Origin: Clostridia bacterium | Lineage (GTDB): Bacteria; Bacillota; Clostridia; Christensenellales; Borkfalkiaceae | Direction: 5' to 3' | NCBI GenBank assembly: GCA_014804995.1 | Contig: JAAUYS010000080.1 | Coordinates: 20,343 to 84,342, forward strand | Length of the DNA stretch: 64,000 bases | Part shown: one piece after another, positions 1 through 64,000 of the stretch | Position numbering within the stretch: position 1 is the stretch's first letter | How the letters are laid out: each line of letters begins with the position of its first letter | Program-made: the position numbers and the translations under genes | Notes under the pieces: model-generated | Told to the model about the DNA's origin: nothing | What the model saw: only the letters and a program-made list of their open reading frames with translations | Database searches by the model: none

Positions 1-1
1 T

Positions 2-490
2 ATTATTCGAGGTGATGCTGTTTCTCTTGGGACGAACCTTGGTAAGCTACAAGTTGTTCAAACGGTAAATAGTGACGGTATTGATTACCGAGCCTCTGCT
101 AAATACTATAGACAACTTGTAGCACAAGGTTTAACTCCTAAAACTGCTAAAACTCCAAAAGGTATTAATTGGTTTATCACTAGTACTAAAGCATATAATT
201 GGAAGATTAAATGGATTCGTTCTATTTCTAATTGTGGTGCTTTTAGACATCTTGTATTTTATCATTTTCGTAAAGCTGATTATAATAAGAAGCTATCTAT
301 GTTAATTGATAAGTATGGTACTAATGTTGAAGATATTATTGAGAGTGATGAAATATCTTTAGGTGATAAACTTAATTACATGATTAGTTATGATCCTAAT
401 ATAATGACAAGATATAAACCTAAGAAAACTAAAAAAGAGCGTCTTACAAATAAAGAAGATAATGAATACATTCGACCAAAACTTAATTAG
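2..490 (+). CDS. C-terminal fragment of a virion/tail-module protein (5' end outside window)
   Basis: Frame 2 is open from the window edge to TAG at 488-490. ORF-track entry 299..490 is only its last internal Met. No recognisable motif. Confidence 0.55.
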   Translation: MIRGDAVSLGTNLGKLQVVQTVNSDGIDYRASAKYYRQLVAQGLTPKTAKTPKGINWFITSTKAYNWKIKWIRSISNCGAFRHLVFYHFRKADYNKKLSMLIDKYGTNVEDIIESDEISLGDKLNYMISYDPNIMTRYKPKKTKKERLTNKEDNEYIRPKLN

Positions 491-1214
491 TAGTAGTGTT
501 ATAATTCATGATTTGATTGAAGATTATAATGTTCAATCTATGGATTTTGTTACACGTCTTCCATCCTGGATTTGTCAATGTTTATCAGATTTAAACATAC
601 AGCTTCATTACGTTGATGCTGCTGATGAACTAGAGTTTAATGAATATCGTTGTGAAATACCTGATGGTTGTAAAAATATAAAAACGGTTATAATAGATAA
701 GCATAGAGCAGAGTTTACAACTAATCCTGCTCCTATTGTTGCTGATAATGAAAGCTACATTCCATTAGCCGTTTCATTTCCAGTAGGACACTTAGCTATA
801 GAACATGCCGTTTTTGACCTCTCCGAGCTTCACAGAGACACAAAATATCTTTACTCGATAAATGGGAACTATTTAAATTTAAACGTCTGTAAAGGCAGAT
901 TAGGGCTTATATATTCAAAGCTCCCATTTATACTGGATTCAGTATTGAAAATTAATGTACCTCTTATTCCTAATAATGATATTCTTAAAGAAGCTATTAA
1001 GAACTTTGTTATGATTCGTATGCTACAACGTGGTTATAAGCATCATACTTTTAATCTAAAAGAAAACAATCCTTACACTAATGTTGCAATGATGTATGAC
1101 AACAATAAGATTAAAGTTCGTAATGCTTGCAATAGACTAACTAAAGATAAACGTGATGATTGCACACGTTCTCTTCTTAACTTCTTTAATCTTAAAAACC
1201 ATTATATAAACTAA
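462..1214 (+). CDS. hypothetical virion-module protein (250 aa)
   Basis: ATG overlaps the upstream ORF by 29 nt. Tightly packed on the same strand with the large structural ORFs. No motif. Confidence 0.6.
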   Translation: MNTFDQNLISSSVIIHDLIEDYNVQSMDFVTRLPSWICQCLSDLNIQLHYVDAADELEFNEYRCEIPDGCKNIKTVIIDKHRAEFTTNPAPIVADNESYIPLAVSFPVGHLAIEHAVFDLSELHRDTKYLYSINGNYLNLNVCKGRLGLIYSKLPFILDSVLKINVPLIPNNDILKEAIKNFVMIRMLQRGYKHHTFNLKENNPYTNVAMMYDNNKIKVRNACNRLTKDKRDDCTRSLLNFFNLKNHYIN

Positions 1215-1217
1215 GTT

Positions 1218-4200
1218 ATGAAAATAAATGATGGTATGTACATTGGAGCAAACCCTGCGGCTGTACGTGATGGTGCTAAATCATTTGCTCTTAATATAAT
1301 GTACAATGATGATGGTAATACACTTATTAATGAAAATGGGTTTGAACAATTGAAATTTAATTTTCCTGAAACTTATGGTAAGTGTATTGGTAATATAGCA
1401 ACACCTAACAGTGTTGTCTTATTTTTTGCTAATGATTATATAGTATATATCAAAAATATAAAAGACGCTGATAGTGATGATAATATAACTATTCATTCTA
1501 ATTTTAATTTTAACGATAATTATCCTATTAAAGGTACATTTTCTTATTTGAAGAATGAAAATTTAGTTATAACATTTACTGAAGGTACTGATGATAATGC
1601 TAATGAAACTAGAATTTTATATATAGATAGTATTGAAAAAAATCATAATGCTACATATGATAAATCTACTAAAATATGGACTATAGATTCTAATACAATT
1701 AATCTAATACCAGACATAGAGTATCCTGAAATAGATGTTAAATTAACAGATGGCGGTCTTAAAGCCGGAGGTTACCAAGTAGCAATGGCTTACAAATTAA
1801 ATGACGGATCTTATAGTGATTATTCTTTATTATCTCCAGTTTATTATGCAACTCCTAGATATTTAGAAAATATACCTATAGGTGGTATTACAAAATTTGG
1901 ATTTACTATTGATGTTAAATTTAAAGATATATATAATGGTTTTTTTAAATTAGCTTTTATATATAAAGGTGAAAGTACTGAAGAAGCATATGAAACCTAT
2001 GATATAAAATGTAATCAATCTAGAATTAGTTATAATGTTACATCTGTTAGTAAATTAAAATCTATATCTGTAGATGATATAATTATAGGAAATATTTCAT
2101 ATATTAAAGATAATTCTCAAACTTCTTTTAATGGTTATTTACTTAGAGGTGGTGTCAAAGTAAATGATACATCTGAAATAAATCGTATTTTAATAGAGCA
2201 TCCTTCAATTATAAATAATCTTATAGAAATTAAAACTGCTGATGAATCAAATAATATTGTATTTGATAATATAACAGATCTTACTAAAAAAGATGATAAT
2301 AAATTATATAATAAAGTAGGTTTTAAAGATAATGAAATATATTATTTTTATTTAACTCTTATTGATAATAAAGGTAAATATATTAATAGTTATCCTATTA
2401 TATCTGGTTATGATGAAAATAATAAAGCATTTTATGAATTTGTATTGAAAGATCCTTCTACTAAGCATGTTTTAAATTTAGGATTTTTTAGTGCCAGACT
2501 TAAAAATTGGGACGCTAATAGTGCTCTAATTGGTATAAAAGATATATCTGAAGATGATAAAAAACTTTTTATAAAACAATTCGATAAAATCTCACAATAT
2601 GCTATTCATTATGCTAAACCTACTACAGATATAACAAATTGGATTTCTCAATGTTTTACTATTAGAGATATAGGTATAAGTGATGTTATAGGTAACAATT
2701 ATAGAGAACCTTTTAAATCAAATTCTAGATTTAGAATATATCCTATTGAGTATCTTGTTACAAATACAGAATTACCTAATTTCAAAATAAAACCATTGTA
2801 TCACAATAAAGAAATAAAAGTATGTTATGATGATTTAAATAATTATGTAGGTTATCCTAAAGACGTTATAAAAACTATAGATATTAGTGATTCAACTTAT
2901 AAAAATTATGCTAATAATTTAGATAGTTCACTTAAAAATAAAGCTGCTAATATACTAAAAGCTATACAAAATAATGAAAAATCTAATAAAAGTGAAAGTG
3001 GTGCAGGCAATGTATTAGGTCCCTGGGATAGACTTAGTACTCATAGTAAAGCTACTATAAATAGTACTACGACAAATGTTGAAACAGGTGACGGTAGTGT
3101 AACTATTAATGGTCCTATTGAAACTGGAGATTTAATACAATCTATATTATCTATTAATAATATTGAATTTTATGAAGATAATTATAGTGAATCAGAACTT
3201 AAAGCATCTAATGAACATTTAGGTATTATTCAATTATCAGCATCATATTATCCCATAAATAATTCTGCTGTATCAAATGGAGGTTGTGATAGTTCTTTTA
3301 AAATCACAATATCAGATAATTATGTAGAAAAAGGTTTGTATGGTAGAAATAAAAAATCAAATGTTTCATCGGATAATGTAGAGATTAAAGTTGTAGAAAG
3401 TGATGAAACAGAAGATTATATAGATGTAAATGATGATAACATTAAATATAAAAGAACATATAAATATATAGAATATACACATGATATTTCTAATGGTGAA
3501 TCTAATTATTATAAACAATCTGTTATAGAAATTAGTTACTTGGATGAAAACGAAAATGTTATAAAAACTGATATTACTAGAGGATCTAAAGAAGAATTAG
3601 ATGATGTATCTTTTCGTGAAGCTACTAGTACTGGAAATGATGAAAATAATAGTTGGATTTTAGATATACGAGAGGATACTTATAGATTAACAGATGAACT
3701 TAATACATATAACAGAGGTGTTGTTGATCTTGTTAATAAATTAGATGCTACAAAGATACATAATGATTTAGATATGTATGCTATGGATTTAGTATCCGCA
3801 TCTTCTATATATTCCGTAACTAATAGCAAAGATATAATATTGAAAGGAGATACGTTTCCTTGTTTAATAACTCAAAGATGTACATGTCCTAGTTTGAGAT
3901 TTAATCATACAGGTGATGAAACTCATCACAATAATAGTATTTATCATTGTCATAGAATTGTAGTTTCTTATTTTATTAAAAGTAGATTTAATTTATTAGC
4001 TATACATGGTGGTTCTAATTCTAATTCAGCTATATTAAAAATTCAAAATGATTTAGCTAATAAATTTGATGTTAATTTTATAATAGATAACATGTCTGAT
4101 TGGTTAGGTACCAATGGTAAAAAGAAAGAAAAAAATAAAAGATATAGACGTGATAAAAATGGACTTAAAGTTACTAATTATTTATTTGGTCCAAATTCTG

Positions 4201-5612
4201 ATTATTCAGCTATTCAAGAACTAGGTTATCGAGATTATACCGTTGATAACTTTTGGCATACAGAAGATGGAGCTGCGTATGAAGTAGGAATGAATTGGAA
4301 AGGTTTTAATGATATAACTCAATCTAAAGATTATGATAATAATATCACTGATTTTCCTGCTCGTGTTGTTCGTTCTAATGTTAATAACGGTGAATCTAAT
4401 GATATTGGTTGGCGTAAATATAAAGCTGATAATTATAAAGATATTCCAATTACTAAAGGTTCTATTGTAAATCTTCTTAGTGACGCTAAATCTCTATATA
4501 TTCAAATGTTATATACTTTGTATGTAACTACAAGTAAAGATAGTTTAGGTCAAGGTGATGAAGGGACTTATATTGGTAATTCTGATATATTTGAACGTGA
4601 GCCTACAGAGATTATCTTTAAACAAACTGGTAAGATCGGATGTAATAATAGGTTCTCTTCTATTATCACTAGGTACGGTTATTTTGTTTGTGATAATGAA
4701 CAATGTGCTATATTTCATGTTAAAGGTGAAAATGATGTTACTGAATTATCTGATTTAGGCTTCCGAGACTGGTTTAAAGAAAATATTCAAAAAATAGCAT
4801 CCAATCCTTACTTATATCAAGGAAATTTTCTTACCTTGGACGAATATAATAAACGGCTTTTATTTACGTCTAATGTTGAAGATGCTACTAATGGTCAGTT
4901 TACTATTTCTTATTCATTGCAGAATAATTTATGGTCATCATTCCATAGTTATATACCTATTATAAGTTTTGAAAATCGTAATGGTCTTTTCTATATTCAC
5001 GATAATAAGATTTTTAAAACTGATGCTAAAAATAAATGTATTTATTTTGAAGATATTATTTATCCAAGTATTGCTCAATTTATTTATAATGAAGAGCCTT
5101 TAATTAGTAAAGCTCTTAATCATCTTGAATGGAGAACTCAACTGGTTCGTAATTGGATTGAAAAGGATAAAGATACTCTTCAATATATTTATAACAAAAG
5201 TGTTGATAAATTAATGATTCATACAGATACACAAAGTACCAAACTTCTTAATACTAATGTTAAGAAAGAATGGTATGATAGTGGTCATCTTAAATATAAA
5301 GCTGGTAGATATATTTGGCATAATATTGAAGATGAAGTTAAATTTGATAAAAAAGAATTTCTTATGAATCCTAATATGCTTCCTTTTAAATGGGAAACAC
5401 TTCTTAATCCTAGTTTTAAAGGTAAGCCTTGGTATGAACTTGCTAAGATTCATAATCCTTTTATGTATATCACAATGATTTATGAAAATAAACAAATTGA
5501 TAGAGATACACAGGAGGTTATTACAGAATACACTAAAGACGATAATGCACAACAATTAGAATTTAGACTTAGTGATATTGATGTTGTTGTGACTAAAGAT
5601 ACACGTCTATAA
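1218..5612 (+). CDS. large structural protein, tail/fibre class by position (1464 aa)
   Basis: Uninterrupted 4.4-kb ORF starting 4 nt after the previous stop. N/D/I/K/T-rich. Function inferred from position only. Confidence 0.6.
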   Translation: MKINDGMYIGANPAAVRDGAKSFALNIMYNDDGNTLINENGFEQLKFNFPETYGKCIGNIATPNSVVLFFANDYIVYIKNIKDADSDDNITIHSNFNFNDNYPIKGTFSYLKNENLVITFTEGTDDNANETRILYIDSIEKNHNATYDKSTKIWTIDSNTINLIPDIEYPEIDVKLTDGGLKAGGYQVAMAYKLNDGSYSDYSLLSPVYYATPRYLENIPIGGITKFGFTIDVKFKDIYNGFFKLAFIYKGESTEEAYETYDIKCNQSRISYNVTSVSKLKSISVDDIIIGNISYIKDNSQTSFNGYLLRGGVKVNDTSEINRILIEHPSIINNLIEIKTADESNNIVFDNITDLTKKDDNKLYNKVGFKDNEIYYFYLTLIDNKGKYINSYPIISGYDENNKAFYEFVLKDPSTKHVLNLGFFSARLKNWDANSALIGIKDISEDDKKLFIKQFDKISQYAIHYAKPTTDITNWISQCFTIRDIGISDVIGNNYREPFKSNSRFRIYPIEYLVTNTELPNFKIKPLYHNKEIKVCYDDLNNYVGYPKDVIKTIDISDSTYKNYANNLDSSLKNKAANILKAIQNNEKSNKSESGAGNVLGPWDRLSTHSKATINSTTTNVETGDGSVTINGPIETGDLIQSILSINNIEFYEDNYSESELKASNEHLGIIQLSASYYPINNSAVSNGGCDSSFKITISDNYVEKGLYGRNKKSNVSSDNVEIKVVESDETEDYIDVNDDNIKYKRTYKYIEYTHDISNGESNYYKQSVIEISYLDENENVIKTDITRGSKEELDDVSFREATSTGNDENNSWILDIREDTYRLTDELNTYNRGVVDLVNKLDATKIHNDLDMYAMDLVSASSIYSVTNSKDIILKGDTFPCLITQRCTCPSLRFNHTGDETHHNNSIYHCHRIVVSYFIKSRFNLLAIHGGSNSNSAILKIQNDLANKFDVNFIIDNMSDWLGTNGKKKEKNKRYRRDKNGLKVTNYLFGPNSDYSAIQELGYRDYTVDNFWHTEDGAAYEVGMNWKGFNDITQSKDYDNNITDFPARVVRSNVNNGESNDIGWRKYKADNYKDIPITKGSIVNLLSDAKSLYIQMLYTLYVTTSKDSLGQGDEGTYIGNSDIFEREPTEIIFKQTGKIGCNNRFSSIITRYGYFVCDNEQCAIFHVKGENDVTELSDLGFRDWFKENIQKIASNPYLYQGNFLTLDEYNKRLLFTSNVEDATNGQFTISYSLQNNLWSSFHSYIPIISFENRNGLFYIHDNKIFKTDAKNKCIYFEDIIYPSIAQFIYNEEPLISKALNHLEWRTQLVRNWIEKDKDTLQYIYNKSVDKLMIHTDTQSTKLLNTNVKKEWYDSGHLKYKAGRYIWHNIEDEVKFDKKEFLMNPNMLPFKWETLLNPSFKGKPWYELAKIHNPFMYITMIYENKQIDRDTQEVITEYTKDDNAQQLEFRLSDIDVVVTKDTRL

Positions 5613-5629
5613 TAATATAGTAGATTATA

Positions 5630-5696
5630 GTATCTCTATATATAATATATAATTATATATAAATATATAATTAATATATATTATATATAGAGATAC
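5630..5696. promoter_or_regulatory. perfect 22-bp inverted repeat in an almost pure A+T spacer
   Basis: GTATCTCTATATATAATATATA (5630-5651) and TATATATTATATATAGAGATAC (5675-5696), separated by 23 nt of A/T only. Lies between the 1464-aa and 853-aa ORFs. Confidence 0.6.
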
Positions 5697-5747
5697 ATAT
5701 AATATACTTATATATATAATAAATATATTTTAATTATTAAAACTATT

Positions 5748-8309
5748 ATGACTAGAAGTTTATTTAATACTCCACGTCGTAGAAGATATGATATTGGAGG
5801 TGCTAGGGACAATGTAAATAGTGTTACTGGTAGTTCATGGGGAGCAGGTAAAGGAATGGTAGGTTCTAGTGCTAGTAAAGCTGGAAGTTATGGAGCTAGT
5901 GCGGGAACTATGGCAGGTTCTATTGCTGCAATGGCAGGTGTGGGAGCTTCTCTAGGTTCAGCTGTTCCAGTAATTGGTACAGCTATCGGAGCTATAGCTG
6001 GTGTACTTGGTGGTATATTTGCTGGTAGAGCTAAAAAGAGAAAAGCTGAGAAAGCTGCTAGAGAAGCAGATAAAACTCATAATTATGAAATAGGTCAAGA
6101 TGCTATTCGTACTGATCAAGTTCAACTAGATCAAACTACAATTAATCAAAATCCTCTAGATATTTATGGGGATAATCCTCAACCTGTTTCTACACCTGGT
6201 ATTTCACAAGTTAATCCTCAAGCACAACAAAAAGTTAATCCTGCAAATGGTTTACCTTATAGACTTGGAGGTAGTCCTAGACATTATGCAGGAGGTGGTC
6301 AAATACTTCAAGTGGCTTCTGATGCTGCTGTTGTTAATGGACCAAGTCATGAACAAGGTGGTGTTCCTTATGGACCTAATGCGGAAGTTGAAGGTGGTGA
6401 AGCTATTATGCAAGGGTCTAATGCTGATTATATTTTCAGTGATACATTGAAGATTGGTAATAGAACATTTGCTGATGCTGCTAAACCTTTAATGAAACAT
6501 AAAGGTTATCTTGAACAACAATTAGGTATTACTGGTCTCATGCTTGGTAAAGCTCTTCAACTTACTGAACGTAGTACTTATGCTATTGATAGAAATACTA
6601 ACAATAGAGAAGCTGAAAAAAGCCAAGCTAAGTATTCGCAAATACTTCAACAGATTCAACAAACACAAGCTGAACTAGATGCTCTTTATAATCAACAAGA
6701 AGCTATGAAAGCTGAAGCTGGTGAAATGAGTGAGCCTAGAACTGAAAGAAGATTTGGTGGTGGTGTTCGTAAATATCGTGATGCAGGTGCTGTTACTAAT
6801 TGGGGTTATACAGGAAGTGGTACTAGTGGCTCTATAGATTTACAAACTGGTCCGCAAATATTAAATGAAGCTTCTCCTGATATTTTAGCTGCTGAAAATC
6901 CAAATACTTCAGTTATAGCTTCTGATACACCTAATGCTTTAGCTAATACAGCAGATGCTTCATCTAAAGGTATGAGTTCAGGCATGGCTAGTGCTATCTC
7001 TGGTGCTATAAACATTGGATTATCTGCTTGGGGTCAAGCTGCTGAAGCTAAAAAACAAAGAGCATTTGCTCAAGCTCCTAGTCATGTTCAACAAGCTATT
7101 GCAGGATTTAGACTTGGTGGTCGTAAGAGATATATAGATGGTGGAAGTATTCAAGTATCACCTTATGCCGATATACCTTATGCTGAAAATCCTACTACAG
7201 AACGTGTTAATAAACTTATGGATTTAAGTAGTGTATTAGAAGATATTAAGATATTAGGTGGTAGAACTAGAAAATTTAAACCTGGTAGTAAAAATTCTTT
7301 AGAAAGTCGTAATGCACAAAAAGCACACGATAAAATTTATAATGATATATTAAAAACAGATTATTTATTATCTGATGATGATTTAAGTTCTTATATAAAT
7401 TCTTTTAAAGCTCCAAATTTATTACCATTAACAAGAGTAAATGATTCAGATTGGAATATTGATGATGATTTACAAAAAAGTACATTAGGATATAGATTGA
7501 AAACATTCTTTAATAATGCTAAAACTAAAACTAATAAAGCATTAACAAGAAGTAATGAAACATTGAGTAATGGACTTAAAAACACTATAGATAAAATATC
7601 TAATAGTGAATATTGGCAAGATGAAAAAGGTAATCTTATTAAAGCTGGAGGTAATCTTCTAACTGGTTTACTTGCCGCAGGTTCTACTAAAAAGTTAGCT
7701 AAAGCTCTTTCTGAAAAAGCTATTCCTGAACGTGAGCTACTTGATAGATTTACTCAAGAATGGGATGTTAATACAGATGCTGCTAGAAAAGAAATTATAG
7801 ATCAAGTTCAAGCATACGAGAGATTTGCTAAAGATAATACTTCAAATGCTCAAATAGCTAGACAACTTGTTCTAAAAGGTAGAAGTAATGGTGCTAAGGC
7901 TCTTGGTAAACTTAAGCAAGATGAACTATTACAAGAACTTGGTATTCGTAATGAAACTAGAAAAGTTAATAAAGATATTGAAGCTAAAAATAAAGAGATT
8001 AAATATCAAAACAAACTTGATAAATTTAATCAGCAAATGCAAGCTCTCTCAATGCTTAATGATAGTAATAACCAAAAACTTAATACTATTAACGGATTGT
8101 TCTCTGATATAGGTTTCACTGTAAATGATCATATTAGAACTAAACGTGAAAGAGCTGCTAATCTCATACATTTACTTAATGATGAAGAAGCTATGAAACG
8201 TGCTGGACAATTAGACATTGCTACATTATTTGATGCTTTTGGTAAGAATAATTCAAATATTCTAACTAAACCTAGACGTAAAGGTGATAGAGTAAAAAAA
8301 TGTGCTTAA
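5748..8309 (+). CDS. virion protein with Gly/Ala-rich hydrophobic N-terminus, four R(L/F)GG..R.Y..GG motifs and a coiled-coil C-half; candidate internal/ejection protein
   Basis: 853-aa ORF. Has GSIAAMAGVGASLGSAVPVIGTAIGAIAGVLGGIFAG followed by KKRK. Repeated motif YRLGGSPRHYAGGG / RRFGGGVRKYRDAG / FRLGGRKRYIDGGS / ILGGRTRKFKPGS. Followed by hairpin terminator 8316-8348. Confidence 0.6.
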   Translation: MTRSLFNTPRRRRYDIGGARDNVNSVTGSSWGAGKGMVGSSASKAGSYGASAGTMAGSIAAMAGVGASLGSAVPVIGTAIGAIAGVLGGIFAGRAKKRKAEKAAREADKTHNYEIGQDAIRTDQVQLDQTTINQNPLDIYGDNPQPVSTPGISQVNPQAQQKVNPANGLPYRLGGSPRHYAGGGQILQVASDAAVVNGPSHEQGGVPYGPNAEVEGGEAIMQGSNADYIFSDTLKIGNRTFADAAKPLMKHKGYLEQQLGITGLMLGKALQLTERSTYAIDRNTNNREAEKSQAKYSQILQQIQQTQAELDALYNQQEAMKAEAGEMSEPRTERRFGGGVRKYRDAGAVTNWGYTGSGTSGSIDLQTGPQILNEASPDILAAENPNTSVIASDTPNALANTADASSKGMSSGMASAISGAINIGLSAWGQAAEAKKQRAFAQAPSHVQQAIAGFRLGGRKRYIDGGSIQVSPYADIPYAENPTTERVNKLMDLSSVLEDIKILGGRTRKFKPGSKNSLESRNAQKAHDKIYNDILKTDYLLSDDDLSSYINSFKAPNLLPLTRVNDSDWNIDDDLQKSTLGYRLKTFFNNAKTKTNKALTRSNETLSNGLKNTIDKISNSEYWQDEKGNLIKAGGNLLTGLLAAGSTKKLAKALSEKAIPERELLDRFTQEWDVNTDAARKEIIDQVQAYERFAKDNTSNAQIARQLVLKGRSNGAKALGKLKQDELLQELGIRNETRKVNKDIEAKNKEIKYQNKLDKFNQQMQALSMLNDSNNQKLNTINGLFSDIGFTVNDHIRTKRERAANLIHLLNDEEAMKRAGQLDIATLFDAFGKNNSNILTKPRRKGDRVKKCA

Positions 8310-8315
8310 AGAATA

Positions 8316-8348
8316 GCTCCCTGTATTACACAGGGGGCTTTTGTTGTT
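8316..8348 (+). terminator. intrinsic terminator after the 853-aa ORF
   Basis: GCTCCCTG-tattaca-CAGGGGGC followed by TTTTGTTGTT. Confidence 0.7.
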
Positions 8349-8369
8349 AAATAACTTAAACTTAAAATT

Positions 8370-11144
8370 ATGCCAGATATTAATCAAACATTTGAAATGC
8401 TTAGAGTTAATTCTAAGCCTAAAGTAGTTCGTGCTGAACTCGATGATATGTATACAGCAACATCTAATAGTTTACGCTATGCCGTACAAGGTATGGATAA
8501 GATGCAAGAACGTGCTATGAAAGCTATTGATGCTAGGAATCAATTAGCTGCTCAAATGGCTCAACTTAATGCTAATGAAGGTGAAGATTCAAAACGTTTA
8601 GCTGCTGAAATACAAACTATATTAGATGATATAGATAATAAAGTCGCAGAAGATGGACATTGGGTTTATGCTGATAAAACTGTATCTAAAGCTGCAACAG
8701 ATTTTGCTACTAATCAAAATGTAAAACATTTGCTCCAACAAAAAGCTAATCGTGATGGAGTATTAGAAGATATTGAAAAAAATAGTGACGCAGATGCTTC
8801 AACAAAAGCTGCATATATTCAATATATAGATCGTTTATATAATGAAGCGGGAGGAGCTTTTGATAAAAATGGTTCTAAACAAAGTTATACTAGTTTTGGA
8901 TTTAGGCTTGGTAAAGGTCATGATATGAATGAATATCGTGATGCTATATTAAAAGTATATAAGGAAATGAAACCTAGTTCTACATTTTCTTATAGTGAGA
9001 ATATGAAAAAACAATTATTGGGTATTGTTAATAATTCTAATGTAGATGAATCTGTAAAACATACTGCAAGTAAACTAATGGAACAAATGCCATATTATAT
9101 TTATGGTCAAAATAAACAAACTTGGGAAGGTATTACAGAAGATAAAATGATGCAATTAGCTCAAGCTATTGTTAATGCTGATCCTAGATTTAGAACTGCT
9201 ATGCAACATGAAGCTATTTTAAATCTAGATAATTATCATAGACAAGGAATTTCTACAGAAGCGGCTATAACTAAAGAATTAATACCTGCTTTATTTTCAA
9301 ATACTATAGCTTTACAAACTTTAGTTACAAATTCAGATGAATATAAAACTGCTTCTGATAAAGATAAAAGACAAATGCTAGCTAATCCAACTTCTATTGG
9401 TACAACAAGTTTACTTAAATCAATGGAATCATTATATGGTAATCTTACACAAAATGACGATGAAGATGAAAATACATATAATACTAGAATGACTAATTTA
9501 TATACTAGATTATATGGTGACGATAAATTAAATTCTGTAATGGAATATAGTAAGCAATTAGCTTTTGAAAAATCAGACGTAGATGTTAAGAATCATTATT
9601 TAGATACTTTTAATAAAGAAGCATATAAAAAACGAAATGAGGATAAAGATAAACTAAAAAATAAATATGCTCAATTATATACAACTAATGGTAGTCTTAC
9701 TGCTGAAAGTGCTGCTTTATATGATCAAGATTATAGATCTTCTAAAGATCAAATAAATTTAATAGATTTAATGCTAGAATCTATAAAAGATGATGATGAA
9801 CGAGAATATCTAAATAATAGAAAAAAGGAATTGGAAATGAATCGTGATGCTTATGTTAGAGGTTATTCTAATAGATTCAATTCTTTATCTGATGGTGACA
9901 AAATTAAAGCTATTTCTAATTTAGAAACAACATTGTTCTCTGAATTAGGTTCTAGTGAATATTGGTTTTTAAGTGCTAAAACTAGAGAAATGGCTAAAAT
10001 ATATAAACGTAGTGGATTTGCTTTAATTGTTCATAAAGCAATAGATAATGTTAAAAACAATCCAAATTTTAAATATGAAGACGTTATAGATGATATTAAA
10101 GAACAAATAACTAAAGATTTCCAAAGTGGAGATAGTGATTTAATTAATCAATATGATGGGGATTTAACTACTATACTTTCTAAATTAGAAAATAATAAAT
10201 ATTCATATTTAAATAATATTCTAGCTCAAAATAATATATATGAAGATGCTCGAAACATTAGCTATATAGGTAGTGTTAATTCAGGATCTGAAACATTAGT
10301 GTCACAAGCTGCGGCTCCTATTTTAGCAACTCTAGCTAGTAGACCTGGAACTTATAAAGTTATAGCTGCTGAACTAAGAAATGGTAAAGGGGATAAAATA
10401 ACAAATATTCAAATAGATGACGCTAATGATAATTTTGGAGATTTCTTTTCAATTGATAAATCTAATAACAATAAAACTGTCTATGCGAACTCAAATATAG
10501 AAGTAAATTTAGGTGTTACTAAAGATGGAACATTTATTTTAGATTTTTATAGACCTATTCAAGGAGAAAGTAATCAATCTCAACATCTTATTTGTACAAC
10601 ATCTGATCCTGATGCTATAGCTAATATAGAAGGTTTGGCTAATAGTATGCTTATAACAGCATATAATAATAACATAGAATCCTCTTGGAGTCCTGCTGTA
10701 AAAAATACATATAATAGACTTCTTGAAGGTTTCGGTGCTGCTGCTAGATTGACTGGTAATATATCTAATTCTATAGAACGTAAATATTCTGATGCTTTTG
10801 GAGGTATGAAGATAAATAATAATATATGTTATACAATTGGTGAAGCATTAGAGGAATTTACTAAACAACCAATAACAAGTGCTACAACAGAAACATTTTA
10901 TTCTAATAATGCTAGAGTTATTATTACAAAAAATTTAAATGGTACATATTATGCTAGAGTTGATGCTTTTGATGGTAAAAAATGGGTAAAAGCTGATTCT
11001 GAAAAATATTCTGATGCTGTAAAAATGCAAACTGATATATTAATGGTTATTGGATCTTCTGATAAAAATTCTATGCTTAAAGAATATGAACTTCCATCTT
11101 ATGAATGGAAACAAATAGTTAAACAAGGTGGTTCTAAAAGATAA
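8370..11144 (+). CDS. hypothetical virion protein (924 aa), possible packaged cargo protein
   Basis: Long ORF between the terminator at 8316-8348 and the 2603-aa ORF, which starts 6 nt later. No motif recognised. Confidence 0.6.
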   Translation: MPDINQTFEMLRVNSKPKVVRAELDDMYTATSNSLRYAVQGMDKMQERAMKAIDARNQLAAQMAQLNANEGEDSKRLAAEIQTILDDIDNKVAEDGHWVYADKTVSKAATDFATNQNVKHLLQQKANRDGVLEDIEKNSDADASTKAAYIQYIDRLYNEAGGAFDKNGSKQSYTSFGFRLGKGHDMNEYRDAILKVYKEMKPSSTFSYSENMKKQLLGIVNNSNVDESVKHTASKLMEQMPYYIYGQNKQTWEGITEDKMMQLAQAIVNADPRFRTAMQHEAILNLDNYHRQGISTEAAITKELIPALFSNTIALQTLVTNSDEYKTASDKDKRQMLANPTSIGTTSLLKSMESLYGNLTQNDDEDENTYNTRMTNLYTRLYGDDKLNSVMEYSKQLAFEKSDVDVKNHYLDTFNKEAYKKRNEDKDKLKNKYAQLYTTNGSLTAESAALYDQDYRSSKDQINLIDLMLESIKDDDEREYLNNRKKELEMNRDAYVRGYSNRFNSLSDGDKIKAISNLETTLFSELGSSEYWFLSAKTREMAKIYKRSGFALIVHKAIDNVKNNPNFKYEDVIDDIKEQITKDFQSGDSDLINQYDGDLTTILSKLENNKYSYLNNILAQNNIYEDARNISYIGSVNSGSETLVSQAAAPILATLASRPGTYKVIAAELRNGKGDKITNIQIDDANDNFGDFFSIDKSNNNKTVYANSNIEVNLGVTKDGTFILDFYRPIQGESNQSQHLICTTSDPDAIANIEGLANSMLITAYNNNIESSWSPAVKNTYNRLLEGFGAAARLTGNISNSIERKYSDAFGGMKINNNICYTIGEALEEFTKQPITSATTETFYSNNARVIITKNLNGTYYARVDAFDGKKWVKADSEKYSDAVKMQTDILMVIGSSDKNSMLKEYELPSYEWKQIVKQGGSKR

Positions 11145-11149
11145 ATATT

Positions 11150-14100
11150 ATGCCTATAGATGTTTCAAAATTAACAGATATACTTGATAACCCAAGTTCT
11201 CAAAGTCCAGTATTAGATACTTTTTTTAAACCTGTTTCTACATATCTACAAGAAAAAGGTATTGATAATAAATTATTGAATAATTTACAAAAACATAATA
11301 ACAATTCTTTAGCTATTACAAAATATAATGTAGATAGATATATTGAATCTAGAGCTAGAAATCAATCAACAAGTGACAGAATCGGTAATGCTTTAGCTCA
11401 AACAGTAGGTGAAGTATTAGGAGGTTCTATAGAAGGTTTAGGTTCTATTATAGGATTATTACCTAAATTATTTAGTACTAATGAAGCATATACTAGAAAT
11501 CAATTAGAAAGATTAGGTAATAGTATTAATGAAGGATTTCGTGAAGCATTTCCTATTTATATGACAGAAAAAGCTCAAAGTGGAAACATGCTTGAACGTA
11601 TGCAAGGAGGTGGTTATTGGGCAACAATGACGCCTAGTGTTTTAGGTTCTGCTCTAGGAATTATGCTTCCTGCTCGTGGAGCTTCTATGTTACTAGGTAA
11701 AGCTGGTAGATTAGCAATCAATGGTCTTAGCAAATCTCAGAAAGCTGCTAAAATATTTAAGCTAGCTAATGAAATGCAAAAGGCTAAAGCTATATCTAAA
11801 TTTAATAAATTTAATGATATTTATGCGTCGGCTTTTATTAGTAGAACTCTTGATTCTTCACGTGAGGCTTATGGTGTTTATGAAGAACAAAAACAATGGT
11901 TTTACGACAACTATAATAAATTTATTAAATCAGATAAAGATGGTAATAATATTTTAAATATAGATAATAAAGAAATTAAAATAGACAATAATAATATTGA
12001 TAAGATTGCTCATGAATATGCTAGCCGAGCTGCTGAAAAAGGTTATTGGAATTCTATGAGTAATATAATTTACGATATTGTTGAATGGTCTGGTATAATG
12101 GGTGCTTCAAATACTCTTAGTAAAGTTACTAGAGATAACCTTAGAAAAGCATTAGGAAAAGGTGATAAATACGCTATTATGCGTGCTCTTCATGCAATAC
12201 CTGCGGAAGCTAAGCGTAATCTTATTGGTGACGCTGGACGCTTTGGTTATGGAGCATTAGCTGAAATGGCAGATGAAATGACTATGAGTATTGCTATGTC
12301 AGAAGGTACTCATTCTGCTAAAAAAGAATATGGCTTTCTTAGTGAACAAGAGAATTATGCAGGTTTTAGTGATAGACTTCATGAATATCTTAGAAACCCT
12401 GATATTTGGACAGAAGGTATTGGTGGTTTACTTGGTGGTGCTGGCATGCAGACTGTTATGCCTTATCTTGAACGTAAGCTAAATAAGAATCAAATTAAAA
12501 AAGAAGATGCTTACCTTAAAGCTCTTGAACATTCTGTTGATGCTATGCGTTCTGGTATGGATAATATTATAGATGCTTTAGCTAAAGGTGATTTAGTTGA
12601 AGCAAAAAATGCTGAAATGCAATCTATAATTAATCAAGTTGCTGCTAATACTCTTGACGGATCTCTTGACTTTTATATTGAGATGTTAAAGAATATGCAA
12701 GAATCTATGGATCATATTCTTGATATTAAACGTAGAAAAGAAGCTAATCAACAAATAACTGCTGAAGAACAAATGGCTTTAGATAGTGCTGGAGATCTTG
12801 TTAATAATCCTAATATATTCAAGTCTATGCTTAATAAGATTGAAACTATTAAGCCTATATTTGAAAGAAATTATGATAGCGTTCCTCAATATGTTGATAA
12901 AGACACTCAATCTATTTTATATGAAATAGCTAGACGTAAAAGTGTATATGAATCTCATAAGGCTTTAATTGAAGCAGAATTAAGTGCATTAGAACAAGAT
13001 GACATAGAAGAGTTTTATCAGATACAAGATAACATATTAGACGATTATTTAGAAAGTAAATATACTGATGAAAATGAACGTGCTAATAAGAAAGCTGAAA
13101 TAACTAGATACACTAAGAATAAAACTCAATTAGAGAATGCTAAACTTCAAATTAAATATTTAGAGAAACAACAGAATGAGTTAGACAAAAAGATTAAAGA
13201 AATAGATGATGCTTTAAATGAAGTTAAGCCGGAAGAGAAAGATACTATTGGAGAACAGCTAAAGTTAGCTAAAAATAATGCTGAACATAGAAAGAAAAGC
13301 ATCGATACACGTAAAACAGAAATAAATAAAACTATTGATAGATTAAACGAGGAAGCTAAAGATATTACTCAATTAGATGCTACAGATAAAGAAAAAGCTG
13401 AATTGTCAGAAATATTCAAACATAATAAACTTGACCCTGATAATTATAAAACTGACCTTAGATTTAGAAAGGCTCTTTTAGATAGTGAACTTGATTATCT
13501 TAATTCAGAAGATGCTTATAAGGATATTCAAAATGAACTTGAAGCCTATAGACGTACTATTGACACAGAAGTAGCAGAAGATACAAAAAAAGAACTTGAT
13601 AAATATAATACTAGTGAAGAACTTAAAAAACATCAATCTGATTTTGAATCTAGTGAAGAAGCTAAAAAGGCTTATGAAGCTAAACTTAAACTTTTAGAAA
13701 CTCAAGAAAAAGCTGAAAGTGAAAGAGAAGCTAGAGCTAAAGCTGTTCAAAAACAAGATATTGAGAATCGTACTAAAGAATATCTTGAAGCTAGAGGTTA
13801 TACTTCTGAACAATCTAAAACAGATAACAATTTAGAAATACCTAGTATAGACGACGAAGATGTTAAACTTCTTAATCAAGCATATTCTGAAATTCAAGAT
13901 AAAGATATTTCATTAAGTGCATATCTTAGAGGTAAAGCTATGGATGCTACAAATGAATCTATACGTAGTATTTATTCAAGGCTTGCCGACTATGTAGATG
14001 CTATTAATGAGTATAATGAAAATGCTTTAGATTTTAGTAGAGTTAATGATTCTATAACTATTGCCAAAAAGTTATTAACTGATTATACAGGTTTAGCTTT

Positions 14101-17100
14101 TATGACAACAGCTTATGATCTTAAGAATGGAAAAACTATTAGTTTTAATCCTAAAGATTATAGTAATATAGCTGAACAAATTAGAGCATTTCTTATATAT
14201 GCTAATGCTGTATTAGCTGATAAAGAAACTAGAACTATTCAACATAAGGATGATAATTTTGGCATTAATGATGTTGCTGCGGATACTATTAATAAATTAC
14301 GAGATAGATTTCTTAAGCAAATAGAAGATATTCAAAAGAAATATGATAAAATCTTAACACTTTTAGGTACAAAAGGTAAAACTTATATTGAAATAAATGG
14401 AACTGATTATGAAGTAGAAAAGGTTTTAGATGAGGGTATGACTGGTCCTATGATTTATGTTAAAGGTCTTAGAGCTTTTAGTGCTTTCATTACAACTCCT
14501 TATTCTGATGCTGATGCTACTACTAATTATATTCTTAAAAAGAAAGCGCAGAGTTCCGCTCCTGACCTCACCTCTTCCTCTACTGGGGGCAGCAAAGCTA
14601 CTATTAGTTCCACAAGACAACAAATAAGTAACAACGAAGTTAAGCCTAATGAAACTAAATCTACTGTTGAGACTACTATAAATACAGAAGATGATTTAGA
14701 ATCTAATGAAGCTGAAGAAGCAGATGTAGCTGATATTGAATTTGATATAGAAGATGGTAAAACTGCTATTAATTTTAAGTTGGAACATTTTAATACTTCT
14801 GATGCTACTGATTTTCTATTAACATTAATGGAAAATCCTAATTATGATAATGATACAGCTAATGCTATAATAGCTTTATGTAATATCTTAGTTAAAACTG
14901 GTTTTCATAAGAAAGATTATTATAAAAAACTAATTACAAATTATTTAAACGATAATCTTACTGAGAAACAACAAATTATAGTTAATGCTGCTAAAGCTTT
15001 AGCTAAATCATTTAATGTTGATCTTGATTCGGATATATGTTCTTTGAATCCTAAAGGTGATATTGACTATGCTGGTATTTATAATACTATAAATCAATTA
15101 CCTAAATTGTATACACAAGATCTTAAAAAGTATTCTAAATCTATTAAAGGTCTTATTGAAACATTAAAGACTTTTGAAACAAATGATAATGCTGCTAAGA
15201 TGGCTAGAGTAATTTTAGGAGACATTCTTATGAATCCTGAAGCTACTGAAACTAGACTTGATGAACTTTTATCTCAAAGTGCTACAATGCTTAAAGATAT
15301 GATGACTGATGAGTTTATTAATAATCTTAGTTTAATATTTAATCTTATTAATTTCATTAATGATCAAAGAGGATTTAAATCTACTTCTATGAATATGTAT
15401 GACTTGATTACAGGTTTACGTATGCACAGAGGTGATCATTATAGTGATATAACTGATGAAATTTTATCACTTGTTACTACAGTTAAATATATTAAAGAAC
15501 AACTTGCTTCTAGAGTTGATTTTTATAATAACAAATATAAACAAACTAAAGATAAATATTTTAAGAATGCTTATTTGACTTATAAAACATTTAATGATAT
15601 TCTTGATATTGAAGGTAATTATACAGATCTTAAAACTGAAGCAGATGTTATAAGATTTATTAATAACAATCCTATTATATCTTTTGGTAAATCACATTCT
15701 GGTCTTGATATAATATTTGATAATAATGATACACCTCATATTATATTCGATGATTTTGTCAACAGACCTTTTTTAGGTATATATGATATACTTCATCAAA
15801 TTGATGTTGGTGACGAAATTGAATTAGTTCCAACAAATAATGAAGAAAATCCTAACAAAGTTGAATACGATATTGTTTATAGAGACAAAGTTAAAAATAC
15901 TAAACATGTAATAGGTCATATGCCAGCTTTAGAAACTATAGAGAATGGTATAGCTTATGTTATTAAAGGTAGAAACAATGTAAACAATGTTCGTAAATTT
16001 AAGTTTACGCAAGATGATGCTAATATATTTGCAGAATTTCAAAATGTTCTATTTCCATTTATTTATAATTATGGTATAGCTTTTGAAGATAGAAATAATG
16101 TTTCAGAAAAAGAAAGAGAAGCTGCACTTAAAGCTGTTGAAGTATTCTCTGAACAAATTAAAAAATCTGCTTATAAAGATTTAGTTGAAGCCTTTAAAAG
16201 AGTCATTTATGGTAATCTAGAATTAGAACAAATTAATCAGATTATAGATAGTGGTCTTGATACAATACTTGTCGCAGGTAAATCTGAAAAAATAGGTGAA
16301 GTAAAATCTGAAAATCTTCCTTTATCTATAGGTCAAATGTATCAACTTTGTAAAGATATGTTTGCAGGAGTTGTTCTTACAAAAGCTATGGGTAGAGGTA
16401 ATAAAAGTGCTGAATCTATTTTACATACTTTTGAGAATTCTATTAATAGACGAGCTTCTGTATTTAAACATAATCAAGGTATTAGAGGTGATATAAAAGC
16501 TACCGGTAATCATGTTATGACTATTAGTAGTATTGGTGCAGGACAAGTTATAATTAATGAAGACTCTCGAAAAGAAGATAATGAAATTAGTGATGGTCTT
16601 CCAATTATGCACCATAGACAATCACTTGTTAAAACTTTATGTCCCGTTAATATATTTGGTAAAGATCAGTTTAAACCTACAATACTTCAAATAGATGAGA
16701 ATGGTTTTGGATTTGATCCTGAAACAGGTTTTGTTGCTCCTTTAAATAGATTTGCTACTAAGCATACTGGTGATCAATTTATTAAAGGTCGAAATAAAAT
16801 GGTTTGTGTTGTTCAACAAACTAAAAATGTATTTACAACATTTCCAGTTAAACCTAATACTATAATGGGTTCTATTACTGACGAAACTAGAGAAGCTAGA
16901 ATTCAAAAACTTCTTAAGTATAATAAATATATCTCTAATGCTATGTTTGAGATATTTGATTTATTAACTGAAGAAATTAATGTTTCAGATGGTAGAATTA
17001 ATGTAACTAATAGACTTCAAAATGTTATTATTTGTGAAGAATCTTCTTCTGTTGAAAAAAATGATATTCATTTTCAAACAAGTAATGACACTTCTGGTAA

Positions 17101-18961
17101 TAAAGTATTTATAATGTTTAAAGTCACTTATGGTACTGATAAAGAACGGTATATTAAGATGGCTTGTGAAACTACTGAATCTGGAGAACATATTGTTCGT
17201 ATTTATACTGGTAAAGATAAAGACCATGTAGCTTTATATAATGGATCTACAAGTAATCCTAGTTATACTGGTATTGTTACATATAAATTAGGTAATACTA
17301 AAGACGGCATTTATACTAAAGATGAAACTGGTAGAAAAGCTCTTACTTCTTATTTGTATCAGCAGATACCTAATTTAACTAGACAATTCGGTATGGTTAA
17401 TGGTATGGCTGTTGCTAAAGATGTACCTAATAAAGATATGGATCAAAGAAATAATGGCTATGTAGATCCTGTGACAGGTGAATCTTATAAGAACATATAT
17501 GATTACTATATGCGTACTAATGCTATATATAGTGACATAGGTGCAATTAGAGATGAACAAGGTATGAACGTAAGTAACGTAAGTGCTAGTGGTACAAATC
17601 CTGTTAAATTTTCAATAACTTCTAAAGAATTTGATGATCCTAATGCTCAATCTAATCAAACTTTTTATAGTGCTGTAGATGCTATGAAAGAAGTTCAGAA
17701 AGGTGATTATAAAGAGGATTGGGAATCTATTAATGAAGCTGAAGCTATACTTGAAGAAGAAATGGGTGTTAAACCTGTTTATATAGTTCATACTATGAAA
17801 GCTGATAGAATAACTGAAACTGGTTCTGCTCAGCCTAGAAAAGTTCAAGATGGTACAAATGGACTTCCTAGAGGATTTAATTTTAATTCTTATAGAATTG
17901 ATATATTTCATAGTCCAGTATTTGCTTCTAAAAAAGCTAATAAAAATTATTTGACTAAGACTATGTTACATGAGATGCTTCACGTATTCATGATGAAGCA
18001 TTATAATATTACTCAAAGTGAACTTAGACTTAAAGAAATTAGAGAACAAAAAGAAGCTCTTATACAATTTCATAATGAAGAAGTAACTAAGTGGATTAAT
18101 GATTTTATTGCATCTATTAAGGCAGCTAAAGAACGTATAGCTAAAGCTACTGAACCACTAAGTCATAATGATTCTATTATAAATGCTGCTTTAAATACTG
18201 GCGAAACTAGTGTCATAGACCAACTTATAACAATATTTACTAATGAAGTAAATGAAGTAAATGCGAATATTCAAGAATTACTTGAAGCTAGAGCTAAAGG
18301 TACAGATGTTATTATTAATGGTCAACAAACTTTACAAGAAGTATTTACATACGCTTTCACTGAACCTCAAGTATATCATATTCTTAATGCTCTTGAATCA
18401 GTAAGTGAAAGAGATGTTAATGCTGATAATATGCAAACTCCTACAATATGGCAGAAGTTTTTAGATGTTATTCGTAAAATATTTGCTAGAATATTTAATA
18501 TTGCTAATACAGAAGTAAATAAAGGTTCATCTTTAGAACGTTTGATGGATGTAATAAATAAAGTATTTACTAATGGACCTAGTGACATTGATATTAAAAG
18601 TTTTACTATTGGTGATTCGTTGAACTTAGCAGACCCCGGTAGGGAAGAAAATGTGGACAGGAGCGATACTAATAGTGAATCTAGTGGAGATTCTGCTGAA
18701 GAAGCTAATACTGCTGAAGAAGTCGAACCTACTTCTTCTGAAACAAATGAATCTGAAAATGAAGAAGAAACTACTAATGAAGACGATGATGATTTCGGTG
18801 ATTTATTTGTAGATACTAATCATGGTGATATTAAAGCATCTAAAGTTCTAACGAATAATGAGCAAAATAATGTCAAAGATGCCGTAAATTATTTGCATAA
18901 ACTTAATGATATGTCAAATGAAAATATTATCTTTGACGAAATGGAACAAAGAATATGTTAA
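11150..18961 (+). CDS. giant virion protein (2603 aa) with zincin-type HExxH metallopeptidase motif
   Basis: 7.8-kb uninterrupted ORF. HEMLH at 17969-17983 (aa 2274-2278, context LTKTMLHEMLHVFMMKH). Long E/K-rich coiled-coil-like stretch at about 12.9-13.9 kb. Acidic S/E/T-rich tail. Lies directly upstream of the RNAP ORF. Confidence 0.8.
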   Translation: MPIDVSKLTDILDNPSSQSPVLDTFFKPVSTYLQEKGIDNKLLNNLQKHNNNSLAITKYNVDRYIESRARNQSTSDRIGNALAQTVGEVLGGSIEGLGSIIGLLPKLFSTNEAYTRNQLERLGNSINEGFREAFPIYMTEKAQSGNMLERMQGGGYWATMTPSVLGSALGIMLPARGASMLLGKAGRLAINGLSKSQKAAKIFKLANEMQKAKAISKFNKFNDIYASAFISRTLDSSREAYGVYEEQKQWFYDNYNKFIKSDKDGNNILNIDNKEIKIDNNNIDKIAHEYASRAAEKGYWNSMSNIIYDIVEWSGIMGASNTLSKVTRDNLRKALGKGDKYAIMRALHAIPAEAKRNLIGDAGRFGYGALAEMADEMTMSIAMSEGTHSAKKEYGFLSEQENYAGFSDRLHEYLRNPDIWTEGIGGLLGGAGMQTVMPYLERKLNKNQIKKEDAYLKALEHSVDAMRSGMDNIIDALAKGDLVEAKNAEMQSIINQVAANTLDGSLDFYIEMLKNMQESMDHILDIKRRKEANQQITAEEQMALDSAGDLVNNPNIFKSMLNKIETIKPIFERNYDSVPQYVDKDTQSILYEIARRKSVYESHKALIEAELSALEQDDIEEFYQIQDNILDDYLESKYTDENERANKKAEITRYTKNKTQLENAKLQIKYLEKQQNELDKKIKEIDDALNEVKPEEKDTIGEQLKLAKNNAEHRKKSIDTRKTEINKTIDRLNEEAKDITQLDATDKEKAELSEIFKHNKLDPDNYKTDLRFRKALLDSELDYLNSEDAYKDIQNELEAYRRTIDTEVAEDTKKELDKYNTSEELKKHQSDFESSEEAKKAYEAKLKLLETQEKAESEREARAKAVQKQDIENRTKEYLEARGYTSEQSKTDNNLEIPSIDDEDVKLLNQAYSEIQDKDISLSAYLRGKAMDATNESIRSIYSRLADYVDAINEYNENALDFSRVNDSITIAKKLLTDYTGLAFMTTAYDLKNGKTISFNPKDYSNIAEQIRAFLIYANAVLADKETRTIQHKDDNFGINDVAADTINKLRDRFLKQIEDIQKKYDKILTLLGTKGKTYIEINGTDYEVEKVLDEGMTGPMIYVKGLRAFSAFITTPYSDADATTNYILKKKAQSSAPDLTSSSTGGSKATISSTRQQISNNEVKPNETKSTVETTINTEDDLESNEAEEADVADIEFDIEDGKTAINFKLEHFNTSDATDFLLTLMENPNYDNDTANAIIALCNILVKTGFHKKDYYKKLITNYLNDNLTEKQQIIVNAAKALAKSFNVDLDSDICSLNPKGDIDYAGIYNTINQLPKLYTQDLKKYSKSIKGLIETLKTFETNDNAAKMARVILGDILMNPEATETRLDELLSQSATMLKDMMTDEFINNLSLIFNLINFINDQRGFKSTSMNMYDLITGLRMHRGDHYSDITDEILSLVTTVKYIKEQLASRVDFYNNKYKQTKDKYFKNAYLTYKTFNDILDIEGNYTDLKTEADVIRFINNNPIISFGKSHSGLDIIFDNNDTPHIIFDDFVNRPFLGIYDILHQIDVGDEIELVPTNNEENPNKVEYDIVYRDKVKNTKHVIGHMPALETIENGIAYVIKGRNNVNNVRKFKFTQDDANIFAEFQNVLFPFIYNYGIAFEDRNNVSEKEREAALKAVEVFSEQIKKSAYKDLVEAFKRVIYGNLELEQINQIIDSGLDTILVAGKSEKIGEVKSENLPLSIGQMYQLCKDMFAGVVLTKAMGRGNKSAESILHTFENSINRRASVFKHNQGIRGDIKATGNHVMTISSIGAGQVIINEDSRKEDNEISDGLPIMHHRQSLVKTLCPVNIFGKDQFKPTILQIDENGFGFDPETGFVAPLNRFATKHTGDQFIKGRNKMVCVVQQTKNVFTTFPVKPNTIMGSITDETREARIQKLLKYNKYISNAMFEIFDLLTEEINVSDGRINVTNRLQNVIICEESSSVEKNDIHFQTSNDTSGNKVFIMFKVTYGTDKERYIKMACETTESGEHIVRIYTGKDKDHVALYNGSTSNPSYTGIVTYKLGNTKDGIYTKDETGRKALTSYLYQQIPNLTRQFGMVNGMAVAKDVPNKDMDQRNNGYVDPVTGESYKNIYDYYMRTNAIYSDIGAIRDEQGMNVSNVSASGTNPVKFSITSKEFDDPNAQSNQTFYSAVDAMKEVQKGDYKEDWESINEAEAILEEEMGVKPVYIVHTMKADRITETGSAQPRKVQDGTNGLPRGFNFNSYRIDIFHSPVFASKKANKNYLTKTMLHEMLHVFMMKHYNITQSELRLKEIREQKEALIQFHNEEVTKWINDFIASIKAAKERIAKATEPLSHNDSIINAALNTGETSVIDQLITIFTNEVNEVNANIQELLEARAKGTDVIINGQQTLQEVFTYAFTEPQVYHILNALESVSERDVNADNMQTPTIWQKFLDVIRKIFARIFNIANTEVNKGSSLERLMDVINKVFTNGPSDIDIKSFTIGDSLNLADPGREENVDRSDTNSESSGDSAEEANTAEEVEPTSSETNESENEEETTNEDDDDFGDLFVDTNHGDIKASKVLTNNEQNNVKDAVNYLHKLNDMSNENIIFDEMEQRIC
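14552..14598 (+). repeat. GC-rich dispersed repeat, copy a (inside 2603-aa ORF, sense; encodes SSAPDLTSSSTGGSK)
   Basis: AGTTCCGCTCCTGACCTCACCTCTTCCTCTACTGGGGGCAGCAAAGC. Confidence 0.85.
17969..17983 (+). other. HEMLH (HExxH) putative zinc-binding/catalytic motif
   Basis: cat gag atg ctt cac, in frame with ORF 11150..18961. Confidence 0.7.
18623..18670 (-). repeat. GC-rich dispersed repeat, copy b (inside 2603-aa ORF, antisense; encodes DPGREENVDRSDT)
   Basis: Reverse complement: AGTATCGCTCCTGTCCACATTTTCTTCCCTACCGGGGTCTGCTAAGTT. Confidence 0.85.
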
Positions 18962-18978
18962 ACTAATACTAAAGTAAA

Positions 18979-21900
18979 ATGGGAATAGATTGTAATGTTA
19001 TTCCACAAATTAAAGTAGGTGATTCCTTTACGGATAGCCTACTTTTTACTCAATTGTGGAATCAAGCAAAAAGTGCTTATCCTAATGACTCAGTTAAAGC
19101 ACGTGAAGTTGCTAAAAGTAATTATGCTGCTCTTAAATCTACAGAGTTTAAGTCAGCATACGGTGATTGGCAATTGTTGAGAGCTATTCAGAATAATAAC
19201 CTCACAAATGCTCAAAAAGCCATCTATCGTAGCATATATGGCAATAATTTAAATAGACTTAAAGAGAGTATCACCATTGAGTTAAACGAGCAAGGAGAGC
19301 CGTTATTTGAAGCCTTACACAAACCTGCGGATGTAAAACGGGCACAAGTTCTTATTAATAACGAATTACCTTTTATTGATGATAGTGAACAAGCATATAT
19401 TAATAGAGTTCTATCTGCTATAGCTATTAGACTAGAACCACAATTGAAAAAACTTAATAATCGTGACGCTAAAATAAATAATACTGTTAAGAATCAAATT
19501 ATTACTGCTCTTCGTCAATATGCTAATAATGATAATAAAGAATTGGGTTATGTTGGCTATGGCGTTAAAGCTAATGAACGTGCAGCACAATTAATAAAAA
19601 CTGGAGCTAAGAAAAAAGATATTCTTGAAGATAAGTTATATAAAATGTATAAATCTAGATATGATGAGATTATGCGTCTTTGTGATGATATGTCTAAAGA
19701 TGATAGTAAACATATCTGGTCTTCATTTAAGAATTTTTATCGTGCTATGTTTGGTGCTAATATCACAGAATTTGATAATGAAGATTCTATGTTATCAGGA
19801 GAACTTAATGGTGATGGAAGTGCTGTAACTAATGATGAATTTCTTATTAGTAAAAGCTGGAACAATGCTCTTCAATATAAAGTTAATAGAAAGAATACTG
19901 CTTCTATGAGACTCAAAAAAGAGCTTACTGAAATGATTTATAATAATGAAGGTAATTTCTTTATTACTCCTAAAGGTAATCAACTTACAGGTAGTGCATC
20001 TTATTATAACAAGTATGGTTTAATGATGCCTCTTGATATTAATGTTCTGTGGAATGATTTAATTAGATGTTGTAATGAATCTACAGATAAAGTCTCTCTG
20101 CTAAATAAAATTAAGATTCTATCTGAGAATGTATATAGTGGTCAGCTTCAACCTCTTATCGACAAAATGAAAGATAATGATACTGATACACTTCAAGATA
20201 GAGAACGTAAAAATAATTACTATAATATGTTTACTAAGTCTGTTGATATGGCTATGACTGATGTAACATATACAGAGCAAAGTAAATTTAATTTTGGTGA
20301 AGAAGATTTTAGTATGGCTTATGCTGTTAAGTCTGCCAATAGAACTTCTTTTGCTGTTAATAAATTTTATAATATATATCGTAATAATCTTACTAATACT
20401 TTTATGTATGCTCCTGATAAGAGTTCATTAGATTTCTACGAGGATGCTAAAATAACTAAAACTGATAATAAGATAGCTGATGCTATAAACTTATTATGTG
20501 TTAAAGCTAACTTTCTTGGTATAGATTGGTCACTGAATACTGTATTATCTTATCTATCTCAAAATAACAATATTGAACTAGATAGTATTAGTAATCTATA
20601 TGCTATGTCTAGTTTAGGTGATTATGCTGAAGATAATAGAGTATATCTTATAGAGAAAGATATAAAACACTTAGCTAGAACTCTTGATAATATATTTAAA
20701 CTTGGTAGAGGTAAAGTTACAGATAAAACTTCTACGAAAGCTAAGAATAGACAGATAGGTCAAATTCGTAATCTATTCATGATGGGCTTTAATATCAGTG
20801 ATAATAACACTGCTGTTATGAAGACTAAAGATGGTATTGAATATGAAGATGATATTGAACCTGTTGTAGATCATATGCAAGGTTATATTTCAACTATTGC
20901 TTCTGTTGGAGCTTGTGATCCTGCATTTAAAATTGATTTAAGTTATATTAATGTTGAGGGGGAACAAGAATATACTCCTGAATTTTATAATGACATTACT
21001 AGTAGACTTCAAGGTATTATAAGTCCTCAAGGTAAAGTTAATACAGAATTACTTATTGAAAGGTTTAAAGATTTTATTGAATCTTCTTCTACTGCATACA
21101 ATCCTCTTATTTGGAATCTTCATACTAAACATGGTTTTGGATTCTTTAATTGTATTATGGAGAATGGGGAACCTATTCTCGATAAAGACGATAGACGTGT
21201 ACTTGATACTAATAATCCTGTAAATATTAAAGCTGTTAAAGAATTTTCATTTGCTAGATTTAATGGTACTGTGGATAGAGACAGTGGTAAAGGAATACCT
21301 TATGTTGACATGCACGATTATGTTTGGGTAAATGATTGTATGATTCGCATGATGCAAGGTAGATTTTCTTTACCATCTGCTGATGCCTCACGTATATATG
21401 AATTTTATATTGGTAATCATCTTACAGAGACTAGAGGTTTTAACACTCAACTTTCTATGAAGATGTTTAAAGATAATGGAGATTTCGTAAGTTGGGAAGA
21501 AGCTATGGCTTTAGGTCTTGAAGATTCATATATGTACAAGTGTGCTAAAGATACACTTCTTAGTGAATTTCAAGATATGCGTAGAGCTATGGATATTCTT
21601 TTTGATTATGATCCTAACACTAAGACTCTTTCTATTAAGAAAGATTTTCTTTTTAGTAGAGAGATATTACAAGAAAGATTTGATGCTTTATCAAGTGAAG
21701 ACAGAAGAATTTATGGTAATACTTATGAAGAAGGTCTTGAAGCATATATAAAGAAACATGAGTTTGATCCTGATACTGCTTATGGACTTAGAAGTCCTAT
21801 GTTTTGGAATGGTAGTGAACTTATAAAAGATGGAAAACCTACAGGTAATATATTTAAACTTCATAATCTAAATTTTAGATATACTAATGAAGATGGTTCT

Positions 21901-24900
21901 GTTGAAGTTAGAGATATAACAGACTACATCAATAAAGCATATGTTTCTATAAATGGAGGTGTAGAATCTGATTATGGTCCAAAACCTGAAGCATTTACTT
22001 TATGTCGTAGGTCTGCTGATATTGGTTTCGATGCTATTATAGATAGAGCATTTCTTATGATGTTCTGTGATAGAATGCAGAATCATGTTAGGGATTATTT
22101 TAAATATCTAGAGCCTGTTAGAGATCATATTCAAGCTACTAGAACTTATCAGAATCAGTTAGGTCGTATTTATAAGATTGATCCTGCTAAATCTGATTAT
22201 TCTCAATTACCTAAAAATAATGAGTATAAAAATGATAAGCATTGGGCTTATGTATTAGCTAATTTAGATCTTAATCATTATATAGCTAGTGTCGCTATAC
22301 AAGATATATTCACGGGTAAAAGTTATGAATTTAATGGTGCTCTTGATTGGGCAAAACGTGCATCACAAGCTGTTCGTGTAGGAGCTACTACAAAAGACAA
22401 ATCTACTTATACTCAAATTATAGTACAAGATGTTAAACTTAGGGATAACATGTTTGATATACTTAGTACAGATCCTAGTAAAGTAGGTAAAGAATATAAG
22501 TTTTCTAATGCTACTGAAGAGGAAGTTTATAAAACAATGCTTCAACGATTTGGTGGTAAAATTACTACTACGGATGCCTTTAATATAATTACTGCTCAAG
22601 AATGTCTTAAGCGTTTTAAAGCAATGGGTGATTATCTTGAATATGATCTCCCATCTGGTAACAATCTTGATGATTTAGTTGAGGGTAAACAAACACCTAC
22701 TGCTGCTGATTATAAGTATATAGTAGAACAATTAAAATATTACTATTATGAACGTGGTAAATCACCTCTTAAAAATAAGTATGATGGTGATTTTATTTTT
22801 AGTCATCAAGATAAGAATAGTACGATTGTTATATTCCCTGGAATGTATAAAGGTACCATGTATGAAACTTTAGGTCAATGGATGGATCAAGAAGGTATTG
22901 GTTCTATTAATTTTGCTTCTGGACATAAAGTTGGCGGTGTTCCTGCTGTCAATTTGTTTTCAGTTAGTGAAGATGGAACTAAAGCTACACTTAATATCGT
23001 AGGTGATCCTGAAACAGGTAAATTAATTTTAAAGAATTATCCTAAAGGTATTGAAGAGTTTAAACATACACTTAAATATCAACATCTTTATCAACAACAA
23101 CAGATACCATCTCACTTAATAGATGAAAGAAATAAGATTGGTACACAGCTTGAAAAGCATATTGTTGATATGATTCAATTTGATGGTGATTATAATATTG
23201 CTGGCACTAAATTTAAAGGTAAAACTGGTAAAAAAGGTTCTATTAAAGATTGTGGTGCTTTTGATTACTATCAAATGATGCTTAGTAGTATGGCTGTTGA
23301 TGAACGGAATAAACTACTTGCTGATTGGGGAGCTCTTGATGATAATGGTAATATCAAAACTAAATCAGTTAAGATTGATGGAGGTATCTACAATGCTGTT
23401 GAAGTAGATATTACTAAAGTTCTCGATGATCTTCGTAATTATTTTGAAATTAATGAGACTGATAGAAACTTCTTAAAAGCATGTGTCGTTATTGATGGTA
23501 AACCTTTTATACCATTTTCACATCCTACTATTAAACGTAGAATTGAATCTGTGCTTTTGGCTAAGATTACCAAACGTGTTACTAATCTTAAACTAAAAGG
23601 TGCTCACGTTACAATTCAACCTGATACTTTTATGAGACCTACTAGTGTTACTATAGGTAAGAAAGGGTTAATGGTAGGTACACAAGAGAACATTAATCGT
23701 CTTATTGATGAGGGTCAAGTTAAATTTTCAGATGACTATTGGAAGAACAGATGTGAACTTGATGAAAATGGTGAAATCAAACGTGATAAAGAAGGTCATC
23801 CTATAGTTAAAGTTGATGCTGATTTTGCTCTTAAGTCAGAATATTATACTGATAAAGATGGTAATGAAGTAAAAGATATTACTGGTCGTAATATTGATGA
23901 ACTTACATTTCATCCTGCTGAAATGATTCTTAATAATTGGGATAGTAGATTTAGATTAGATGAAAATGGTTATCTTGATTTAAATAGTATTCCTGATGAA
24001 TTAAAGACTATGTTTGGCATTCGTATTCCTACAGAGGGTCATCAGTCAATGTTTGTAGCAAAAGTAATAGGAGTATTGAATAATGGTGCTAGTCAAGCTA
24101 TATTACCGGAACATCTTATTACACGTACTGGTTGGGACTTTGATATTGACTCTATATATCTATCTATGAAAGATTTTGAAGTAGTAGATGGAAAATATGT
24201 AGAATATAGTATTAAGAATGATTTAACTTATAAACAATCTTTAGAACACATTGCTGATACATATTTTTCTAAGAAAGTAAGAGAGCTTAAAGATTGGTTA
24301 AACAATGACCTTAAAACAGGAGATACAATCCGTAAAGGTAAAATTAGTTTAATCAATGAACTTGCTGATATTAAGAAAGAAATTAATACAGCTCTAGGTA
24401 AAAATGATTATAACTTAGAGAATCTTCAAGTAGAGCTAGCTGCTCTTAAAGCTGCTATGAAAGATGCTACTACTAATGAAGAAATGGCTCAAATAGACAT
24501 TAAGATTGAAGCTGTATTTGATAAAATGGCTGATGCTTCTGAAAGTGTTCTTAGTGATGCTATAGATAATACTAAACTTAAAGAGTTATATCAAAAGAAA
24601 AAAGAAATTCATAAAGCTCTAAAAGATCTTGATAAAGAATATAAAGAAAAATATTATGCTTTTGTTGAGGAAAGTGTTAAACCTAAATATAATTCTTTAA
24701 ATGAGTTTGATAGATTGCATACTAAAGCTAAAGGTAATGCAGTTATTGCTGTTTGGATAGGTCTTCATAGTGATCCTAAGAATTTCTTTAATAAAGAAAA
24801 ACCTAATGAATTTGATCATGTTAAACATGCTTCTAACTATATCAATTCAGTTAAAGGTTTTACTAATCAAAATATGAATCAGCATTTTCTTGTTGACCAA

Positions 24901-27900
24901 ATGAAAATGCGTAATAATAATAATAACATTTCTGTACTTAAAGGTCAATCTATTGCAGCAGATAACTTACTATCTATAGCTGGTGTTACTCAAATGCAAT
25001 TCATTGATGCTTTTGCTATACCTTTTAAATTAAAATTTAGTGATTTCAAAGGTATTAATGGAACAGATGCTCACGGCAAACCTATAGATAAAGTCAAGTT
25101 TATTACTGATACACTTAATAGTATATTTGGTAAACGTGAAGATGGTTCTTCGGCATTTAAGATTCATGTAGATGGGGAATATGTTACTGTATGGTGTAAA
25201 CAATTATACAATAATGATAAAGGTACTTGGAAAGATATAAATGGTCTTACAATAGCTGAACAACGAACAGAGCTTACGTCTAATGTATTGGATGCTGTTA
25301 AATATAATATGGCTGAAAATACTAACACTTATACTATTGGAGACTTAGCACTTATGTCTTCATTTCCCGTTAGTTGGAATGTTAATCTTCATCATGATGG
25401 TGCTAGTATATCAGAAGTAAATAGATTCATCTATCCTATGCTTATAGAGAATCAACAAATTATTGTTGATCTTGTTACTGATATTGGTATTAAATCTTTG
25501 TCGAATCCTAACAATTATACTAATATAAGTTTTCATAATGTTCGTAGTAACTATGTTGTAGATGCTCTTCGTACTACTATGGAACTTATGAAAGAAAAAG
25601 GTATGGATTATGAAAAGGTTTTTGATGCTTATATTAAGAATCATAGAAGTAATAAAACTTGTAGTAATGTTATTTCTAAGCTAGTAGCAGATGTTAAAGA
25701 AGAATTTAAATCATATAAAGAATCTCTTAAAGCTCATACTAGAAATATTAATTTAACTCCTAGGCAAATATCTTATGCTATGCAGTTACTTGAATATGCA
25801 GAAGATACTCTAGGTGGTATAAATAAATATGAATATGACGCTCCTATTGAAACAAGAGCTAAAAGTGTAGATGAACTTGATAAATATCTTAAAGAAGGAG
25901 TTGGTTTTCAAGATAATATTACAGATGCTACTAAGTATCTAGATTATCTTAATAGACAATTAGAGATACTTGATTACTATGAGTATTGTGACAAAGCTGT
26001 TAATGCTATGAAACGTGCTCAAGGTTGTCTTATAACTGAGAAGAAAGGTGCTGGTCCTAAGATTACAGAAAGTAATAAGATATTTGAGAATATTGCTATG
26101 ATGCAATATAATATGAGAACACTTAAAGAAAATGCTCAAAGAGCTGGTGTTCCTGATATGTTTCTTAATGATTTAGAATTTGAATATTTCAGTGTTTCAG
26201 ATATTACTAAACGTGGTGATGTACTTGATAAACATATTGATATATTTAATGAGTATCTTGAAAATAGATATAATAGAACTGGTGAACAATATGAACCTTT
26301 AACCAAACCTACATGTCCATTTGTTATTGATGGAGTTTCTATGATTGAAGCTATATTTCCGTCAATAGTTAATGATAATTGGAAGATTGAAGATAGTGCT
26401 TATCCTATACTTCAAGAACAACTTTATTCTACTAATGAGCTATCCACTCGTATGTTTGGTGATATTATGCTTAGTGAAAAACCTAAGTTTAAAGATAAAA
26501 TTAATTATATAATGTCTAGATTAGGTCAAGTTAATAATCCTGAACTTAGAGAAGCTATAATTAATTATGCTATTATTGATAAAGCTAGAAGATTAAATTT
26601 CTTTACAGGAGCTAAACTTAGTCCTATGCAACAATTGATACAACGTTCGCAGTTGTTAGGTTGTATAGGTCTTCAAGATGTTAATGGTGAAATTGTATAT
26701 AAAGGAGATTTTGATTTATCTCTTGTTAATATTCCGTTAGATAACTGGACACCTTATGATGCTACTGTTTCTACACCTATTGAACAACATAGAGCTAAAG
26801 TTGCTGCATTTAAACAACTTCCTGTTTCTATTCAGTTGGCAATGGTTAAGAAAACATTACAAGGTAAAGCTAAGATTGAAACTGATGTTGAAGGAACTGT
26901 GTCAACTAACAAGTTAAATCCTAATCATATTTTATCTTTACTTAATCCTACTACAATGATGCCTAATGTCCTTAAGAATGGATTCATGAAAATTCATTGT
27001 AGTGAGAGTGATGATCTTGATTATACTAGAAGTACATTTTATCAACTTATTAATAGTACTGATGAATATCTTCGCATTCTAGGTGAAAATCTTGTTCGTT
27101 ATGCTTTTTGGGTTAATAAATTTGATTTTGGACGTAACTTATCTAAGTACATACCTATTGACTTATTTGGTGAATATAGAGTTAATGGTGAAATTATTAG
27201 CTCGTATATGACTAAATTTGGTGATCAATTTAATTTACTTAATTTTGAATCTATTGATAGCACTAGTCATAGTGATATGCTTGAATATATGCGTTCTATT
27301 GGAATAGTAAATGGTGATTCTGAATTTCGTAGTTCTGCTGATGGATTACAACATTATGCTAAAGCTCTTTATGAAGCTGAAAGTACTGATGATAATATCT
27401 TAATGCGTGAAGATAACGATAATTTATTAGAATTTATAGAAGCATTTATTCGAGCTAATTCTAATAATAATCGTCTTGTCAAAAAGATGAAGCCTGAATA
27501 TGATTATACTAAACCTAAAGTAAATGGCAAAAGTAGAATAAAAGACGGTACTCCTTCTTTTATTCATATGAATAGAGATATTCTCTCTAGAGCTATCACT
27601 AAAGATAAAACGTATGGTCGTAAACATGAATGGCACAAAGGGGTTGATGAAGAGATAATTAAGTTTATAGAAGCTGAACTTAATAAAATTACGACTATAT
27701 ATAATACTAAAGATATTTGGAAAACTGTAGGTCAAATTATAATTGAACCTATTGAATATGTAAAAAATAGTAATTATGCTAACGATTTCTTTCTTAAAGA
27801 TGATATGAATTTTGTACCTGCTGAAATTAAAGAGTTAGGTAAAACTCATGCTTCAGAAGTTAATAAAGGTACTCTTTATAAAAGATTTGAGGTTAATGAT

Positions 27901-30900
27901 TGTTATGTATATTATCCTATTAATAAAACATTACCTTCTGAATATATGTTTACTGCTGTAGACTATTTTAAGTTTGGTATTGAAGAAGAAAGTATTTATC
28001 AAAAAATTGGTTCTTTCTTAAGTTTATTTATTAAACCTAATGATACTAGTGCAGCAACTGTAATTAAGAATGATAGTGTGTCCGAAGCTATAAGTGAATC
28101 TACAAAAGATGCTGATGCTGTTATATATATTGGCGATAGTAATCATACTTATAGAGGTCTTATTGATAACTCTAATGTATATGAATTGTCAGTAAGTGAG
28201 CTTACAGACCCTAAGATTAATCCTCAATTGCCAAGCGGTAAAATCAAAAATTTGGCACTTATAGCTAACGGAGAGCCACTTTCACAATTAAAACAATTTA
28301 CAATACAAAATGGAATATTTAAAGGCTTAGAAAGGCTAAATGAAAGTCTAAATCCGAATAATATTAGTGCAATTAATATTGATGGTCTCAATCAGGTCAT
28401 TGTAGATTATTTAGGTCTTAAAAAGAACATTAATAGTACAGTACATACTGTTAAACGTAGCAATGTTAAATTCTCTACTATCATTGATACTTCTTTCTTA
28501 GAAGATAATAATACTGGTAGAAGTGTTCAATCATTATCATATATGGATGCACTTTTTGAAATTGAGAAGACAGCTATTGGTAATACAAAACTTCTTCGAG
28601 ATGAAATGAGTATCCTTGGTGATATTACAACTAATCTAGCAAGTCTTGAAAGAAAAGCTGGTGAACAAATAGATAACCTTACTACAGATCCTAATTTGAT
28701 TTCTAGATATATAGAAACACTTAAATACAATAGTGAAGTATTAGACCAAGTAGCTACTATGGTTGATACTGTATATAATGAAACAAATTTAAGTCTTGAT
28801 AATATTCTTTCTTTGTTTAAAAGAGGTAAGCATCGTACTAGAAAAGAATGGCTTACTAATATTAATAAATTATCTAGTCTTATTAAGTCTCAAAATTATA
28901 TTGATAGACTTGAAGAAATGGATATAACTAAATTTGAAAATGCTAGTTGGGATGTTAAAGAAGCTGTTGATAAATTTAATAATTCTTTAAATCTTCTTAA
29001 GGGTAAGTATCGTAATTTTATGCCTATTATGACAGAAGTTAATAATGCTGCTCTTAATTATTTTGGTGTAATGCTTGACCAACGTAGTAAAAATCCTTAT
29101 TTTAAAAATAAGTTTAAAGATCTTCAAGATGCTATTGCTGAGAGAGGATTTGACTTAACTGATTATAATGGTAGAACTATAACTGAATGGGATATTAAAG
29201 AGAATATTAGAAAAATGCTTAATGATAATATAGATCTTACTAGAACTATAGCATTAATGGATTCTGCTGCTCAATCTGGTATTCCAATTGTTGATACAAT
29301 TCTCGCTCAATATGAGTTCCATGTTCTTACTAGTGAAGAATGGGCTTATAATACTCAAAATAAGGTAGTTGAAATGTTTAAAGGTTTTGATGATTATAAT
29401 TTACTTAATAGAAAAGGTAAATTAATTAGAGATTATCAAAGTTCTAGAGCTGAACATTTCAAAAAGAAGTTTATAGAACCTAGTACTATGCAACTTAATA
29501 CTCCTTATAATGCAGCTACTGCAGAGGATGATATTAGGTATCAAATTGCTAAAATTCAAACTGAATATATTGAAGCTATAAAAGCTCTTCAACCACAACT
29601 TAATAGTACAAATGCTGAAGAAGTTATTGTAGCTAAAGATAAAGTTTCTGAATTAAAGCAAGAGCGTGCTTATAAAATATCAGAGATACAAAAAACTTAT
29701 CGTAGAACTATAATGTTAGCTCTACCTGCTGATGGTTCTAATATTGATATGGAAGAAGCTCTTAATAATATAGGGCATCTTCAATTAACTGATAAGGAGC
29801 ATCTCTATTACATATATCTAATTGATGCTATTAGAAGATCAAAGTTACCTCGTAAATTTGCAGAAGCTAATGGTATTGAAATGGATCTTAAAGCTAGTAA
29901 AGGAAAACGATTTGTTTATAGAATCAATGTTTATAATGCTACTTATAAGAATGCACAATTTAATAATCTTAGCAATGAAGATATAAAGCTACTTGCTGAA
30001 ATGCAGAAGATATTTATGGAATTAAATGATGTTGCCATGCCTAATACTGTTAGAAATGGTTCATTCTTTCCTAGCTTTATTCAATCTTCTAATGCTGATG
30101 TAGTTAAACAATTCTTTGGATGGCATGATCTTGAAGAAGACGATTATATTAATACATTAGCTGGTGAAACTCAATACTATTTGAAAGCCACTGCTTTGAA
30201 TAGACCTAAGATTAAAGGTACTAAGAAGATTAACTTTGTTGACATGAGTGAAATTGATAATTACGATTCATTCATCGAAAAGGTTAATAATAATGCTAAA
30301 TCTAAAGGTTATACTAAAGAAATAAAAACTCTTTACGATGTAGTTGATTACAATAACTATCTTAAAATAGAACAAATTGCTAAGATAGATAATAGAGTTA
30401 ATTATGACCCTGTTAATGTTATATTTAATTATATACATCAACTTAGAACTATTAGAACAAGACGTGAATTTGAACCTGAACTTCTTCTTCTTCAATCTGT
30501 TCTTGGTATGAATGAATTTCATGCTAGAAAGAATAGTGCTAAGAATAAAAATGTTGTTAATAAGATTTTATCTTCATTTACTAAGAAATCAGAAGTCGTA
30601 CCAGAAAGTGGTAAAGGTACTAGAATTTATACTAGATATAAAGAATGGTTTGATAGTTTTGAAGGTAAAAATAGAATAAATAGTGTAGCTGATCAAATAA
30701 TCAATGTTCTTCATACTGCTAATAGTAAATCACTTATGTGGTTGAACTTAACTGCTGCCGTTAAGAATATTGGTACAGGTCATATAAATATTGTAAGTGA
30801 AGCTGTTGGTGGAGAATTTACTAATCAAAAAGCTTTGCTTAAAGCTCATGAAAGATACTTTAAAGCTATACCTGCATTACTTGCTAGTCTTGGTGAACAC

Positions 30901-32349
30901 GAAAGTGATAACTTAGATGTAGCTCTTATCAAACTGGCAGGTAATATATTTGAAGATCAAAATGAAGCTGGATTTGATAATAAAGTTAGTCTTGCTACTA
31001 ATGTATTATCTAAGTGGGATAATGTAATGTATTTTCCGAATAGTGGAGGTGAACATTATTTACAATTTACTATGTTCTTATCTACTCTTGATACTCATAG
31101 AATTGTTAAAGGCGAAATAATGAACTATGAACAATATACTAGAAGTATTAGAGAAAAAGTTTTTGAATCTATTCTTACAGATAGTCAACGTGATGCTTAC
31201 AGACAATATGTGAAAGATGTTGAAACACATAGAGGTAATAATCAAGAGCTGTTTAAGAACATTGAAGCATTTATATTTTATAAAGGTAATAACTTTACTA
31301 AAGAACAAAAGAAAGAATTTGTTACCAAATATCAAGAAGCAATGAAACAAGGTCGTACTGAATTTGAAAAATATGGTACAGTTAGAGATGCTTTTGAACT
31401 TAAAAATGGCATGGCTACTATTAAAGAAAATAGTGGTATTGATCAAGAAGTATTTGCTAAATTCTTAGGTAAAGTTAAAGGCGTTAATCATAGCTTGCAT
31501 GGTATTTATAATACTTTTGATAAATCGGCTTTGTCTGGTATGATGTTTGGTGAAGTACTACTTCAATTCCGTAAGTGGCTTAGACCTAACTTCATTAGAC
31601 ATTATGGTAAGCGTGTTGGTCATATTATATTTGATGAACGTCTTGAAGCATATAGAAGTGGTGCTTATACAGATTTCTTTAGTTGGTTGACATCTAATAT
31701 CAGTTATGCTTATAAAAATACTTTAAAAGAAGCTAGAGAAAAAGGTGAAGATACTGATTTCTTACTTAAAAGCAAAGCTGTTATTAAAGCATTTGCTGCT
31801 ATATCTTATATGTTTAAAGATTTAATGTTTAGATATAAGATTATGCCTAAACAAGAGCAAGCTAATATAAGACGTACTACATTTAATTTATGTACTCTTA
31901 TAGGTTTAAGTCTTCTAGCTTGTATTCTTTATAATATGAAAGATGATGACGACGATCTTGATAATTCAACAGCATTTGCAATGCTTACGTATGCTATCTA
32001 TGGTGTACAAACTGAATTATATGAGACAAGTCCTGGTGGTATCTATTCATTTTATAAACGTACTACAGAAGCTCCTATACCTTTTGAAACTACTTTAGGT
32101 CATTGGCAAGACTTACTATTTTATTCTACTATAGCACCACTTGTGTTAGATGAAGAAGATCTTGTTTATGATAGAGGTACTTATAAAGGTAAGAGTAAAC
32201 TTAATGTTTCTCTACAAAAAGCTGTTCCAGTTAAGAGTCAATTTCATAAAATATGGAATCTTCCTAAAAATGATACTTATTATATGAAACAGAACCCAAT
32301 ACTACAAATGATTACATTTTTAAGTAAATACTCCATACGTTGGACTTAA
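18979..32349 (+). CDS. giant virion-packaged RNA polymerase-containing protein (4456 aa), two-barrel DxDxD type
   Basis: 13.4-kb uninterrupted ORF. DFDID at 24136-24150 (aa 1720-1724, context TGWDFDIDSIY). Hydrophobic helices near the C-terminus (TFNLCTLIGLSLLACILY). A giant DxDxD ORF beside the tail genes is the crAss-like vRNAP signature (Yutin 2018; Drobysheva 2021). Confidence 0.8.
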   Translation: MGIDCNVIPQIKVGDSFTDSLLFTQLWNQAKSAYPNDSVKAREVAKSNYAALKSTEFKSAYGDWQLLRAIQNNNLTNAQKAIYRSIYGNNLNRLKESITIELNEQGEPLFEALHKPADVKRAQVLINNELPFIDDSEQAYINRVLSAIAIRLEPQLKKLNNRDAKINNTVKNQIITALRQYANNDNKELGYVGYGVKANERAAQLIKTGAKKKDILEDKLYKMYKSRYDEIMRLCDDMSKDDSKHIWSSFKNFYRAMFGANITEFDNEDSMLSGELNGDGSAVTNDEFLISKSWNNALQYKVNRKNTASMRLKKELTEMIYNNEGNFFITPKGNQLTGSASYYNKYGLMMPLDINVLWNDLIRCCNESTDKVSLLNKIKILSENVYSGQLQPLIDKMKDNDTDTLQDRERKNNYYNMFTKSVDMAMTDVTYTEQSKFNFGEEDFSMAYAVKSANRTSFAVNKFYNIYRNNLTNTFMYAPDKSSLDFYEDAKITKTDNKIADAINLLCVKANFLGIDWSLNTVLSYLSQNNNIELDSISNLYAMSSLGDYAEDNRVYLIEKDIKHLARTLDNIFKLGRGKVTDKTSTKAKNRQIGQIRNLFMMGFNISDNNTAVMKTKDGIEYEDDIEPVVDHMQGYISTIASVGACDPAFKIDLSYINVEGEQEYTPEFYNDITSRLQGIISPQGKVNTELLIERFKDFIESSSTAYNPLIWNLHTKHGFGFFNCIMENGEPILDKDDRRVLDTNNPVNIKAVKEFSFARFNGTVDRDSGKGIPYVDMHDYVWVNDCMIRMMQGRFSLPSADASRIYEFYIGNHLTETRGFNTQLSMKMFKDNGDFVSWEEAMALGLEDSYMYKCAKDTLLSEFQDMRRAMDILFDYDPNTKTLSIKKDFLFSREILQERFDALSSEDRRIYGNTYEEGLEAYIKKHEFDPDTAYGLRSPMFWNGSELIKDGKPTGNIFKLHNLNFRYTNEDGSVEVRDITDYINKAYVSINGGVESDYGPKPEAFTLCRRSADIGFDAIIDRAFLMMFCDRMQNHVRDYFKYLEPVRDHIQATRTYQNQLGRIYKIDPAKSDYSQLPKNNEYKNDKHWAYVLANLDLNHYIASVAIQDIFTGKSYEFNGALDWAKRASQAVRVGATTKDKSTYTQIIVQDVKLRDNMFDILSTDPSKVGKEYKFSNATEEEVYKTMLQRFGGKITTTDAFNIITAQECLKRFKAMGDYLEYDLPSGNNLDDLVEGKQTPTAADYKYIVEQLKYYYYERGKSPLKNKYDGDFIFSHQDKNSTIVIFPGMYKGTMYETLGQWMDQEGIGSINFASGHKVGGVPAVNLFSVSEDGTKATLNIVGDPETGKLILKNYPKGIEEFKHTLKYQHLYQQQQIPSHLIDERNKIGTQLEKHIVDMIQFDGDYNIAGTKFKGKTGKKGSIKDCGAFDYYQMMLSSMAVDERNKLLADWGALDDNGNIKTKSVKIDGGIYNAVEVDITKVLDDLRNYFEINETDRNFLKACVVIDGKPFIPFSHPTIKRRIESVLLAKITKRVTNLKLKGAHVTIQPDTFMRPTSVTIGKKGLMVGTQENINRLIDEGQVKFSDDYWKNRCELDENGEIKRDKEGHPIVKVDADFALKSEYYTDKDGNEVKDITGRNIDELTFHPAEMILNNWDSRFRLDENGYLDLNSIPDELKTMFGIRIPTEGHQSMFVAKVIGVLNNGASQAILPEHLITRTGWDFDIDSIYLSMKDFEVVDGKYVEYSIKNDLTYKQSLEHIADTYFSKKVRELKDWLNNDLKTGDTIRKGKISLINELADIKKEINTALGKNDYNLENLQVELAALKAAMKDATTNEEMAQIDIKIEAVFDKMADASESVLSDAIDNTKLKELYQKKKEIHKALKDLDKEYKEKYYAFVEESVKPKYNSLNEFDRLHTKAKGNAVIAVWIGLHSDPKNFFNKEKPNEFDHVKHASNYINSVKGFTNQNMNQHFLVDQMKMRNNNNNISVLKGQSIAADNLLSIAGVTQMQFIDAFAIPFKLKFSDFKGINGTDAHGKPIDKVKFITDTLNSIFGKREDGSSAFKIHVDGEYVTVWCKQLYNNDKGTWKDINGLTIAEQRTELTSNVLDAVKYNMAENTNTYTIGDLALMSSFPVSWNVNLHHDGASISEVNRFIYPMLIENQQIIVDLVTDIGIKSLSNPNNYTNISFHNVRSNYVVDALRTTMELMKEKGMDYEKVFDAYIKNHRSNKTCSNVISKLVADVKEEFKSYKESLKAHTRNINLTPRQISYAMQLLEYAEDTLGGINKYEYDAPIETRAKSVDELDKYLKEGVGFQDNITDATKYLDYLNRQLEILDYYEYCDKAVNAMKRAQGCLITEKKGAGPKITESNKIFENIAMMQYNMRTLKENAQRAGVPDMFLNDLEFEYFSVSDITKRGDVLDKHIDIFNEYLENRYNRTGEQYEPLTKPTCPFVIDGVSMIEAIFPSIVNDNWKIEDSAYPILQEQLYSTNELSTRMFGDIMLSEKPKFKDKINYIMSRLGQVNNPELREAIINYAIIDKARRLNFFTGAKLSPMQQLIQRSQLLGCIGLQDVNGEIVYKGDFDLSLVNIPLDNWTPYDATVSTPIEQHRAKVAAFKQLPVSIQLAMVKKTLQGKAKIETDVEGTVSTNKLNPNHILSLLNPTTMMPNVLKNGFMKIHCSESDDLDYTRSTFYQLINSTDEYLRILGENLVRYAFWVNKFDFGRNLSKYIPIDLFGEYRVNGEIISSYMTKFGDQFNLLNFESIDSTSHSDMLEYMRSIGIVNGDSEFRSSADGLQHYAKALYEAESTDDNILMREDNDNLLEFIEAFIRANSNNNRLVKKMKPEYDYTKPKVNGKSRIKDGTPSFIHMNRDILSRAITKDKTYGRKHEWHKGVDEEIIKFIEAELNKITTIYNTKDIWKTVGQIIIEPIEYVKNSNYANDFFLKDDMNFVPAEIKELGKTHASEVNKGTLYKRFEVNDCYVYYPINKTLPSEYMFTAVDYFKFGIEEESIYQKIGSFLSLFIKPNDTSAATVIKNDSVSEAISESTKDADAVIYIGDSNHTYRGLIDNSNVYELSVSELTDPKINPQLPSGKIKNLALIANGEPLSQLKQFTIQNGIFKGLERLNESLNPNNISAINIDGLNQVIVDYLGLKKNINSTVHTVKRSNVKFSTIIDTSFLEDNNTGRSVQSLSYMDALFEIEKTAIGNTKLLRDEMSILGDITTNLASLERKAGEQIDNLTTDPNLISRYIETLKYNSEVLDQVATMVDTVYNETNLSLDNILSLFKRGKHRTRKEWLTNINKLSSLIKSQNYIDRLEEMDITKFENASWDVKEAVDKFNNSLNLLKGKYRNFMPIMTEVNNAALNYFGVMLDQRSKNPYFKNKFKDLQDAIAERGFDLTDYNGRTITEWDIKENIRKMLNDNIDLTRTIALMDSAAQSGIPIVDTILAQYEFHVLTSEEWAYNTQNKVVEMFKGFDDYNLLNRKGKLIRDYQSSRAEHFKKKFIEPSTMQLNTPYNAATAEDDIRYQIAKIQTEYIEAIKALQPQLNSTNAEEVIVAKDKVSELKQERAYKISEIQKTYRRTIMLALPADGSNIDMEEALNNIGHLQLTDKEHLYYIYLIDAIRRSKLPRKFAEANGIEMDLKASKGKRFVYRINVYNATYKNAQFNNLSNEDIKLLAEMQKIFMELNDVAMPNTVRNGSFFPSFIQSSNADVVKQFFGWHDLEEDDYINTLAGETQYYLKATALNRPKIKGTKKINFVDMSEIDNYDSFIEKVNNNAKSKGYTKEIKTLYDVVDYNNYLKIEQIAKIDNRVNYDPVNVIFNYIHQLRTIRTRREFEPELLLLQSVLGMNEFHARKNSAKNKNVVNKILSSFTKKSEVVPESGKGTRIYTRYKEWFDSFEGKNRINSVADQIINVLHTANSKSLMWLNLTAAVKNIGTGHINIVSEAVGGEFTNQKALLKAHERYFKAIPALLASLGEHESDNLDVALIKLAGNIFEDQNEAGFDNKVSLATNVLSKWDNVMYFPNSGGEHYLQFTMFLSTLDTHRIVKGEIMNYEQYTRSIREKVFESILTDSQRDAYRQYVKDVETHRGNNQELFKNIEAFIFYKGNNFTKEQKKEFVTKYQEAMKQGRTEFEKYGTVRDAFELKNGMATIKENSGIDQEVFAKFLGKVKGVNHSLHGIYNTFDKSALSGMMFGEVLLQFRKWLRPNFIRHYGKRVGHIIFDERLEAYRSGAYTDFFSWLTSNISYAYKNTLKEAREKGEDTDFLLKSKAVIKAFAAISYMFKDLMFRYKIMPKQEQANIRRTTFNLCTLIGLSLLACILYNMKDDDDDLDNSTAFAMLTYAIYGVQTELYETSPGGIYSFYKRTTEAPIPFETTLGHWQDLLFYSTIAPLVLDEEDLVYDRGTYKGKSKLNVSLQKAVPVKSQFHKIWNLPKNDTYYMKQNPILQMITFLSKYSIRWT
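24136..24150 (+). other. DFDID = DxDxD catalytic metal-binding motif
   Basis: gac ttt gat att gac, in frame with ORF 18979..32349. Confidence 0.75.
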
Positions 32350-32357
32350 AAAAAGAA

Positions 32358-32394
32358 AGAGGACTACTGGTAATACAGATAGTCCTCTTTTTTG
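32358..32394. terminator. bidirectional intrinsic terminator after the RNAP ORF
   Basis: A-run, then AGAGGACTA-(13 nt)-TAGTCCTCT, then TTTTTTG. Confidence 0.7.
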
Positions 32395-32423
32395 TGCTTA
32401 TAAGTTTACTATTAGTTATGCTA

Positions 32424-32470
32424 AGTGTTGCACGCAACCTCACCTCTTTCCCTACTGGGGATTGGAGAGT
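32424..32470 (+). repeat. GC-rich dispersed repeat, copy c (intergenic)
   Basis: AGTGTTGCACGCAACCTCACCTCTTTCCCTACTGGGGATTGGAGAGT. Confidence 0.85.
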
Positions 32471-32577
32471 ATCTATAAGCCTTTCAGAGCTTCTCTCGGC
32501 TTCATATATTAATTAATTTATGGCAGGTTTAACAATTACTCATACCGATAATTATAGACGCTTAGAAATGCTTTTAT

Positions 32578-32626
32578 GTACTCACCAACTACCAGTAGGG
32601 AACAAAGTGAGGATAGGAGCAACACT
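32578..32626 (-). repeat. GC-rich dispersed repeat, copy d (intergenic)
   Basis: Reverse complement: AGTGTTGCTCCTATCCTCACTTTGTTCCCTACTGGTAGTTGGTGAGTAC. Confidence 0.85.
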
Positions 32627-32636
32627 TAGCTACACT

Positions 32637-32948
32637 TTATGCTTCACTAAAATCAACTTTAGGAGCAGGAATAATAAATTTAAGCATCCTAGCAAGAAAA
32701 GTAACAGATACTTCAAACATTTTACCATTACTAGGATTACGCATTATATAAACAATATTACCTATATATAAATCTGGATCAAGAGATTTAGCTTGAGCTT
32801 TAAATCTAGCATCAGCTGTAGCATACTTCATCACTTTATGTAATATTGTCCAATTACCTGTAAATTGAGGAATCATAGTTCCATCAGGTTTACGAGTAAT
32901 TACATTACCATCACATTCGATATAACATTTATATATTCTTTCTTCCAT
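32637..32948 (-). CDS. hypothetical protein (103 aa), last gene of the minus-strand block
   Basis: ATG overlaps the stop of the upstream DUF932 gene. No motif. Confidence 0.55.
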   Translation of the reverse strand: MEERIYKCYIECDGNVITRKPDGTMIPQFTGNWTILHKVMKYATADARFKAQAKSLDPDLYIGNIVYIMRNPSNGKMFEVSVTFLARMLKFIIPAPKVDFSEA

Positions 32949-33973
32949 TATGCAGCTTTAATAGCACTCTTAGCTAAATCATAAGCTCTCTGATTAAGTC
33001 TATAACTTCCACCTTGTGTCAAAGAAATAAATCTATCAGTTTCACTATTATAATTAGCTACATTGTTAATGTAACAACTAACACCATTATATAACCACAA
33101 TAATGTACCTCTATGTTTTTCTTGACCAACACCTTTTTCAATAACATCTAGCACAGAACCAATTTTATTTTTAAGTTTTGTACTAATAATTTCAGTGTCA
33201 GCAGAATATATATTAGGTGTAACTTTCATATATGCTTGTTGTTCAGAATTAAGAAACAACTTATAAACATATCCTTTAACATTAGCATCAGCAATCTTAA
33301 TACTCCTAAGAGCTTCAAGTTCTTCACGCATAACTTCCGAATAAGCATAAGTATGTCTTATTTCTTCAACAGCCATCATAATAGATTCTTGTACATTACG
33401 TGTATGTTTAAATGAGAATTGTTGTGTACTATTATTAAGTGCTTGATTCAACATATTATTACATATAACTCTTATATTAGTTACAGCACATTTAATAGCT
33501 CCAGACCCATCATGACTATTTGTAAACAATAAATATCTATCAATATCATCGTCATCAGTAAGTCTTAACGAATCAGGAAATTTAGCTGTAACTAACATAG
33601 AAGCTCCATTCTTATAACAACCAGCTGTTTCTATTCTAACAGATCTATCATAGTTACAAACTTGTTCTATAAAATCTAGAGCAACACTATTTTGAACAAC
33701 TTGATATTTAGAACCTACAGCGCCAAATATATAGTTAGTATCTTTACGATAAGTAGCAAAAGAATCAGGTACCTGATAAAGTAGATACTCATGAGGATGC
33801 TGAACAGGATCTATCTTATGATAAGGATTCTCTAATCTAACTCTAGTTTCAGTAATACCTACTTCAAAATCAAGACCTGCTTCTTTAATAGCATCTTCCA
33901 TACTTAAATCTACAATAGATGAACTAATAGAATTAAGTACATTCTTTCGTCTAATGTAATTAGTTACTGGCAT
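32948..33973 (-). CDS. DUF932 / phage-plasmid-like protein
   Basis: FATYRKD..GAVGSKYQVVQN, ETAGCYKNGASMLVTAKF and LLFTNSHDGSGAIKCAVTNIRVICNNML match the DUF932 (TIGR03299-like) pattern as I recall it. Confidence 0.7.
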   Translation of the reverse strand: MPVTNYIRRKNVLNSISSSIVDLSMEDAIKEAGLDFEVGITETRVRLENPYHKIDPVQHPHEYLLYQVPDSFATYRKDTNYIFGAVGSKYQVVQNSVALDFIEQVCNYDRSVRIETAGCYKNGASMLVTAKFPDSLRLTDDDDIDRYLLFTNSHDGSGAIKCAVTNIRVICNNMLNQALNNSTQQFSFKHTRNVQESIMMAVEEIRHTYAYSEVMREELEALRSIKIADANVKGYVYKLFLNSEQQAYMKVTPNIYSADTEIISTKLKNKIGSVLDVIEKGVGQEKHRGTLLWLYNGVSCYINNVANYNSETDRFISLTQGGSYRLNQRAYDLAKSAIKAA

Positions 33974-33976
33974 AAT

Positions 33977-34654
33977 TTACTTTCTAATTGTAAGTGAATC
34001 TTTTTCAGTTAAAGTCCAAGCATCAAGATTCTCAGGTCTTTCATTAAGAACTTTAATCAAATCAGTTTTAGTATAAGTAATATTAATATCTTGTTTCTCA
34101 ATAAAACAACCATGTTCTTTAAGAGTTTTAATTATATTAATAAACTTATTAGGAGTAAACTTCATATCTATAGTACACTTAGCAAACTCATTAATTTGTT
34201 CAAGAGTTTCAGTACTAACTTTATTCTCAAGAATATCTCCTTTAATAGTTTGAAGATATTCATTAGCCATATCATTTTCTACTTCTACGTCATTAACCTT
34301 TTTAACAGTCATTGTCATATTAGTAGTTTTAAGACTATATGCTCCAGTAGGTTCACCTTTCTTCATAACAGGATCCCCATACTTCCATATAGTATCAGCG
34401 ATGATTTGTTTCAGCTTAGCTTTTTTACTTTCATTAGTCTTTATACGACTATCTAGTGCAGCTTTATATTGCTTAAGTAAAGCAATATCCGAATCAAATC
34501 TATCACAAACAAAAGCATAAGCATATAGTTTCTGCTCTAGTTCTTCTTGTGCAATAGCTAATTCTTCAAGTCTGCTTTCACCAATATCTCCCTCATTATC
34601 TATAGCTTCACTTAATATCTCATCTATCTTGGATTGGATTTCAAATATATTCAT
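33977..34654 (-). CDS. Gp157-like coiled-coil protein (weak call)
   Basis: Acidic N-terminal coiled coil. KLYAYAFVCDRFDSDIALLKQYKAALDSRIKTNESKKAKLKQ resembles the Sipho_Gp157 family. Confidence 0.4.
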   Translation of the reverse strand: MNIFEIQSKIDEILSEAIDNEGDIGESRLEELAIAQEELEQKLYAYAFVCDRFDSDIALLKQYKAALDSRIKTNESKKAKLKQIIADTIWKYGDPVMKKGEPTGAYSLKTTNMTMTVKKVNDVEVENDMANEYLQTIKGDILENKVSTETLEQINEFAKCTIDMKFTPNKFINIIKTLKEHGCFIEKQDINITYTKTDLIKVLNERPENLDAWTLTEKDSLTIRK

Positions 34655-34657
34655 ATC

Positions 34658-34954
34658 TTAATCAGCAAAATTAAGTTCAGGTTGATACATAGTATAATCT
34701 TCAATATCTTTAAAGATTACACATTTAACTTTAGCATAACAATCTGTAACGTGAATAATTTCATAAGTACCATCAACTCTTTGTCCAACAAGAGTATTAG
34801 TATCTATTCTATTATACACTCTATAATGTATTTCTATACTATTTTGAGAAACAATATAAACATCTTTAGGTAAAGTATTATGTCTTAAATAATCAATAAG
34901 ACTAATAAGAGCATCATACCTATTCACTTCAACTTTCTTTTTTTCGCAGTCCAT
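34658..34954 (-). CDS. hypothetical protein (98 aa)
   Basis: Same-strand ORF tightly packed between neighbours. Confidence 0.5.
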   Translation of the reverse strand: MDCEKKKVEVNRYDALISLIDYLRHNTLPKDVYIVSQNSIEIHYRVYNRIDTNTLVGQRVDGTYEIIHVTDCYAKVKCVIFKDIEDYTMYQPELNFAD

Positions 34955-35957
34955 CTAAGTGTAATTGAATATCTTGCATTATAATGTGCATATTAGGATG
35001 TGCTTTACCAAGAGCATCATAAAGTCGTTTAAGTAGAATTACTTTCCAATCAGCATAATAAGCTGTATAAATAATATCAGACTTAATACCAAGAGGTAAA
35101 AACTCTCTAGCATCTTGAGGTTTAAGATTATATTCATCTCTAAGCACATTATATTCAATAGTAGATCTAATAGCTAGAGCAATATATTCATAAGCTCTTT
35201 TTCTATCTTCATTATCATCATCTTCATAATGATGTATTAAAGACTCTGTTATGTTAAGCAATCTATAAAGATTAGAATTTTCATTAGTATCATCTTTTTC
35301 ATAATCATTATAAATATCGATAACATCTTGGAAACATTTATCAAATATATGATTCTTAACCCAATGAGGAATACAGAAAGTCATCTTATGTTTACCATCT
35401 TCAGAATAGTCACACCATCTTGTAGATTCTACAGCCATACTTGTAATACGTTCACGAACTAATTCGTCAACTGTAGAACGTTGAGTAGTGATATTCATAG
35501 TATAACGAATAAATTCATCATCTATAGCAGGTGTGAACCATTCTGTAGCATACTCTTTTAATAGCTCATCAAAATGAGAAGGATTACAATTAATCATATC
35601 AAGAGCAAAACGTTCATGTTTTTCATAAACAATTCTAAGATTAGTGTAACATCTTACATCACTAGACCCAACAACTTTCCTACTATAAGGAGAATCTATA
35701 ATATTAATAATCTCTGTATCATATTCTTTATTTTCATATTTATAAGTATCAAATAGAAAATAACAAGGACAATGCTCAAGAATACTAGTATGACCACGTT
35801 TTATAATAGTATTTAAAAGAAAATCTTTATAAGAACCGGGGGATGCTTTACCCTCGGTCTTATAACAATTTCTACCAGCCAATTCAGCAAGTTGCAGACC
35901 ACCATAGAAAGTATCTGCTTTATAACCATTAACACTAGGTTTTACAAAAGAAATCAT
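34929..35957 (-). CDS. thyX: flavin-dependent thymidylate synthase (ThyX)-like
   Basis: Has GHTSILEH, TTQRSTVDELVRERITSMAVESTRW (RHRxxS-type motif, but read as RER) and DAREFLPLG. At 342 aa it is longer than typical ThyX. Confidence 0.6.
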   Translation of the reverse strand: MISFVKPSVNGYKADTFYGGLQLAELAGRNCYKTEGKASPGSYKDFLLNTIIKRGHTSILEHCPCYFLFDTYKYENKEYDTEIINIIDSPYSRKVVGSSDVRCYTNLRIVYEKHERFALDMINCNPSHFDELLKEYATEWFTPAIDDEFIRYTMNITTQRSTVDELVRERITSMAVESTRWCDYSEDGKHKMTFCIPHWVKNHIFDKCFQDVIDIYNDYEKDDTNENSNLYRLLNITESLIHHYEDDDNEDRKRAYEYIALAIRSTIEYNVLRDEYNLKPQDAREFLPLGIKSDIIYTAYYADWKVILLKRLYDALGKAHPNMHIIMQDIQLHLDGLRKKES

Positions 35958-36235
35958 TCTTTATCTTTATTAATAGGTTCATACAAACAAATACCACCGA
36001 GACGTTCGATTTCATCCTTAATATAGTATATAGCTTTATTAAGATCTTTAATCTCGTCTTCTACCATAGTTTCAGCATTGTGATACTTTAAACCATGACG
36101 CCAAAGATACTTAATAGCATTGCCAATATTAAAATCTCTGTGACGAGTGATTTGAATACATTCAACACCACTAGGATCATCACAATAATGCCTAGGATTT
36201 AATACTTCATCCTTAAATCTATCTGTTATCTCCAT
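35954..36235 (-). CDS. DUF3310 family protein
   Basis: NPRHY..GVECIQI..FNIGNAIKYLWRHGLK..DLNKAIYYIKDEIERL is the typical DUF3310 pattern. Start placed at ATG 36235; the ORF-track start 36283 lies inside the MazG gene. Confidence 0.65.
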   Translation of the reverse strand: MEITDRFKDEVLNPRHYCDDPSGVECIQITRHRDFNIGNAIKYLWRHGLKYHNAETMVEDEIKDLNKAIYYIKDEIERLGGICLYEPINKDKE

Positions 36236-36572
36236 TGCCTTGAATATTACCGTTAGCTTTACGTTCACTAAGTTTAACAACATTAGCCATTACTACTTCA
36301 GACATATTTATACCAAGTTCTGTTGTAATTGCAGCTATATACCAAAGAACATCACCGAGTTCTTTAACAATCTCCTTTTTATATTCTTCATCAAGAGGTT
36401 TATCACCACGATAAAACTTCTTAATTTTATCAGCAACTTCTCCAGCTTCACCAGTAAGACCTAAGGCTTTATATCCAAGATTGAATTCATTCTTAGGATA
36501 TATATCAGTTGTTTTAGTAAATTCTTGATACTTATCAATATCTACTATTTGTATATTCATTACTCCGTTCAT
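36219..36572 (-). CDS. MazG-like nucleoside triphosphate pyrophosphohydrolase
   Basis: Has GLTGEAGEVADKIKK and ELGDVLWYIAAITTELG. Start moved to ATG 36572, next to the upstream stop at 36574-36576. Confidence 0.75.
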   Translation of the reverse strand: MNGVMNIQIVDIDKYQEFTKTTDIYPKNEFNLGYKALGLTGEAGEVADKIKKFYRGDKPLDEEYKKEIVKELGDVLWYIAAITTELGINMSEVVMANVVKLSERKANGNIQGNGDNR

Positions 36573-36573
36573 A

Positions 36574-36834
36574 TTAATCATCATTAAAATTATATTCAAC
36601 AATCTTTTTCCAATTATCACTAGGCATACAACCTTTGTAATCTTTAACACGTTCCATCATGAAATCATCAATTTTTTGAGATATAACATGACAAATACCA
36701 AAATCAGAAAGTTTCTTAGTAGAAGCATCTGTACAAAACACATTAGCTTCTTTAATATCAATACCTATAGAACATAAAGAAGCAATAAAGTATCTACGAA
36801 ATATTTCTTTATTAACAGAAGTTACACCATCCAT
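36574..36834 (-). CDS. hypothetical protein (86 aa)
   Basis: Same-strand ORF, tightly packed. Confidence 0.5.
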   Translation of the reverse strand: MDGVTSVNKEIFRRYFIASLCSIGIDIKEANVFCTDASTKKLSDFGICHVISQKIDDFMMERVKDYKGCMPSDNWKKIVEYNFNDD

Positions 36835-36839
36835 AGTTA

Positions 36840-37802
36840 CTATTTTTTAAATACATATTTTTCAGTAAGTTTTTTAATTTTATTAGATAATTGTTCCATT
36901 TTAAGTTCAATATCTTTAAAATTAGCATGCCATGTAGTAAGATTAATATCACCAACAAATTTAGGTTTAATAATAATATTAAAAGCACATTCAGGACCAT
37001 AAGTTAATTTAGTTTTAGCAATCCATGCTTTAGGATTAGCATAGAAACTAAATGTATCTGTAGTCTTACAAATATTATTGAGATAAATAGGTTTAAGATC
37101 AGCTAAGAGCTTAAATATGTTATTATCTCCAGGATAAGGATCTTCACTTAAGATTCTATCAAAATAGTTCTTAAGCATATCAATATCATTAAAAGTAATG
37201 TTACCTACAACATCAGCTACATAATGAGTATTCTTAGAAACATAATTAACTAATTCACCTCTAATAACGCCTTTAACAAAGTTATTATATTTAACTAAGG
37301 CATGACCTTTAGTAGAAACATTACTTTTCATACTAATACTAAGGTCTATTTTAAATTCAGGTTCATAACTAGTATCACATTGACCATCTTCTATAAGTTG
37401 ACAAATGTTCAATAACTTAAATTCCTTTTCTTTAGGAATTACATCTATAGGTATGTTATGATGAACAATAAAATAACAAATACGTAAAAGAGTCTGATAA
37501 AAAGCTAATTGATTACCACTAGATACAGGAATAAAATCTCCAGCATCAGTCATAATAAAATTAATATTAGACATTAACCAATTACGTTCATCACTAGTAA
37601 CATCGCCTACATTTCTAGGTTTTGTTATAGAATACGGAGCTTCACTACTAGTTGTTAAAACAATAGACGGTATAGTAACTCCATCAATAACAAGATTCTT
37701 ATATTTAGAAGTTGTTATTTTTAAGTTATCAAGTTCTTTTTGAGCTTTAGTATCATTAGACATGATAGGCTCATCATTTTCTTTAAAAGGACTTTCTTCC
37801 AT
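36840..37802 (-). CDS. hypothetical protein (320 aa)
   Basis: Long same-strand ORF. No motif. Confidence 0.6.
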   Translation of the reverse strand: MEESPFKENDEPIMSNDTKAQKELDNLKITTSKYKNLVIDGVTIPSIVLTTSSEAPYSITKPRNVGDVTSDERNWLMSNINFIMTDAGDFIPVSSGNQLAFYQTLLRICYFIVHHNIPIDVIPKEKEFKLLNICQLIEDGQCDTSYEPEFKIDLSISMKSNVSTKGHALVKYNNFVKGVIRGELVNYVSKNTHYVADVVGNITFNDIDMLKNYFDRILSEDPYPGDNNIFKLLADLKPIYLNNICKTTDTFSFYANPKAWIAKTKLTYGPECAFNIIIKPKFVGDINLTTWHANFKDIELKMEQLSNKIKKLTEKYVFKK

Positions 37803-37805
37803 AGT

Positions 37806-39122
37806 TTAATCTATATTTTCATAATCTCTAACACCAAAAGCATTAGCATTAAATGGTATCTTTTTATCAGTACGTTCATAGAATTTAACAGCAAGCATCT
37901 TACCTATAAATTCACTTTTATGACTAAGTATATAAGGAGATTCCATAGTTTCATCTTTGATCCCATTATATACAGATGTAGGCTTAACTTCAAATATTTC
38001 ATCATTAAGGTCATTCCTACATACAAATTTAGCATATTCATTTGTAATAGTTTTACCATTAACTTCTTTAGTAATAGAATCAATTTTAATATCTATACAA
38101 AGAAATTCAGCTTCTTCACATTTCTTAGCTTTCATCATAGTTAATGGTCTAGAGCCAAATTGATATTCAGCTACTTTAGAACGAACAACACAACCCTCAT
38201 AACCTTGATCAATACAAACATCTCTATATGCTTCAACATCATCATCGTTCCTTATATTAGTTGAACATAAAGACACAATGATACCTTTTCTAGCAAGATA
38301 ATGCTCAGCAGGATTATATTGAACATGAATAGGTTTACTAAATTCTTCAGTTTCTTCAAAGCCTATTGTTCCAGCATTAATTGCAGCTAATTTTAATATC
38401 TCTCTCCTAAGATGAAATCTATCACGATTACTCATATCAGGAATACTAAGATCAAAATTAACAAATTGCAAATATTTGTGAAGAGGATTCAAAGGATTAC
38501 GAGCAGCTCCTCCAATAGAAGTATTCTTTTGACCATAAATATAAAGCTCACCATCAAATACAATATCTTTATATTCGTGATAAGAATATACATACTTCGC
38601 AAAAGTTTCTTCAATATGTTTTACATTATATCGTAAACCCTCTTTGCTACGAATAACAACTTCATGAGTTTTACCAAATAATCCATTATCAACCTCATCA
38701 AGTCTAATAGTACATCTTACACCATTAATCTTAGGATCTGCAAGAGCACCATTAGAATAATCAAATACACCCCTACGAAACTTTTGACACTTCATAGGTT
38801 TATCAACGTTATTTGCATCAGTAAGATACTTAGGTATCTTAGTATCTAGCAAATCATATAATTGATTAACACTCTCATATTGAGTATCATCAATTCCATA
38901 ATCTTTAGCAAACTTATAACCTCTATCTCTTTTACGTTTAACTTCAGAACTATAAGAGGTTTTAGTATGAAGTCTAAGTGTAGCTTCTGGTTCTGTTTTA
39001 CTACCTAATACTCCATGTGTCACCTTATCATATAAACCATCAGAACAGATAGCCCAATAGACAATATGACCTAGAGCATCACGCTTATACATAACTTCAT
39101 TCGGACCAAACACGTTCGCCAT
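37806..39122 (-). CDS. ATP-dependent DNA ligase
   Basis: KINGVR (motif I, KxDGxR-like), FDGELY (III), EGCVVR (IV) and MMKAKK (V) in canonical order. Start uncertain: ATG at 39155, 39122 or 39092. Confidence 0.85.
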   Translation of the reverse strand: MANVFGPNEVMYKRDALGHIVYWAICSDGLYDKVTHGVLGSKTEPEATLRLHTKTSYSSEVKRKRDRGYKFAKDYGIDDTQYESVNQLYDLLDTKIPKYLTDANNVDKPMKCQKFRRGVFDYSNGALADPKINGVRCTIRLDEVDNGLFGKTHEVVIRSKEGLRYNVKHIEETFAKYVYSYHEYKDIVFDGELYIYGQKNTSIGGAARNPLNPLHKYLQFVNFDLSIPDMSNRDRFHLRREILKLAAINAGTIGFEETEEFSKPIHVQYNPAEHYLARKGIIVSLCSTNIRNDDDVEAYRDVCIDQGYEGCVVRSKVAEYQFGSRPLTMMKAKKCEEAEFLCIDIKIDSITKEVNGKTITNEYAKFVCRNDLNDEIFEVKPTSVYNGIKDETMESPYILSHKSEFIGKMLAVKFYERTDKKIPFNANAFGVRDYENID

Positions 39123-39615
39123 CAGCATTAATTTTATGTGATAAGACAACAGCAAAAGGAGGATTATTATAAGCTATTAACATACAGTCCCAACTAGACT
39201 TAATAGTAGGATGTGGAGCATAAGAAATACCTTTAAACTTTTTATGACAGAAACATTGATAACTACCTAAAGTCTCATTAGTAACTGGATTTTTACCATC
39301 AGTCTTTTCAAATAAAGTTTTAATAACTTCATAATCCTCATCAGATTTAATCTTAGTAGAACCCATAAAAGCCCCTTCTTTAAAAGGATTAAATCCCCAT
39401 TTAGAAACAAAATCTGATATTATAATTTGTGAATTATCATAAGACTTATTAGCAATATTCTCTTTCAAACTAGTTATAGCATCAGATACAATTTTATAAT
39501 CTTCTTTAGATAAAGGATACAAAAAATATCTAGTACCATTTTCTCTAATACGAAGAGGTATTCCATTAACTAACAAACGTTTAGCATCGGAACAAAGTGT
39601 TTCAATCTTTGGCAT
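39097..39615 (-). CDS. hypothetical protein (172 aa)
   Basis: Same-strand ORF overlapping the primase stop by 14 nt. Confidence 0.55.
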   Translation of the reverse strand: MPKIETLCSDAKRLLVNGIPLRIRENGTRYFLYPLSKEDYKIVSDAITSLKENIANKSYDNSQIIISDFVSKWGFNPFKEGAFMGSTKIKSDEDYEVIKTLFEKTDGKNPVTNETLGSYQCFCHKKFKGISYAPHPTIKSSWDCMLIAYNNPPFAVVLSHKINADGERVWSE

Positions 39616-40651
39616 TTATAATATCATTTAAATACATATTCTTAAACTTATCTTTAACAAACTCATAACTAGTCATACGAACTAGATCTGTAGGATCTTT
39701 AGCTGGATAACCTTTAGTAAAAAACAAAGGATAAAAGTTATAATTAGCTTTATATTCGTTAGCACTATTAATACCTGTAGTATCTGTATCAAATAAAACA
39801 AATATTTTATTATGAGTAGTATCTTTTAAAACCTGTACAATATCATTAGGTAACTTAGCAGTTTCACTACTTATAACATGAACACCTACATTAGTAATAT
39901 TGAGTTCTCGCAGTATTCGATATAGAAGCATCTTGTCTTTCTGACTTTTGATTAATAGCTTATAATCGGTCATTGCAATCGTTTGAATCTCTTCTAAGGG
40001 GCATTTATTATTCGTAATGAACCTATTACTCATTTTCTTATTTCTGAATGGAAAATAGAGCTTAATGGCGTTCGTTTGAATCTGATATTGATAGCATGGG
40101 TCTTTACGAGTATAATAATAAGGATTAGTAATACCATCAATTGTAAATCTATTAACACACTTAACAAACTTATCAATTAAATCATTAGTAATACCAAATT
40201 GATTAAAGTATCTATAATCGTAAAATGTAAAATCTCTTAGTTCAGTACTTATACTTTTAAAGTCACTATTAGCAGCTTTAATATTACTATTGTGAACTTT
40301 AAAAATATAAGCAGTATCATTCATCTTATCAGAAGCATGTTCTATTATAGCAGAACAGATTTCTGTAAAATCAATATTATTATTACAATTCTTTTTTAAA
40401 ACAATACCTACAATTTCAAATACATCACCTCTAAATTTATAATCAGCAAAATCTCTCATAATAAGTTTATCACCATACCATCTAAAACCAACAGATGGAT
40501 TAGGATCATATCTAAGAGGATTAGAGATTTTGTAATTACGTACACAAGTACATCTTATAATCTCATCTTCCGGAATATTAAGAAAGACAGAAAATATATG
40601 TACTTGGTCTAGAGTTTTAATAATATATTCTTTATCTGTAGTAGCCCACAT
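39602..40651 (-). CDS. DNA primase (Toprim/DnaG-type)
   Basis: Toprim E (ISSETAKL) and DxD (VLFDTDTTGINSANEY). N-terminal RWYGDKLIMRDFADYKFRGDVFEIVG. The ORF-track TTG start at 40693 lies inside repeat e; the first in-frame ATG is 40651. Confidence 0.6.
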   Translation of the reverse strand: MWATTDKEYIIKTLDQVHIFSVFLNIPEDEIIRCTCVRNYKISNPLRYDPNPSVGFRWYGDKLIMRDFADYKFRGDVFEIVGIVLKKNCNNNIDFTEICSAIIEHASDKMNDTAYIFKVHNSNIKAANSDFKSISTELRDFTFYDYRYFNQFGITNDLIDKFVKCVNRFTIDGITNPYYYTRKDPCYQYQIQTNAIKLYFPFRNKKMSNRFITNNKCPLEEIQTIAMTDYKLLIKSQKDKMLLYRILRELNITNVGVHVISSETAKLPNDIVQVLKDTTHNKIFVLFDTDTTGINSANEYKANYNFYPLFFTKGYPAKDPTDLVRMTSYEFVKDKFKNMYLNDIINAKD

Positions 40652-40659
40652 AATTACAT

Positions 40660-40714
40660 CTTGAAATACTTTACAATCACCAGTAGGGAACAAGGTGAGG
40701 TAAGGAGCGACATT
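40660..40714 (-). repeat. GC-rich dispersed repeat, copy e (between 40714..41193 and the primase gene)
   Basis: Reverse complement: AATGTCGCTCCTTACCTCACCTTGTTCCCTACTGGTGATTGTAAAGTATTTCAAG. It begins at the last base of the upstream TAA stop. Confidence 0.85.
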
Positions 40715-41193
40715 TAGCGTTTTATATTACACTTATCAGAGCCATGATAATGTTCTCCTTCATTATCATTATCTTCAGCACAAGGTTTATGACATTTATG
40801 ACAAATAGCTACATCTTTATCAAAAGGACATTTGTCTAAATTAGGAACCTTGTGATCACAATGATTAGGTCTATTAGGCTTATGTTCAGTATCCGGTCTG
40901 TTAGGTTTATCAGTTCCACATCCTGGTTCAAACGGAGGTCTAAAAGGAGGTCTAGGATGAGGTTTAGCAGTATGTTCTTCCATATATTGCTTTATAACAT
41001 TTACTATTTTATTAGATAAAGCAATAGTCTCCATTTTTTCATTATATTCATCTTCATGAATAGCTAAACGTAAATCAGTATCTTCTAGAACTGGATCTAC
41101 AATAGCTTTAACTTTTTCAGCAATTGTGTTATTAGGTGTACCCCATTTATTAATAGGATGACCATTTTTAGCATTATAAAGAGTTAGAATCAT
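40714..41193 (-). CDS. hypothetical protein with His/Cys/Pro-rich C-terminal half
   Basis: HPRPPFRPPFEPGCG..HKPNRPNHCDHK..CPFDKDVAICHKCHKPC..HYHGSDKC suggests metal binding. Its TAA stop is immediately followed by repeat e. Confidence 0.55.
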   Translation of the reverse strand: MILTLYNAKNGHPINKWGTPNNTIAEKVKAIVDPVLEDTDLRLAIHEDEYNEKMETIALSNKIVNVIKQYMEEHTAKPHPRPPFRPPFEPGCGTDKPNRPDTEHKPNRPNHCDHKVPNLDKCPFDKDVAICHKCHKPCAEDNDNEGEHYHGSDKCNIKR

Positions 41194-41214
41194 AATTCGT
41201 TAATTTAAAGACAC

Positions 41215-41245
41215 AAAAAAAAAGGGAGTACCCGTAGGCACTCCC
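41215..41245 (-). terminator. intrinsic terminator after 41276..42109
   Basis: Minus strand: GGGAGTGCC-tacg-GGTACTCCC followed by T9. Confidence 0.8.
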
Positions 41246-41275
41246 TCAACATCAAAACATGAACCAATAAGTAGA

Positions 41276-42109
41276 TTAGTACTTACCACCTGCATACTTT
41301 TCCTGCAAAGCATTAACAGCTTCAGCCGTCATACCAGCAGGAGCATCACCATAACCCATAGACACAGCAGCCGTAGCAGCTTTGCTATCTTTCTTGTCAT
41401 CGTCAGCTCCTTCAGCAAGAACAATGGTCTCACCCGGTTTAATCTCAATAGACGGTTTCTTACCCTCTGTATATCTCTCTACATAACCCTCACCAACAAA
41501 ACCAGGAACAGACAGATATTTACGATCAGGATAATGAGCAATGAGCTTCATCCATACAAGAATATCAGAACCATCTTCATTAATAAATACCGGCTTACCT
41601 TCTTTACCTTTATTAAAAGCATTAACAAAGAATTGACAGAAAGAACGCCATGCTTCAATTCTATCATTAATTGTAGCATTCATGTCAATAGGCTTCGGGA
41701 ATCCCGGCTCTTCAAAATTAGCGCAACCCTTATAAGCATCCAGTCTATGACGACAATGACGATAAGTTTCCATCAAAATAGAACTAAACGTCTTAGCATC
41801 TACAGCAGAACCATCACTCTTCTTAGTAGTAACAATTCTATAAGAATCGCTATAGTATCTGTCAACTTCATCTTCTGCTGTATGAGCTTCTTTATAACGG
41901 AAGACTAAAGTCGGAACAGGAATACCTGCATATTCATAAGTAGATGCAATACCTTTGTCATCAATTTTCGGTGTAGTAGTTTCTTTAATCTCTACAGATA
42001 CCAAAGAACCAAGACACAGATTATTAAATTCAGCACGGGGTTTAAACTTTTTATCCGAGGTTACAACGACTTCTTCAAAACCTACAACACCAACATTAAC
42101 TTCACTCAT
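41276..42109 (-). CDS. hypothetical protein (277 aa), G+C-enriched, probably highly expressed
   Basis: Flanked by intrinsic-terminator hairpins at 42131-42158 (upstream) and 41215-41245 (downstream). Composition is clearly more G+C-rich than its neighbours. Confidence 0.6.
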   Translation of the reverse strand: MSEVNVGVVGFEEVVVTSDKKFKPRAEFNNLCLGSLVSVEIKETTTPKIDDKGIASTYEYAGIPVPTLVFRYKEAHTAEDEVDRYYSDSYRIVTTKKSDGSAVDAKTFSSILMETYRHCRHRLDAYKGCANFEEPGFPKPIDMNATINDRIEAWRSFCQFFVNAFNKGKEGKPVFINEDGSDILVWMKLIAHYPDRKYLSVPGFVGEGYVERYTEGKKPSIEIKPGETIVLAEGADDDKKDSKAATAAVSMGYGDAPAGMTAEAVNALQEKYAGGKY

Positions 42110-42130
42110 TTTAGTATAAATTTAGTAGTG

Positions 42131-42158
42131 AAAAAATAGAGGAGCTTTCACTCCTCTA
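42131..42158 (-). terminator. intrinsic terminator after 42194..42889
   Basis: Minus strand: TAGAGGAG-tgaaag-CTCCTCTA followed by TTTTTT. It lies 21 nt upstream of the next ATG. Confidence 0.75.
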
Positions 42159-42193
42159 CTCATAAGATAGATATTGATTTATTCAAGCAGGAA

Positions 42194-42889
42194 TTAAATC
42201 TCTGTTTCATCAGATGCAGTTTCAGCATTCGGAGCATCTTCTACAACTTCCGGAGCTTTCGTAGTAGTCTCTTCATCATCCTCAGCTACAGCAGAAGCGT
42301 CATATGGACGTTCAATAACCTGTGCATTAACACAAGCATAGATACGGCTCATAGAACCATCAGCATTCGGATAATCAACACCGGTATCTACCAACTCAAA
42401 GTGTACTTCACGATTAGCGGTATATTTGGTATAAGTCTTACCTGCTTTATCAGTCTTCTGAACACCGTAAGCATATCCAAGTTCAGCCAACTTATCCGGA
42501 GTAATAGCTTGAGCATCTTCCGTATTCTGCAAGAATTGAGAATAACAAGCGGCATAAGACAAGAACAATTTACGACCAACACCAGCTTCACCACCAACAG
42601 CAGCCAGTTTCATCATATCGTCCTGTGCAGTCTTAGATACCATGATGAAGAACTTCTTATTCAGATCACCCTCACATTGAGCACCAGTCAGAACCATAGC
42701 TTTCAGATAATCACCATGCTCAACACCCAACATACGAGTAGCAAGACCATTCAAAGACATCTTGTTAATAGAAATGTTAGCGATAAATTCCGGACGAATT
42801 TCATCAGAAACTTTAACATTCTTAGCAACAGTTGCAAAACGACCCTCGTTAATACCTGCTTTCAAAAAATCAAAATTCATTTTTTCCAT
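42194..42889 (-). CDS. hypothetical protein (231 aa), G+C-enriched; speculative ssDNA-binding protein
   Basis: Acidic C-terminal tail AEDDEETTT..ASDETEI. Lies next to the RecT-like gene. Iteron-like array upstream. Confidence 0.35.
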   Translation of the reverse strand: MEKMNFDFLKAGINEGRFATVAKNVKVSDEIRPEFIANISINKMSLNGLATRMLGVEHGDYLKAMVLTGAQCEGDLNKKFFIMVSKTAQDDMMKLAAVGGEAGVGRKLFLSYAACYSQFLQNTEDAQAITPDKLAELGYAYGVQKTDKAGKTYTKYTANREVHFELVDTGVDYPNADGSMSRIYACVNAQVIERPYDASAVAEDDEETTTKAPEVVEDAPNAETASDETEI

Positions 42890-42920
42890 GATACTTTATT
42901 TTTATTAGTTTATTTAGAAA

Positions 42921-43035
42921 TAAGATAGATATAAGTAAGATAGTGAAAAGAAACAATTGTAAGATAGTGCGTGTAAGAAAAAACTATTATAGTAAGATAG
43001 ATTCGAGATAAATTAAATGAATGTTTGTAAGATAG
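42921..43035 (-). promoter_or_regulatory. iteron-like array: five copies of (G)TAAGATAG (minus strand CTATCTTAC) in a 155-bp spacer
   Basis: Copies at 42921-28, 42935-43, 42959-67, 42992-43000 and 43027-35, all in the same orientation. A further ATAAGATAGAT lies at about 42163-42173. Confidence 0.6.
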
Positions 43036-43044
43036 TATATTAGC

Positions 43045-44079
43045 TTAATTTACAATTTCAGCTTCAACATATTGAGCATTAATCTCTTCGTCAGGTATAG
43101 TAGGAGCTTGACTAATTTCAAAATCACTATACATACCATTAAGTAAATCATTAGCACAAATACGAGCTGCAATCATGATTGCCATTTTTCTCATAAGAGA
43201 ACGAGTGTGTTTGTTCCAATTATCTTTACCTTTAACTTGTTGACCAGTAATGGAACTAACACCACTTTTAAGTTCAGCATCAATAGCTTCTTGTAAAGTA
43301 TAAGAAACAGTAGTCTTCTTTTCTTTTCTAATTAGAGTAACCGTAGTTCTATAAGTAGAAATAGATTTAGCAACTGGAACCATTCCTTTTTCTTTCATCA
43401 TTTTATCCACGTAAGCATCATTATAATCATTAACATCAATATGACGCTCTGGATTAAACTCTAGAATCTGAACTTTATTTTGAAGATTAAGGTAGTTATA
43501 AACTGGAACATAATCTTCATCAATAACAATATCAATACCGTGTTTATTAAGACATCCCTCAACAACATTGATACCAGTATAAACTTGTCTATTACCACCA
43601 GTCTCAAATACAAAAATGTTTTTAAGAGAAGCAGTAACAGAAAGACCTAAAGTCTTACCAAGTTCAACTTTTTGAATAGCGTCAAGATTAAGGTTTCTAC
43701 CATAAGCAAGAGAAGTCATAGGTGAAAGTCCTATTTCAGCACCGGTTAATAAACACGTAACCATATTATCAATGTTAATAACTTCGGTAACTTTTCCATC
43801 TATAGTTTTGTTCTCCGTAAATCTTGCACCTAAATCAGTATCTTTAAGACTCTCTGCAAAAGCTCTATAATCTTTAAGAACAGCAAGATTTCGTGTAATT
43901 ACATCTTTAGTAACTTGTTTAGTAGCAACAGCCTTAGTTTCTGCTTTAGTAGTAACATCAGTAGTTGCTTTACTTTCAACCTTAGCACTAATTTCTGTAA
44001 CTTCTGTTTCGCTCATTGGTGTATTTAGTTTGACATCATTTTCCATTGGCAAATATACATTAAGTTTTTGAATCACCAA
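43045..44079 (-). CDS. RecT-like single-strand annealing protein
   Basis: LLTGAEIGLSPMTSLAYG and the C-terminal WNKHTRSLMRKMAIMIAARICAN resemble the RecT family. Confidence 0.45.
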   Translation of the reverse strand: MVIQKLNVYLPMENDVKLNTPMSETEVTEISAKVESKATTDVTTKAETKAVATKQVTKDVITRNLAVLKDYRAFAESLKDTDLGARFTENKTIDGKVTEVINIDNMVTCLLTGAEIGLSPMTSLAYGRNLNLDAIQKVELGKTLGLSVTASLKNIFVFETGGNRQVYTGINVVEGCLNKHGIDIVIDEDYVPVYNYLNLQNKVQILEFNPERHIDVNDYNDAYVDKMMKEKGMVPVAKSISTYRTTVTLIRKEKKTTVSYTLQEAIDAELKSGVSSITGQQVKGKDNWNKHTRSLMRKMAIMIAARICANDLLNGMYSDFEISQAPTIPDEEINAQYVEAEIVN

Positions 44080-44106
44080 AAATATTATTAGAAAAAATTA
44101 TTAATC

Positions 44107-45600
44107 TTAGAATTTAACATCAGCAAGAGAATTAACCCAAACAATATCACACTTAGCACTCTCTTGACTATTGATTAACTTTTCTTTCTCTTTAGAAGTC
44201 TTGTATTCATCTGAATCCAGTACGAAATCTTGCATATAAAGCCATATTATTACTGATACCTTATTTATATATGGAGACTGGTTTTTGTTGTCTCCTACCG
44301 TATAAAATGGCTTACAATATGGAGCTGTGCATACTATTAGATTCAATCCTGCAATATCAAAGTCAGAATGAGCAACTTCATTAGTAGCAATAACCTTACA
44401 TCTATCACCAGTAAAGTTTTTAATACATTCTTTTTTAATACCTATAGGACCAAATAGTTTAGGGTCACCTTTCTTAGCACCAGAACCATACTTATAAGGA
44501 ACACCATTCTCATCATAGCACATACGAGAGTTCATGTTCTTATAATAACACATACATTCAGGAATAGTTTCTATATAGTCTGCAATATTTGTATCTTGAT
44601 TAAGAACAATAGCTTTTGTATTAAGATGCTCAACTATATAATCTATAGCCGCTCTTTTACTTTTATTGTTACTATACAGAGCTTGTCTTTTAGCTACAGC
44701 TTCAATAAAACTTTCAGCACGAGCTTTAATATTATCGGGCTTCCAATACATATCTAATTGTTTATTATAATCATTAGATAAATCTAGATCTTCTTTCCAA
44801 CCCATTATATTAGCTAACATATTACGAACTAATTCACTATGTATATGTTCTGCTTTATCAGTAAGATTATTAACCCAATTTAGACCTCTAGCACAAGCAG
44901 TAATCAATGCAAAATCATCTGCAATTAAATCTGTTGAGCACTTAGTAAGTTTTTTAAAATCATGGTTAATCATCTTAGTCTTACCTTTAAATATACTTAT
45001 AGTATTTGTAATATTTTCAGTAAGACTTCTATAAACATTTTTCTCTTCAGAAGTAAACTCAAGACCTACATTATAAATAACTGTAGGAGAAATCCAACCA
45101 TTATCTAGAGCTTCTTGTTTAGTAATAACGTCAATGATTGGAAATGCTAACTTAGCAAATCTTTCTTTAGAAATAGGTGTTATACTTTTACTAGTTATAC
45201 CAAGCAATCTATCACATTTAGTTTTAGACCAAGCTGTAACAAATTGCTTATTTGTGTAATAACTATTATTAGTAACATCTATTATAATAAGACAAGAACA
45301 ACTGATACCATTAAACTTTTTATGTAAATCAATATAATCTTGAATATATAAAACTTTAATCTTACCTTGACCAGTTGTGACTTTACGTATAGTATCCTTT
45401 AAGGCTAAATTAGGAACAACAATAATAGTAAAAGGTTCTTGTATTGTAACGTCATTATGCTCTATAACACTACTCAATATAGTAGGAAGATTCATTCTTT
45501 CAGTATATTGAAATATACCTTTATAACCTATTTGTTGCCATTTTTTAATGCCCTCATAGATACGTCTATATCTACTTGCAATATCGTATTCTTTTTCCAT
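44107..45600 (-). CDS. SF2 helicase-like protein with no obvious Walker A
   Basis: FTIIVVPNLALKDT, CLIIIDV and LLGITSK fall in helicase motif Ia/II/III-like order. I found no GxGK[ST]. Confidence 0.3.
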   Translation of the reverse strand: MEKEYDIASRYRRIYEGIKKWQQIGYKGIFQYTERMNLPTILSSVIEHNDVTIQEPFTIIVVPNLALKDTIRKVTTGQGKIKVLYIQDYIDLHKKFNGISCSCLIIIDVTNNSYYTNKQFVTAWSKTKCDRLLGITSKSITPISKERFAKLAFPIIDVITKQEALDNGWISPTVIYNVGLEFTSEEKNVYRSLTENITNTISIFKGKTKMINHDFKKLTKCSTDLIADDFALITACARGLNWVNNLTDKAEHIHSELVRNMLANIMGWKEDLDLSNDYNKQLDMYWKPDNIKARAESFIEAVAKRQALYSNNKSKRAAIDYIVEHLNTKAIVLNQDTNIADYIETIPECMCYYKNMNSRMCYDENGVPYKYGSGAKKGDPKLFGPIGIKKECIKNFTGDRCKVIATNEVAHSDFDIAGLNLIVCTAPYCKPFYTVGDNKNQSPYINKVSVIIWLYMQDFVLDSDEYKTSKEKEKLINSQESAKCDIVWVNSLADVKF

Positions 45601-45862
45601 TTCTTTTTATAGGTTTATATGAAATATTAGACTTAACATCATGTACAACCAATCCTTCAAAATATTTAGGACTATCGTTTGTACAAAATGACCTAGCTAT
45701 TTTATAAGTATCATTCTTATAAGGAATACAAATATATTTAAATGTTTTATAAATCATATTATATTCCTCAGTTTTAATTATTCTTATAGCTTCTTCAAGA
45801 GCTTTAGAATAACTACGTTTAAGCTCATAGTTATCAATAACTATTGTATCATTAGTTGACAT
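45572..45862 (-). CDS. hypothetical protein (96 aa)
   Basis: Same-strand ORF overlapping both neighbours. Confidence 0.5.
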   Translation of the reverse strand: MSTNDTIVIDNYELKRSYSKALEEAIRIIKTEEYNMIYKTFKYICIPYKNDTYKIARSFCTNDSPKYFEGLVVHDVKSNISYKPIKRNGKRIRYCK

Positions 45863-46190
45863 CTTTAAACTTTATATTTTCAAAATTAATTCTAGCAGAA
45901 TGTTCTAATTCAGTACGATTATAAATATCATATACGTAATCAATTAGAAGTTCATAAGTTCTATATGCTGGATCACCAAGCATACGAAGTAAGTCAAATA
46001 TAATATGATTAAGCATATCTTTATCTTTATATTCAACTATCTTCTTTTCATTAAAAGGATATGTTATAAAGAAATCGTTAAAGGCTTCTTCAATATAATG
46101 AATAGCTACATTCTTAGTAGCATGAATCCTATCAACATAAAATTTCTTTAGTATCTCTTCTCTCATTAGTCGTGCCATATCACCAACCAA
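45852..46190 (-). CDS. hypothetical protein (112 aa)
   Basis: Same-strand ORF overlapping the polymerase stop by 11 nt. Confidence 0.5.
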   Translation of the reverse strand: MVGDMARLMREEILKKFYVDRIHATKNVAIHYIEEAFNDFFITYPFNEKKIVEYKDKDMLNHIIFDLLRMLGDPAYRTYELLIDYVYDIYNRTELEHSARINFENIKFKDVN

Positions 46191-48498
46191 ATAGATTATT
46201 ACTATTATTATTAATTCCTAGCTTAGCACCTTTACCTGTCTTACCATTACCATATAAAACTTTATTAGCTTCATTTATATAAAACCCAAAGTTTATATTG
46301 TAATCATCTTTAAGTTCATAATCATTAAAAACCATAACCTTTTCACCAGCAACAAGAGACGTTTCTTCAAACATAGGATATTTACTCAAATCATCACCAT
46401 ATTGAAATTCATCGCTTCTTTCTATAACAGCTTTAACAACAGAACCTCCTCCACTATTACAGATATAAAATCTATTATGCTTTTGGAGTTTTAAAGCAAC
46501 AGGTTTACCATCTTGAATTGTTCTATATACAGTAGTATATTTATGATTTACCTTTTGACTAAAACAATAATCATAAATAGCTTTAGGATTACTATGTATA
46601 TAGCTATGTATAAATTCAGAAATATCTGTATTATACAAGAGATAATTCTTAAGAGCTATTTTAACAACAGGATATTCAAAACCTTTATTGTATTCAACTT
46701 CTTGTAGAAAATCTCCTTTATATTTAATAAACTCAGCTTCTATTTTATCTAATGTAGTACATTCTTTACCTTTCTTAGTAACATATCTACCACATCTATT
46801 CCATTCTTGAACAGCATCATAAAATCCATATCCGACAGCTATATAACTATTTACGGCACTTCTACAATACTTTTCAAAAACTTCAGTTTCTAGAGTAAGT
46901 TTACTATATTCTTCCCAATCCTTTGTAATACTATTAAACTCATCTAGTCTAGCAAAAGGTCTTCTAATTAACAAACCATCTGTATTAGCAGATAATACAT
47001 CAAAACCTGCAAGCTCAAAACGTTCAATAAGATTACAAAGAAGTAATTGCAAATTAATAGTAACAGTAAAGGTACATTCAGGATCATATAGATAATCCAT
47101 AGCATCCTTTAAAGCACCATATATTCTATTAATAACAATCTTAAGACCATTAGCTTTATGTTTCTGTCCTGTGTGTTTAGCTTCCAATCGAGTTTCAGTA
47201 AGCCACTTTACAATACCAAGAAATATACTAGGTACAAGATGATGAGGACAAACAGCATAATTAATAATAAAACTGGGATACATTGAATTCACATCAGGAT
47301 CAGCAAGAGCTTCACCAGGATTAGCCCAAATAATCTTAGGATCATCTTTACTATGTAAACCACCAGTAGCTAATGTATATCCTTTATCATTAGAAATAAA
47401 TTCAATATTTTGAAAACTCTTCTTCCAAGTTCTAACTTTAATATAAGGAGTAATCTTTTCTTCTTTAATCTCTGACCTCTTAGGTGTACCAAGACCTATA
47501 CGTATAGAATGTTTATGTAATTCATCAAGTATAGTTTGATAAAAAGGAGTTTGAAATTTAATATTACTCTTTATAATTTTATGAATAGGTACTGAACTTC
47601 TTTCAGTTCTTAAATCAATAAACTCATGAGGTTGAAGACCACTCTTTTCAGAATAGAACTTAGTCATAAGACTTTTACCAATAGAACTTCTAGACATATT
47701 ACGCAGGTCTATATTGAATAAGTCAGACAACTCTGCTCTTAAATCAAGTTCAGCTTGTTGATTCTTAACTAAACAATCAGTACCTAGAACATCATTCATA
47801 TTATAGTCAAGAACATTTTCAATATCTTTAGGTCTAATAAGATGACTATAATGAATAGGCAGATCTTGAATCCTATACCATTTAAGAACAATCATAACAG
47901 CTTTAAGAGCAGTTTTAGATTTATCTAGATATAGAATCTTTTGAATATCGAAATCAGTAAAAGGTCTATAATATCTACGACCTTTATAAAAATCAAGCAT
48001 CTTTCGATATATCCAACCATCAGTTTCAGCAATACACTTTTGTGAATGTTCATACATAAACTCAGTAATATGCTTCTTATTACCATTAGCATCTATTCTT
48101 AATCCAGTACGAGGATCAAAACTAGGAGCATAATGAATAAATATATCAAGCATAGTCATATCATAGTTATAACTATTATAACCAATAAGAGTTTTATGTA
48201 CTTTAAAGAATTGTAATATTTGAGTGATACCTGCTGAATAGTTCTTACTATCATCATACATAGGAAAAGGTGTAGCAGGATTAGTATCATTACTAACATA
48301 TCTATATATATAAAATGTTTTAGCACCAATAGCTTTTAGAATATCTTGCTTAGCTTCTTTATTTTTAGCTAAATCCATTTTAATATATATATCTATAACA
48401 TCTTGTGGAGTTTTATAAGGAATAGCACTAAGACTAAAGAAATTCCTATATATCTCCAAGTCATAAATATACGTTTCCATAACTAGAAGTTTACCCAC
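46180..48498 (-). CDS. polB: family B DNA polymerase
   Basis: Exo I YDLEIY, Exo II YNSYNYDMTMLD, Exo III DYNMNDVLGTD, Pol A DVNSMYPSFII, Pol B KIVINRIYGAL, Pol C SANTDGLLI. Confidence 0.85.
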   Translation of the reverse strand: MGKLLVMETYIYDLEIYRNFFSLSAIPYKTPQDVIDIYIKMDLAKNKEAKQDILKAIGAKTFYIYRYVSNDTNPATPFPMYDDSKNYSAGITQILQFFKVHKTLIGYNSYNYDMTMLDIFIHYAPSFDPRTGLRIDANGNKKHITEFMYEHSQKCIAETDGWIYRKMLDFYKGRRYYRPFTDFDIQKILYLDKSKTALKAVMIVLKWYRIQDLPIHYSHLIRPKDIENVLDYNMNDVLGTDCLVKNQQAELDLRAELSDLFNIDLRNMSRSSIGKSLMTKFYSEKSGLQPHEFIDLRTERSSVPIHKIIKSNIKFQTPFYQTILDELHKHSIRIGLGTPKRSEIKEEKITPYIKVRTWKKSFQNIEFISNDKGYTLATGGLHSKDDPKIIWANPGEALADPDVNSMYPSFIINYAVCPHHLVPSIFLGIVKWLTETRLEAKHTGQKHKANGLKIVINRIYGALKDAMDYLYDPECTFTVTINLQLLLCNLIERFELAGFDVLSANTDGLLIRRPFARLDEFNSITKDWEEYSKLTLETEVFEKYCRSAVNSYIAVGYGFYDAVQEWNRCGRYVTKKGKECTTLDKIEAEFIKYKGDFLQEVEYNKGFEYPVVKIALKNYLLYNTDISEFIHSYIHSNPKAIYDYCFSQKVNHKYTTVYRTIQDGKPVALKLQKHNRFYICNSGGGSVVKAVIERSDEFQYGDDLSKYPMFEETSLVAGEKVMVFNDYELKDDYNINFGFYINEANKVLYGNGKTGKGAKLGINNNSNNLFGW

Positions 48499-49061
48499 TT
48501 ATTAATAAACTTACGATAAGCATCTATAGCAATATCATAAGCTCTATCTAAAAAAGAATAATCATTTTGAACTTTCATATATTCAAGACTAGCAGTTCTA
48601 ATAAGAATCTTATTATTAGGTAATAATTCAATACCCTCCATACCTTTAGCTTCACTACCTTTAATTATAAAATAAGGATTCTTACCATATACTATAAACA
48701 TACTAGGATTAATTCTTTCAATCTCACGTTTAAGTCTAGGAAAGCAAGAGCTTATATGATTAGACTTAACTTGAGAATTAACACCACATTTAACAATACT
48801 AGTGAAATACGATAAATTAAGAAGACCTTTATCATTTAAGATACGTCTAACTAATTTACCAGTATTACCACTAAGTATTATTTTACTTCTACAATCAGCA
48901 GGACTAGGAGCAGTAACTAAGTGCATTATAGTACCGCTCCTGTCCACACCATTTCCCCTACTGGGGGTCATTGAGTTCCTAATACATAACTCACAAGCAT
49001 CACAATAATCAAGTGTTTCATCTTTAGGAAGCTCACCTAACAACTTATTAAACCTCCCCAC
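48483..49061 (-). CDS. uracil-DNA glycosylase superfamily (family 4-like) protein with degenerate motif A
   Basis: CDACELC..GNG..IMHLVTAPSPAD..GNTGKLVRRIL..YFTSIVKCG follows the family-4 UDG layout, but GE(A/G)PG reads VTAPS. Repeat f lies inside (TPSRGNGVDRSGT). Confidence 0.5.
   Translation of the reverse strand: MGRFNKLLGELPKDETLDYCDACELCIRNSMTPSRGNGVDRSGTIMHLVTAPSPADCRSKIILSGNTGKLVRRILNDKGLLNLSYFTSIVKCGVNSQVKSNHISSCFPRLKREIERINPSMFIVYGKNPYFIIKGSEAKGMEGIELLPNNKILIRTASLEYMKVQNDYSFLDRAYDIAIDAYRKFINKWVNF
48930..48976 (+). repeat. GC-rich dispersed repeat, copy f (antisense inside the UDG-like gene)
   Basis: AGTACCGCTCCTGTCCACACCATTTCCCCTACTGGGGGTCATTGAGTT. Confidence 0.85.
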
Positions 49062-49353
49062 AATAATCTCTAAATTCGTCAGGTAATTCTAAAAAACGAT
49101 AACCGTCACTAGCAGGAATAAAAAGATTAGTATCTAAAATATTAACATGAAATCCTTTTGTTAAATCATCATATTGATTAGATTCAATGTTAGTTAATTG
49201 TTTGTATTGTTGAAAGTTCATAGGCTCATACAAACACATACTTTCACCATTAAGAAAACATTCTTTTACTTGAACTAATGCCATAACACTTAAATTAATT
49301 ATTAAACACTTTGCAATCCCCAGTAGAGGAATAGATGTGGACATGAGCGACAT
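49048..49353 (-). CDS. hypothetical protein; the first 23 codons are repeat g (alternative start ATG 49284)
   Basis: MSLMSTSIPLLGIAKC is encoded by the repeat. MALVQVKE at 49284 is the likely true start. Confidence 0.45.
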   Translation of the reverse strand: MSLMSTSIPLLGIAKCLIINLSVMALVQVKECFLNGESMCLYEPMNFQQYKQLTNIESNQYDDLTKGFHVNILDTNLFIPASDGYRFLELPDEFRDYCGEV

Positions 49354-49354
49354 T
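49301..49354 (-). repeat. GC-rich dispersed repeat, copy g (at the junction of 49353..49685 and 49048..49353)
   Basis: Reverse complement: AATGTCGCTCATGTCCACATCTATTCCTCTACTGGGGATTGCAAAGTGTTTAAT. The upstream TAA overlaps its ATG. Confidence 0.85.
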
Positions 49355-49685
49355 AAGCGGAAACATCTGCAAATACACTATTACCATTCTTATATTTAAG
49401 AGTAGAACAATTAACAGCATTCATCTTAATACCTAATCCAGCACATTTAGCTTTAATGAAATCCATACTACCAAGATTATCAACATTTAAACCACTAGCA
49501 AATAGATGATGTTCTAAAACTTCAATTTCACTCATAGAACATTCTTTTGCTACATAAGTAATAGGTATCATCCAACGACCATTGATTATAGTCTGACCAC
49601 TACCCATACCACAAGGCATATTCCAACATTCTCTTAATACATAAATTTCATCAATATTCTCAATTTGATCTTTGTCAACTAGCAT
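49353..49685 (-). CDS. hypothetical protein (about 110 aa)
   Basis: Start placed at ATG 49685 (MLVDKDQ), overlapping the upstream stop by 11 nt. The ORF-track start is 49766. Confidence 0.5.
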   Translation of the reverse strand: MLVDKDQIENIDEIYVLRECWNMPCGMGSGQTIINGRWMIPITYVAKECSMSEIEVLEHHLFASGLNVDNLGSMDFIKAKCAGLGIKMNAVNCSTLKYKNGNSVFADVSA

Positions 49686-50028
49686 TTTTAGATTTATTAA
49701 TTGCATCAGCAAATACTTCATCAAATTCTTTTTTGTGCATAGCAATAACACATCCTCTAACATCAATAGTAAGAATACTTTTAGGAACTAAAACATATCC
49801 TTGCAAGCTATGATCTTCATCTATAGATAAAATATATACTTTATCAGTACCTGCTTTTTCTTCACATTCTTTACAAGGATGTGTTCCAAGTATTTGTCTA
49901 GGAGCTTCAGCATCTCCTTTTAGTTTACCAAGTAAAGCTACTCCAGTAGTTTCGCCACAAATAGGACATATCATCATACTAGGATTAACTCCATGTTTTT
50001 TGCTTAAAATAATATCATCTTTAGCCAT
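49675..50028 (-). CDS. small zinc-ribbon protein
   Basis: Two CxxC pairs: CPICGE and CKECEE. Confidence 0.5.
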   Translation of the reverse strand: MAKDDIILSKKHGVNPSMMICPICGETTGVALLGKLKGDAEAPRQILGTHPCKECEEKAGTDKVYILSIDEDHSLQGYVLVPKSILTIDVRGCVIAMHKKEFDEVFADAINKSKNAS

Positions 50029-50030
50029 AA

Positions 50031-51497
50031 TTATAGTTTTAAATAAGCATGTTTACTAGCTCTAGACATAGCTACATAAAGCAATCTAAGAGCTTCTCTT
50101 GGTTCTCTTCTAACACGAGTATTATATTTAGTACGAGCATAAATAATGTCATCTAAATCAATACACACATTTTGAAAAGTAGAACCTTGACTTTTATGAG
50201 CAGTCAATCCATACCCATAGTCTATATCTTTACCAACAATTCTATTCTTATTATCGGGAGATAATCTAAAGTCTGTCATCATAAGATGAACATCTTTAAA
50301 TCTAAAATATCTAAACCATCTAGTTCTTTCAGTACCATTCAGAGCTTTATAGTGAATAGCATTGATAAGTCTAGCAAAGATAGACATATTATCATCATCC
50401 CAAAAATCAACAATCTTAAACATAGGAGTTACTTTACCATCAAATGCAGAACGAAGCGTTACACAATAACAAGCTAATTTATTATCGGCTACATAATACC
50501 TCATATTCTCTACAATATAATCTTCACTATTTACAATAATAGGAGATTTAAATTCATCAAACACAGTACGATATGCAGTAAACATATCATCTTTGGTAAT
50601 CATAGTTGTAGGATTGTTCAATACATTTGTTCTAATAAAAGTATTCCAATAACGAACACATTCATTAGTATAGGCTATACAACGAACATAGTTAATATCA
50701 TTACTAAATTCTTGGGAACTAAAAATCTCAACAACTTTGTTACTGAAATCAACTTTATTCATTATAGTAAATCCCTCTCCTCTGTCATTACACTCACCTC
50801 TATTTTCTAGAATATATTGATAAAAGTTTGTTGTACCATTAACAAGATCTGAACGGATAATACCAAATAGTTCAAGCAATGGATTACCTTTTTCCTGTCG
50901 TACAATTTGAGTTAATCGAAAATGTTTATCAGTATTTGTAAAAGCAGGGCTAATTCTATTCTTATCTGCTTGTTTTTCTTTAGTAGATTTAACAACATAA
51001 GGAATCTGTAGTTCATCACCTAAGAAAAGTATTTTAACCTTAAATTGATTAGCAGTTTTAATAAGAAGTTGAAATAAACCAGGATTAACCATAGAACATT
51101 CATCTACGATAATAAGTTTATATTCCTTCATCTTTTGATCACCAATAACCTTAAATGAAGGATTTTCAATATCATAATCTTCTACATCAACATCAGGTCT
51201 TAAGCCACAAAGAGATTGAATAGTCATACCTTTTTTACCAGAACTATTCTCAAGAACTCGAAGAGCTTTATGAGTAGGAGCTGTAACACAAACACCATTT
51301 GTTATAAGATATTTAACCAAATGACGCATAATAAAAGTCTTACCTGTTCCAGCATAACCAGAAAGAGTAAAACTAATGTCTCTGCTTTGCCACCACTTCC
51401 ATATCTCATTAATAGCATCTTCTTGTTGTTCTTTAAAATAATCAACATTGATACGACTAGCTTTTTTTAAAATTGCATCAACGTTATATTCACTCAT
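50031..51497 (-). CDS. SF1 DNA helicase (RecD/Dda-like)
   Basis: Walker A GYAGTGKTF, Walker B LIIVDECSMV, and TAHKSQGSTF near the C-terminus. Confidence 0.8.
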   Translation of the reverse strand: MSEYNVDAILKKASRINVDYFKEQQEDAINEIWKWWQSRDISFTLSGYAGTGKTFIMRHLVKYLITNGVCVTAPTHKALRVLENSSGKKGMTIQSLCGLRPDVDVEDYDIENPSFKVIGDQKMKEYKLIIVDECSMVNPGLFQLLIKTANQFKVKILFLGDELQIPYVVKSTKEKQADKNRISPAFTNTDKHFRLTQIVRQEKGNPLLELFGIIRSDLVNGTTNFYQYILENRGECNDRGEGFTIMNKVDFSNKVVEIFSSQEFSNDINYVRCIAYTNECVRYWNTFIRTNVLNNPTTMITKDDMFTAYRTVFDEFKSPIIVNSEDYIVENMRYYVADNKLACYCVTLRSAFDGKVTPMFKIVDFWDDDNMSIFARLINAIHYKALNGTERTRWFRYFRFKDVHLMMTDFRLSPDNKNRIVGKDIDYGYGLTAHKSQGSTFQNVCIDLDDIIYARTKYNTRVRREPREALRLLYVAMSRASKHAYLKL

Positions 51498-51498
51498 A

Positions 51499-51834
51499 TT
51501 AAAATGGTTTTGTTAGATATTGGAAAGCAAGTTCGATACAACGATAATAACGAACCATACAATCGGTAGCAGGTTCAGTGATAAGTGTAGCCACACAATA
51601 TTGTCTTTCGTTGATTTTCTTGACGACCATTCCACCATTAGGTACAATACAAATAGAGCAATTATGTACAACATCGAGATAAGTAAGAACCATTCCCAGC
51701 TGTGAACGCCAAGATAAACTAGTAGCAAACTCATGAAAGTTACCAGTACCATTTGTAATACGGAGTATAAACTGTTGAAAACTAATATTAATTTGTTCAT
51801 ACGGTTTTACTAATTCAATTAAAGATAGATTCAT
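51499..51834 (-). CDS. hypothetical protein (111 aa)
   Basis: Starts 2 nt after the upstream stop. The alternative-frame ORF 51513..51800 is judged spurious. Confidence 0.5.
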   Translation of the reverse strand: MNLSLIELVKPYEQINISFQQFILRITNGTGNFHEFATSLSWRSQLGMVLTYLDVVHNCSICIVPNGGMVVKKINERQYCVATLITEPATDCMVRYYRCIELAFQYLTKPF

Positions 51835-51835
51835 G

Positions 51836-52393
51836 TTAATAAATTATATCATGATACCAAGTACCATCCTCTTCATATTCATATTCAGCATCTATAATTT
51901 CATCATCTGAAACTTCTGAGAAATATGAATAAGCATCTTTTTCAAGATGATCACTAATAGTATTGTAGAATCTTTCACAAGCATCTACAAACTTCATATA
52001 ATCATCGCAATTGCACCAACTATTATCACCAATTACGCCTATACATAATTTATTATCATATCTTTTAAATTCTATAGATTCAAAAGTATCTAAAGCATTA
52101 TATTTGAAGTTATCATCTTTAGTAATACCTAAATCAAATTCACTATCTTCAAATAATTTATCAATAGGTATAATAGCACTAAAATAAATATAATCACTTA
52201 GAGATAATTTAATATCATAGCAAAGATTAATTTCTTCAAAACCATACTCTTTTAGAGAATCAGTAGCAATAGTTTCAAATTCTTTATTACTTCTTTGATA
52301 ATATATATACTCTAACTTAGCTTTTCTTTTAGCATCACTATTAGGCAATTCGTGATACTTATACAATGTTTTTTTAACTATAATTTCTCTCAT
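51836..52393 (-). CDS. hypothetical acidic protein (185 aa)
   Basis: D/E/Y-rich. Preceded by the hairpin at 52407-52434. Confidence 0.55.
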   Translation of the reverse strand: MREIIVKKTLYKYHELPNSDAKRKAKLEYIYYQRSNKEFETIATDSLKEYGFEEINLCYDIKLSLSDYIYFSAIIPIDKLFEDSEFDLGITKDDNFKYNALDTFESIEFKRYDNKLCIGVIGDNSWCNCDDYMKFVDACERFYNTISDHLEKDAYSYFSEVSDDEIIDAEYEYEEDGTWYHDIIY

Positions 52394-52406
52394 AATTTTA
52401 AGATTA

Positions 52407-52434
52407 AAGAGAGTAGTACTAAGACTACTCTCTT
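52407..52434 (-). terminator. 11-bp intercistronic hairpin (terminator or processing/stability element)
   Basis: AAGAGAGTAGT-cttagt-ACTACTCTCTT. The tail is only weakly U-rich. It lies 13 nt before ATG 52393. Confidence 0.4.
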
Positions 52435-52441
52435 ATTTAAC

Positions 52442-53563
52442 TCAAAGCGTCGGAAGTTTAGCAATAGTCAATGCAGAACGTCTCTCTTCTGTCAAATCTC
52501 TATTAGCCCAAATATAGCGATTAACAACTTCTTGCTTAGCATTATCAAGCATAAAATAAGTAAATTGTTTACCACCAAGTTCAGCTGTAGTAATACTTCC
52601 GAAAATAGGTAAGTTCTCTCTAAAAGGAACAAAACGATTCATATCTGCGGTAGGATTTTCACACTCTTTAACCGTACCAGGAATCCAATAGTTATTATCA
52701 TAACCACTGAACTGATGAGTAGGGATATTAGTTGTAGGAATGCAAATGGTAAGTCTTTGATTAGTCTTTTCATTAACGGCTAACCATTGAGGTTCTTCAC
52801 TTTCTTCTGTAAGTCTGTCATAAACAGCTTTCCAATCACTTTGCATCACACGAGTGAAAGGATTTACACGTTTGGGTTTATCTGTTGTTTTACCAGCTTT
52901 ACCTTTTGCTTCTATAGTTTTAGCCTTGCCAGATTCAACAAGACTTTTAAGAGTATCAAATTCCATAACATCAAATACGTTAAATGTATCATCTTCTTCC
53001 TTTTTCATATTAGCACGAACTACAACTCCAGTCTTTTCAGTAGAACCAAATTGTACTTCATACTTATCTTCACCTAAGAACTTAATTACTTTAGCAACAC
53101 GTTCTTGAATATTGTAAAGTTCATATTTATCAATATCCTCGATACTAATAATAGATACAATATCATCAGGTTGCAACTTAGAATAGATAGAACGAATTTC
53201 ACCAACAATAGGTTTAATCCATTCTTTTGTTTCTATAAACTTAGTAATATAAGATTCTTTAGAACCTGCTTTAAATGTAAGCATAGGATTCAGAAGTTTT
53301 CTATAATTACCATGATTTATAGAAATAGGATTGTTGTTTACAACAGCTAGTAATTTGAGTACTGAATCTTGAATCGGCTGAATAGCATCTTTAGTAAATT
53401 CAATATTACGTAAAGGCAACAGATTGTCAACTTCATCATAATAAGCAACAACAACCTTTTCTTCTGTAATGGATTTAATATAACCAAGTTTGTTATTTAC
53501 CAATACATACATACCTTTTTTCAATTCTGCTGAAATAAGCGAATAAGTTAAAATAGCTTCCAT
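52442..53563 (-). CDS. hypothetical protein (373 aa) with KOW/SH3-like N-terminal segments
   Basis: KKGMYVLVNNKLGYIKSITEEKVVVAYYD. No catalytic motif. Confidence 0.55.
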   Translation of the reverse strand: MEAILTYSLISAELKKGMYVLVNNKLGYIKSITEEKVVVAYYDEVDNLLPLRNIEFTKDAIQPIQDSVLKLLAVVNNNPISINHGNYRKLLNPMLTFKAGSKESYITKFIETKEWIKPIVGEIRSIYSKLQPDDIVSIISIEDIDKYELYNIQERVAKVIKFLGEDKYEVQFGSTEKTGVVVRANMKKEEDDTFNVFDVMEFDTLKSLVESGKAKTIEAKGKAGKTTDKPKRVNPFTRVMQSDWKAVYDRLTEESEEPQWLAVNEKTNQRLTICIPTTNIPTHQFSGYDNNYWIPGTVKECENPTADMNRFVPFRENLPIFGSITTAELGGKQFTYFMLDNAKQEVVNRYIWANRDLTEERRSALTIAKLPTL

Positions 53564-53566
53564 AAT

Positions 53567-53905
53567 TTAAAATTTAATTTTGAAAATAGTAAAATGTTCT
53601 TTATGAGTATTTGAAATTACTTTCATACAATGATCAAGTAAAGGATTCTTTAAAGGATCATTAAAATCAAATAGATTGAATTGTTTAGGTAAAGTAATAC
53701 GTTGATTAAATTCATTATAACCATCGGTACAATAACAAACAACATACGGTTTATCATTAACTGCAATCAATTGATTAACATTAACCGTAATCTGTTTCTT
53801 ATTAATATTAACGACAGCTTTATTATCATTTATCTCAACAATACTACCATAAATTCCTCTAGATGTTACAACTCGATCATTAGGTTTAAAATCATTTTCT
53901 GTCAT
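53567..53905 (-). CDS. hypothetical protein (112 aa), KOW-like N-terminus
   Basis: NDRVVTSRGIYGSIVEINDNKAVV. Confidence 0.5.
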   Translation of the reverse strand: MTENDFKPNDRVVTSRGIYGSIVEINDNKAVVNINKKQITVNVNQLIAVNDKPYVVCYCTDGYNEFNQRITLPKQFNLFDFNDPLKNPLLDHCMKVISNTHKEHFTIFKIKF

Positions 53906-54291
53906 AGCATATCTTTAAAATTTATAGTTATAGAATTTTTGTTATCAGTTGCAATTTCATGTAGAATACATTCATCTAGATTAGCATAACTACATTTAAG
54001 TAGTTGTAATGTTCTATTAAGATGTTTATTTGTATTCTCCCATGTATCACAAACAGGTGCTATAATTGTTCTATCATCTTTAGTACAATATATAACTCCT
54101 TTAGCTGGTTTTCCATAGATTTTACCTTTTCTATAAAGTGTACCACAATTAACACAAACAGAATCTTGTTCATCCATGTCTAATTTATAACGTGTATGAC
54201 AATTACTGCAAAGTGTTGGTTCACCTTTAATAGAATTAACAAAACCTTCTCTTTGTTCAGCAAACTTATTTAGAATATTATAATCAATCAT
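53902..54291 (-). CDS. zinc-ribbon protein (129 aa)
   Basis: CSNCHT..(17 aa)..CVNCGT. ATGA start/stop overlap with the next gene. Confidence 0.5.
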   Translation of the reverse strand: MIDYNILNKFAEQREGFVNSIKGEPTLCSNCHTRYKLDMDEQDSVCVNCGTLYRKGKIYGKPAKGVIYCTKDDRTIIAPVCDTWENTNKHLNRTLQLLKCSYANLDECILHEIATDNKNSITINFKDML

Positions 54292-54573
54292 TTATTCAGA
54301 TTTAAATTCAATAAGTTCAAAAACAACAGCTTTACCATCTTTACGACCACCAGCCATACAACGACAACCGGAGCAACTTGCTAAAGTCTTTAGATCGCAA
54401 TGATGTATAGCACACTGGTGCATTACATTTTTTACTTCTATTGCTTTTACTTTAGCTACAAATGCTTCATTAGTTTCTATATTTACTAACTTAACTTCTC
54501 CTACTTGTCCTGCTGGTATATATGTATATGGTTCATTTACTACTCGTAACGATTGATTAAGAGGTGTATTCAT
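54292..54573 (-). CDS. small Cys-rich protein, distant member of paralog family P
   Basis: IPAGQVGEVKLV..KVKAIEV..QCAIHHC..CSGCRC..RKDGKAVVFELI matches the family pattern. Confidence 0.5.
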   Translation of the reverse strand: MNTPLNQSLRVVNEPYTYIPAGQVGEVKLVNIETNEAFVAKVKAIEVKNVMHQCAIHHCDLKTLASCSGCRCMAGGRKDGKAVVFELIEFKSE

Positions 54574-54772
54574 TGCTTACGTATATTGCATTAAAGAATA
54601 ATATTTTCTTATGAGTAAAAGGTATTCCTAATAATCCTAATATACTTGACAATTCTACAGCTTTCTCTTCTGTAAGACATAGTAATATATTATGTGTCTT
54701 AGTTCTTTCAACACCTAATACCTCTACATGCGTACTTTTATCTTCGTTAGGTGAAAACAATGTTACTTTCAT
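54557..54772 (-). CDS. small hypothetical protein (family Q-like)
   Basis: ILLCLTEEKAVELSSILG resembles the core shared with 62619.., 62874.. and 63745... Confidence 0.45.
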   Translation of the reverse strand: MKVTLFSPNEDKSTHVEVLGVERTKTHNILLCLTEEKAVELSSILGLLGIPFTHKKILFFNAIYVSNEYTS

Positions 54773-55005
54773 ACTAATACTGCCATTAATGAATCCTTGT
54801 GAATAACTACATATAAATCATTATCTGATTTAGTCATTGTGCATACTGAATGAATTGATAAGCATGCTTTACTATACGCTTGTAATGATGCAAAACAAAG
54901 TGTATAAGACTGGTCATCCTCCTCAATCATTTTTACATTAGATATTATTCTTGCTTCATTAGAGTCTATATCTGTTACTCTATAAGGTGCTATTACTACT
55001 TCCAT
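54769..55005 (-). CDS. small hypothetical protein (family Q-like)
   Basis: First ORF after the 220-bp spacer. Contains YTLCFASLQAYSKACLS. Confidence 0.45.
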   Translation of the reverse strand: MEVVIAPYRVTDIDSNEARIISNVKMIEEDDQSYTLCFASLQAYSKACLSIHSVCTMTKSDNDLYVVIHKDSLMAVLV

Positions 55006-55101
55006 AAGATTTCAGTTTAATTTAATTTATAATTCGATTTCTAAGCTCACTTGACTAATTAAAGCCAATAGAATGTCATTTAAAACGTTTTAAATCTTTA
55101 A

Positions 55102-55161
55102 TTCAGCTACGAAAATATCAGAAATGACCAACTCTTCATTCTTAATATAATCGTAGCTGAA
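55102..55161. promoter_or_regulatory. 11-bp perfect inverted repeat with 38-nt spacer
   Basis: TTCAGCTACGA (55102-12) and TCGTAGCTGAA (55151-61), in the 220-bp spacer that also carries repeat h. Confidence 0.5.
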
Positions 55162-55204
55162 ACAGAACCAAACGTAATCACAAAGTCTTCCGAGTAATAC
55201 TCAT

Positions 55205-55250
55205 AGTGTTGCTCCTATCCGCATCTTATTCCCTACTGGGGGTTGCAGAG
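55205..55250 (+). repeat. GC-rich dispersed repeat, copy h (3' end of 55226..55543, antisense)
   Basis: AGTGTTGCTCCTATCCGCATCTTATTCCCTACTGGGGGTTGCAGAG. Confidence 0.85.
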
Positions 55251-55543
55251 CCATTATAAGCAACAGCACATTGAGCATCATATTCTGCTATAGCTTCACA
55301 AGATACAACGACAGTTAGATTCTTTTGAGCAATAACTATAGAATTGGCAATATCGGCAGCATACGTTATTTGTTGTAATTCTCCTCTTATACCATATTCT
55401 CTAATAATACTCGTTAAATAATCTGCAAGAAACTTTGTATAGCTTTGTTTCTTAAAGTGTATCTCTTTACCATATACACATTCTACTCCATTAGATGTAA
55501 ATATGGCTTCTCCTGTTATATCATTTATTAAATATACATACAT
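55226..55543 (-). CDS. hypothetical protein (105 aa); the last ~12 codons are antisense of repeat h
   Basis: The C-terminus YNGSATPSRE* is encoded by the repeat. Confidence 0.5.
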   Translation of the reverse strand: MYVYLINDITGEAIFTSNGVECVYGKEIHFKKQSYTKFLADYLTSIIREYGIRGELQQITYAADIANSIVIAQKNLTVVVSCEAIAEYDAQCAVAYNGSATPSRE

Positions 55544-55545
55544 AA

Positions 55546-56013
55546 TTAAGCATCTCCAACGGGTTTAACAATTCTCATTTCAACACTACCTCTAGGTTTA
55601 TTAGTTTCAAATTCAGGTTCACATTTTATATTATCGTAATATTCTTTACGACGACCATTAGCTTCAACATATTTAGCTACAGATTGTTTGCTCATATTCT
55701 CAAACATCATGTTCTCTAGTTCTACAAGAGCTTCTTCTTCATATTGTTCAAGAGGACGCTTCTTATATATTGCTAATAGAAACATGTGCGTAGCATATCT
55801 AATATAACTAGAAGTTATACCGAAATACTGATGATTCTCATCATTCATACAACCCTCACTAATCTTTTTATCAATATAATCTGTAAAAGAATCAATCATA
55901 TTAATAAGTTCTGATATTTGTTTATCATTTATCATAGTAAGCATTGTGGTGAATTGTTGCTCGAATAGTTCCAGTGGAACCATTACACAAGGTATTACGA
56001 ATTTCTCTTCCAC
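55546..56013 (-). CDS. hypothetical protein (155 aa; GTG start, alternative ATG 55983)
   Basis: Same-strand ORF. No motif. Confidence 0.5.
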   Translation of the reverse strand: MEEKFVIPCVMVPLELFEQQFTTMLTMINDKQISELINMIDSFTDYIDKKISEGCMNDENHQYFGITSSYIRYATHMFLLAIYKKRPLEQYEEEALVELENMMFENMSKQSVAKYVEANGRRKEYYDNIKCEPEFETNKPRGSVEMRIVKPVGDA

Positions 56014-56150
56014 GGCTGATTGTAATTAATATTAATACTATCAAAGTCAACACTTTGTTTGTCTTCAGGTTTCTTAGTTGTAGTAATACTAATACTAATA
56101 CAACTCGTCATTAATGCACATAGCACTAGTAAGATAAATAACTTTTTCAT
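55995..56150 (-). CDS. small predicted lipoprotein (51 aa), below the ORF-track size cutoff
   Basis: My translation: MKKLFILLVLCALMTSC|ISISITTTKKPEDKQSVDFDSININYNQPWKRNS. This is a signal peptide plus a lipobox-like Cys. ATGA overlap with the stop of 56147..56614. Confidence 0.5.
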   Translation of the reverse strand: MKKLFILLVLCALMTSCISISITTTKKPEDKQSVDFDSININYNQPWKRNS

Positions 56151-56614
56151 TTCACATGTAATTTTCTACGTTGATAATTATTTAAATAAGGATACTTTTT
56201 ATTAGGTATATATTTTAACCATCTAAAAGGATGCTTTAGGCGATATTTGATATAATTAAAATCATATTCATTATAAATAGCTTCTGATTCAAAACAAATA
56301 TTACCATAAGCATGATCATAAGGAGGCAAAAGAATTTCTATTAACCAGCATAGTATATATAATATTACTGGGAATAGTATTCCAACTAACAACCACCACC
56401 ATGACAAGCCAAGTGTCCAACATAAGATAGAACAAATGATAATATCAGCAATAAGAAGTTCTATTTGCTGAATACTATGAATACCTTCGTGATTGATTAC
56501 GTTTTTAGACAATTTAATTGTACCTTTATATTCTTTACGAATAAAAAGAAAACAAAGAAAAGTCATACAGATAAATCCTTTAAAAGGAATAAGATTGTTG
56601 TAAATTTTAATCAT
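56147..56614 (-). CDS. integral-membrane protein with HExxH motif (putative membrane zincin, DUF3267-like)
   Basis: HEGIH at 56477-56491, flanked by hydrophobic helices (FICMTFLCFLFI, LLIADIIICSILCWTL, WWWLLVGILFPVILYILCWLIEILL). Confidence 0.5.
   Translation of the reverse strand: MIKIYNNLIPFKGFICMTFLCFLFIRKEYKGTIKLSKNVINHEGIHSIQQIELLIADIIICSILCWTLGLSWWWLLVGILFPVILYILCWLIEILLPPYDHAYGNICFESEAIYNEYDFNYIKYRLKHPFRWLKYIPNKKYPYLNNYQRRKLHVK
56477..56491 (-). other. HEGIH (HExxH) motif of the membrane protein
   Basis: The minus strand reads cac gaa ggt att cat. Confidence 0.6.
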
Positions 56615-56619
56615 AGTAG

Positions 56620-56805
56620 CTAAAGTTTAGTAATAAAACAACCATCATCAGAAATAGAGGTATTATCGTAAATTTCAGTTACTAATTTTCCTTCTTTATC
56701 TATGATAATAGATTTATTATCTTCATTAAAGATGTTAATACCTCTTTCATAAGGTTTATCCGCAGTACGTCTAAACATACATACACATACTTTACACATT
56801 TCCAT
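56620..56805 (-). CDS. hypothetical protein (61 aa)
   Basis: Same-strand ORF. Confidence 0.45.
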   Translation of the reverse strand: MEMCKVCVCMFRRTADKPYERGINIFNEDNKSIIIDKEGKLVTEIYDNTSISDDGCFITKL

Positions 56806-57277
56806 ATTTTTCTAGATTAAGTTTAAGATATTCAAATATCAATTTTTGATTATTACAAATTTCTTTTAAAGTTCTATGTATATCTTTAAGTATAGTAATC
56901 ATATCTTCTGAATCACTATGTTCTTTAGGTCTACTAACTTCAGCATACATTTCATTAAGTTTCTCAGCAACTTCTGTTATTTGTTGCATAGTACCACCAA
57001 TAGATAAAGATTTAATTTCTTCTTTTACTATATTATCGAAAACAACTGAATATATTACATTTAATTTATCTGTTCTAGTACTATAAGAACATCTTATCAA
57101 ATGACAATATTGAGTATTATAAAAATAACAATTTTTACAAAGAGTGCGATATTTTGTATTAGCTATACAACGTAAAAATATAGGATACGTATTAACACTC
57201 TTATCTATAAATTGTATAAGAGTATCAGGTTTTTCATCACCTAAAGTCGTTAAATTTCTAATTACATAAGCTCCCAT
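56792..57277 (-). CDS. Cys-rich family P paralog with C-terminal helical extension (161 aa)
   Basis: LCKNCYFYNTQYCHLIRC..RTDKLNVIYSVV. Confidence 0.55.
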   Translation of the reverse strand: MGAYVIRNLTTLGDEKPDTLIQFIDKSVNTYPIFLRCIANTKYRTLCKNCYFYNTQYCHLIRCSYSTRTDKLNVIYSVVFDNIVKEEIKSLSIGGTMQQITEVAEKLNEMYAEVSRPKEHSDSEDMITILKDIHRTLKEICNNQKLIFEYLKLNLEKYGNV

Positions 57278-57283
57278 AATTAT

Positions 57284-57514
57284 TTACATTGTACCTAATG
57301 CGACATTATGACTTTTAATATAATCATTATATTCTTTAATAGATATTACTTGAATGTTTGTAGCATCATTAATATCTATCATAACAGAAGAATCTGAATA
57401 TACATCACAATCTTCCATTTCTTTGGTGTAATGATTATATTTTCTAATTGTAAACTTTATAGCTTCATCTTTACCAGGTACATATCTTTTTAAATTAACT
57501 TCTTTTATTTCCAT
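57284..57514 (-). CDS. hypothetical protein (76 aa)
   Basis: Same-strand ORF. Confidence 0.5.
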   Translation of the reverse strand: MEIKEVNLKRYVPGKDEAIKFTIRKYNHYTKEMEDCDVYSDSSVMIDINDATNIQVISIKEYNDYIKSHNVALGTM

Positions 57515-57567
57515 AGCTTAATTATTAATCATTATTACTTCACCATAAAAGGAATCCAATCATGATC

Positions 57568-57720
57568 TCAATTTTCTGCATAAGTGCCACAATCAACACC
57601 AGTTATAACTACTCCAGCATGATCATTAACAAATAGAATAATTCTATTTGGATCTTCTGCATAATATCCTAGACAAGGATATTTAATATCGTCAGAATCT
57701 CTATTAATTTTTATAATCAT
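57568..57720 (-). CDS. possible small ORF (50 aa), below the ORF-track cutoff
   Basis: ATG lies 4 nt after the stop of 57724..58086. MIIKINRDSDDIKYPCLGYYAEDPNRIILFVNDHAGVVITGVDCGTYAEN, ending at TGA. Confidence 0.35.
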   Translation of the reverse strand: MIIKINRDSDDIKYPCLGYYAEDPNRIILFVNDHAGVVITGVDCGTYAEN

Positions 57721-57723
57721 AGT

Positions 57724-58086
57724 TTATTCAAATTTACTAAATCCAACAACAAGTTTATTATAATCATTTTCAAAATTAGTTATATCATTTGGTGTAATAG
57801 GATGATCTAAAGTCATAATAGCTCTAGTATGTGTATTAGGTTCATTTTCTGTAAGTCTTGGTTTTACACAATGTAAAAGATATGTATGAGCTATTAATTC
57901 TAATCCTTTACAATCCCAAATAAATGTATTATAAGGTATATCAAGAGATATAAAATCTCCTCCATATGCTATATCTGTAACAGTTCTAATCTCTCCTATA
58001 TAATCTAGCATATCTTGAGAAGTTGATTTACAATCACGAATCTTTTCAGTAATTCTAACCTTATCACCAATTTTAAATTTACGCAT
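57724..58086 (-). CDS. hypothetical protein (120 aa), KOW/SH3-like N-terminus
   Basis: MRKFKIGDKVRITEKI. Confidence 0.5.
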   Translation of the reverse strand: MRKFKIGDKVRITEKIRDCKSTSQDMLDYIGEIRTVTDIAYGGDFISLDIPYNTFIWDCKGLELIAHTYLLHCVKPRLTENEPNTHTRAIMTLDHPITPNDITNFENDYNKLVVGFSKFE

Positions 58087-58089
58087 AGT

Positions 58090-58323
58090 TTAAGGTTTTA
58101 AAAATATAACATCTTTATTATCACTTCTAAAATCAGGAGTACAGCATTTAGCATTAAGACATACACTATCGTCCTCATATAATATACAATTACAACAAGG
58201 GCATTCTATACCACCAATTGTATTTAAATCTAATACTTTAAATTTACCTTTAATTCCCTCAGCATCGAGTTCTTCAACTGTACCGACAGGTAAATCTTTT
58301 AATTTTTCAATATTTGTAATCAT
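58090..58323 (-). CDS. Cys-rich family P paralog (77 aa)
   Basis: LKDLPVGTVEEL..KFKVL..CPCCNCILYEDDSVCLNAKCC..RSDNKDVIFLK. Confidence 0.55.
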   Translation of the reverse strand: MITNIEKLKDLPVGTVEELDAEGIKGKFKVLDLNTIGGIECPCCNCILYEDDSVCLNAKCCTPDFRSDNKDVIFLKP

Positions 58324-58547
58324 AGCTTCTTAAAATAACATTCTCTTTTATTTGTAACACAAGCAATACAACAATAAGTAATATGCTCATTATATAATGC
58401 ACACTTATCGCATATATCATCAACATCATCAACTTTTTCATCTATTGCTTTAACTTCTACTTTAGCTTTAATATCAAACATATCAATATCAACTATATCT
58501 CCTATATTTGTTTCAGCTAATTGAGATAATGTAATTATAGTATCCAT
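58320..58547 (-). CDS. Cys-rich family P paralog (75 aa)
   Basis: NIGDIVDI..KVEVKAI..ICDKCALYNEHITYCCIAC..KRECYFKKL. Confidence 0.55.
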   Translation of the reverse strand: MDTIITLSQLAETNIGDIVDIDMFDIKAKVEVKAIDEKVDDVDDICDKCALYNEHITYCCIACVTNKRECYFKKL

Positions 58548-58816
58548 AGCATTTTCTTTAATAGTTCTAATTTTGTTAATTTCTTAAATATAACACTTGT
58601 GTTATCTTTTCTTATAATATTGCTACAAATATTTGTGTTTCTAATTATACATGATTTATTTTTATAAAAATAACAATTACTACAAGTTTTATTAAATAAA
58701 TTAAATTTAAGAACTTTAATGTAATCTTTTTTATTGGCAGTATTAAGTTTAATAATACTGTCAATAGGAATATTTCTAAGTTGTTTTAAATCATTAATTA
58801 TCTTTATTTTCTTCAT
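58535..58816 (-). CDS. Cys-rich family P paralog (start placed at ATG 58816)
   Basis: NIPIDSIIKL..IKVLKF..CSNCYFYKNKSCIIRNTNIC..RKDNTSVIFKKL. Confidence 0.55.
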   Translation of the reverse strand: MKKIKIINDLKQLRNIPIDSIIKLNTANKKDYIKVLKFNLFNKTCSNCYFYKNKSCIIRNTNICSNIIRKDNTSVIFKKLTKLELLKKMLWIL

Positions 58817-59093
58817 TCTCAATTTCTTTAAAATAAACACTAATTTTATCAGGACGTTCACTCATTACACAAGCATCTAATGCTATAAAATTATTTTTAT
58901 CTCTTATACATTGATAATTAACTTTATCATATAAAGCACAATGTTTATAACATCTAAATGAGTTATCTAAATTTGATATATCATCTACGTAATCTACATT
59001 ACAACATTGAACAACTTTATTAATAGGAGAGATCTTAACAATCTTTCCTACTTTAATAGTTCTAAGTCTTTCAAAATTAGCTATTGTTTTCAT
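58794..59093 (-). CDS. Cys-rich family P paralog (99 aa)
   Basis: IKVGKIVKI..RCYKHCALYDKVNYQC..ERPDKISVYFKEI. Confidence 0.55.
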   Translation of the reverse strand: MKTIANFERLRTIKVGKIVKISPINKVVQCCNVDYVDDISNLDNSFRCYKHCALYDKVNYQCIRDKNNFIALDACVMSERPDKISVYFKEIENEENKDN

Positions 59094-59245
59094 TTTCTTT
59101 TCTTTGCTAATTGTTTTTGAATCTTATATTCACGAACACATTCTTTTTCACTAGGCTCTAAAGAAGTAAATCTTTTATTGAATCGTCTTAGAGCATAAGT
59201 CTTATTAACAGAATTTGGAATATAAATAGGATCTTTACGTTTCAT
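59090..59245 (-). CDS. possible small basic ORF (51 aa), below the ORF-track cutoff
   Basis: ATGA overlaps at both ends. MKRKDPIYIPNSVNKTYALRRFNKRFTSLEPSEKECVREYKIQKQLAKKRK. Confidence 0.4.
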   Translation of the reverse strand: MKRKDPIYIPNSVNKTYALRRFNKRFTSLEPSEKECVREYKIQKQLAKKRK

Positions 59246-59547
59246 AATATATTATCTTTAACATACAGAGTTCTATATATATTATTTGTTTTATTACTGT
59301 GAACATTTATAAAAGTTCTTTTTATAAATTCACCAATAGGACATTCTATAGCATCAGTATATGGTTCTGATACAATAGTTAATTTACCATCATCGTAGTT
59401 AGAATAAGTTTCTAGAATACTATTAGATGCAAATAAATATGCGTCTTCATTTGTAATTACATTACGTATCCAAGAGTTATCTCTAACTTCATAGCGTCTG
59501 CCAACAATACTTATTGGAATAGTTATTTTTAAGGTTAAGTTTTTCAT
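59242..59547 (-). CDS. hypothetical protein (101 aa)
   Basis: Same-strand ORF with ATGA coupling. Confidence 0.5.
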   Translation of the reverse strand: MKNLTLKITIPISIVGRRYEVRDNSWIRNVITNEDAYLFASNSILETYSNYDDGKLTIVSEPYTDAIECPIGEFIKRTFINVHSNKTNNIYRTLYVKDNIL

Positions 59548-59711
59548 AGTTCTGTAATATTTAAATCATAATGTAAACTATTATTATTTTCATCTCTAAC
59601 TGTGTCCCATAATGCGTCTATCAAGGCATTATTTATAGCTTTTGTCAAATCTTCTGTTGTACAATTTGCTTTAGGATCATATTTTATACTAATAAGTAGT
59701 TTCAATTTCAT
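59544..59711 (-). CDS. possible small ORF (55 aa), below the ORF-track cutoff
   Basis: MKLKLLISIKYDPKANCTTEDLTKAINNALIDALWDTVRDENNNSLHYDLNITEL. TGA overlaps the next ATG. Confidence 0.4.
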   Translation of the reverse strand: MKLKLLISIKYDPKANCTTEDLTKAINNALIDALWDTVRDENNNSLHYDLNITEL

Positions 59712-59828
59712 ATTTGTAGTTGTTTTAGTTTAGTTCTATTAAGTTTAATTTGAAAAAGAGTAAAATATTCTGTATATATCATACGGCATACGTAATACAT
59801 AATACAGCACAATATATACAAAATACTA

Positions 59829-60098
59829 TTAATAATCGCTCTTTAACAATTCTACTAAACATTGTTTGTGATATTCACATAATGCTTGTGTAGAATGTAC
59901 GGTTCTACTAGTTTCTGAAAATATATCACTTTCATAAACTATAGATCCTACAATGTCTTCTAGATCTTCTTTTGGTTCTGTTATGTAAGCTGGATCCATT
60001 CCTATTCCATGAACTAATTCCATGATTCTGCAATTAAATGTTTCATGTCCATCATTCATAGCACTGATGTAGAAATGGTCATCAATAAAGAGTTTCAT
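59829..60098 (-). CDS. hypothetical protein (89 aa)
   Basis: Same-strand ORF. Confidence 0.5.
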   Translation of the reverse strand: MKLFIDDHFYISAMNDGHETFNCRIMELVHGIGMDPAYITEPKEDLEDIVGSIVYESDIFSETSRTVHSTQALCEYHKQCLVELLKSDY

Positions 60099-60108
60099 AA
60101 GATAAAGT

Positions 60109-60306
60109 TTAAATTGTTAAAGATATTATTGCTGCTACAATAACAAATGACATAGATAAAAAAAATGATAACAAGAATATTGTTCCAAATACTTTTATTA
60201 CATCAGGTGATATTGTTTTTCTAAAAGAAGCTATCATTAGCAATATAGCTAATGAAAATACAAAGAAGATTAATCCTCCTTGTAATAGTGAATTAACTGC
60301 AATCAT
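60109..60306 (-). CDS. small membrane protein (65 aa, 2 predicted TM helices)
   Basis: Hydrophobic stretches LIFFVFSLAILLMIASF and IFLLSFFLSMSFVIVAAIISL. Confidence 0.55.
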   Translation of the reverse strand: MIAVNSLLQGGLIFFVFSLAILLMIASFRKTISPDVIKVFGTIFLLSFFLSMSFVIVAAIISLTI

Positions 60307-60309
60307 TTG

Positions 60310-60624
60310 TTATTTTTTAAAGATTACTACTGTGTCTTTCTTAACCAATTCTGTTCCTTCAATCATTTCAATTATTCGAAGTTCTGTTTTATCTCGATAT
60401 ACATCTATTGCTGATGGATGATCTTTTTCCCATACTTTTATAAGTAAAGAAACTAATAGAATACCTATTAATACACATATAAATCTCATAAGGAATAATC
60501 TTTTGTTTAATTCTCTTCTTTTATCATTAACATAGAATTTTCCTAATTTAACATCTATATCTGCATCTGCCCAACCTGCAATACATGCACAAGCTAAAAG
60601 TAAAATAATTATAACGTAAATCAT
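60310..60624 (-). CDS. membrane protein (104 aa, 2 TM helices plus soluble tail)
   Basis: MIYVIIILLLACACIAGWA and FICVLIGILLVSLLI. Confidence 0.55.
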   Translation of the reverse strand: MIYVIIILLLACACIAGWADADIDVKLGKFYVNDKRRELNKRLFLMRFICVLIGILLVSLLIKVWEKDHPSAIDVYRDKTELRIIEMIEGTELVKKDTVVIFKK

Positions 60625-60625
60625 A

Positions 60626-60799
60626 TTATTTTGAAATTAAAATTGATACTGATTGAACAGTTGACAATGTGATAATAGCTACAGATATTATACATAATGT
60701 AGCTATGATTCCTTTTAATACATCATCGTCGTTAGTTAATATTCCTACAAACGATAATAATAAAAATAAGGATACTAGTGTTAAAATTGCAATTTCCAT
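60626..60799 (-). CDS. small membrane protein (57 aa), below the ORF-track cutoff
   Basis: My translation: MEIAILTLVSLFLLLSFVGILTNDDDVLKGIIATLCIISVAIITLSTVQSVSILISK. Confidence 0.45.
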   Translation of the reverse strand: MEIAILTLVSLFLLLSFVGILTNDDDVLKGIIATLCIISVAIITLSTVQSVSILISK

Positions 60800-60814
60800 A
60801 ATTTTAGATTTAGA

Positions 60815-60994
60815 TTAATAACCTATTAATGATACAATCATTGATGATACAAATGAAATAAAACCTATTACAAATAGTATTCTTTCAAATATTGAAAATT
60901 CTTTTTTTGAAGCTAATGCTAATACTGTTTCAGTTATTAATAAAATAAAGAAACATATTAAAGCACAACTAGCTAAAATGTAAGATGATTTCAT
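60815..60994 (-). CDS. small membrane protein (59 aa), below the ORF-track cutoff
   Basis: My translation: MKSSYILASCALICFFILLITETVLALASKKEFSIFERILFVIGFISFVSSMIVSLIGY. Confidence 0.45.
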   Translation of the reverse strand: MKSSYILASCALICFFILLITETVLALASKKEFSIFERILFVIGFISFVSSMIVSLIGY

Positions 60995-61005
60995 TTTGTT
61001 TATTT

Positions 61006-61227
61006 TTAAATTAATAAATGTATTATGGGTATTAATATTATAGCTAATATTATCAGTATAGTAGCACTTATAATTAATACTACTCCTAGTTTGTCTATTT
61101 TTTCATGTTTGCTTGTGTATTTTGCACTAGTTGTTATTGTTAAACAAATTAAACTAGTTAATGCAAAAATTAAAGATAATACTAATAATGATCCTTGTGT
61201 TATCACTAGTGTTTCTGAAGTATTCAT
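61006..61227 (-). CDS. small membrane protein (73 aa from ATG 61227)
   Basis: MNTSETLVITQGSLLVLSLIFALTSLICLTI..GVVLIISATILIILAIILIPIIHLLI. The ORF-track start 61278 overlaps the upstream gene. Confidence 0.5.
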   Translation of the reverse strand: MNTSETLVITQGSLLVLSLIFALTSLICLTITTSAKYTSKHEKIDKLGVVLIISATILIILAIILIPIIHLLI

Positions 61228-61238
61228 AAAAATGATTT

Positions 61239-61427
61239 TTAAATTAAAAGTTTTATATAAAATATAGGTATTAAACAAAATAATAATACTACTATTACAA
61301 GTGTTAATAATATTTTACCTATAATTATTTCTGTTTTGTTTTTAGTGAAGTTTCCAAGCTCTATTGCTATTACACTTAACATTAATAATATAATTGTTAG
61401 AGCAAACATTATTTCTAAAAGAGTCAT
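61239..61427 (-). CDS. small membrane protein (62 aa)
   Basis: IMFALTIILLMLSVIAI and ILLTLVIVVLLFCLIPIFYI. Confidence 0.5.
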   Translation of the reverse strand: MTLLEIMFALTIILLMLSVIAIELGNFTKNKTEIIIGKILLTLVIVVLLFCLIPIFYIKLLI

Positions 61428-61684
61428 TGAAAAAGAGTTTTTGGTTAAAGTTAAAAAGGATAATGAAATAATTAGAAAAAAGTTGTTAGAATGAGAGATT
61501 AAAGAATTTATTTAATTAGGAGGAGAAATGAAAGAATTGATAAGAGTTGTGATAGAGGTTGTGGAAGTAGCTCCACTCTCCACTTTACTCTCAACACTAT
61601 TCTCAAAACTCTAAACTCTATACTCCTAATCCTCTAAATAATTCTGTTTATCTCAAACATCTTCATAATTCTCTTTATACTCTT
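61426..61684. other. abrupt base-composition switch: a 145-nt C-free tract, then a 114-nt tract with a single G
   Basis: No C on the + strand from 61426 to 61570. No G from 61571 to 61645, and only one G (61646) up to 61684. The switch is centred on the GTGGA-agtagc-TCCAC hairpin at 61561-61576. Confidence 0.8.
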
Positions 61685-61694
61685 GTTCTACTTT

Positions 61695-61789
61695 CTGTCG
61701 ATTAAACGGACGTTACAACTAACAAAATATATTATTACTATCTTGTATAAACTTAATAGTATTAATAATATTCTGCTGATTAAACGGAT
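61695..61789. promoter_or_regulatory. 17-nt direct repeat pair CTG(T/C)(C/T)GATTAAACGGA
   Basis: 61695-61711 CTGTCGATTAAACGGAC and 61773-61789 CTGCTGATTAAACGGAT, with starts 78 bp apart. Confidence 0.5.
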
Positions 61790-61799
61790 TGCTCACGGC

Positions 61800-61847
61800 A
61801 AAAAAAAGTAAGCAATGAAGCTACACAGTAGTAGCTCCATCACTTAC
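61800..61847 (-). terminator. strong intrinsic terminator after 61866..62492
   Basis: 17-bp stem (3 G-U pairs): GTAAGTGATGGAGCTAC-tactgt-GTAGCTTCATTGCTTAC, followed by T8. Confidence 0.8.
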
Positions 61848-61865
61848 CAGAGAAAAGGATTAACA

Positions 61866-62492
61866 CTAATCCTCAATAGATGTTTCACCAGTTTCACTCA
61901 CCACAGGTTCTTTAGCAGCTCCGGGATTAGAAATCTTTGCTTTCTGCCGATTACGATTAGTAACGACACAATTGATAAATTCCTTAACCACAGACGGCAC
62001 AAGACCTTGCTTCATAAAGACACCAATCAAAGCTGTCTCTCCGACATTCTTAGCACCAGCAAAAGAATTATAAGAGGCAGTATGATACTGAATCTCATCA
62101 TTCTCATCATAGTACGTAGTTTCGCCGGCAATACATTGATCCATGATTACGTTCACAATATTACCTTCAAACAGAATAGCGGACATACCGTATTTGTCCC
62201 ATTGAGCAAAGGTAACATAAACGTCAACCATAGGATTACCGTTAAGAGGATCAACGGTTACCAAATAGCAATCGTGTTTAAACTTAGATTCGTTAGAGTT
62301 CTTCTTTTTGTAGTTTTCTTTTAACATCTCTTTCACATCGATTACTTCTCCAGTAACCATCATCCGCAAAGGTGCATTCATTTCTGCCATAACTTTTAGA
62401 TTTAAATTGTTAATACTATGAGCAAGTGCACTCACTCGCCCAAATTCAATAAGGGTGTTTGTAGTGGTGATTAGACGGAGTTTGTAGGTCAT
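61866..62492 (-). CDS. hypothetical protein (208 aa), G+C-enriched; paralog of 63221..63646
   Basis: Shares DPLNGNPMVDVYV / NTIDGEPINDLFI and VNVIMDQCIAGETTYYDENDE / VDVVYKECIAGVTQYFKDEFE with the other ORF. Hairpin terminators abut both ends. Confidence 0.6.
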   Translation of the reverse strand: MTYKLRLITTTNTLIEFGRVSALAHSINNLNLKVMAEMNAPLRMMVTGEVIDVKEMLKENYKKKNSNESKFKHDCYLVTVDPLNGNPMVDVYVTFAQWDKYGMSAILFEGNIVNVIMDQCIAGETTYYDENDEIQYHTASYNSFAGAKNVGETALIGVFMKQGLVPSVVKEFINCVVTNRNRQKAKISNPGAAKEPVVSETGETSIED

Positions 62493-62528
62493 AAAAAAAG
62501 AGAGACTACTAATAATAGTAATCTCTCT
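62493..62528 (-). terminator. strong hairpin plus T7 abutting the ATG of 61866..62492
   Basis: 13-bp stem: AGAGAGATTACTA-ttat-TAGTAGTCTCTCT, then TTTTTTT, then ATG with no spacer. Confidence 0.65.
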
Positions 62529-62618
62529 ATAATCTTACCAATCTCTAGGAGTATCAGTAAGGTTTTCTAAACCCTCTGCAAGAACTTCACTAAATTCATT
62601 AAAGTCTTCATCCATAAC

Positions 62619-62861
62619 TTAATAAAATTCATTAACAAAACAATGATACACTTTAACAACACAATCACTAACATTAGCTACAGCATCTTGATCTTTAAGA
62701 TAATTAGCTAAAGTATTAGCCACAACACTATCCTTACAAAAGAAATATAACTCATTTTTTAGAGCATTTTTATCTCTTGTAATAGAAGAAACACCAAAAT
62801 TAAAAAATGGAACATCTATAATACAATTATTAGATGTATTTCTAAGAGTAACTCCAATCAT
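62619..62861 (-). CDS. small hypothetical protein (family Q)
   Basis: LYFFCKDSVVANTLANYLKD core. Confidence 0.5.
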   Translation of the reverse strand: MIGVTLRNTSNNCIIDVPFFNFGVSSITRDKNALKNELYFFCKDSVVANTLANYLKDQDAVANVSDCVVKVYHCFVNEFY

Positions 62862-62873
62862 AATAAGATAAAT

Positions 62874-63131
62874 TTAATAATCATAAACAACTTCCTTAAT
62901 TTCATAATTTTCGACGCATACATCATTCTTACTAATATAAGAATCAACTTCTAAATCCTTAAAATAATTTTTAAGACATAAAGCATCATCTTCTGTATTA
63001 CAAGTAATCCAAGTAACACGAACATCATCAAATCTATTATAAGATAATAATGATTTTACAACACACTCTCTAGTTGTAAATGTTACCATCTTTTTAGTAA
63101 AAACATTCCATAAACAAACTAAACTGTTCAT
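62874..63131 (-). CDS. small hypothetical protein (family Q)
   Basis: VTWITCNTEDDALCLKNYFKD core. Confidence 0.5.
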   Translation of the reverse strand: MNSLVCLWNVFTKKMVTFTTRECVVKSLLSYNRFDDVRVTWITCNTEDDALCLKNYFKDLEVDSYISKNDVCVENYEIKEVVYDY

Positions 63132-63154
63132 AATAAGATAAATTTAAGAATTAA

Positions 63155-63226
63155 TTAATTGATTATCTGCAATAAGTGCATTGAAAGTAAGGGAGGAATC
63201 GAACCTCCCCAAATACCATATTACTT
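63155..63226 (-). ncRNA. tRNA-like element 1: 45-nt acceptor/T-arm minihelix (63182-63226), a 4-bp hairpin, and ATAATCAA
   Basis: Minus strand: AAGTAAT-ATGGTATTTGG-GGAGG-TTCGATT-CCTCC-CTTACTT-T-CA, then ATGCActtatTGCAG-ATAATCAA. The T-loop TTCGATT has a G53-C61-type closing pair. There is no D or anticodon arm. Confidence 0.6.
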
Positions 63227-63646
63227 TTGTAAATCTCTAAGGTCAGCATAAAGATCTTTCATACCAGCCTTAGCACACGCAAGCAATAAGTTAATATCAT
63301 TTGTACACTGAATATCAACTATTTGCTTATGATCATAATGATGAGTATAAACAGCATCTTCATAATCTATTTCCTCATCGTCATCTTCAAATTCATCCTT
63401 GAAGTATTGAGTAACTCCAGCAATACACTCTTTGTAAACTACATCAACAAATTTACCAAAGAGAGAATCTATCTTATTTAATAGTTTCTCACCAATGAAT
63501 AAATCATTGATTGGTTCACCGTCAATTGTGTTAGCATCAAGTTTATAACGCTTGTAGTCATTAGCATCATTGCCAATCTCAATAGCTTTGTTCAATACTA
63601 CAGCATTAACTCTCTTCACTTCGGGGAACATAATTTTTGTTTCCAT
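63221..63646 (-). CDS. hypothetical acidic protein (141 aa from ATG 63646); paralog of 61866..62492
   Basis: The first 32 codons of the ORF-track entry (start 63742) are read-through of tRNA-like element 2. METKIMFPEV is the plausible start. Confidence 0.55.
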   Translation of the reverse strand: METKIMFPEVKRVNAVVLNKAIEIGNDANDYKRYKLDANTIDGEPINDLFIGEKLLNKIDSLFGKFVDVVYKECIAGVTQYFKDEFEDDDEEIDYEDAVYTHHYDHKQIVDIQCTNDINLLLACAKAGMKDLYADLRDLQK

Positions 63647-63669
63647 AATTAAATAATTTTGTAAGTTAG

Positions 63670-63745
63670 AAATTTGATTATCTGCACCACTATTGTGCAT
63701 TGTAGCATGCCTAGGAATCGAACCTAGGCTAGTACCATACATGCT
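63670..63745 (-). ncRNA. tRNA-like element 2: 45-nt acceptor/T-arm minihelix (63701-63745), a 5-bp hairpin, and ATAATCAA
   Basis: Minus strand: AGCATGT-ATGGTACTAGC-CTAGG-TTCGATT-CCTAG-GCATGCT-A-CA, then ATGCACaatagtgGTGCAG-ATAATCAA. Both stems differ from element 1 by compensatory changes. The connector is 11 nt in both. Confidence 0.6.
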
Positions 63746-63963
63746 TAATGAAATTTAATAGTTAATCCCGAATCATCAAATGTAACATCATTATCTCCGA
63801 TAAAACAAGATATACCACAATCATTATACATTTTACGTGCATAATACTCTGCTAATTCCATTGTATCAAATACAATAGTACAAGCATAATCTTTGACAGA
63901 AATCTCAGTTACATTAAAGATAACACATTTTCCATAACAATTCGTAATGTAAACAGTTTTCAT
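63745..63963 (-). CDS. small hypothetical protein (family Q)
   Basis: CTIVFDTMELAEYYARKMYND core. Confidence 0.5.
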   Translation of the reverse strand: MKTVYITNCYGKCVIFNVTEISVKDYACTIVFDTMELAEYYARKMYNDCGISCFIGDNDVTFDDSGLTIKFH

Positions 63964-64000
63964 AATAATTTATTTTAAAGGTTAAACATTATCAAAATCA

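What the first reader, a model, noticed from the sequence alone, without database searches (positions are those of the whole stretch)
14552..55261. Eight dispersed copies of a ~48-nt GC-rich element in both orientations, inside genes and between genes
The copies are:
- a 14552-14598 (+)
- b 18623-18670 (-)
- c 32424-32470 (+)
- d 32578-32626 (-)
- e 40660-40714 (-)
- f 48930-48976 (+)
- g 49301-49354 (-)
- h 55205-55250 (+)

Written in one orientation they align without gaps. They share a sharp 5' boundary (A[A/G]T), then CGCTCC, CC[T/A]CA, an almost invariant TTCCCTACTGGGG core, and a weaker TTG..AAGT tail. In 6 of 8 copies CCCC-TACT-GGGG can form a 4-bp hairpin. The element is visibly far more G+C-rich than its AT-rich surroundings.

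It is read in at least three different ways:
- Sense in the 2603-aa ORF (a: SSAPDLTSSSTGGSK).
- Antisense in that ORF and in the UDG-like gene (b: DPGREENVDRSDT; f: TPSRGNGVDRSGT).
- As the first codons of ORF 49048..49353 (g: MSLMSTSIPLLG).

Copies c, d and e are non-coding. Conservation is therefore at the nucleotide level, not the peptide level.

The orientation order is + - + - - + - +. Three neighbouring pairs (a/b, c/d, f/g) face each other with the sharp boundary outward, like terminal inverted repeats. I do not recognise this as a described crAss-like feature, but I cannot verify that without a search.

Candidate explanations:
- A miniature mobile GC-cluster or MITE-like element tolerated in frame.
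- Linker sequences for recombinational module exchange.
- A recognition site for a phage DNA-binding, nicking, priming or transcription protein.
Basis: seen in the sequence. Interest (0 to 1): 0.85.

Follow-up and report, generated by a model that had tools for sequence, protein, structure and literature searches.

The report
Conserved GC-rich hairpin repeats in crAss-like phages
The eight GC-rich repeats are real and belong to an apparently undescribed family of short hairpin-core DNA elements found in many gut crAss-like phages (32 copies in the prototype crAssphage), kept at fixed genome positions, even inside genes, and probably read as DNA by an unidentified factor.

Summary
A profile finds exactly eight copies (E<1e-15; next hit E>5), and the core occurs 8 times against 0.18 expected.

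The "recent mobile insert" reading is mostly not supported.
- Relatives with 45-75% protein identity carry copies at the same places: the convergent pair c/d, upstream of the primase-like gene, inside the UDG-like gene, upstream of the small ORF before UDG, and the h site.
- Copy f is not an insertion. Its peptide aligns with a conserved family-4 UDG segment.

The element is one dialect of a wider family.
- cr127_1 has 10 copies of its own version at analogous positions.
- Prototype crAssphage has 32 copies of TCCTCYACGGGGRGT.
- Cultured crAss002 has 29 copies.
- Cellulophaga phage phi14:2 has none.

Coding copies are read in five frames. I found no Rfam match, no covarying structure beyond a 3-4 bp hairpin, no host or CRISPR counterpart, and no mention in the searched literature. 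Two crAssphage strains share all alignable sites, and one site shows a conversion-like triple change.

Best reading: an ancient, vertically inherited, concertedly evolving cis-element read at the DNA level, most likely a recognition site for a replication/recombination enzyme (nicking or priming). That function is inferred. Rivals are a selfish GC-cluster-like repeat and a transcription or RNA signal.

The parts
14541..14611 (+). Copy a. It is sense inside the 2603-aa ORF (11150..18961) and reads ..SSAPDLTSSSTGGSKA.. in a Ser/Thr-rich linker.
   Evidence: nhmmer hit, E = 2e-17. Protein context. The sense copy of the crAssphage dialect in gp45 is read in the same SSTG(G/S) frame.
18612..18681 (-). 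Copy b. It is antisense inside the same ORF, about 290 nt before its stop and about 310 nt before the start of the 4456-aa virion RNA-polymerase-like ORF. It reads ..NLADPGREENVDRSDT.. in an acidic linker.
   Evidence: nhmmer hit, E = 5e-16. Context. An analogous antisense copy lies near the C-terminus of cr127_1 gp48 and of crAssphage gp45.
32414..32481 (+). Copy c. It is non-coding and lies just after a hairpin plus T-run (about 32358-32392) that follows the 4456-aa ORF.
   Evidence: nhmmer hit, E = 2e-18. Sequence.
32568..32637 (-). Copy d. It is non-coding and starts 10 nt after the stop of the last gene of the minus-strand block (32637..32948). Together with c it forms a 75-nt-arm inverted repeat.
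   Evidence: nhmmer hit, E = 1e-18. Inverted repeat I1. The fold of 32400-32650 has z = -6.8. The same two-copy arrangement occurs in relatives.
40658..40723 (-). Copy e. It fills the spacer between the stop of ORF 40714..41193 (the TAA lies inside the element's 5' box) and the start of the primase-like gene (MWATTDKEY..).
   Evidence: nhmmer hit, E = 1e-17. Translation. There is a weak Toprim match. Orthologous copies occur in about 20 relatives. cr127_1 has a copy of its own dialect upstream of its annotated primase.
48919..48987 (+). Copy f. It is antisense inside the UDG-like gene (48483..49061, minus strand) and encodes ..MTPSRGNGVDRSGT.. with G+C-rich codons that are atypical for this 29% G+C genome.
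   Evidence: nhmmer hit, E = 9e-17. The peptide aligns with the conserved V-x-G-E-G segment of solved family-4 UDGs with only a 3-residue excess. Orthologous copies occur in relatives, and a copy of the cr127_1 dialect sits at the same place in the cr127_1 UDG.
49296..49363 (-). Copy g. It is sense, and its 5' box contains the stop of ORF 49353..49766. It lies about 20 nt upstream of the probable start (MALVQ..) of the small ORF that precedes UDG.
   Evidence: nhmmer hit, E = 7e-18.. Orthologous copies.
55195..55264 (+). Copy h. It is antisense and overlaps the last codons and stop of ORF 55226..55543, at the edge of a 650-nt gene-free stretch. It has its own closing stem TGTTGCT/AGCAACA.
   Evidence: nhmmer hit, E = 1e-19.. 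Copies in the same orientation lie in the corresponding, longer gene-free stretch of L009 and L027.

Best explanation
**What it is (largely shown)**
The eight copies are the local dialect of an ancient family of dispersed, G+C-rich elements with a small hairpin core. The family is shared by several lineages of gut crAss-like phages.
- The common core is roughly TCC-YYTAY-GGGG, a 3-4 bp G+C stem with a 4-5 nt loop.
- The 10-25 nt on either side differ between lineages but are shared by all copies within a genome.
- Copies are inherited vertically at fixed positions. These include positions inside conserved genes, where the protein sequence has been bent to fit the element.
- Copies in one genome evolve in concert, at least partly through gene conversion between them.

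**How it most likely works (inferred)**
The core is a recognition site read on DNA, either double-stranded or as a hairpin on transiently single-stranded DNA. It is not read as protein, and it need not be read as mRNA.

My preferred candidate is an enzyme of the phage replication/recombination apparatus that nicks or primes at the site. That would give about one site per 3-8 kb on both strands. Repeated breakage and repair at the sites would also account for conversion between copies.

**Confidence**
The stated 0.35 applies to the whole statement. I put the descriptive part at about 0.85 and the nicking/priming mechanism at about 0.3.
For: **The family is real and wide**
- This window: 8 copies against 0.18 expected.
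- IMG/VR relatives: 69 copies in 41 loci.
- cr127_1: 10 copies of ACGAATTTCGGAACACCTCTCGCCCTTGTGGCCATTAAAC. This aligns with the window element as CACCT....CCCT..TGG..ATT.
- Prototype crAssphage: 32 copies of TCCTCYACGGGGRGT. The first 50 kb has 17, and none occurred in 100 shuffles.
- crAss002: 29 copies, none in shuffles.
- Other Crudevirinae also carry the crAssphage dialect.

**Positions are conserved**
- The c/d pair, e, f, g and h have counterparts in relatives with 45-75% protein identity.
- cr127_1 has copies inside UDG (antisense), upstream of the primase (sense), as an inverted pair near the end of the replication block, and as a sense-plus-antisense pair near the C-terminus of the giant protein gene just upstream of the RNA polymerase gene.
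- crAssphage gp45 shows the same sense-then-antisense order.
- The SSTGG copy in the tail tubular protein keeps TCCTCTACGGGGG in three genera that are 40-50% identical in that protein.

**Constraint is on nucleotides**
- Five reading frames are used.
- Copy f overlies a conserved UDG segment without a length change.
- ACGGGG changed at 1 of 189 positions between two strains, against 5.8 expected.

**The reading is on DNA rather than mRNA**
- 13 of 27 coding copies and 5 of 23 intergenic copies are antisense to the local genes.
- There is no covarying RNA structure and no Rfam match.

**Evolution is concerted**
- Flanks are genome-specific.
- Only f tracks orthology in sequence.
- Site 50971 changed at three positions at once to another haplotype of the family.

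**Resemblance to known nick sites (a lead only)**
- Mapped nick sites are CGACxxxxxCCTA/CTCCGG in phiKMV-like phages and TACT/RTGMC in phage tf. They are lineage-specific, positionally conserved among relatives and reported at 14 sites in tf (PMC3517423).
- Long variants in crAssphage and crAss002 carry a second hairpin of the GCGAAGC type. From my own memory, this type is known as an unusually stable single-stranded DNA mini-hairpin.
Against: - No reader protein was identified. PHROGs and Pfam gave no nickase, HUH, transposase or recombinase candidate near the copies.
- All experimentally mapped phage nick sites lie on one strand only. These elements are split 4:4 here, 5:5 in cr127_1 and 13:19 in crAssphage.
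- Intergenic copies are biased towards the sense orientation (18 of 23). This hints at some role or cost at the RNA level.
- The core as a whole is not depleted of SNPs between two crAssphage strains (3.55% against 3.07%).
- The hairpin is weak in d, e and in the cr127_1 dialect.
- A purely selfish repeat kept alike by gene conversion explains much of the same evidence.
- Nothing here measures nicks, primers, transcripts or binding.
Confidence: 0.35

Rival explanations
1. It is a selfish, non-autonomous G+C-cluster-type repeat, comparable to yeast mitochondrial GC clusters, Rickettsia palindromic elements or REP/BIME. It spread long ago, is tolerated in spacers and in flexible protein loops, and is kept recognisable only by gene conversion between copies. 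It has no function for the phage.
For: - It is G+C-rich in an AT-rich genome, occurs in both orientations and is read in every open frame.
- Copies a and b lie in low-complexity linkers.
- Intergenic copies hug stop codons, where insertions are harmless.
- Inverted pairs are common.
- crAssphage gp50 has 60-70 extra residues that span its convergent pair.
- Copy number differs widely, from 8-10 to 29-32.
- Gains or losses exist. L009 and L010 have a copy between two genes that overlap (ATGA) in the window. L043 has a copy where the window has an AT palindrome.
- There is a conversion-like triple change at site 50971, and sequence does not track orthology.
- The overall SNP rate in the core equals the genome background.
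Against: - The core has stayed nearly the same in Intestiviridae, in this lineage and partly in Crevaviridae, while the flanks drifted. Drift plus conversion alone should also move the core.
- ACGGGG is depleted of changes.
- Copy f overwrites a conserved UDG segment with rare codons, and a copy sits at that place in two lineages with different dialects.
- The sense-then-antisense pair in the giant gene upstream of the RNA polymerase gene recurs in three lineages.
- There are no presence/absence differences at 3% divergence.
- No transposase-like gene was found. There are no target-site duplications.
- None of the 13 hits to the searched pattern in 185,579 bacterial and archaeal genomes extends beyond the pattern itself.
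Confidence: 0.3
2. It is a transcription or RNA signal. One version is a promoter for the phage virion RNA polymerase, perhaps used as an extruded hairpin as in phage N4. Another is an mRNA boundary element, such as a 3'-end stabiliser, processing site or factor-dependent terminator.
For: - Intergenic copies are mostly sense (18 of 23).
- Solo copies lie 0-20 nt after a stop codon and 15-150 nt before the next start.
- Divergent pairs lie in the region between the two oppositely oriented gene blocks, each copy pointing into its block. This holds for crAssphage 95756-/95864+ and for cr127_1 copies 1769+ and 82350-. It probably holds for L027 7795-/7927+.
- Inverted pairs lie at or near the junction where the two blocks converge.
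- Variation in the stem (C/T opposite G, A/G opposite T) keeps pairing only on the element's own strand.
- The phi14:2 virion RNA polymerase transcribes only single-stranded or denatured DNA in vitro, and its early promoters are unknown.
- Lineage-specific consensus sequences are typical of promoters for phage-encoded polymerases.
Against: - About half of the coding copies (14 of 27) are antisense, including conserved ones inside UDG and near the end of the giant gene.
- Promoter-like copies at the ends of gene blocks (c, d), pointing at each other, have no gene to serve.
- A terminator makes no sense at the head of a block or in the middle of a 2603-aa gene.
- The phage uses ordinary hairpin-plus-T-run terminators (41247-41222; about 32358-32392), and the elements lack T runs.
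- There is no conserved RNA structure and no covariation.
- phi14:2, the phage with the transcription data, has no such family.
- The published crAss middle promoters are AT-rich and sigma-70-like.
Confidence: 0.2
3. It is a mimic of host CRISPR repeats, that is, solitary repeat units acting as RNA anti-CRISPRs (Racr). The dialects would follow the repeats of each phage's host.
For: - The form is a small G+C hairpin followed by ATTG-N-AAAG (this window) or ATTAAAC (cr127_1). From memory, this recalls the ATTGAAAC/G end of many type I and III repeats.
- A real type III-A array in a metagenome (L151) has the repeat GATTAGATATAAGAACCCCCAGTAGGGGACGAGAAC. Its hairpin is the exact reverse complement of the core.
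- Racrs are known to be widespread in phages (PMC10651486).
Against: - Similarity to that repeat and to related ones stops at the 14-16 nt hairpin. Half of that was imposed by my search pattern.
- None of the 120 returned array-like metagenome loci matches the profiles of this window's element, the cr127_1 dialect or the crAssphage dialect, apart from one marginal hit at L151 (E = 0.008).
- No genuine hit was found in 185,579 species genomes for the longer pattern.
- The element is 45+ nt long, and 8-32 copies sit in both orientations and inside genes.
- Described Racrs are solitary intergenic units, often just downstream of a predicted promoter.
- Positions are conserved while dialects change.
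Confidence: 0.05
4. The copies act as recombination linkers. Short shared sequences would let related phages exchange modules, or let segments invert between inverted copies.
For: - Pairs in inverted orientation bracket variable segments, as in crAssphage gp50.
- Window copy c lies next to the polymerase gene, yet it resembles the copy that in relative L044 lies next to the replication block (0.77 against 0.62 for d). An inversion of the c-d unit, or conversion, would produce this.
- A RecT-like gene is present.
Against: - Breakpoints of the alignment between two crAssphage strains are no closer to the sites than chance (median 930 nt against 1074 nt, P = 0.37).
- Gene order is collinear across all the relatives examined.
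- Inversion between a/b or f/g would destroy essential genes.
- Copies in this window are only 58-78% identical to each other, which makes them poor substrates.
Confidence: 0.05

Closest known systems
Yeast mitochondrial GC clusters and Rickettsia palindromic elements (RPE)
   Same: Both are short G+C-rich, hairpin-capable repeats scattered through an AT-rich genome. They occur in both orientations, in spacers and in frame inside protein genes, where they add or replace loop residues. Positions are inherited among related genomes. This comparison rests on established knowledge.
   Different: - Here the core has stayed nearly constant across virus families, while the flanks change in concert.
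- At least one copy (f) overlies a conserved enzyme segment without any insertion.
- There is no sign of recent mobility.
- The genome is a lytic phage of about 100 kb.
REP/BIME elements with their RAYT transposases
   Same: Both are species-specific short imperfect palindromes with a conserved GTAG/CTAC tetranucleotide. They are often arranged as inverted pairs, lie just after stop codons, and occur in many copies kept alike within a genome.
   Different: - REPs are strictly extragenic and depend on a RAYT gene flanked by REPs. No RAYT or HUH gene was detected here.
- Nearly half of the copies counted in this window, cr127_1 and crAssphage (27 of 50) are inside genes.
Localized single-strand nick sites of T5-like, phiKMV-like and tf/LUZ24-like phages
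   Same: - They are dispersed at 4-14 sites per genome with a lineage-specific consensus.
- They have similar positions in related phages.
- Their biological role is unknown.
- The consensus sequences CCTA/CTCCGG and TACT/RTGMC resemble CCCTACTGGGG (PMC3517423).
   Different: - The known sites are 7-19 nt long and lie on one strand only.
- The sites here are longer, lie on both strands and often occur as inverted pairs.
- Nicking has not been tested.
DNA uptake sequences (DUS/USS) of Neisseriaceae and Pasteurellaceae
   Same: They are short asymmetric tags in many copies, inside and outside genes and in both orientations. They often occur as inverted pairs after genes. Lineage-specific 'dialects' co-evolve with a protein reader. 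This comparison rests on established knowledge.
   Different: - DUS number in the thousands, are 10-12 nt long and serve uptake of DNA by competent cells.
- No reader or analogous process is known for phages.
Hairpin promoters of the phage N4 virion RNA polymerase
   Same: Both involve a small G+C hairpin with specific flanking bases, read on one strand. crAss-like phages, like N4, inject a giant virion RNA polymerase. In vitro that polymerase needs single-stranded template.
   Different: - From memory, N4 has three such promoters, all at one genome end and in one orientation.
- Here there are 8-32 sites, many of them antisense and inside late genes.

Membership tests
MITE / non-autonomous transposon | Terminal inverted repeats bracketing a unit that is flanked by target-site duplications | tested here: not met
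   The single element has no terminal inverted repeats. The pairs c/d, f/g and a/b do face outward. However, the flanks of c/d show no direct duplication, and the f/g 'unit' would contain the native N-terminus of UDG.
MITE / non-autonomous transposon | Presence/absence polymorphism (empty sites) among close relatives | tested here: inconclusive
   There are no differences between two crAssphage strains 3% apart. A few gains or losses appear at 45-75% protein identity (L009/L010 site, L043 site).
In-frame GC-cluster / RPE-type insertion | The copy appears as an extra segment relative to homologous proteins | tested here: not met
   This is not met for f. It aligns to solved family-4 UDGs with a 3-residue excess and is shorter than the cr127_1 UDG at this point. 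It could not be tested for a and b, because no close homologue was retrieved. The pair in crAssphage gp50 does span extra residues.
REP/BIME | Strictly extragenic location and a cognate RAYT (HUH Y1) gene | tested here: not met
   Three of the 8 copies here, and 21 of the 32 in crAssphage, are inside genes. No HUH or transposase match was found among the 40 window ORFs scanned.
CRISPR repeat mimic (solitary repeat unit / Racr) | Full-length similarity to the repeat of a CRISPR array in a plausible host | tested here: not met
   - The scan of bacterial and archaeal genomes gave only chance hits.
- None of the 120 returned array-like metagenome loci matches the profiles beyond the core.
Known structured RNA (Rfam) | A match to a covariance model, or a conserved structure with covariation | tested here: not met
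   No Rfam hit was found at any copy, even at E up to 1. RNAalifold on 28 distinct copies finds only the 4-bp hairpin, with no compensatory pairs.
Intrinsic terminator | A G+C hairpin followed by a T run, in sense orientation at operon ends | tested here: not met
   No T run follows any copy. Canonical terminators exist separately at 41247-41222 and at about 32358-32392 (read).
Phage-polymerase promoter (T7-type or N4 hairpin type) | All copies oriented with the genes they serve, with transcripts starting at the site | tested here: inconclusive
   Orientation: 18 of 23 intergenic copies are sense, but only 13 of 27 coding copies are. Transcript starts cannot be tested with these tools.
Site-specific nick sites (T5 / phiKMV / tf type) | Ligase-repairable single-strand interruptions at the consensus, all on one strand | not testable with these tools
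   Only sequence resemblance and a similar genomic distribution can be shown. The one-strand rule is not met (4:4, 5:5 and 13:19).

The most novel reading that the evidence does not exclude
Gut crAss-like phages carry a genome-wide 'tag code'. It would consist of 8-32 copies of a hairpin-core element whose invariant core and lineage-specific flanks are read by a dedicated phage factor. Candidates are a site-specific nickase or primase loader, the injected virion RNA polymerase using hairpin promoters, or a self-DNA recognition system analogous to DNA uptake sequences. The code would be strong enough to override codon choice and even the amino-acid sequence inside conserved genes such as UDG, the DNA polymerase and the virion RNA polymerase.
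Probability: 0.4. Interest if true: 0.85.

Novelty: new variant of a known kind. Interest (0 to 1): 0.72.

Why it matters
crAss-like phages are the most abundant viruses of the human gut. Their replication mode, origins, early promoters and DNA-level regulation are largely unknown.

A conserved, order-wide cis-element gives a concrete handle on that biology. It has 32 copies in the prototype crAssphage and 29 in the cultured crAss002, and it is embedded even in essential genes.
- It points to an unidentified sequence-specific factor.
- It explains odd G+C-rich, rare-codon patches and Ser/Thr/Gly loops in crAss proteins.
- Its lineage-specific dialects could serve as markers for classification and for tracking recombination.
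- It is directly testable in crAss002 with its host Bacteroides xylanisolvens.

If it turns out to be only a selfish repeat, it would still be an unusual case. It would be an RPE- or GC-cluster-like element that has persisted by gene conversion in lytic phage genomes.

Tried and rejected
1. **Known RNA families.** Rfam at E up to 1 on the window and on crAssphage found nothing at the copies. ARAGORN found no tRNA.
2. **Conserved RNA structure.** RNAalifold on 28 distinct copies found only the mini-hairpin, with no covariation. Single-copy folds differ from copy to copy. Some copies have private closing stems (h, L043, L009 copies) but in no common register.
3. **Host-derived repeat or CRISPR repeat.** The scan of bacterial and archaeal genomes gave 13 chance hits. 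The metagenome scan for arrays gave at least 120 loci with no match beyond the core.
4. **Homologues around copy a.** I tried to fetch homologues of the 2603-aa protein around copy a to look for an empty site. None was found.
5. **A reader or mobilising gene.** PHROGs and Pfam scans of 40 window ORFs gave only replication genes: ligase, RecT-like, Dda-like helicase, Gam-like, DUF932, MazG, a kinase and ThyX-like. crAssphage has RepL genes near two of its pairs, but the window and cr127_1 have no RepL next to theirs.
6. **Universality in crAss-like phages.** This was rejected, because phi14:2 has no such family.
7. **Identity with the published crAss middle promoters.** This was rejected, because those are AT-rich and sigma-70-like.
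8. **Sites as mosaic breakpoints between strains.** There was no enrichment.
9. **Vertical inheritance of copy-specific sequence variants.** I first thought these variants were inherited vertically. The identity matrix shows this clearly only for f, so I withdrew that claim.
10. **Resemblances dismissed as chance.** These were to the 16S rRNA 3' end, sigma-54 and sigma-70 boxes, the T4 MotA box and ops elements. I noticed them by eye and dropped them because they are not conserved across copies.

Full report

Yes.
- A profile built from them recovers exactly eight hits in the 64-kb window (E = 1e-19 to 5e-16). The next hit is at E = 5.9.
- The core TTCCCTACTGGGG, allowing two mismatches, occurs eight times. 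The mean in 100 dinucleotide-preserving shuffles is 0.18, and no shuffle reached eight.
- The repeat finder independently groups the copies. It also reports that c and d belong to a 75-nt, 76%-complementary inverted repeat at 32420-32494 / 32556-32630.
- The window is 29.3% G+C, and the copies are among its strongest G+C islands.

Refinements:
- The similarity runs for about 60-70 nt.
In e and g it contains the TAA stop codon of the upstream gene.
- A perfect 4-bp stem exists only in f. Copies d and e keep two pairs.
- Copy g is probably 5' of the true start of the small ORF.
- Copy h overlaps the last codons and the stop of ORF 55226..55543.

**2. Genomic setting**

The window comes from a distant crAss-like phage.
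- Megablast finds nothing in 50,697 phage records.
- The family-B DNA polymerase is at best 37% identical to that of cr127_1 (Kahucivirus, Crevaviridae).
- Genes form two converging blocks.
  - The plus-strand block runs from 462 to 32349. It holds the tail tubular protein homologue, four large proteins and the 4456-aa virion RNA-polymerase-like protein.
  - The minus-strand block runs from 32637 to 63742. It holds replication genes: ligase, a primase-like gene, a RecT-like gene, the DNA polymerase, a UDG-like gene and a Dda-like helicase.

Where the copies sit:
- Copies c and d lie exactly at the point of convergence. Copy c follows a hairpin plus T run at about 32358-32392. I read this. The scanner did not call it, because its loop is 13 nt.
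- Copies e and g fill short spacers between genes.
- Copies a and b lie in low-complexity linkers of the 2603-aa protein.
- Copy f lies in the 5' part of the UDG-like gene.

**3. Not a fresh insertion**

The peptide encoded by f (MTPSRGNGVDRSGT) aligns with the conserved V-x-G-E-G..(I/L)M segment of solved family-4 UDGs, with only three extra residues. It also aligns with the corresponding, slightly longer, segment of the cr127_1 UDG. The element therefore overlies ordinary conserved coding sequence. That sequence is written with codons (CCC, AGG, GGA, GTG, GAC, AGC) that are unusual for a 29% G+C genome.

**4. Relatives carry the element at the same places**

A scan of IMG/VR for TTCCCTACTGGGGNTTG returned 49 loci. 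The profile finds 69 copies in 41 of them.

I ran tblastn with the window's proteins against these loci. They are collinear relatives with 45-75% protein identity. Their copies lie at the same positions:
- a two-copy inverted unit at the convergence point;
- a copy upstream of the primase-like gene;
- a copy inside UDG, antisense;
- a copy upstream of the small ORF before UDG;
- a copy in the gene-free stretch that corresponds to h.

In L044 the convergence point has the same order as in the window: end of the replication block, copy, spacer, copy, bidirectional hairpin plus T run, end of the polymerase gene.

There is some turnover.
- L009 and L010 have a copy in a 93-nt spacer between two genes. 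In the window these genes overlap by ATGA.
- L043 has a copy after the homologue of ORF 1218..5612. The window has an AT-rich palindrome there.

**5. The element is one dialect of a wider family**

| Phage | Copies | Consensus |
|---|---|---|
| This window | 8 | core TTCCCTACTGGGG |
| cr127_1 (Kahucivirus) | 10 (five per strand) | ACGAATTTCGGAACACCTCTCGCCCTTGTGGCCATTAAAC |
| Prototype crAssphage (Carjivirus communis) | 32 | TCCTCYACGGGGRGT |
| crAss002 (cultured) | 29 | CTCCTYTAYGGGGGA |
| Cellulophaga phage phi14:2 | none | - |

*cr127_1.* The window's profile finds nothing in this genome, but it has its own dialect. Its copies lie:
- inside UDG at the same spot (antisense);
- just after UDG;
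- upstream of the primase (sense);
- as an inverted pair near the end of the replication block;
- as a sense-plus-antisense pair near the C-terminus of the 2509-aa protein gene that precedes the polymerase gene;
- in two further spacers of the late block, one of them at its head;
- at the start of a 2-kb repeat-rich non-coding region.

The cr127_1 sequence aligns with the window's element as CACCT....CCCT..TGG..ATT. At the UDG site, 17 of 33 nucleotides match between the two dialects.

*Prototype crAssphage.* The first 50 kb has 17 copies, and none occurred in 100 shuffles. Twenty-one of the 32 copies are inside genes, including the DNA polymerase, an SNF2 helicase, the ligase, the primase and five sites in the virion RNA polymerase. 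The core is almost identical to the variant CCTCTACCGGGGTCTGC seen in relatives of the window.

*Other genomes.* The crAssphage dialect occurs in other Crudevirinae. phi14:2, the marine crAss-like phage with transcription data, has only its published AT-rich promoters.

*Long variants.* In crAssphage and crAss002, a subset of copies carries a 3' extension: AGCG, then a 4-6 bp hairpin of variable sequence, then AGCGG. The hairpin is often of the GCGAAGC type.

**6. How the copies are read**

In crAssphage, the coding copies use three sense frames (SSTGG, ILYGG, HPLRG) and both open antisense frames (LPVED, TPRGG). Conservation is therefore at the nucleotide level.

The sense copy in the tail tubular protein keeps TCCTCTACGGGGG in Carjivirus, Delmidovirus and Diorhovirus, although the proteins are only 40-50% identical.

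The sense copy in the giant protein upstream of the polymerase gene is read as SSTG(G/S) both in crAssphage gp45 and in the window's copy a.

Orientation relative to local genes, counted over the window, cr127_1 and crAssphage:
- Intergenic copies: 18 of 23 are sense. Three of the five antisense ones belong to inverted pairs.
- Coding copies: 13 of 27 are sense.
- In crAss002, 17 of 29 are sense relative to the gene block they lie in.

An element needed only in mRNA, or acting only as a promoter or terminator, would not be antisense in half of its coding sites. That includes sites conserved between lineages.

**7. Structure, known families and hosts**

- Rfam gives nothing at the copies, even at E up to 1.
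- RNAalifold on 28 distinct copies predicts only the 4-bp hairpin, without compensatory changes.
- In the cr127_1 dialect the hairpin is reduced to two pairs plus one. Recognition therefore seems to be mainly by sequence.
- A pattern scan of one genome for each of 185,579 bacterial and archaeal species gave 13 hits, scattered across unrelated, mostly G+C-rich taxa. All of them match only the pattern itself.
- A metagenome scan for CRISPR-like arrays containing CTACNGGGG returned at least 120 loci.
  - None matches the profiles of the window's element, the cr127_1 dialect or the crAssphage dialect beyond the core.
  - One locus, L151, is a genuine type III-A locus. The hairpin of its repeat is the reverse complement of the core, but the similarity ends there.

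**8. Evolutionary behaviour**

Two crAssphage strains differ at 3.07% of aligned positions.
- All 31 alignable sites are retained at the same positions. Neither strain has a private site.
- The 16-nt core as a whole is not depleted of differences (3.55%).
- The differences cluster at two 'toggle' positions.
- ACGGGG changed at 1 of 189 positions, against 5.8 expected.
- Site 50971 differs at three positions at once, and the result is another common haplotype of the family. The simplest explanation is gene conversion from another copy.

In the window's lineage, only f is clearly more similar to its positional counterpart than to other copies (0.77 against at most 0.68). Window copy c resembles the copy that occupies the d position in L044.

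Positions are therefore inherited, while sequences evolve in concert within genomes. The flanks differ between lineages, yet the core TCC-YYTAY-GGGG has persisted in Intestiviridae and in this lineage, and in a weakened form in cr127_1. This argues that something reads the core.

**9. What it most likely is**

*Shown:* the element is an old, order-level family of dispersed cis-elements at largely fixed positions. It is constrained at the nucleotide level, evolves in concert, is not recently mobile, and matches no known RNA, host repeat or CRISPR repeat.

*Inferred:* it is a recognition site read on DNA. I favour a site for an enzyme of replication or recombination that nicks or primes at the core. 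My reasons are:
- the sites occur on both strands, about every 3-8 kb;
- they are indifferent to reading frame and, within genes, to transcription direction;
- they have lineage-specific consensus sequences and conserved positions, as do the mapped nick sites of phiKMV-like and tf-like phages;
- those nick-site consensus sequences (CCTA/CTCCGG, TACT/RTGMC) resemble the core (PMC3517423);
- breakage at the sites would promote the conversion seen between copies.

Arguments against this:
- known nick sites lie on one strand only;
- no candidate enzyme was found;
- intergenic copies are sense-biased.

I put this mechanism at about 0.3 and the descriptive conclusion at about 0.85.

**10. Rivals**

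1. *Selfish GC-cluster/RPE/REP-like repeat kept alike by conversion (about 0.3).* It explains frame-indifference, linker locations, pairs, copy-number differences and the background SNP rate. It does not easily explain the long-term constancy of the core, the overwritten UDG segment shared by two dialects, or the recurrent pair upstream of the polymerase gene.
2. *Transcription or RNA signal (about 0.2).* In favour are the sense bias of intergenic copies, copies that flank the region between the two diverging gene blocks and point into each block, proximity to stop codons, and the single-stranded-template requirement of the crAss virion polymerase. Against are the many antisense coding copies, the copies at block ends, and the presence of ordinary terminators.
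3. *CRISPR-repeat mimic (about 0.05).*
4. *Recombination linker (about 0.05).* Alignment breakpoints are not enriched near the sites.

**11. Novelty**

I found no description of these repeats. I searched the library:
- for the motif itself;
- in the main comparative paper on crAss-like genomes;
- in a 2023 review of Crassvirales;
- by several keyword combinations.

The library lacks many subscription papers, so this is not proof. In kind, the family is closest to GC clusters, RPEs, REPs, DNA uptake sequences and phage nick sites. It fits none of them on their defining features. I therefore rate it a new variant of a known kind, with a substantial chance of pointing to an unknown recognition system in the most abundant human gut phages.

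Noticed in passing
window 32358-32392: A hairpin, AGAGGACTA..(13-nt loop)..TAGTCCTCT, is followed by TTTTTT right after the stop of the 4456-aa ORF. It is a likely intrinsic terminator. The scanner missed it because of its long loop. L044 has a comparable bidirectional hairpin at 9968-10020.
   Followed up: partly
window 41222-41247 (minus strand): A canonical terminator-like hairpin (11 pairs, then a T run of 7) lies between ORF 41276..42109 and ORF 40714..41193. Its loop region reads CCTACGGG, which faintly echoes the element core. Weak Rfam sbrA and L20-leader hits here are probably this hairpin.
   Followed up: no
window 5611-5718: A very AT-rich (7% G+C) palindromic TATA-type stretch lies in the spacer between ORF 1218..5612 and ORF 5748..8309. 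The relative L043 has an element copy at the corresponding place instead.
   Followed up: partly
window 63697-63744: A G+C island, GCATTGTAGCATGCCTAGGAATCGAACCTAGGCTAGTACCATACATGC, looks like the reverse complement of a tRNA T-arm and acceptor end (GGTTCGATTCC). ARAGORN called no tRNA in the window. It may be a tRNA fragment or a gene cut by the ORF call.
   Followed up: no
window 48483-49061: The UDG-like protein keeps the N-terminal Cys motif of family-4 UDGs. Where the solved family-4 enzymes have GEAPG or GEGPG, it has TAPSP. It may therefore not be an active glycosylase.
   Followed up: no
L063 (cr127_1) 1698-3950 and 11930-12060: Two copies of the cr127_1 dialect (1769+ and 11912+) are both followed by CGTTACAACTGTCTT(T). 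After the second, this continues as tandem TTACAACTGTCT repeats. The first opens a roughly 2-kb repeat-rich stretch annotated only with tiny ORFs. It may be the counterpart of the highly transcribed early non-coding regions reported for phi14:2.
   Followed up: no
L067/L068 (crAssphage) 6021, 28088, 28172, 44964, 58738, 93678, 95864; crAss002 4208, 47838, 64753, 64774, 86224, 89646: Long variants of the element carry a 3' extension: AGCG, then a 4-6 bp hairpin whose sequence varies while its pairing is kept, then AGCGG. The hairpin is often GCGAAGC or has a GNA/GNRA-type loop. Two of the crAssphage pairs with this extension lie upstream of the two RepL-like genes.
   Followed up: partly
L068 8139-9068 (crAssphage gp50, tail tubular protein): The protein has 60-70 extra, Cys-rich residues relative to homologues from crAss002, this window, cr127_1 and phi14:2. 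The extra stretch spans the protein's convergent pair of element copies.
   Followed up: partly
L151 7053-14500 (metagenome contig ERZ1026856.2): This is a complete-looking type III-A CRISPR locus (cas6, cas10, csm2-5) with at least 15 repeats of GATTAGATATAAGAACCCCCAGTAGGGGACGAGAAC. The repeat hairpin is the exact reverse complement of the element core. The organism was not identified.
   Followed up: partly
L067 8406-8620 (crAssphage UDG): crAssphage has no full element in its UDG. At the homologous spot, however, the codons GGT GGT AGA GGA AGT (GGRGS) read on the other strand as CTTCCTCTACC, which is half of the core. This may be a relic, or a seed for conversion.
   Followed up: no

Follow-up and report, generated by a model that had tools for sequence, protein, structure and literature searches.

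Two tRNA-like elements between small genes

The window, that is, the whole 64-kb stretch of crAss-like phage DNA analysed, carries two copies (A and B) of a small structured RNA element among early genes on its minus strand, with the sequences quoted for them in the earlier note. Each copy contains a T-loop (TTCGATT) closed by GG/CC, with ATGGTA located 8 nt upstream, and the motif GGTTCGATTCC occurs exactly at these two sites only within the window. Both copies are internal to a transcription unit ending at ordinary intrinsic terminators, and the 141-aa ORF between them has no Pfam match. The features of the locus are as follows.

63745–63747, minus strand: stop codon TAA of the upstream 72-aa ORF (63745–63963); its final A is the first closing-stem base of A
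63700–63747, minus strand: element A, complete (leader UA, three-way junction, trailer ACAA; model positions 1–48)
63740–63745, minus strand: A, closing (acceptor-like) stem, 5' strand AGCAUG, partner 63704–63709 (CAUGCU); 6-bp register from family covariation
63733–63739, minus strand: A, vestigial D-arm U-A-UGG-U-A, with pairs U:A and A:U and a UGG triloop, from family covariation
63729–63732, minus strand: A, 4-nt linker CUAG (family consensus Y-W-N-R)
63710–63728, minus strand: A, T-arm, 6-bp stem CCUAGG/CCUAGG with 7-nt T-loop UUCGAUU at 63716–63722
63704–63709, minus strand: A, closing stem, 3' strand CAUGCU
63700–63703, minus strand: A, trailer ACAA (family N-C-W-A); base 1 corresponds to the discriminator
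63674–63699, minus strand: A, lineage-specific cassette part, hairpin UGCAC-AAUAGUG-GUGCA (63683–63699), then GAUAAUCAA (63674–63682)
63221–63646, minus strand: 141-aa ORF between A and B, unrelated to the ORFs between the cassettes of relatives
63181–63228, minus strand: element B, complete (leader AA, three-way junction, trailer UCAA)
63221–63226, minus strand: B, closing stem, 5' strand AAGUAA, partner 63185–63190 (UUACUU); holds the stop codon TAA of the 141-aa ORF (63221–63223)
63214–63220, minus strand: B, vestigial D-arm U-A-UGG-U-A, from sequence and family covariation
63210–63213, minus strand: B, 4-nt linker UUUG
63191–63209, minus strand: B, T-arm, 6-bp stem GGGAGG/CCUCCC with T-loop UUCGAUU at 63197–63203
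63185–63190, minus strand: B, closing stem, 3' strand UUACUU
63181–63184, minus strand: B, trailer UCAA
63159–63180, minus strand: B, lineage-specific cassette part, hairpin UGCA-CUUAU-UGCA (63168–63180), then GAUAAUCAA (63159–63167)
62499–62528, minus strand: intrinsic terminator hairpin with U7 (z = −4.5) that ends the polycistronic unit carrying A and B; context, outside the element

Both copies had been described as beginning at the stop codon of the upstream gene, which proved correct: the TAA of A (63747–63745) overlaps the first stem base, and that of B (63223–63221) lies within the closing stem. The minimum-free-energy folds of A and B consist of a 12-bp helix broken by an 11-nt 5' bulge, with moderate stability (−14 to −15 kcal/mol), and the isolated copies give modest folding z-scores of −1.6 to −2.1.

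Structure and distribution of the family

A covariance model (R2) was trained on other phages only, with the window and its cassette lineage left out. The model recovered A with 67.6 bits (E 1.2e-16) and B with 64.6 bits (E 8.7e-16), both over its full length (positions 1–50 of 50), while the next best match within the 64-kb window reached 15.6 bits. A structural scanner found 100 matches in the fetched loci and 0 in reversed sequences; the first scan was seeded on ATGGTA...GGTTCGATTCC, and the alignment from that scan carries the corresponding ascertainment bias. The homologue search proposed in the earlier note yielded 115 distinct covarying members, and the copies are not full-length tRNAs with misplaced boundaries. 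At least 58 of 85 distinct matches in viral contigs are family-like, compared with 11 of 87 in cellular genomes (596 Gb), in which the search pattern mostly strikes genuine tRNA-Gly genes; the cellular matches are spread over several phyla. A and B belong to a family of structured RNAs about 45 nt in length that is widespread and confined almost wholly to viruses; it spans very different phages, including a prophage with an atypical copy in the isolate genome of Lactobacillus sp. ESL0246 (L153).

The family appears to be new, being without description in Rfam 15, ARAGORN or the literature searched; its absence from Rfam 15 and the tRNA finders makes it currently invisible to annotation. Phage biology would gain with it a sizeable and sharply defined structured RNA class. 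BLAST searches of three family regions, seeking a cultured or annotated phage, returned no matches, and a protein neighbouring the element had distant actinophage matches only. Viral and metagenome collections held no exact match to the window. The element is absent from the first 50 kb of each of phi14:2 and cr127_1 and occupies only some gene junctions where it is present (2 in the 64-kb window), which argues that it is not a general strategy of crAss-like phages.

Analysis of the 115 distinct members revealed that 98.2% of stem positions are paired. Compensatory double changes were observed in 11 of the 12 pairs, and none of 500 shuffles was equally good, so the case for a selected structure, made at first from two copies, now rests on the whole family. 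Two details of the structure had to be revised. The proposed register of 7 acceptor and 5 T-stem pairs does not hold, since only 26 of 49 sequences form the seventh acceptor pair; the correct register is a 6-bp closing stem and a 6-bp T-stem, the sixth T-stem pair being formed in 47 of the 49 with five pair types. The element had also been described as lacking a D-arm, whereas the connector holds a covarying 2-bp mini-stem, U-A-UGG-U-A, around a UGG triloop. In the family alignment, the outer pair is UA in 92 members, CG in 9, AU in 5, and GC in 1, and the inner pair is AU in 107 and UA in 6; one-sided changes number 0, and the model did not encode these two pairs. With this vestigial D-arm, the element is a three-way junction equivalent to a tRNA without the anticodon arm.

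The UGG triloop and the loop-closing G-C pair of the T-arm are invariant (115 of 115 each), the T-loop reads UUCGAUU in 107 of 115 members, and 104 of the 115 have a connector of 11 nt. The closing stem and T-arm form a 12-bp stack, as in tRNA, with closing-stem sequences that are arbitrary and resemble no particular tRNA. In the trailer (N-C-W-A), C occupies the second position in 96 of 115 members, and CCA is encoded in 2. Pairing of this trailer with the connector UGGU was considered and found unsupported, the third trailer base being A as often as U. At positions unused for selection, G·U outnumbers A·C by 31 to 7, indicating that the structure is formed by RNA read from the gene-sense strand. 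The earlier suggestion of a selected RNA or single-stranded DNA therefore stands for RNA, and single-stranded DNA is disfavoured.

Comparison with known RNA classes confirmed that A and B cannot be decoding tRNAs, with no tRNA or tmRNA found in the window by ARAGORN and no match to Rfam at gathering thresholds. A canonical tRNA is a cloverleaf with an anticodon arm and a D-arm of 3–4 bp; the element has the canonical T-arm (T-loop UUCRANY, closing G53-C61 pair) and the GG of the D-loop, but between its closing stem and T-stem there are just 11 nt. Both copies show all the parts that define the new family (R1, R2): a 6-bp closing stem, U-A-UGG-U-A, a 4-nt linker, a 6-bp T-arm, and N-C-W-A. Like the element, the tRNA-like domain of tmRNA lacks an anticodon arm and combines an acceptor stem and T-arm with a reduced, GG-containing D-loop; tmRNA alone has a long mRNA-like and pseudoknot domain in place of that arm, the alanine identity pair G3:U70 and a CCA end, whereas just 4 nt connect the halves of the phage element, in which G·U pairs are infrequent and have no fixed position. 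The tmRNA assignment was rejected, given the negative ARAGORN result and the absence of an insert between the halves. The C4 RNA of P1/P7, the CI RNA of P4, and the M3 RNA of phi80 are phage non-tRNA RNAs matured by host RNase P. Such hairpin-type substrates have no equivalent of the T-loop and depend on a 3' RCCA-type end (PMC5499578), in contrast to the phage family, with its canonical T-loop and avoidance of CCA (2 of 115). This class was also rejected, and an Rfam search including the curated phage RNA families returned nothing in the window.

The ordinary tRNA sequence of the T-arm, and a partial alignment of tRNA-Sec to copy B in a permissive Rfam search (17 bits, against a threshold of 47), would be expected if the elements were decayed tRNA genes or tRNA-derived attachment-site remnants without present function. 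This origin is extremely improbable. The exact architecture and its compensatory changes are kept in 115 distinct sequences, the deletion boundaries are constant, and none of 90 elements has a tRNA gene closer than 1 kb, a result that also excluded membership in a tRNA gene cluster. An attachment-site remnant would lose the 5' stem strand and the UGG loop. The reading as decayed tRNAs is effectively refuted by the covariation data. The suggestion of an attachment remnant or of a genomic tag or primer found no support, as the elements occur in multiple copies per operon, on the sense strand, beside unrelated genes, and with the 5' stem strand and GG loop retained.

Genomic context and the lineage-specific cassette

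Analysis of the genomic context indicated that the elements fill short intergenic gaps between small unrelated genes, with 48–50 of 64 located on the strand bearing the longer flanking ORFs. The upstream stop is mostly within 20 nt, most often overlapping the stem; the next gene follows about 40–55 nt downstream of the element, with the next start at a median of 40 nt. UAA or UAG occupies model positions 1–3 in 20 of 64 strict members, and a stop there was confirmed as the real stop of the upstream ORF in 9 of 52. Up to 7 copies occur per 2 kb, every one at an ORF end, and at one locus of densely packed genes (L224) the only sizeable gaps are those that hold the elements. The 105 flanking proteins fall into 84 clusters, and a conserved partner gene was rejected on this ground.

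The hairpin and ATAATCAA that had been noted after A and B are not family-wide and belong to a lineage-specific cassette. The hairpin was also said to covary between the two copies, where the difference is an extension rather than a compensation (TGCA/TGCA versus TGCAC/GTGCA); covariation is seen only in related contigs (GAC/GTC, GACA/TGTC, TGCA/TGCA). A hairpin of 5 bp or more follows 21 of 61 elements, compared with 15 of 61 natural-sequence control regions, and on this comparison the notion of a general 5' protective cap for the downstream fragment was dropped as well. In this phage lineage, the element is fused to the short hairpin and an AU-rich stretch as a repeated intergenic cassette. 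The lineage-specific module (hairpin and GAUAAUCAA) was found in 23 viral and 17 marine metagenome contigs. Cassette B is 81–86% identical in nucleotide sequence to cassettes of otherwise unrelated contigs, in which different genes follow. A putative third cassette at 55415–55482 was a chance match within an ORF, and synteny with another locus (L079) was rejected, the flanking proteins being unrelated.

The PeSL of T4-type phages combines a sigma-70 early promoter with a terminator-like stem-loop. Like the phage cassette, PeSLs are repeated intergenic cassettes that flank small variable early genes, with neighbours differing between genomes. The phage cassette shares this spread between unrelated genes; it differs in having a tRNA mimic as its conserved core and no promoter-like site. 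At cassettes A and B, we found no sigma-70-like promoter (counts not above shuffles) and no intrinsic terminator, the sole terminator match being the T-arm of B.

The high identity to marine contigs that share nothing else, together with the absence of characterised early promoters for crAss-like virion RNA polymerases, would suit a role at the DNA level, in which a phage polymerase uses an extruded hairpin as its promoter or origin, or a PeSL-like recombination cassette shuffles early genes. We regard such a role as very unlikely: the excess of G·U over A·C and the strand bias with genes point to RNA, what is conserved in the sequence matches the T-loop and D-loop of tRNA, phages as varied as the Lactobacillus prophage carry the family, and the cassettes lack a sigma-70-like promoter. 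Spread of the cassette by recombination may still take place as a side effect.

A candidate processing signal for host tRNA enzymes

Among the roles raised in the earlier note, punctuation of the transcript by RNase P or RNase Z appears to fit the genomic context best. Judged from sequence, there is about an even chance that the element marks the polycistronic mRNA for splitting by host RNase P and/or RNase Z, which makes this the best explanation. Three host enzymes, namely RNase P, RNase Z, and the CCA-adding enzyme, would recognise the 12-bp stack and the 'elbow' of T-loop and GG and gauge its dimensions. Cleavage would occur just after the discriminator-like base, by RNase Z, and/or where the closing stem begins on its 5' side, by RNase P; one operon message would thereby yield separate mRNAs with fixed termini and set free a small tRNA-like RNA. 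The element would then do in phages what t-elements do in plant mitochondria and what tRNA punctuation does in mitochondrial transcripts.

By form, the closest kin of the phage family are the t-elements of plant mitochondria (Arabidopsis nad6, ccmC, and cox1; Brassica orf138) and archaeal tRNA-like elements. T-elements that lack an anticodon arm but keep a T-loop direct RNase P/Z cleavage at mRNA ends, and a released t-element can gain non-encoded C residues (PMC1920247, PMC5499578). A and B fall within the structural definition of a t-element in the same papers: they carry GGTTCGATTCC, a closing stem of 6 bp and a D-arm reduced to a vestige, lack an anticodon arm, and lie on the sense strand between ORFs. 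Both groups are tRNA-like structures inside an mRNA precursor, with an acceptor-like stem and a T-arm, a D-arm that is degenerate at most, and an anticodon arm that is absent throughout the phage family and in some t-elements. The T-arm motif of t-elements, GGTTCRANYCC, corresponds to GGTTCGATTCC in the phage element. T-elements lie at mRNA ends, sometimes ending the mRNA ahead of its stop codon. They are a handful of heterogeneous, degenerate tRNA copies in organelle genomes, whereas the phage family is large with a tight consensus; the likeness implies no common ancestry, and cleavage of the phage element is inferred.

In mitochondrial tRNA punctuation and in MALAT1/mascRNA, RNase P and RNase Z cut long or polycistronic transcripts at tRNA shapes, the cut site may overlap stops, and the released tRNA-like RNA receives CCA. 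These eukaryotic systems use full tRNAs or cloverleaf-like mimics with a remnant of the anticodon stem, unlike the phage element, which has no anticodon arm; the Rfam models of these families have no match in the window.

The position of the stop codons bears on which enzyme would act. Because the stop codon of B lies inside the closing stem, a cut by RNase P between −1 and +1 would strip the upstream message of its stop, which favours 3' cutting by RNase Z or slow cleavage. Bacterial RNase P prefers U at −1; in the family, A is more common than U at this position, which counts against a cut by RNase P. The scarcity of CCA in the trailer (2 of 115) suits RNase Z, which is inhibited by an encoded CCA. 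Two further points weigh against the processing model: it leaves the conserved C next to the discriminator-like base without explanation, and only some gene junctions carry the element.

The tight abutment on the upstream stop, the greater and more variable distance to the following start, and the moderately stable fold could also be explained by a folded RNA that is never cleaved and acts as a barrier to 3'-to-5' exonucleases for the upstream cistron or as a translation insulator or coupler; a stop within or overlapping the stem would be harmless if no 5' cut were made. A plain GC-rich hairpin would suffice for such a function, which leaves the near-invariant T-loop, UGG, and G-C closing pair, the fixed 11-nt connector, and the 12-bp stack unexplained, and the modest z-scores of the isolated elements also speak against it. 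We therefore consider an uncleaved RNA improbable, with a slim chance of being correct.

The main rival reading, possible if unlikely, holds that the product counts more than the cut: an excised and CCA-tailed minihelix would accumulate as a small RNA and be a decoy or sponge that binds factors specific for the acceptor/T-arm half of tRNA. The targets of most interest, named with the same reserve, would be anti-phage attackers of tRNA 3' ends, namely Cas12a3, toxSAS/CapRel-type pyrophosphokinases, and MenT/AbiE nucleotidyltransferases. The site among small, fast-evolving early genes, the usual home of anti-defence functions, is consistent with a decoy, as are the virus-specific family and the retained tRNA invariants. 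However, the closing-stem sequences imitate no particular tRNA, and the family shows no tie to any one defence system. Its members follow gene boundaries, keep the stop codon at a constant position, and recur within an operon, a pattern that resembles punctuation more than a dedicated small-RNA gene. Since no CCA is encoded, decoy activity would require processing and CCA addition beforehand. If the decoy reading were true, it would link the family to the recently recognised immune attack on tRNA 3' ends.

A dual role, in which host RNase P/Z excise the mimic as early-operon punctuation and the CCA-tailed minihelices accumulate as decoys in many phage lineages, is doubtful. If true, it would be an RNA-based anti-defence hidden in intergenic regions that soaks up Cas12a3, toxSAS/CapRel, and MenT/AbiE-type enzymes.

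If the element is a processing signal, bacterial viruses would use the tRNA-punctuation principle of mitochondria and plant t-elements, borrowing universal host enzymes to set mRNA ends with no factor encoded by the phage. Among natural RNAs that display a tRNA elbow and a 12-bp ruler, the element may be close to the lower size limit, which would make it a useful minimal substrate for work on how RNase P, RNase Z, and the CCA-adding enzyme recognise their targets; synthetic operons and guide-RNA arrays could possibly employ it as a short part for processing or insulation. Among the downstream genes, some are preceded by Shine-Dalgarno sites and others are not; this mixed use, together with the several phyla of the cellular matches, fits reliance on a universal host factor.

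Architecture and covariation of the tRNA-like element

The two window copies of the tRNA-like element occupy the following positions:
63700-63747, minus strand: element A
63181-63228, minus strand: element B

Copy A, together with what follows it, reads TAA-GCATG-T-ATGGTA-CTAG-CCTAGG-TTCGATT-CCTAGG-CATGCT-ACAA-TGCAC-AATAGTG-GTGCA-GATAATCAA (63747-63674, minus strand), and copy B (63228-63159, minus strand) differs from it in its stems. The exact GGTTCGATTCC occurs in the window only at these two copies, and both fold as RNA into a helix of 12 bp that carries an 11-nt bulge. ARAGORN detected no tRNA or tmRNA across the whole 64 kb and Rfam 15 gave no match in the window at gathering thresholds, in line with the earlier note's view that the copies are tRNA-like rather than ordinary full-length tRNAs. 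All that Rfam 15 returned in permissive mode was a partial alignment of tRNA-Sec (17 bits) to the T-arm of copy B. A covariance model of the family, R2, trained without the window and the window's cassette lineage, scored the two copies at 67.6 and 64.6 bits, with the next match at 15.6.

The stems had been delimited in the earlier note as 7 and 5 bp. Comparison of 49 sequences revealed that the seventh acceptor pair is formed in only 26, whereas a sixth T-stem pair is formed in 47 with five pair types, so that both stems are 6 bp. The broad alignment comprises 115 distinct sequences, including the further, more divergent copies recovered in the fetched loci by another covariance model, R1. 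In this alignment 98.2% of the stem cells are paired, both partners change in 11 of the 12 stem pairs, and none of the shuffles or slid registers came near the observed pairing, so the selected structure proposed from two copies holds across the family. The only invariant stem pair is the G-C that closes the loop, just as G53-C61 is invariant in tRNA. The connector UGG is invariant and the T-loop reads UUCGAUU in 107 of 115 sequences, although the conservation of ATGGTA and of the T-loop letters is overstated, since most members were found by a pattern fixing those letters. The connector is 11 nt long in 104 of 115, and the 3' trailer follows N-C-W-A, with C in 96 of 115 and CCA in only 2 of 115.

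Analysis of the connector revised the claim that the element has no D arm. T directly precedes ATGGTA in at least 90% of sequences, and this base covaries with the last base of the hexamer (U:A 92, C:G 9, A:U 5, G:C 1); hexamer bases 2 and 5 covary as well (A:U 107, U:A 6). These two pairs, which are not encoded in the covariance model, show zero one-sided changes, and their variants are found with many unrelated closing stems. The connector thus forms a 2-bp stem around a UGG triloop, a vestigial D-arm, and the element is a three-way junction, equivalent to a tRNA minus the anticodon arm.

Distribution of the family and the lineage cassette

IMG/VR was scanned with ATGGTA-N8-GGTTCGATTCC, a pattern that leaves the outer stem free, and at least 120 contigs matched. 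In most of the matches listed the outer stem is complementary with unrelated sequences, and after dereplication 58 of the 85 listed passed the 6 + 6 stem test. The same pattern gave 87 matches over 596 Gb of cellular genomes, mostly genuine tRNA-Gly genes failing that test; only 11 are family-like, all in MAG contigs or prophages, and one of them comes from a Lactobacillus isolate and has an identical counterpart in an IMG/VR prophage. By these counts the family is essentially a viral one, with hosts in several phyla. Genes downstream of some members, but not of others, have clear Shine-Dalgarno sites.

No matching Rfam 15 family was found for the window or 13 representative loci, and no description of the family was found in the open-access full-text literature. 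For the crAss-like virion RNA polymerase, the published study reports no common motif upstream of early transcripts, the element is absent from the first 50 kb of phi14:2, and a search for a link to any cultured phage found none. Organelles and long RNAs of eukaryotes already provide examples of tRNA-like processing signals as a kind; what appears to be new is this family, with its architecture and its presence in phages. An atypical member at 1480-1760 of L153 (Lactobacillus sp. ESL0246, NZ_REHC01000008.1) has A for U before AUGGUA and the trailer AUAG; it lies in a ~600-nt non-coding gap, is followed by a GC-rich stem and a T run, and may be a stand-alone prophage small-RNA gene rather than an intergenic punctuation mark.

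The earlier note had also described a covarying hairpin, then GATAATCAA, after each copy. Across the family, hairpins (stem of at least 5 bp) that directly follow the element are no commoner than those in control regions (21/61 vs 15/61), and the hairpin was rejected as a general feature. Its covariation stands within one lineage (UGCA/UGCA, GAC/GUC, GACA/UGUC), in which the cassette runs element, CAA or CGA, short hairpin and AU-rich stretch. Contigs carrying this cassette number 23 in IMG/VR and 17, mostly marine, among metagenomes. Cassette contigs (L224, L079, L209-L248) share 81-86% identity over ~60 nt with window copy B (63151-63223), they have no further resemblance to the window at the nucleotide or translated level, and the genes downstream of the cassette differ from contig to contig. 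Such sequence comparison suggests that the cassette may move between genomes or else be under unusually strong constraint or selection. ORFs of ~305 aa adjoin cassettes in L224 (7727-8647; only distant matches, in actinophages) and L079 (4756-5670).

Placement at gene boundaries and proposed role

What lies embedded at gene boundaries is a conserved sense-strand RNA, a copy of the tRNA elbow and acceptor/T-arm stack. At positions unused in sequence selection, the T-stem has 24 G·U against 7 A·C and the closing stem 7 against 0; of 64 elements, 48-50 share the strand of the longer flanking ORFs. Element sites are short gaps between same-strand ORFs; in the locus L224 the genes are otherwise tightly packed, with no sizeable gap elsewhere, and in L052 the stop codon of an ORF of 57-99 aa marks the beginning of each of seven copies within 2 kb. 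The upstream stop codon is mostly at most 20 nt away and occurs in two modes. In the first, UAA or UAG fills model positions 1-3, so that the last stop base is the first stem base. In the second, the stop codon lies 10-13 nt upstream of the element. In copy B the stop codon is inside the stem. The next start codon follows at a median of 40 nt downstream. The 105 flanking proteins (median lengths 108 and 126 aa) fall into 84 clusters, and the elements thus have no partner gene.

In 14 of 58 members an extra GGU, as GGU(A/U/C), directly adjoins the closing stem on its 5' side, and the upstream stop is 10-13 nt before the stem; these members (in loci L002, L003, L006, L017, L018, L021, L043, L048, L050, L051, L065, L092 and L117) are a second leader class. 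In no case among 90 elements did ARAGORN place a tRNA within 1 kb. Only once was a true tRNA seen near a family member: in L079, ~800 nt downstream of the second cassette, 6532-6605 is a genuine tRNA gene (Rfam, 70.9 bits).

The stack of exactly 12 bp, the T-loop and the GG loop serve RNase P, RNase Z and the CCA-adding enzyme in recognising and measuring tRNA. Such features would, we infer, be pointless for a mere hairpin, and together with the avoidance of an encoded CCA, which fits an RNase Z substrate, they favor a processing signal. The element would then act in phage mRNA as the counterpart of plant-mitochondrial t-elements, which lie at mRNA ends, are cut by RNase P and RNase Z and, like the family, can be without an anticodon arm while retaining GGTTCRANYCC (PMC1920247, PMC5499578). 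The frequent overlap with stop codons argues that the key cut would be on the 3' side, or else that 5' cutting would deliberately inactivate the upstream message. The main alternative is that what matters is the released minihelix itself, which might for instance be a decoy for effectors attacking tRNA 3' ends, such as Cas12a3, which reportedly holds the tail as well as the acceptor stem and the T-arm (PMC12851939); the arbitrary stem sequences and boundary-locked placement point instead to punctuation. The punctuation and decoy readings are mutually compatible.

Host phage and the minus-strand arm

The window belongs to a divergent crAss-like phage, with a G+C content of 29% and two opposed gene blocks. 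It encodes a CrAss_Ring_1 tail protein and a family B DNA polymerase with at best 37% identity to that of cr127_1; two giant ORFs have sizes typical for the crAss-like virion-packaged RNA polymerase region. A DUF932 protein is also encoded (32948-33973, minus strand; E 5e-38). The giant ORFs and the terminators of the minus-strand arm are:
11150-18961, plus strand: giant ORF, 2603 aa
18979-32349, plus strand: giant ORF, 4456 aa
62528-62499, minus strand: strong intrinsic terminator hairpin, 13 pairs, z = -4.5, then T7; ends the small-gene unit holding A and B
61848-61807, minus strand: strong intrinsic terminator hairpin, 18 pairs, z = -5.6, then T8; ends the next gene

Elements A and B are located at the upstream end of the minus-strand arm, where many small ORFs precede the replication genes, in the order 72-aa ORF, element A, 141-aa ORF, element B, 85-aa ORF and 80-aa ORF. 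Both terminators close their units, indicating that ordinary terminators are in use on the early arm. No sigma-70-like promoter or terminator was found at the window cassettes, so both elements lie inside a polycistronic unit. The ORF of 72 aa that immediately precedes element A (63745-63963, minus strand) has a weak HEPN_RnaseLS match (E 0.0019, 19 bits, below the cut-off of 29), which is not relied on. A ~440-nt non-coding gap (61428-61865) just past the second terminator may be a regulatory or promoter region; inside it, an 18-nt direct repeat, TCCGTTTAATC[A/G][G/A]CAGAA, occurs twice (61771-61788 and 61693-61710, minus strand).
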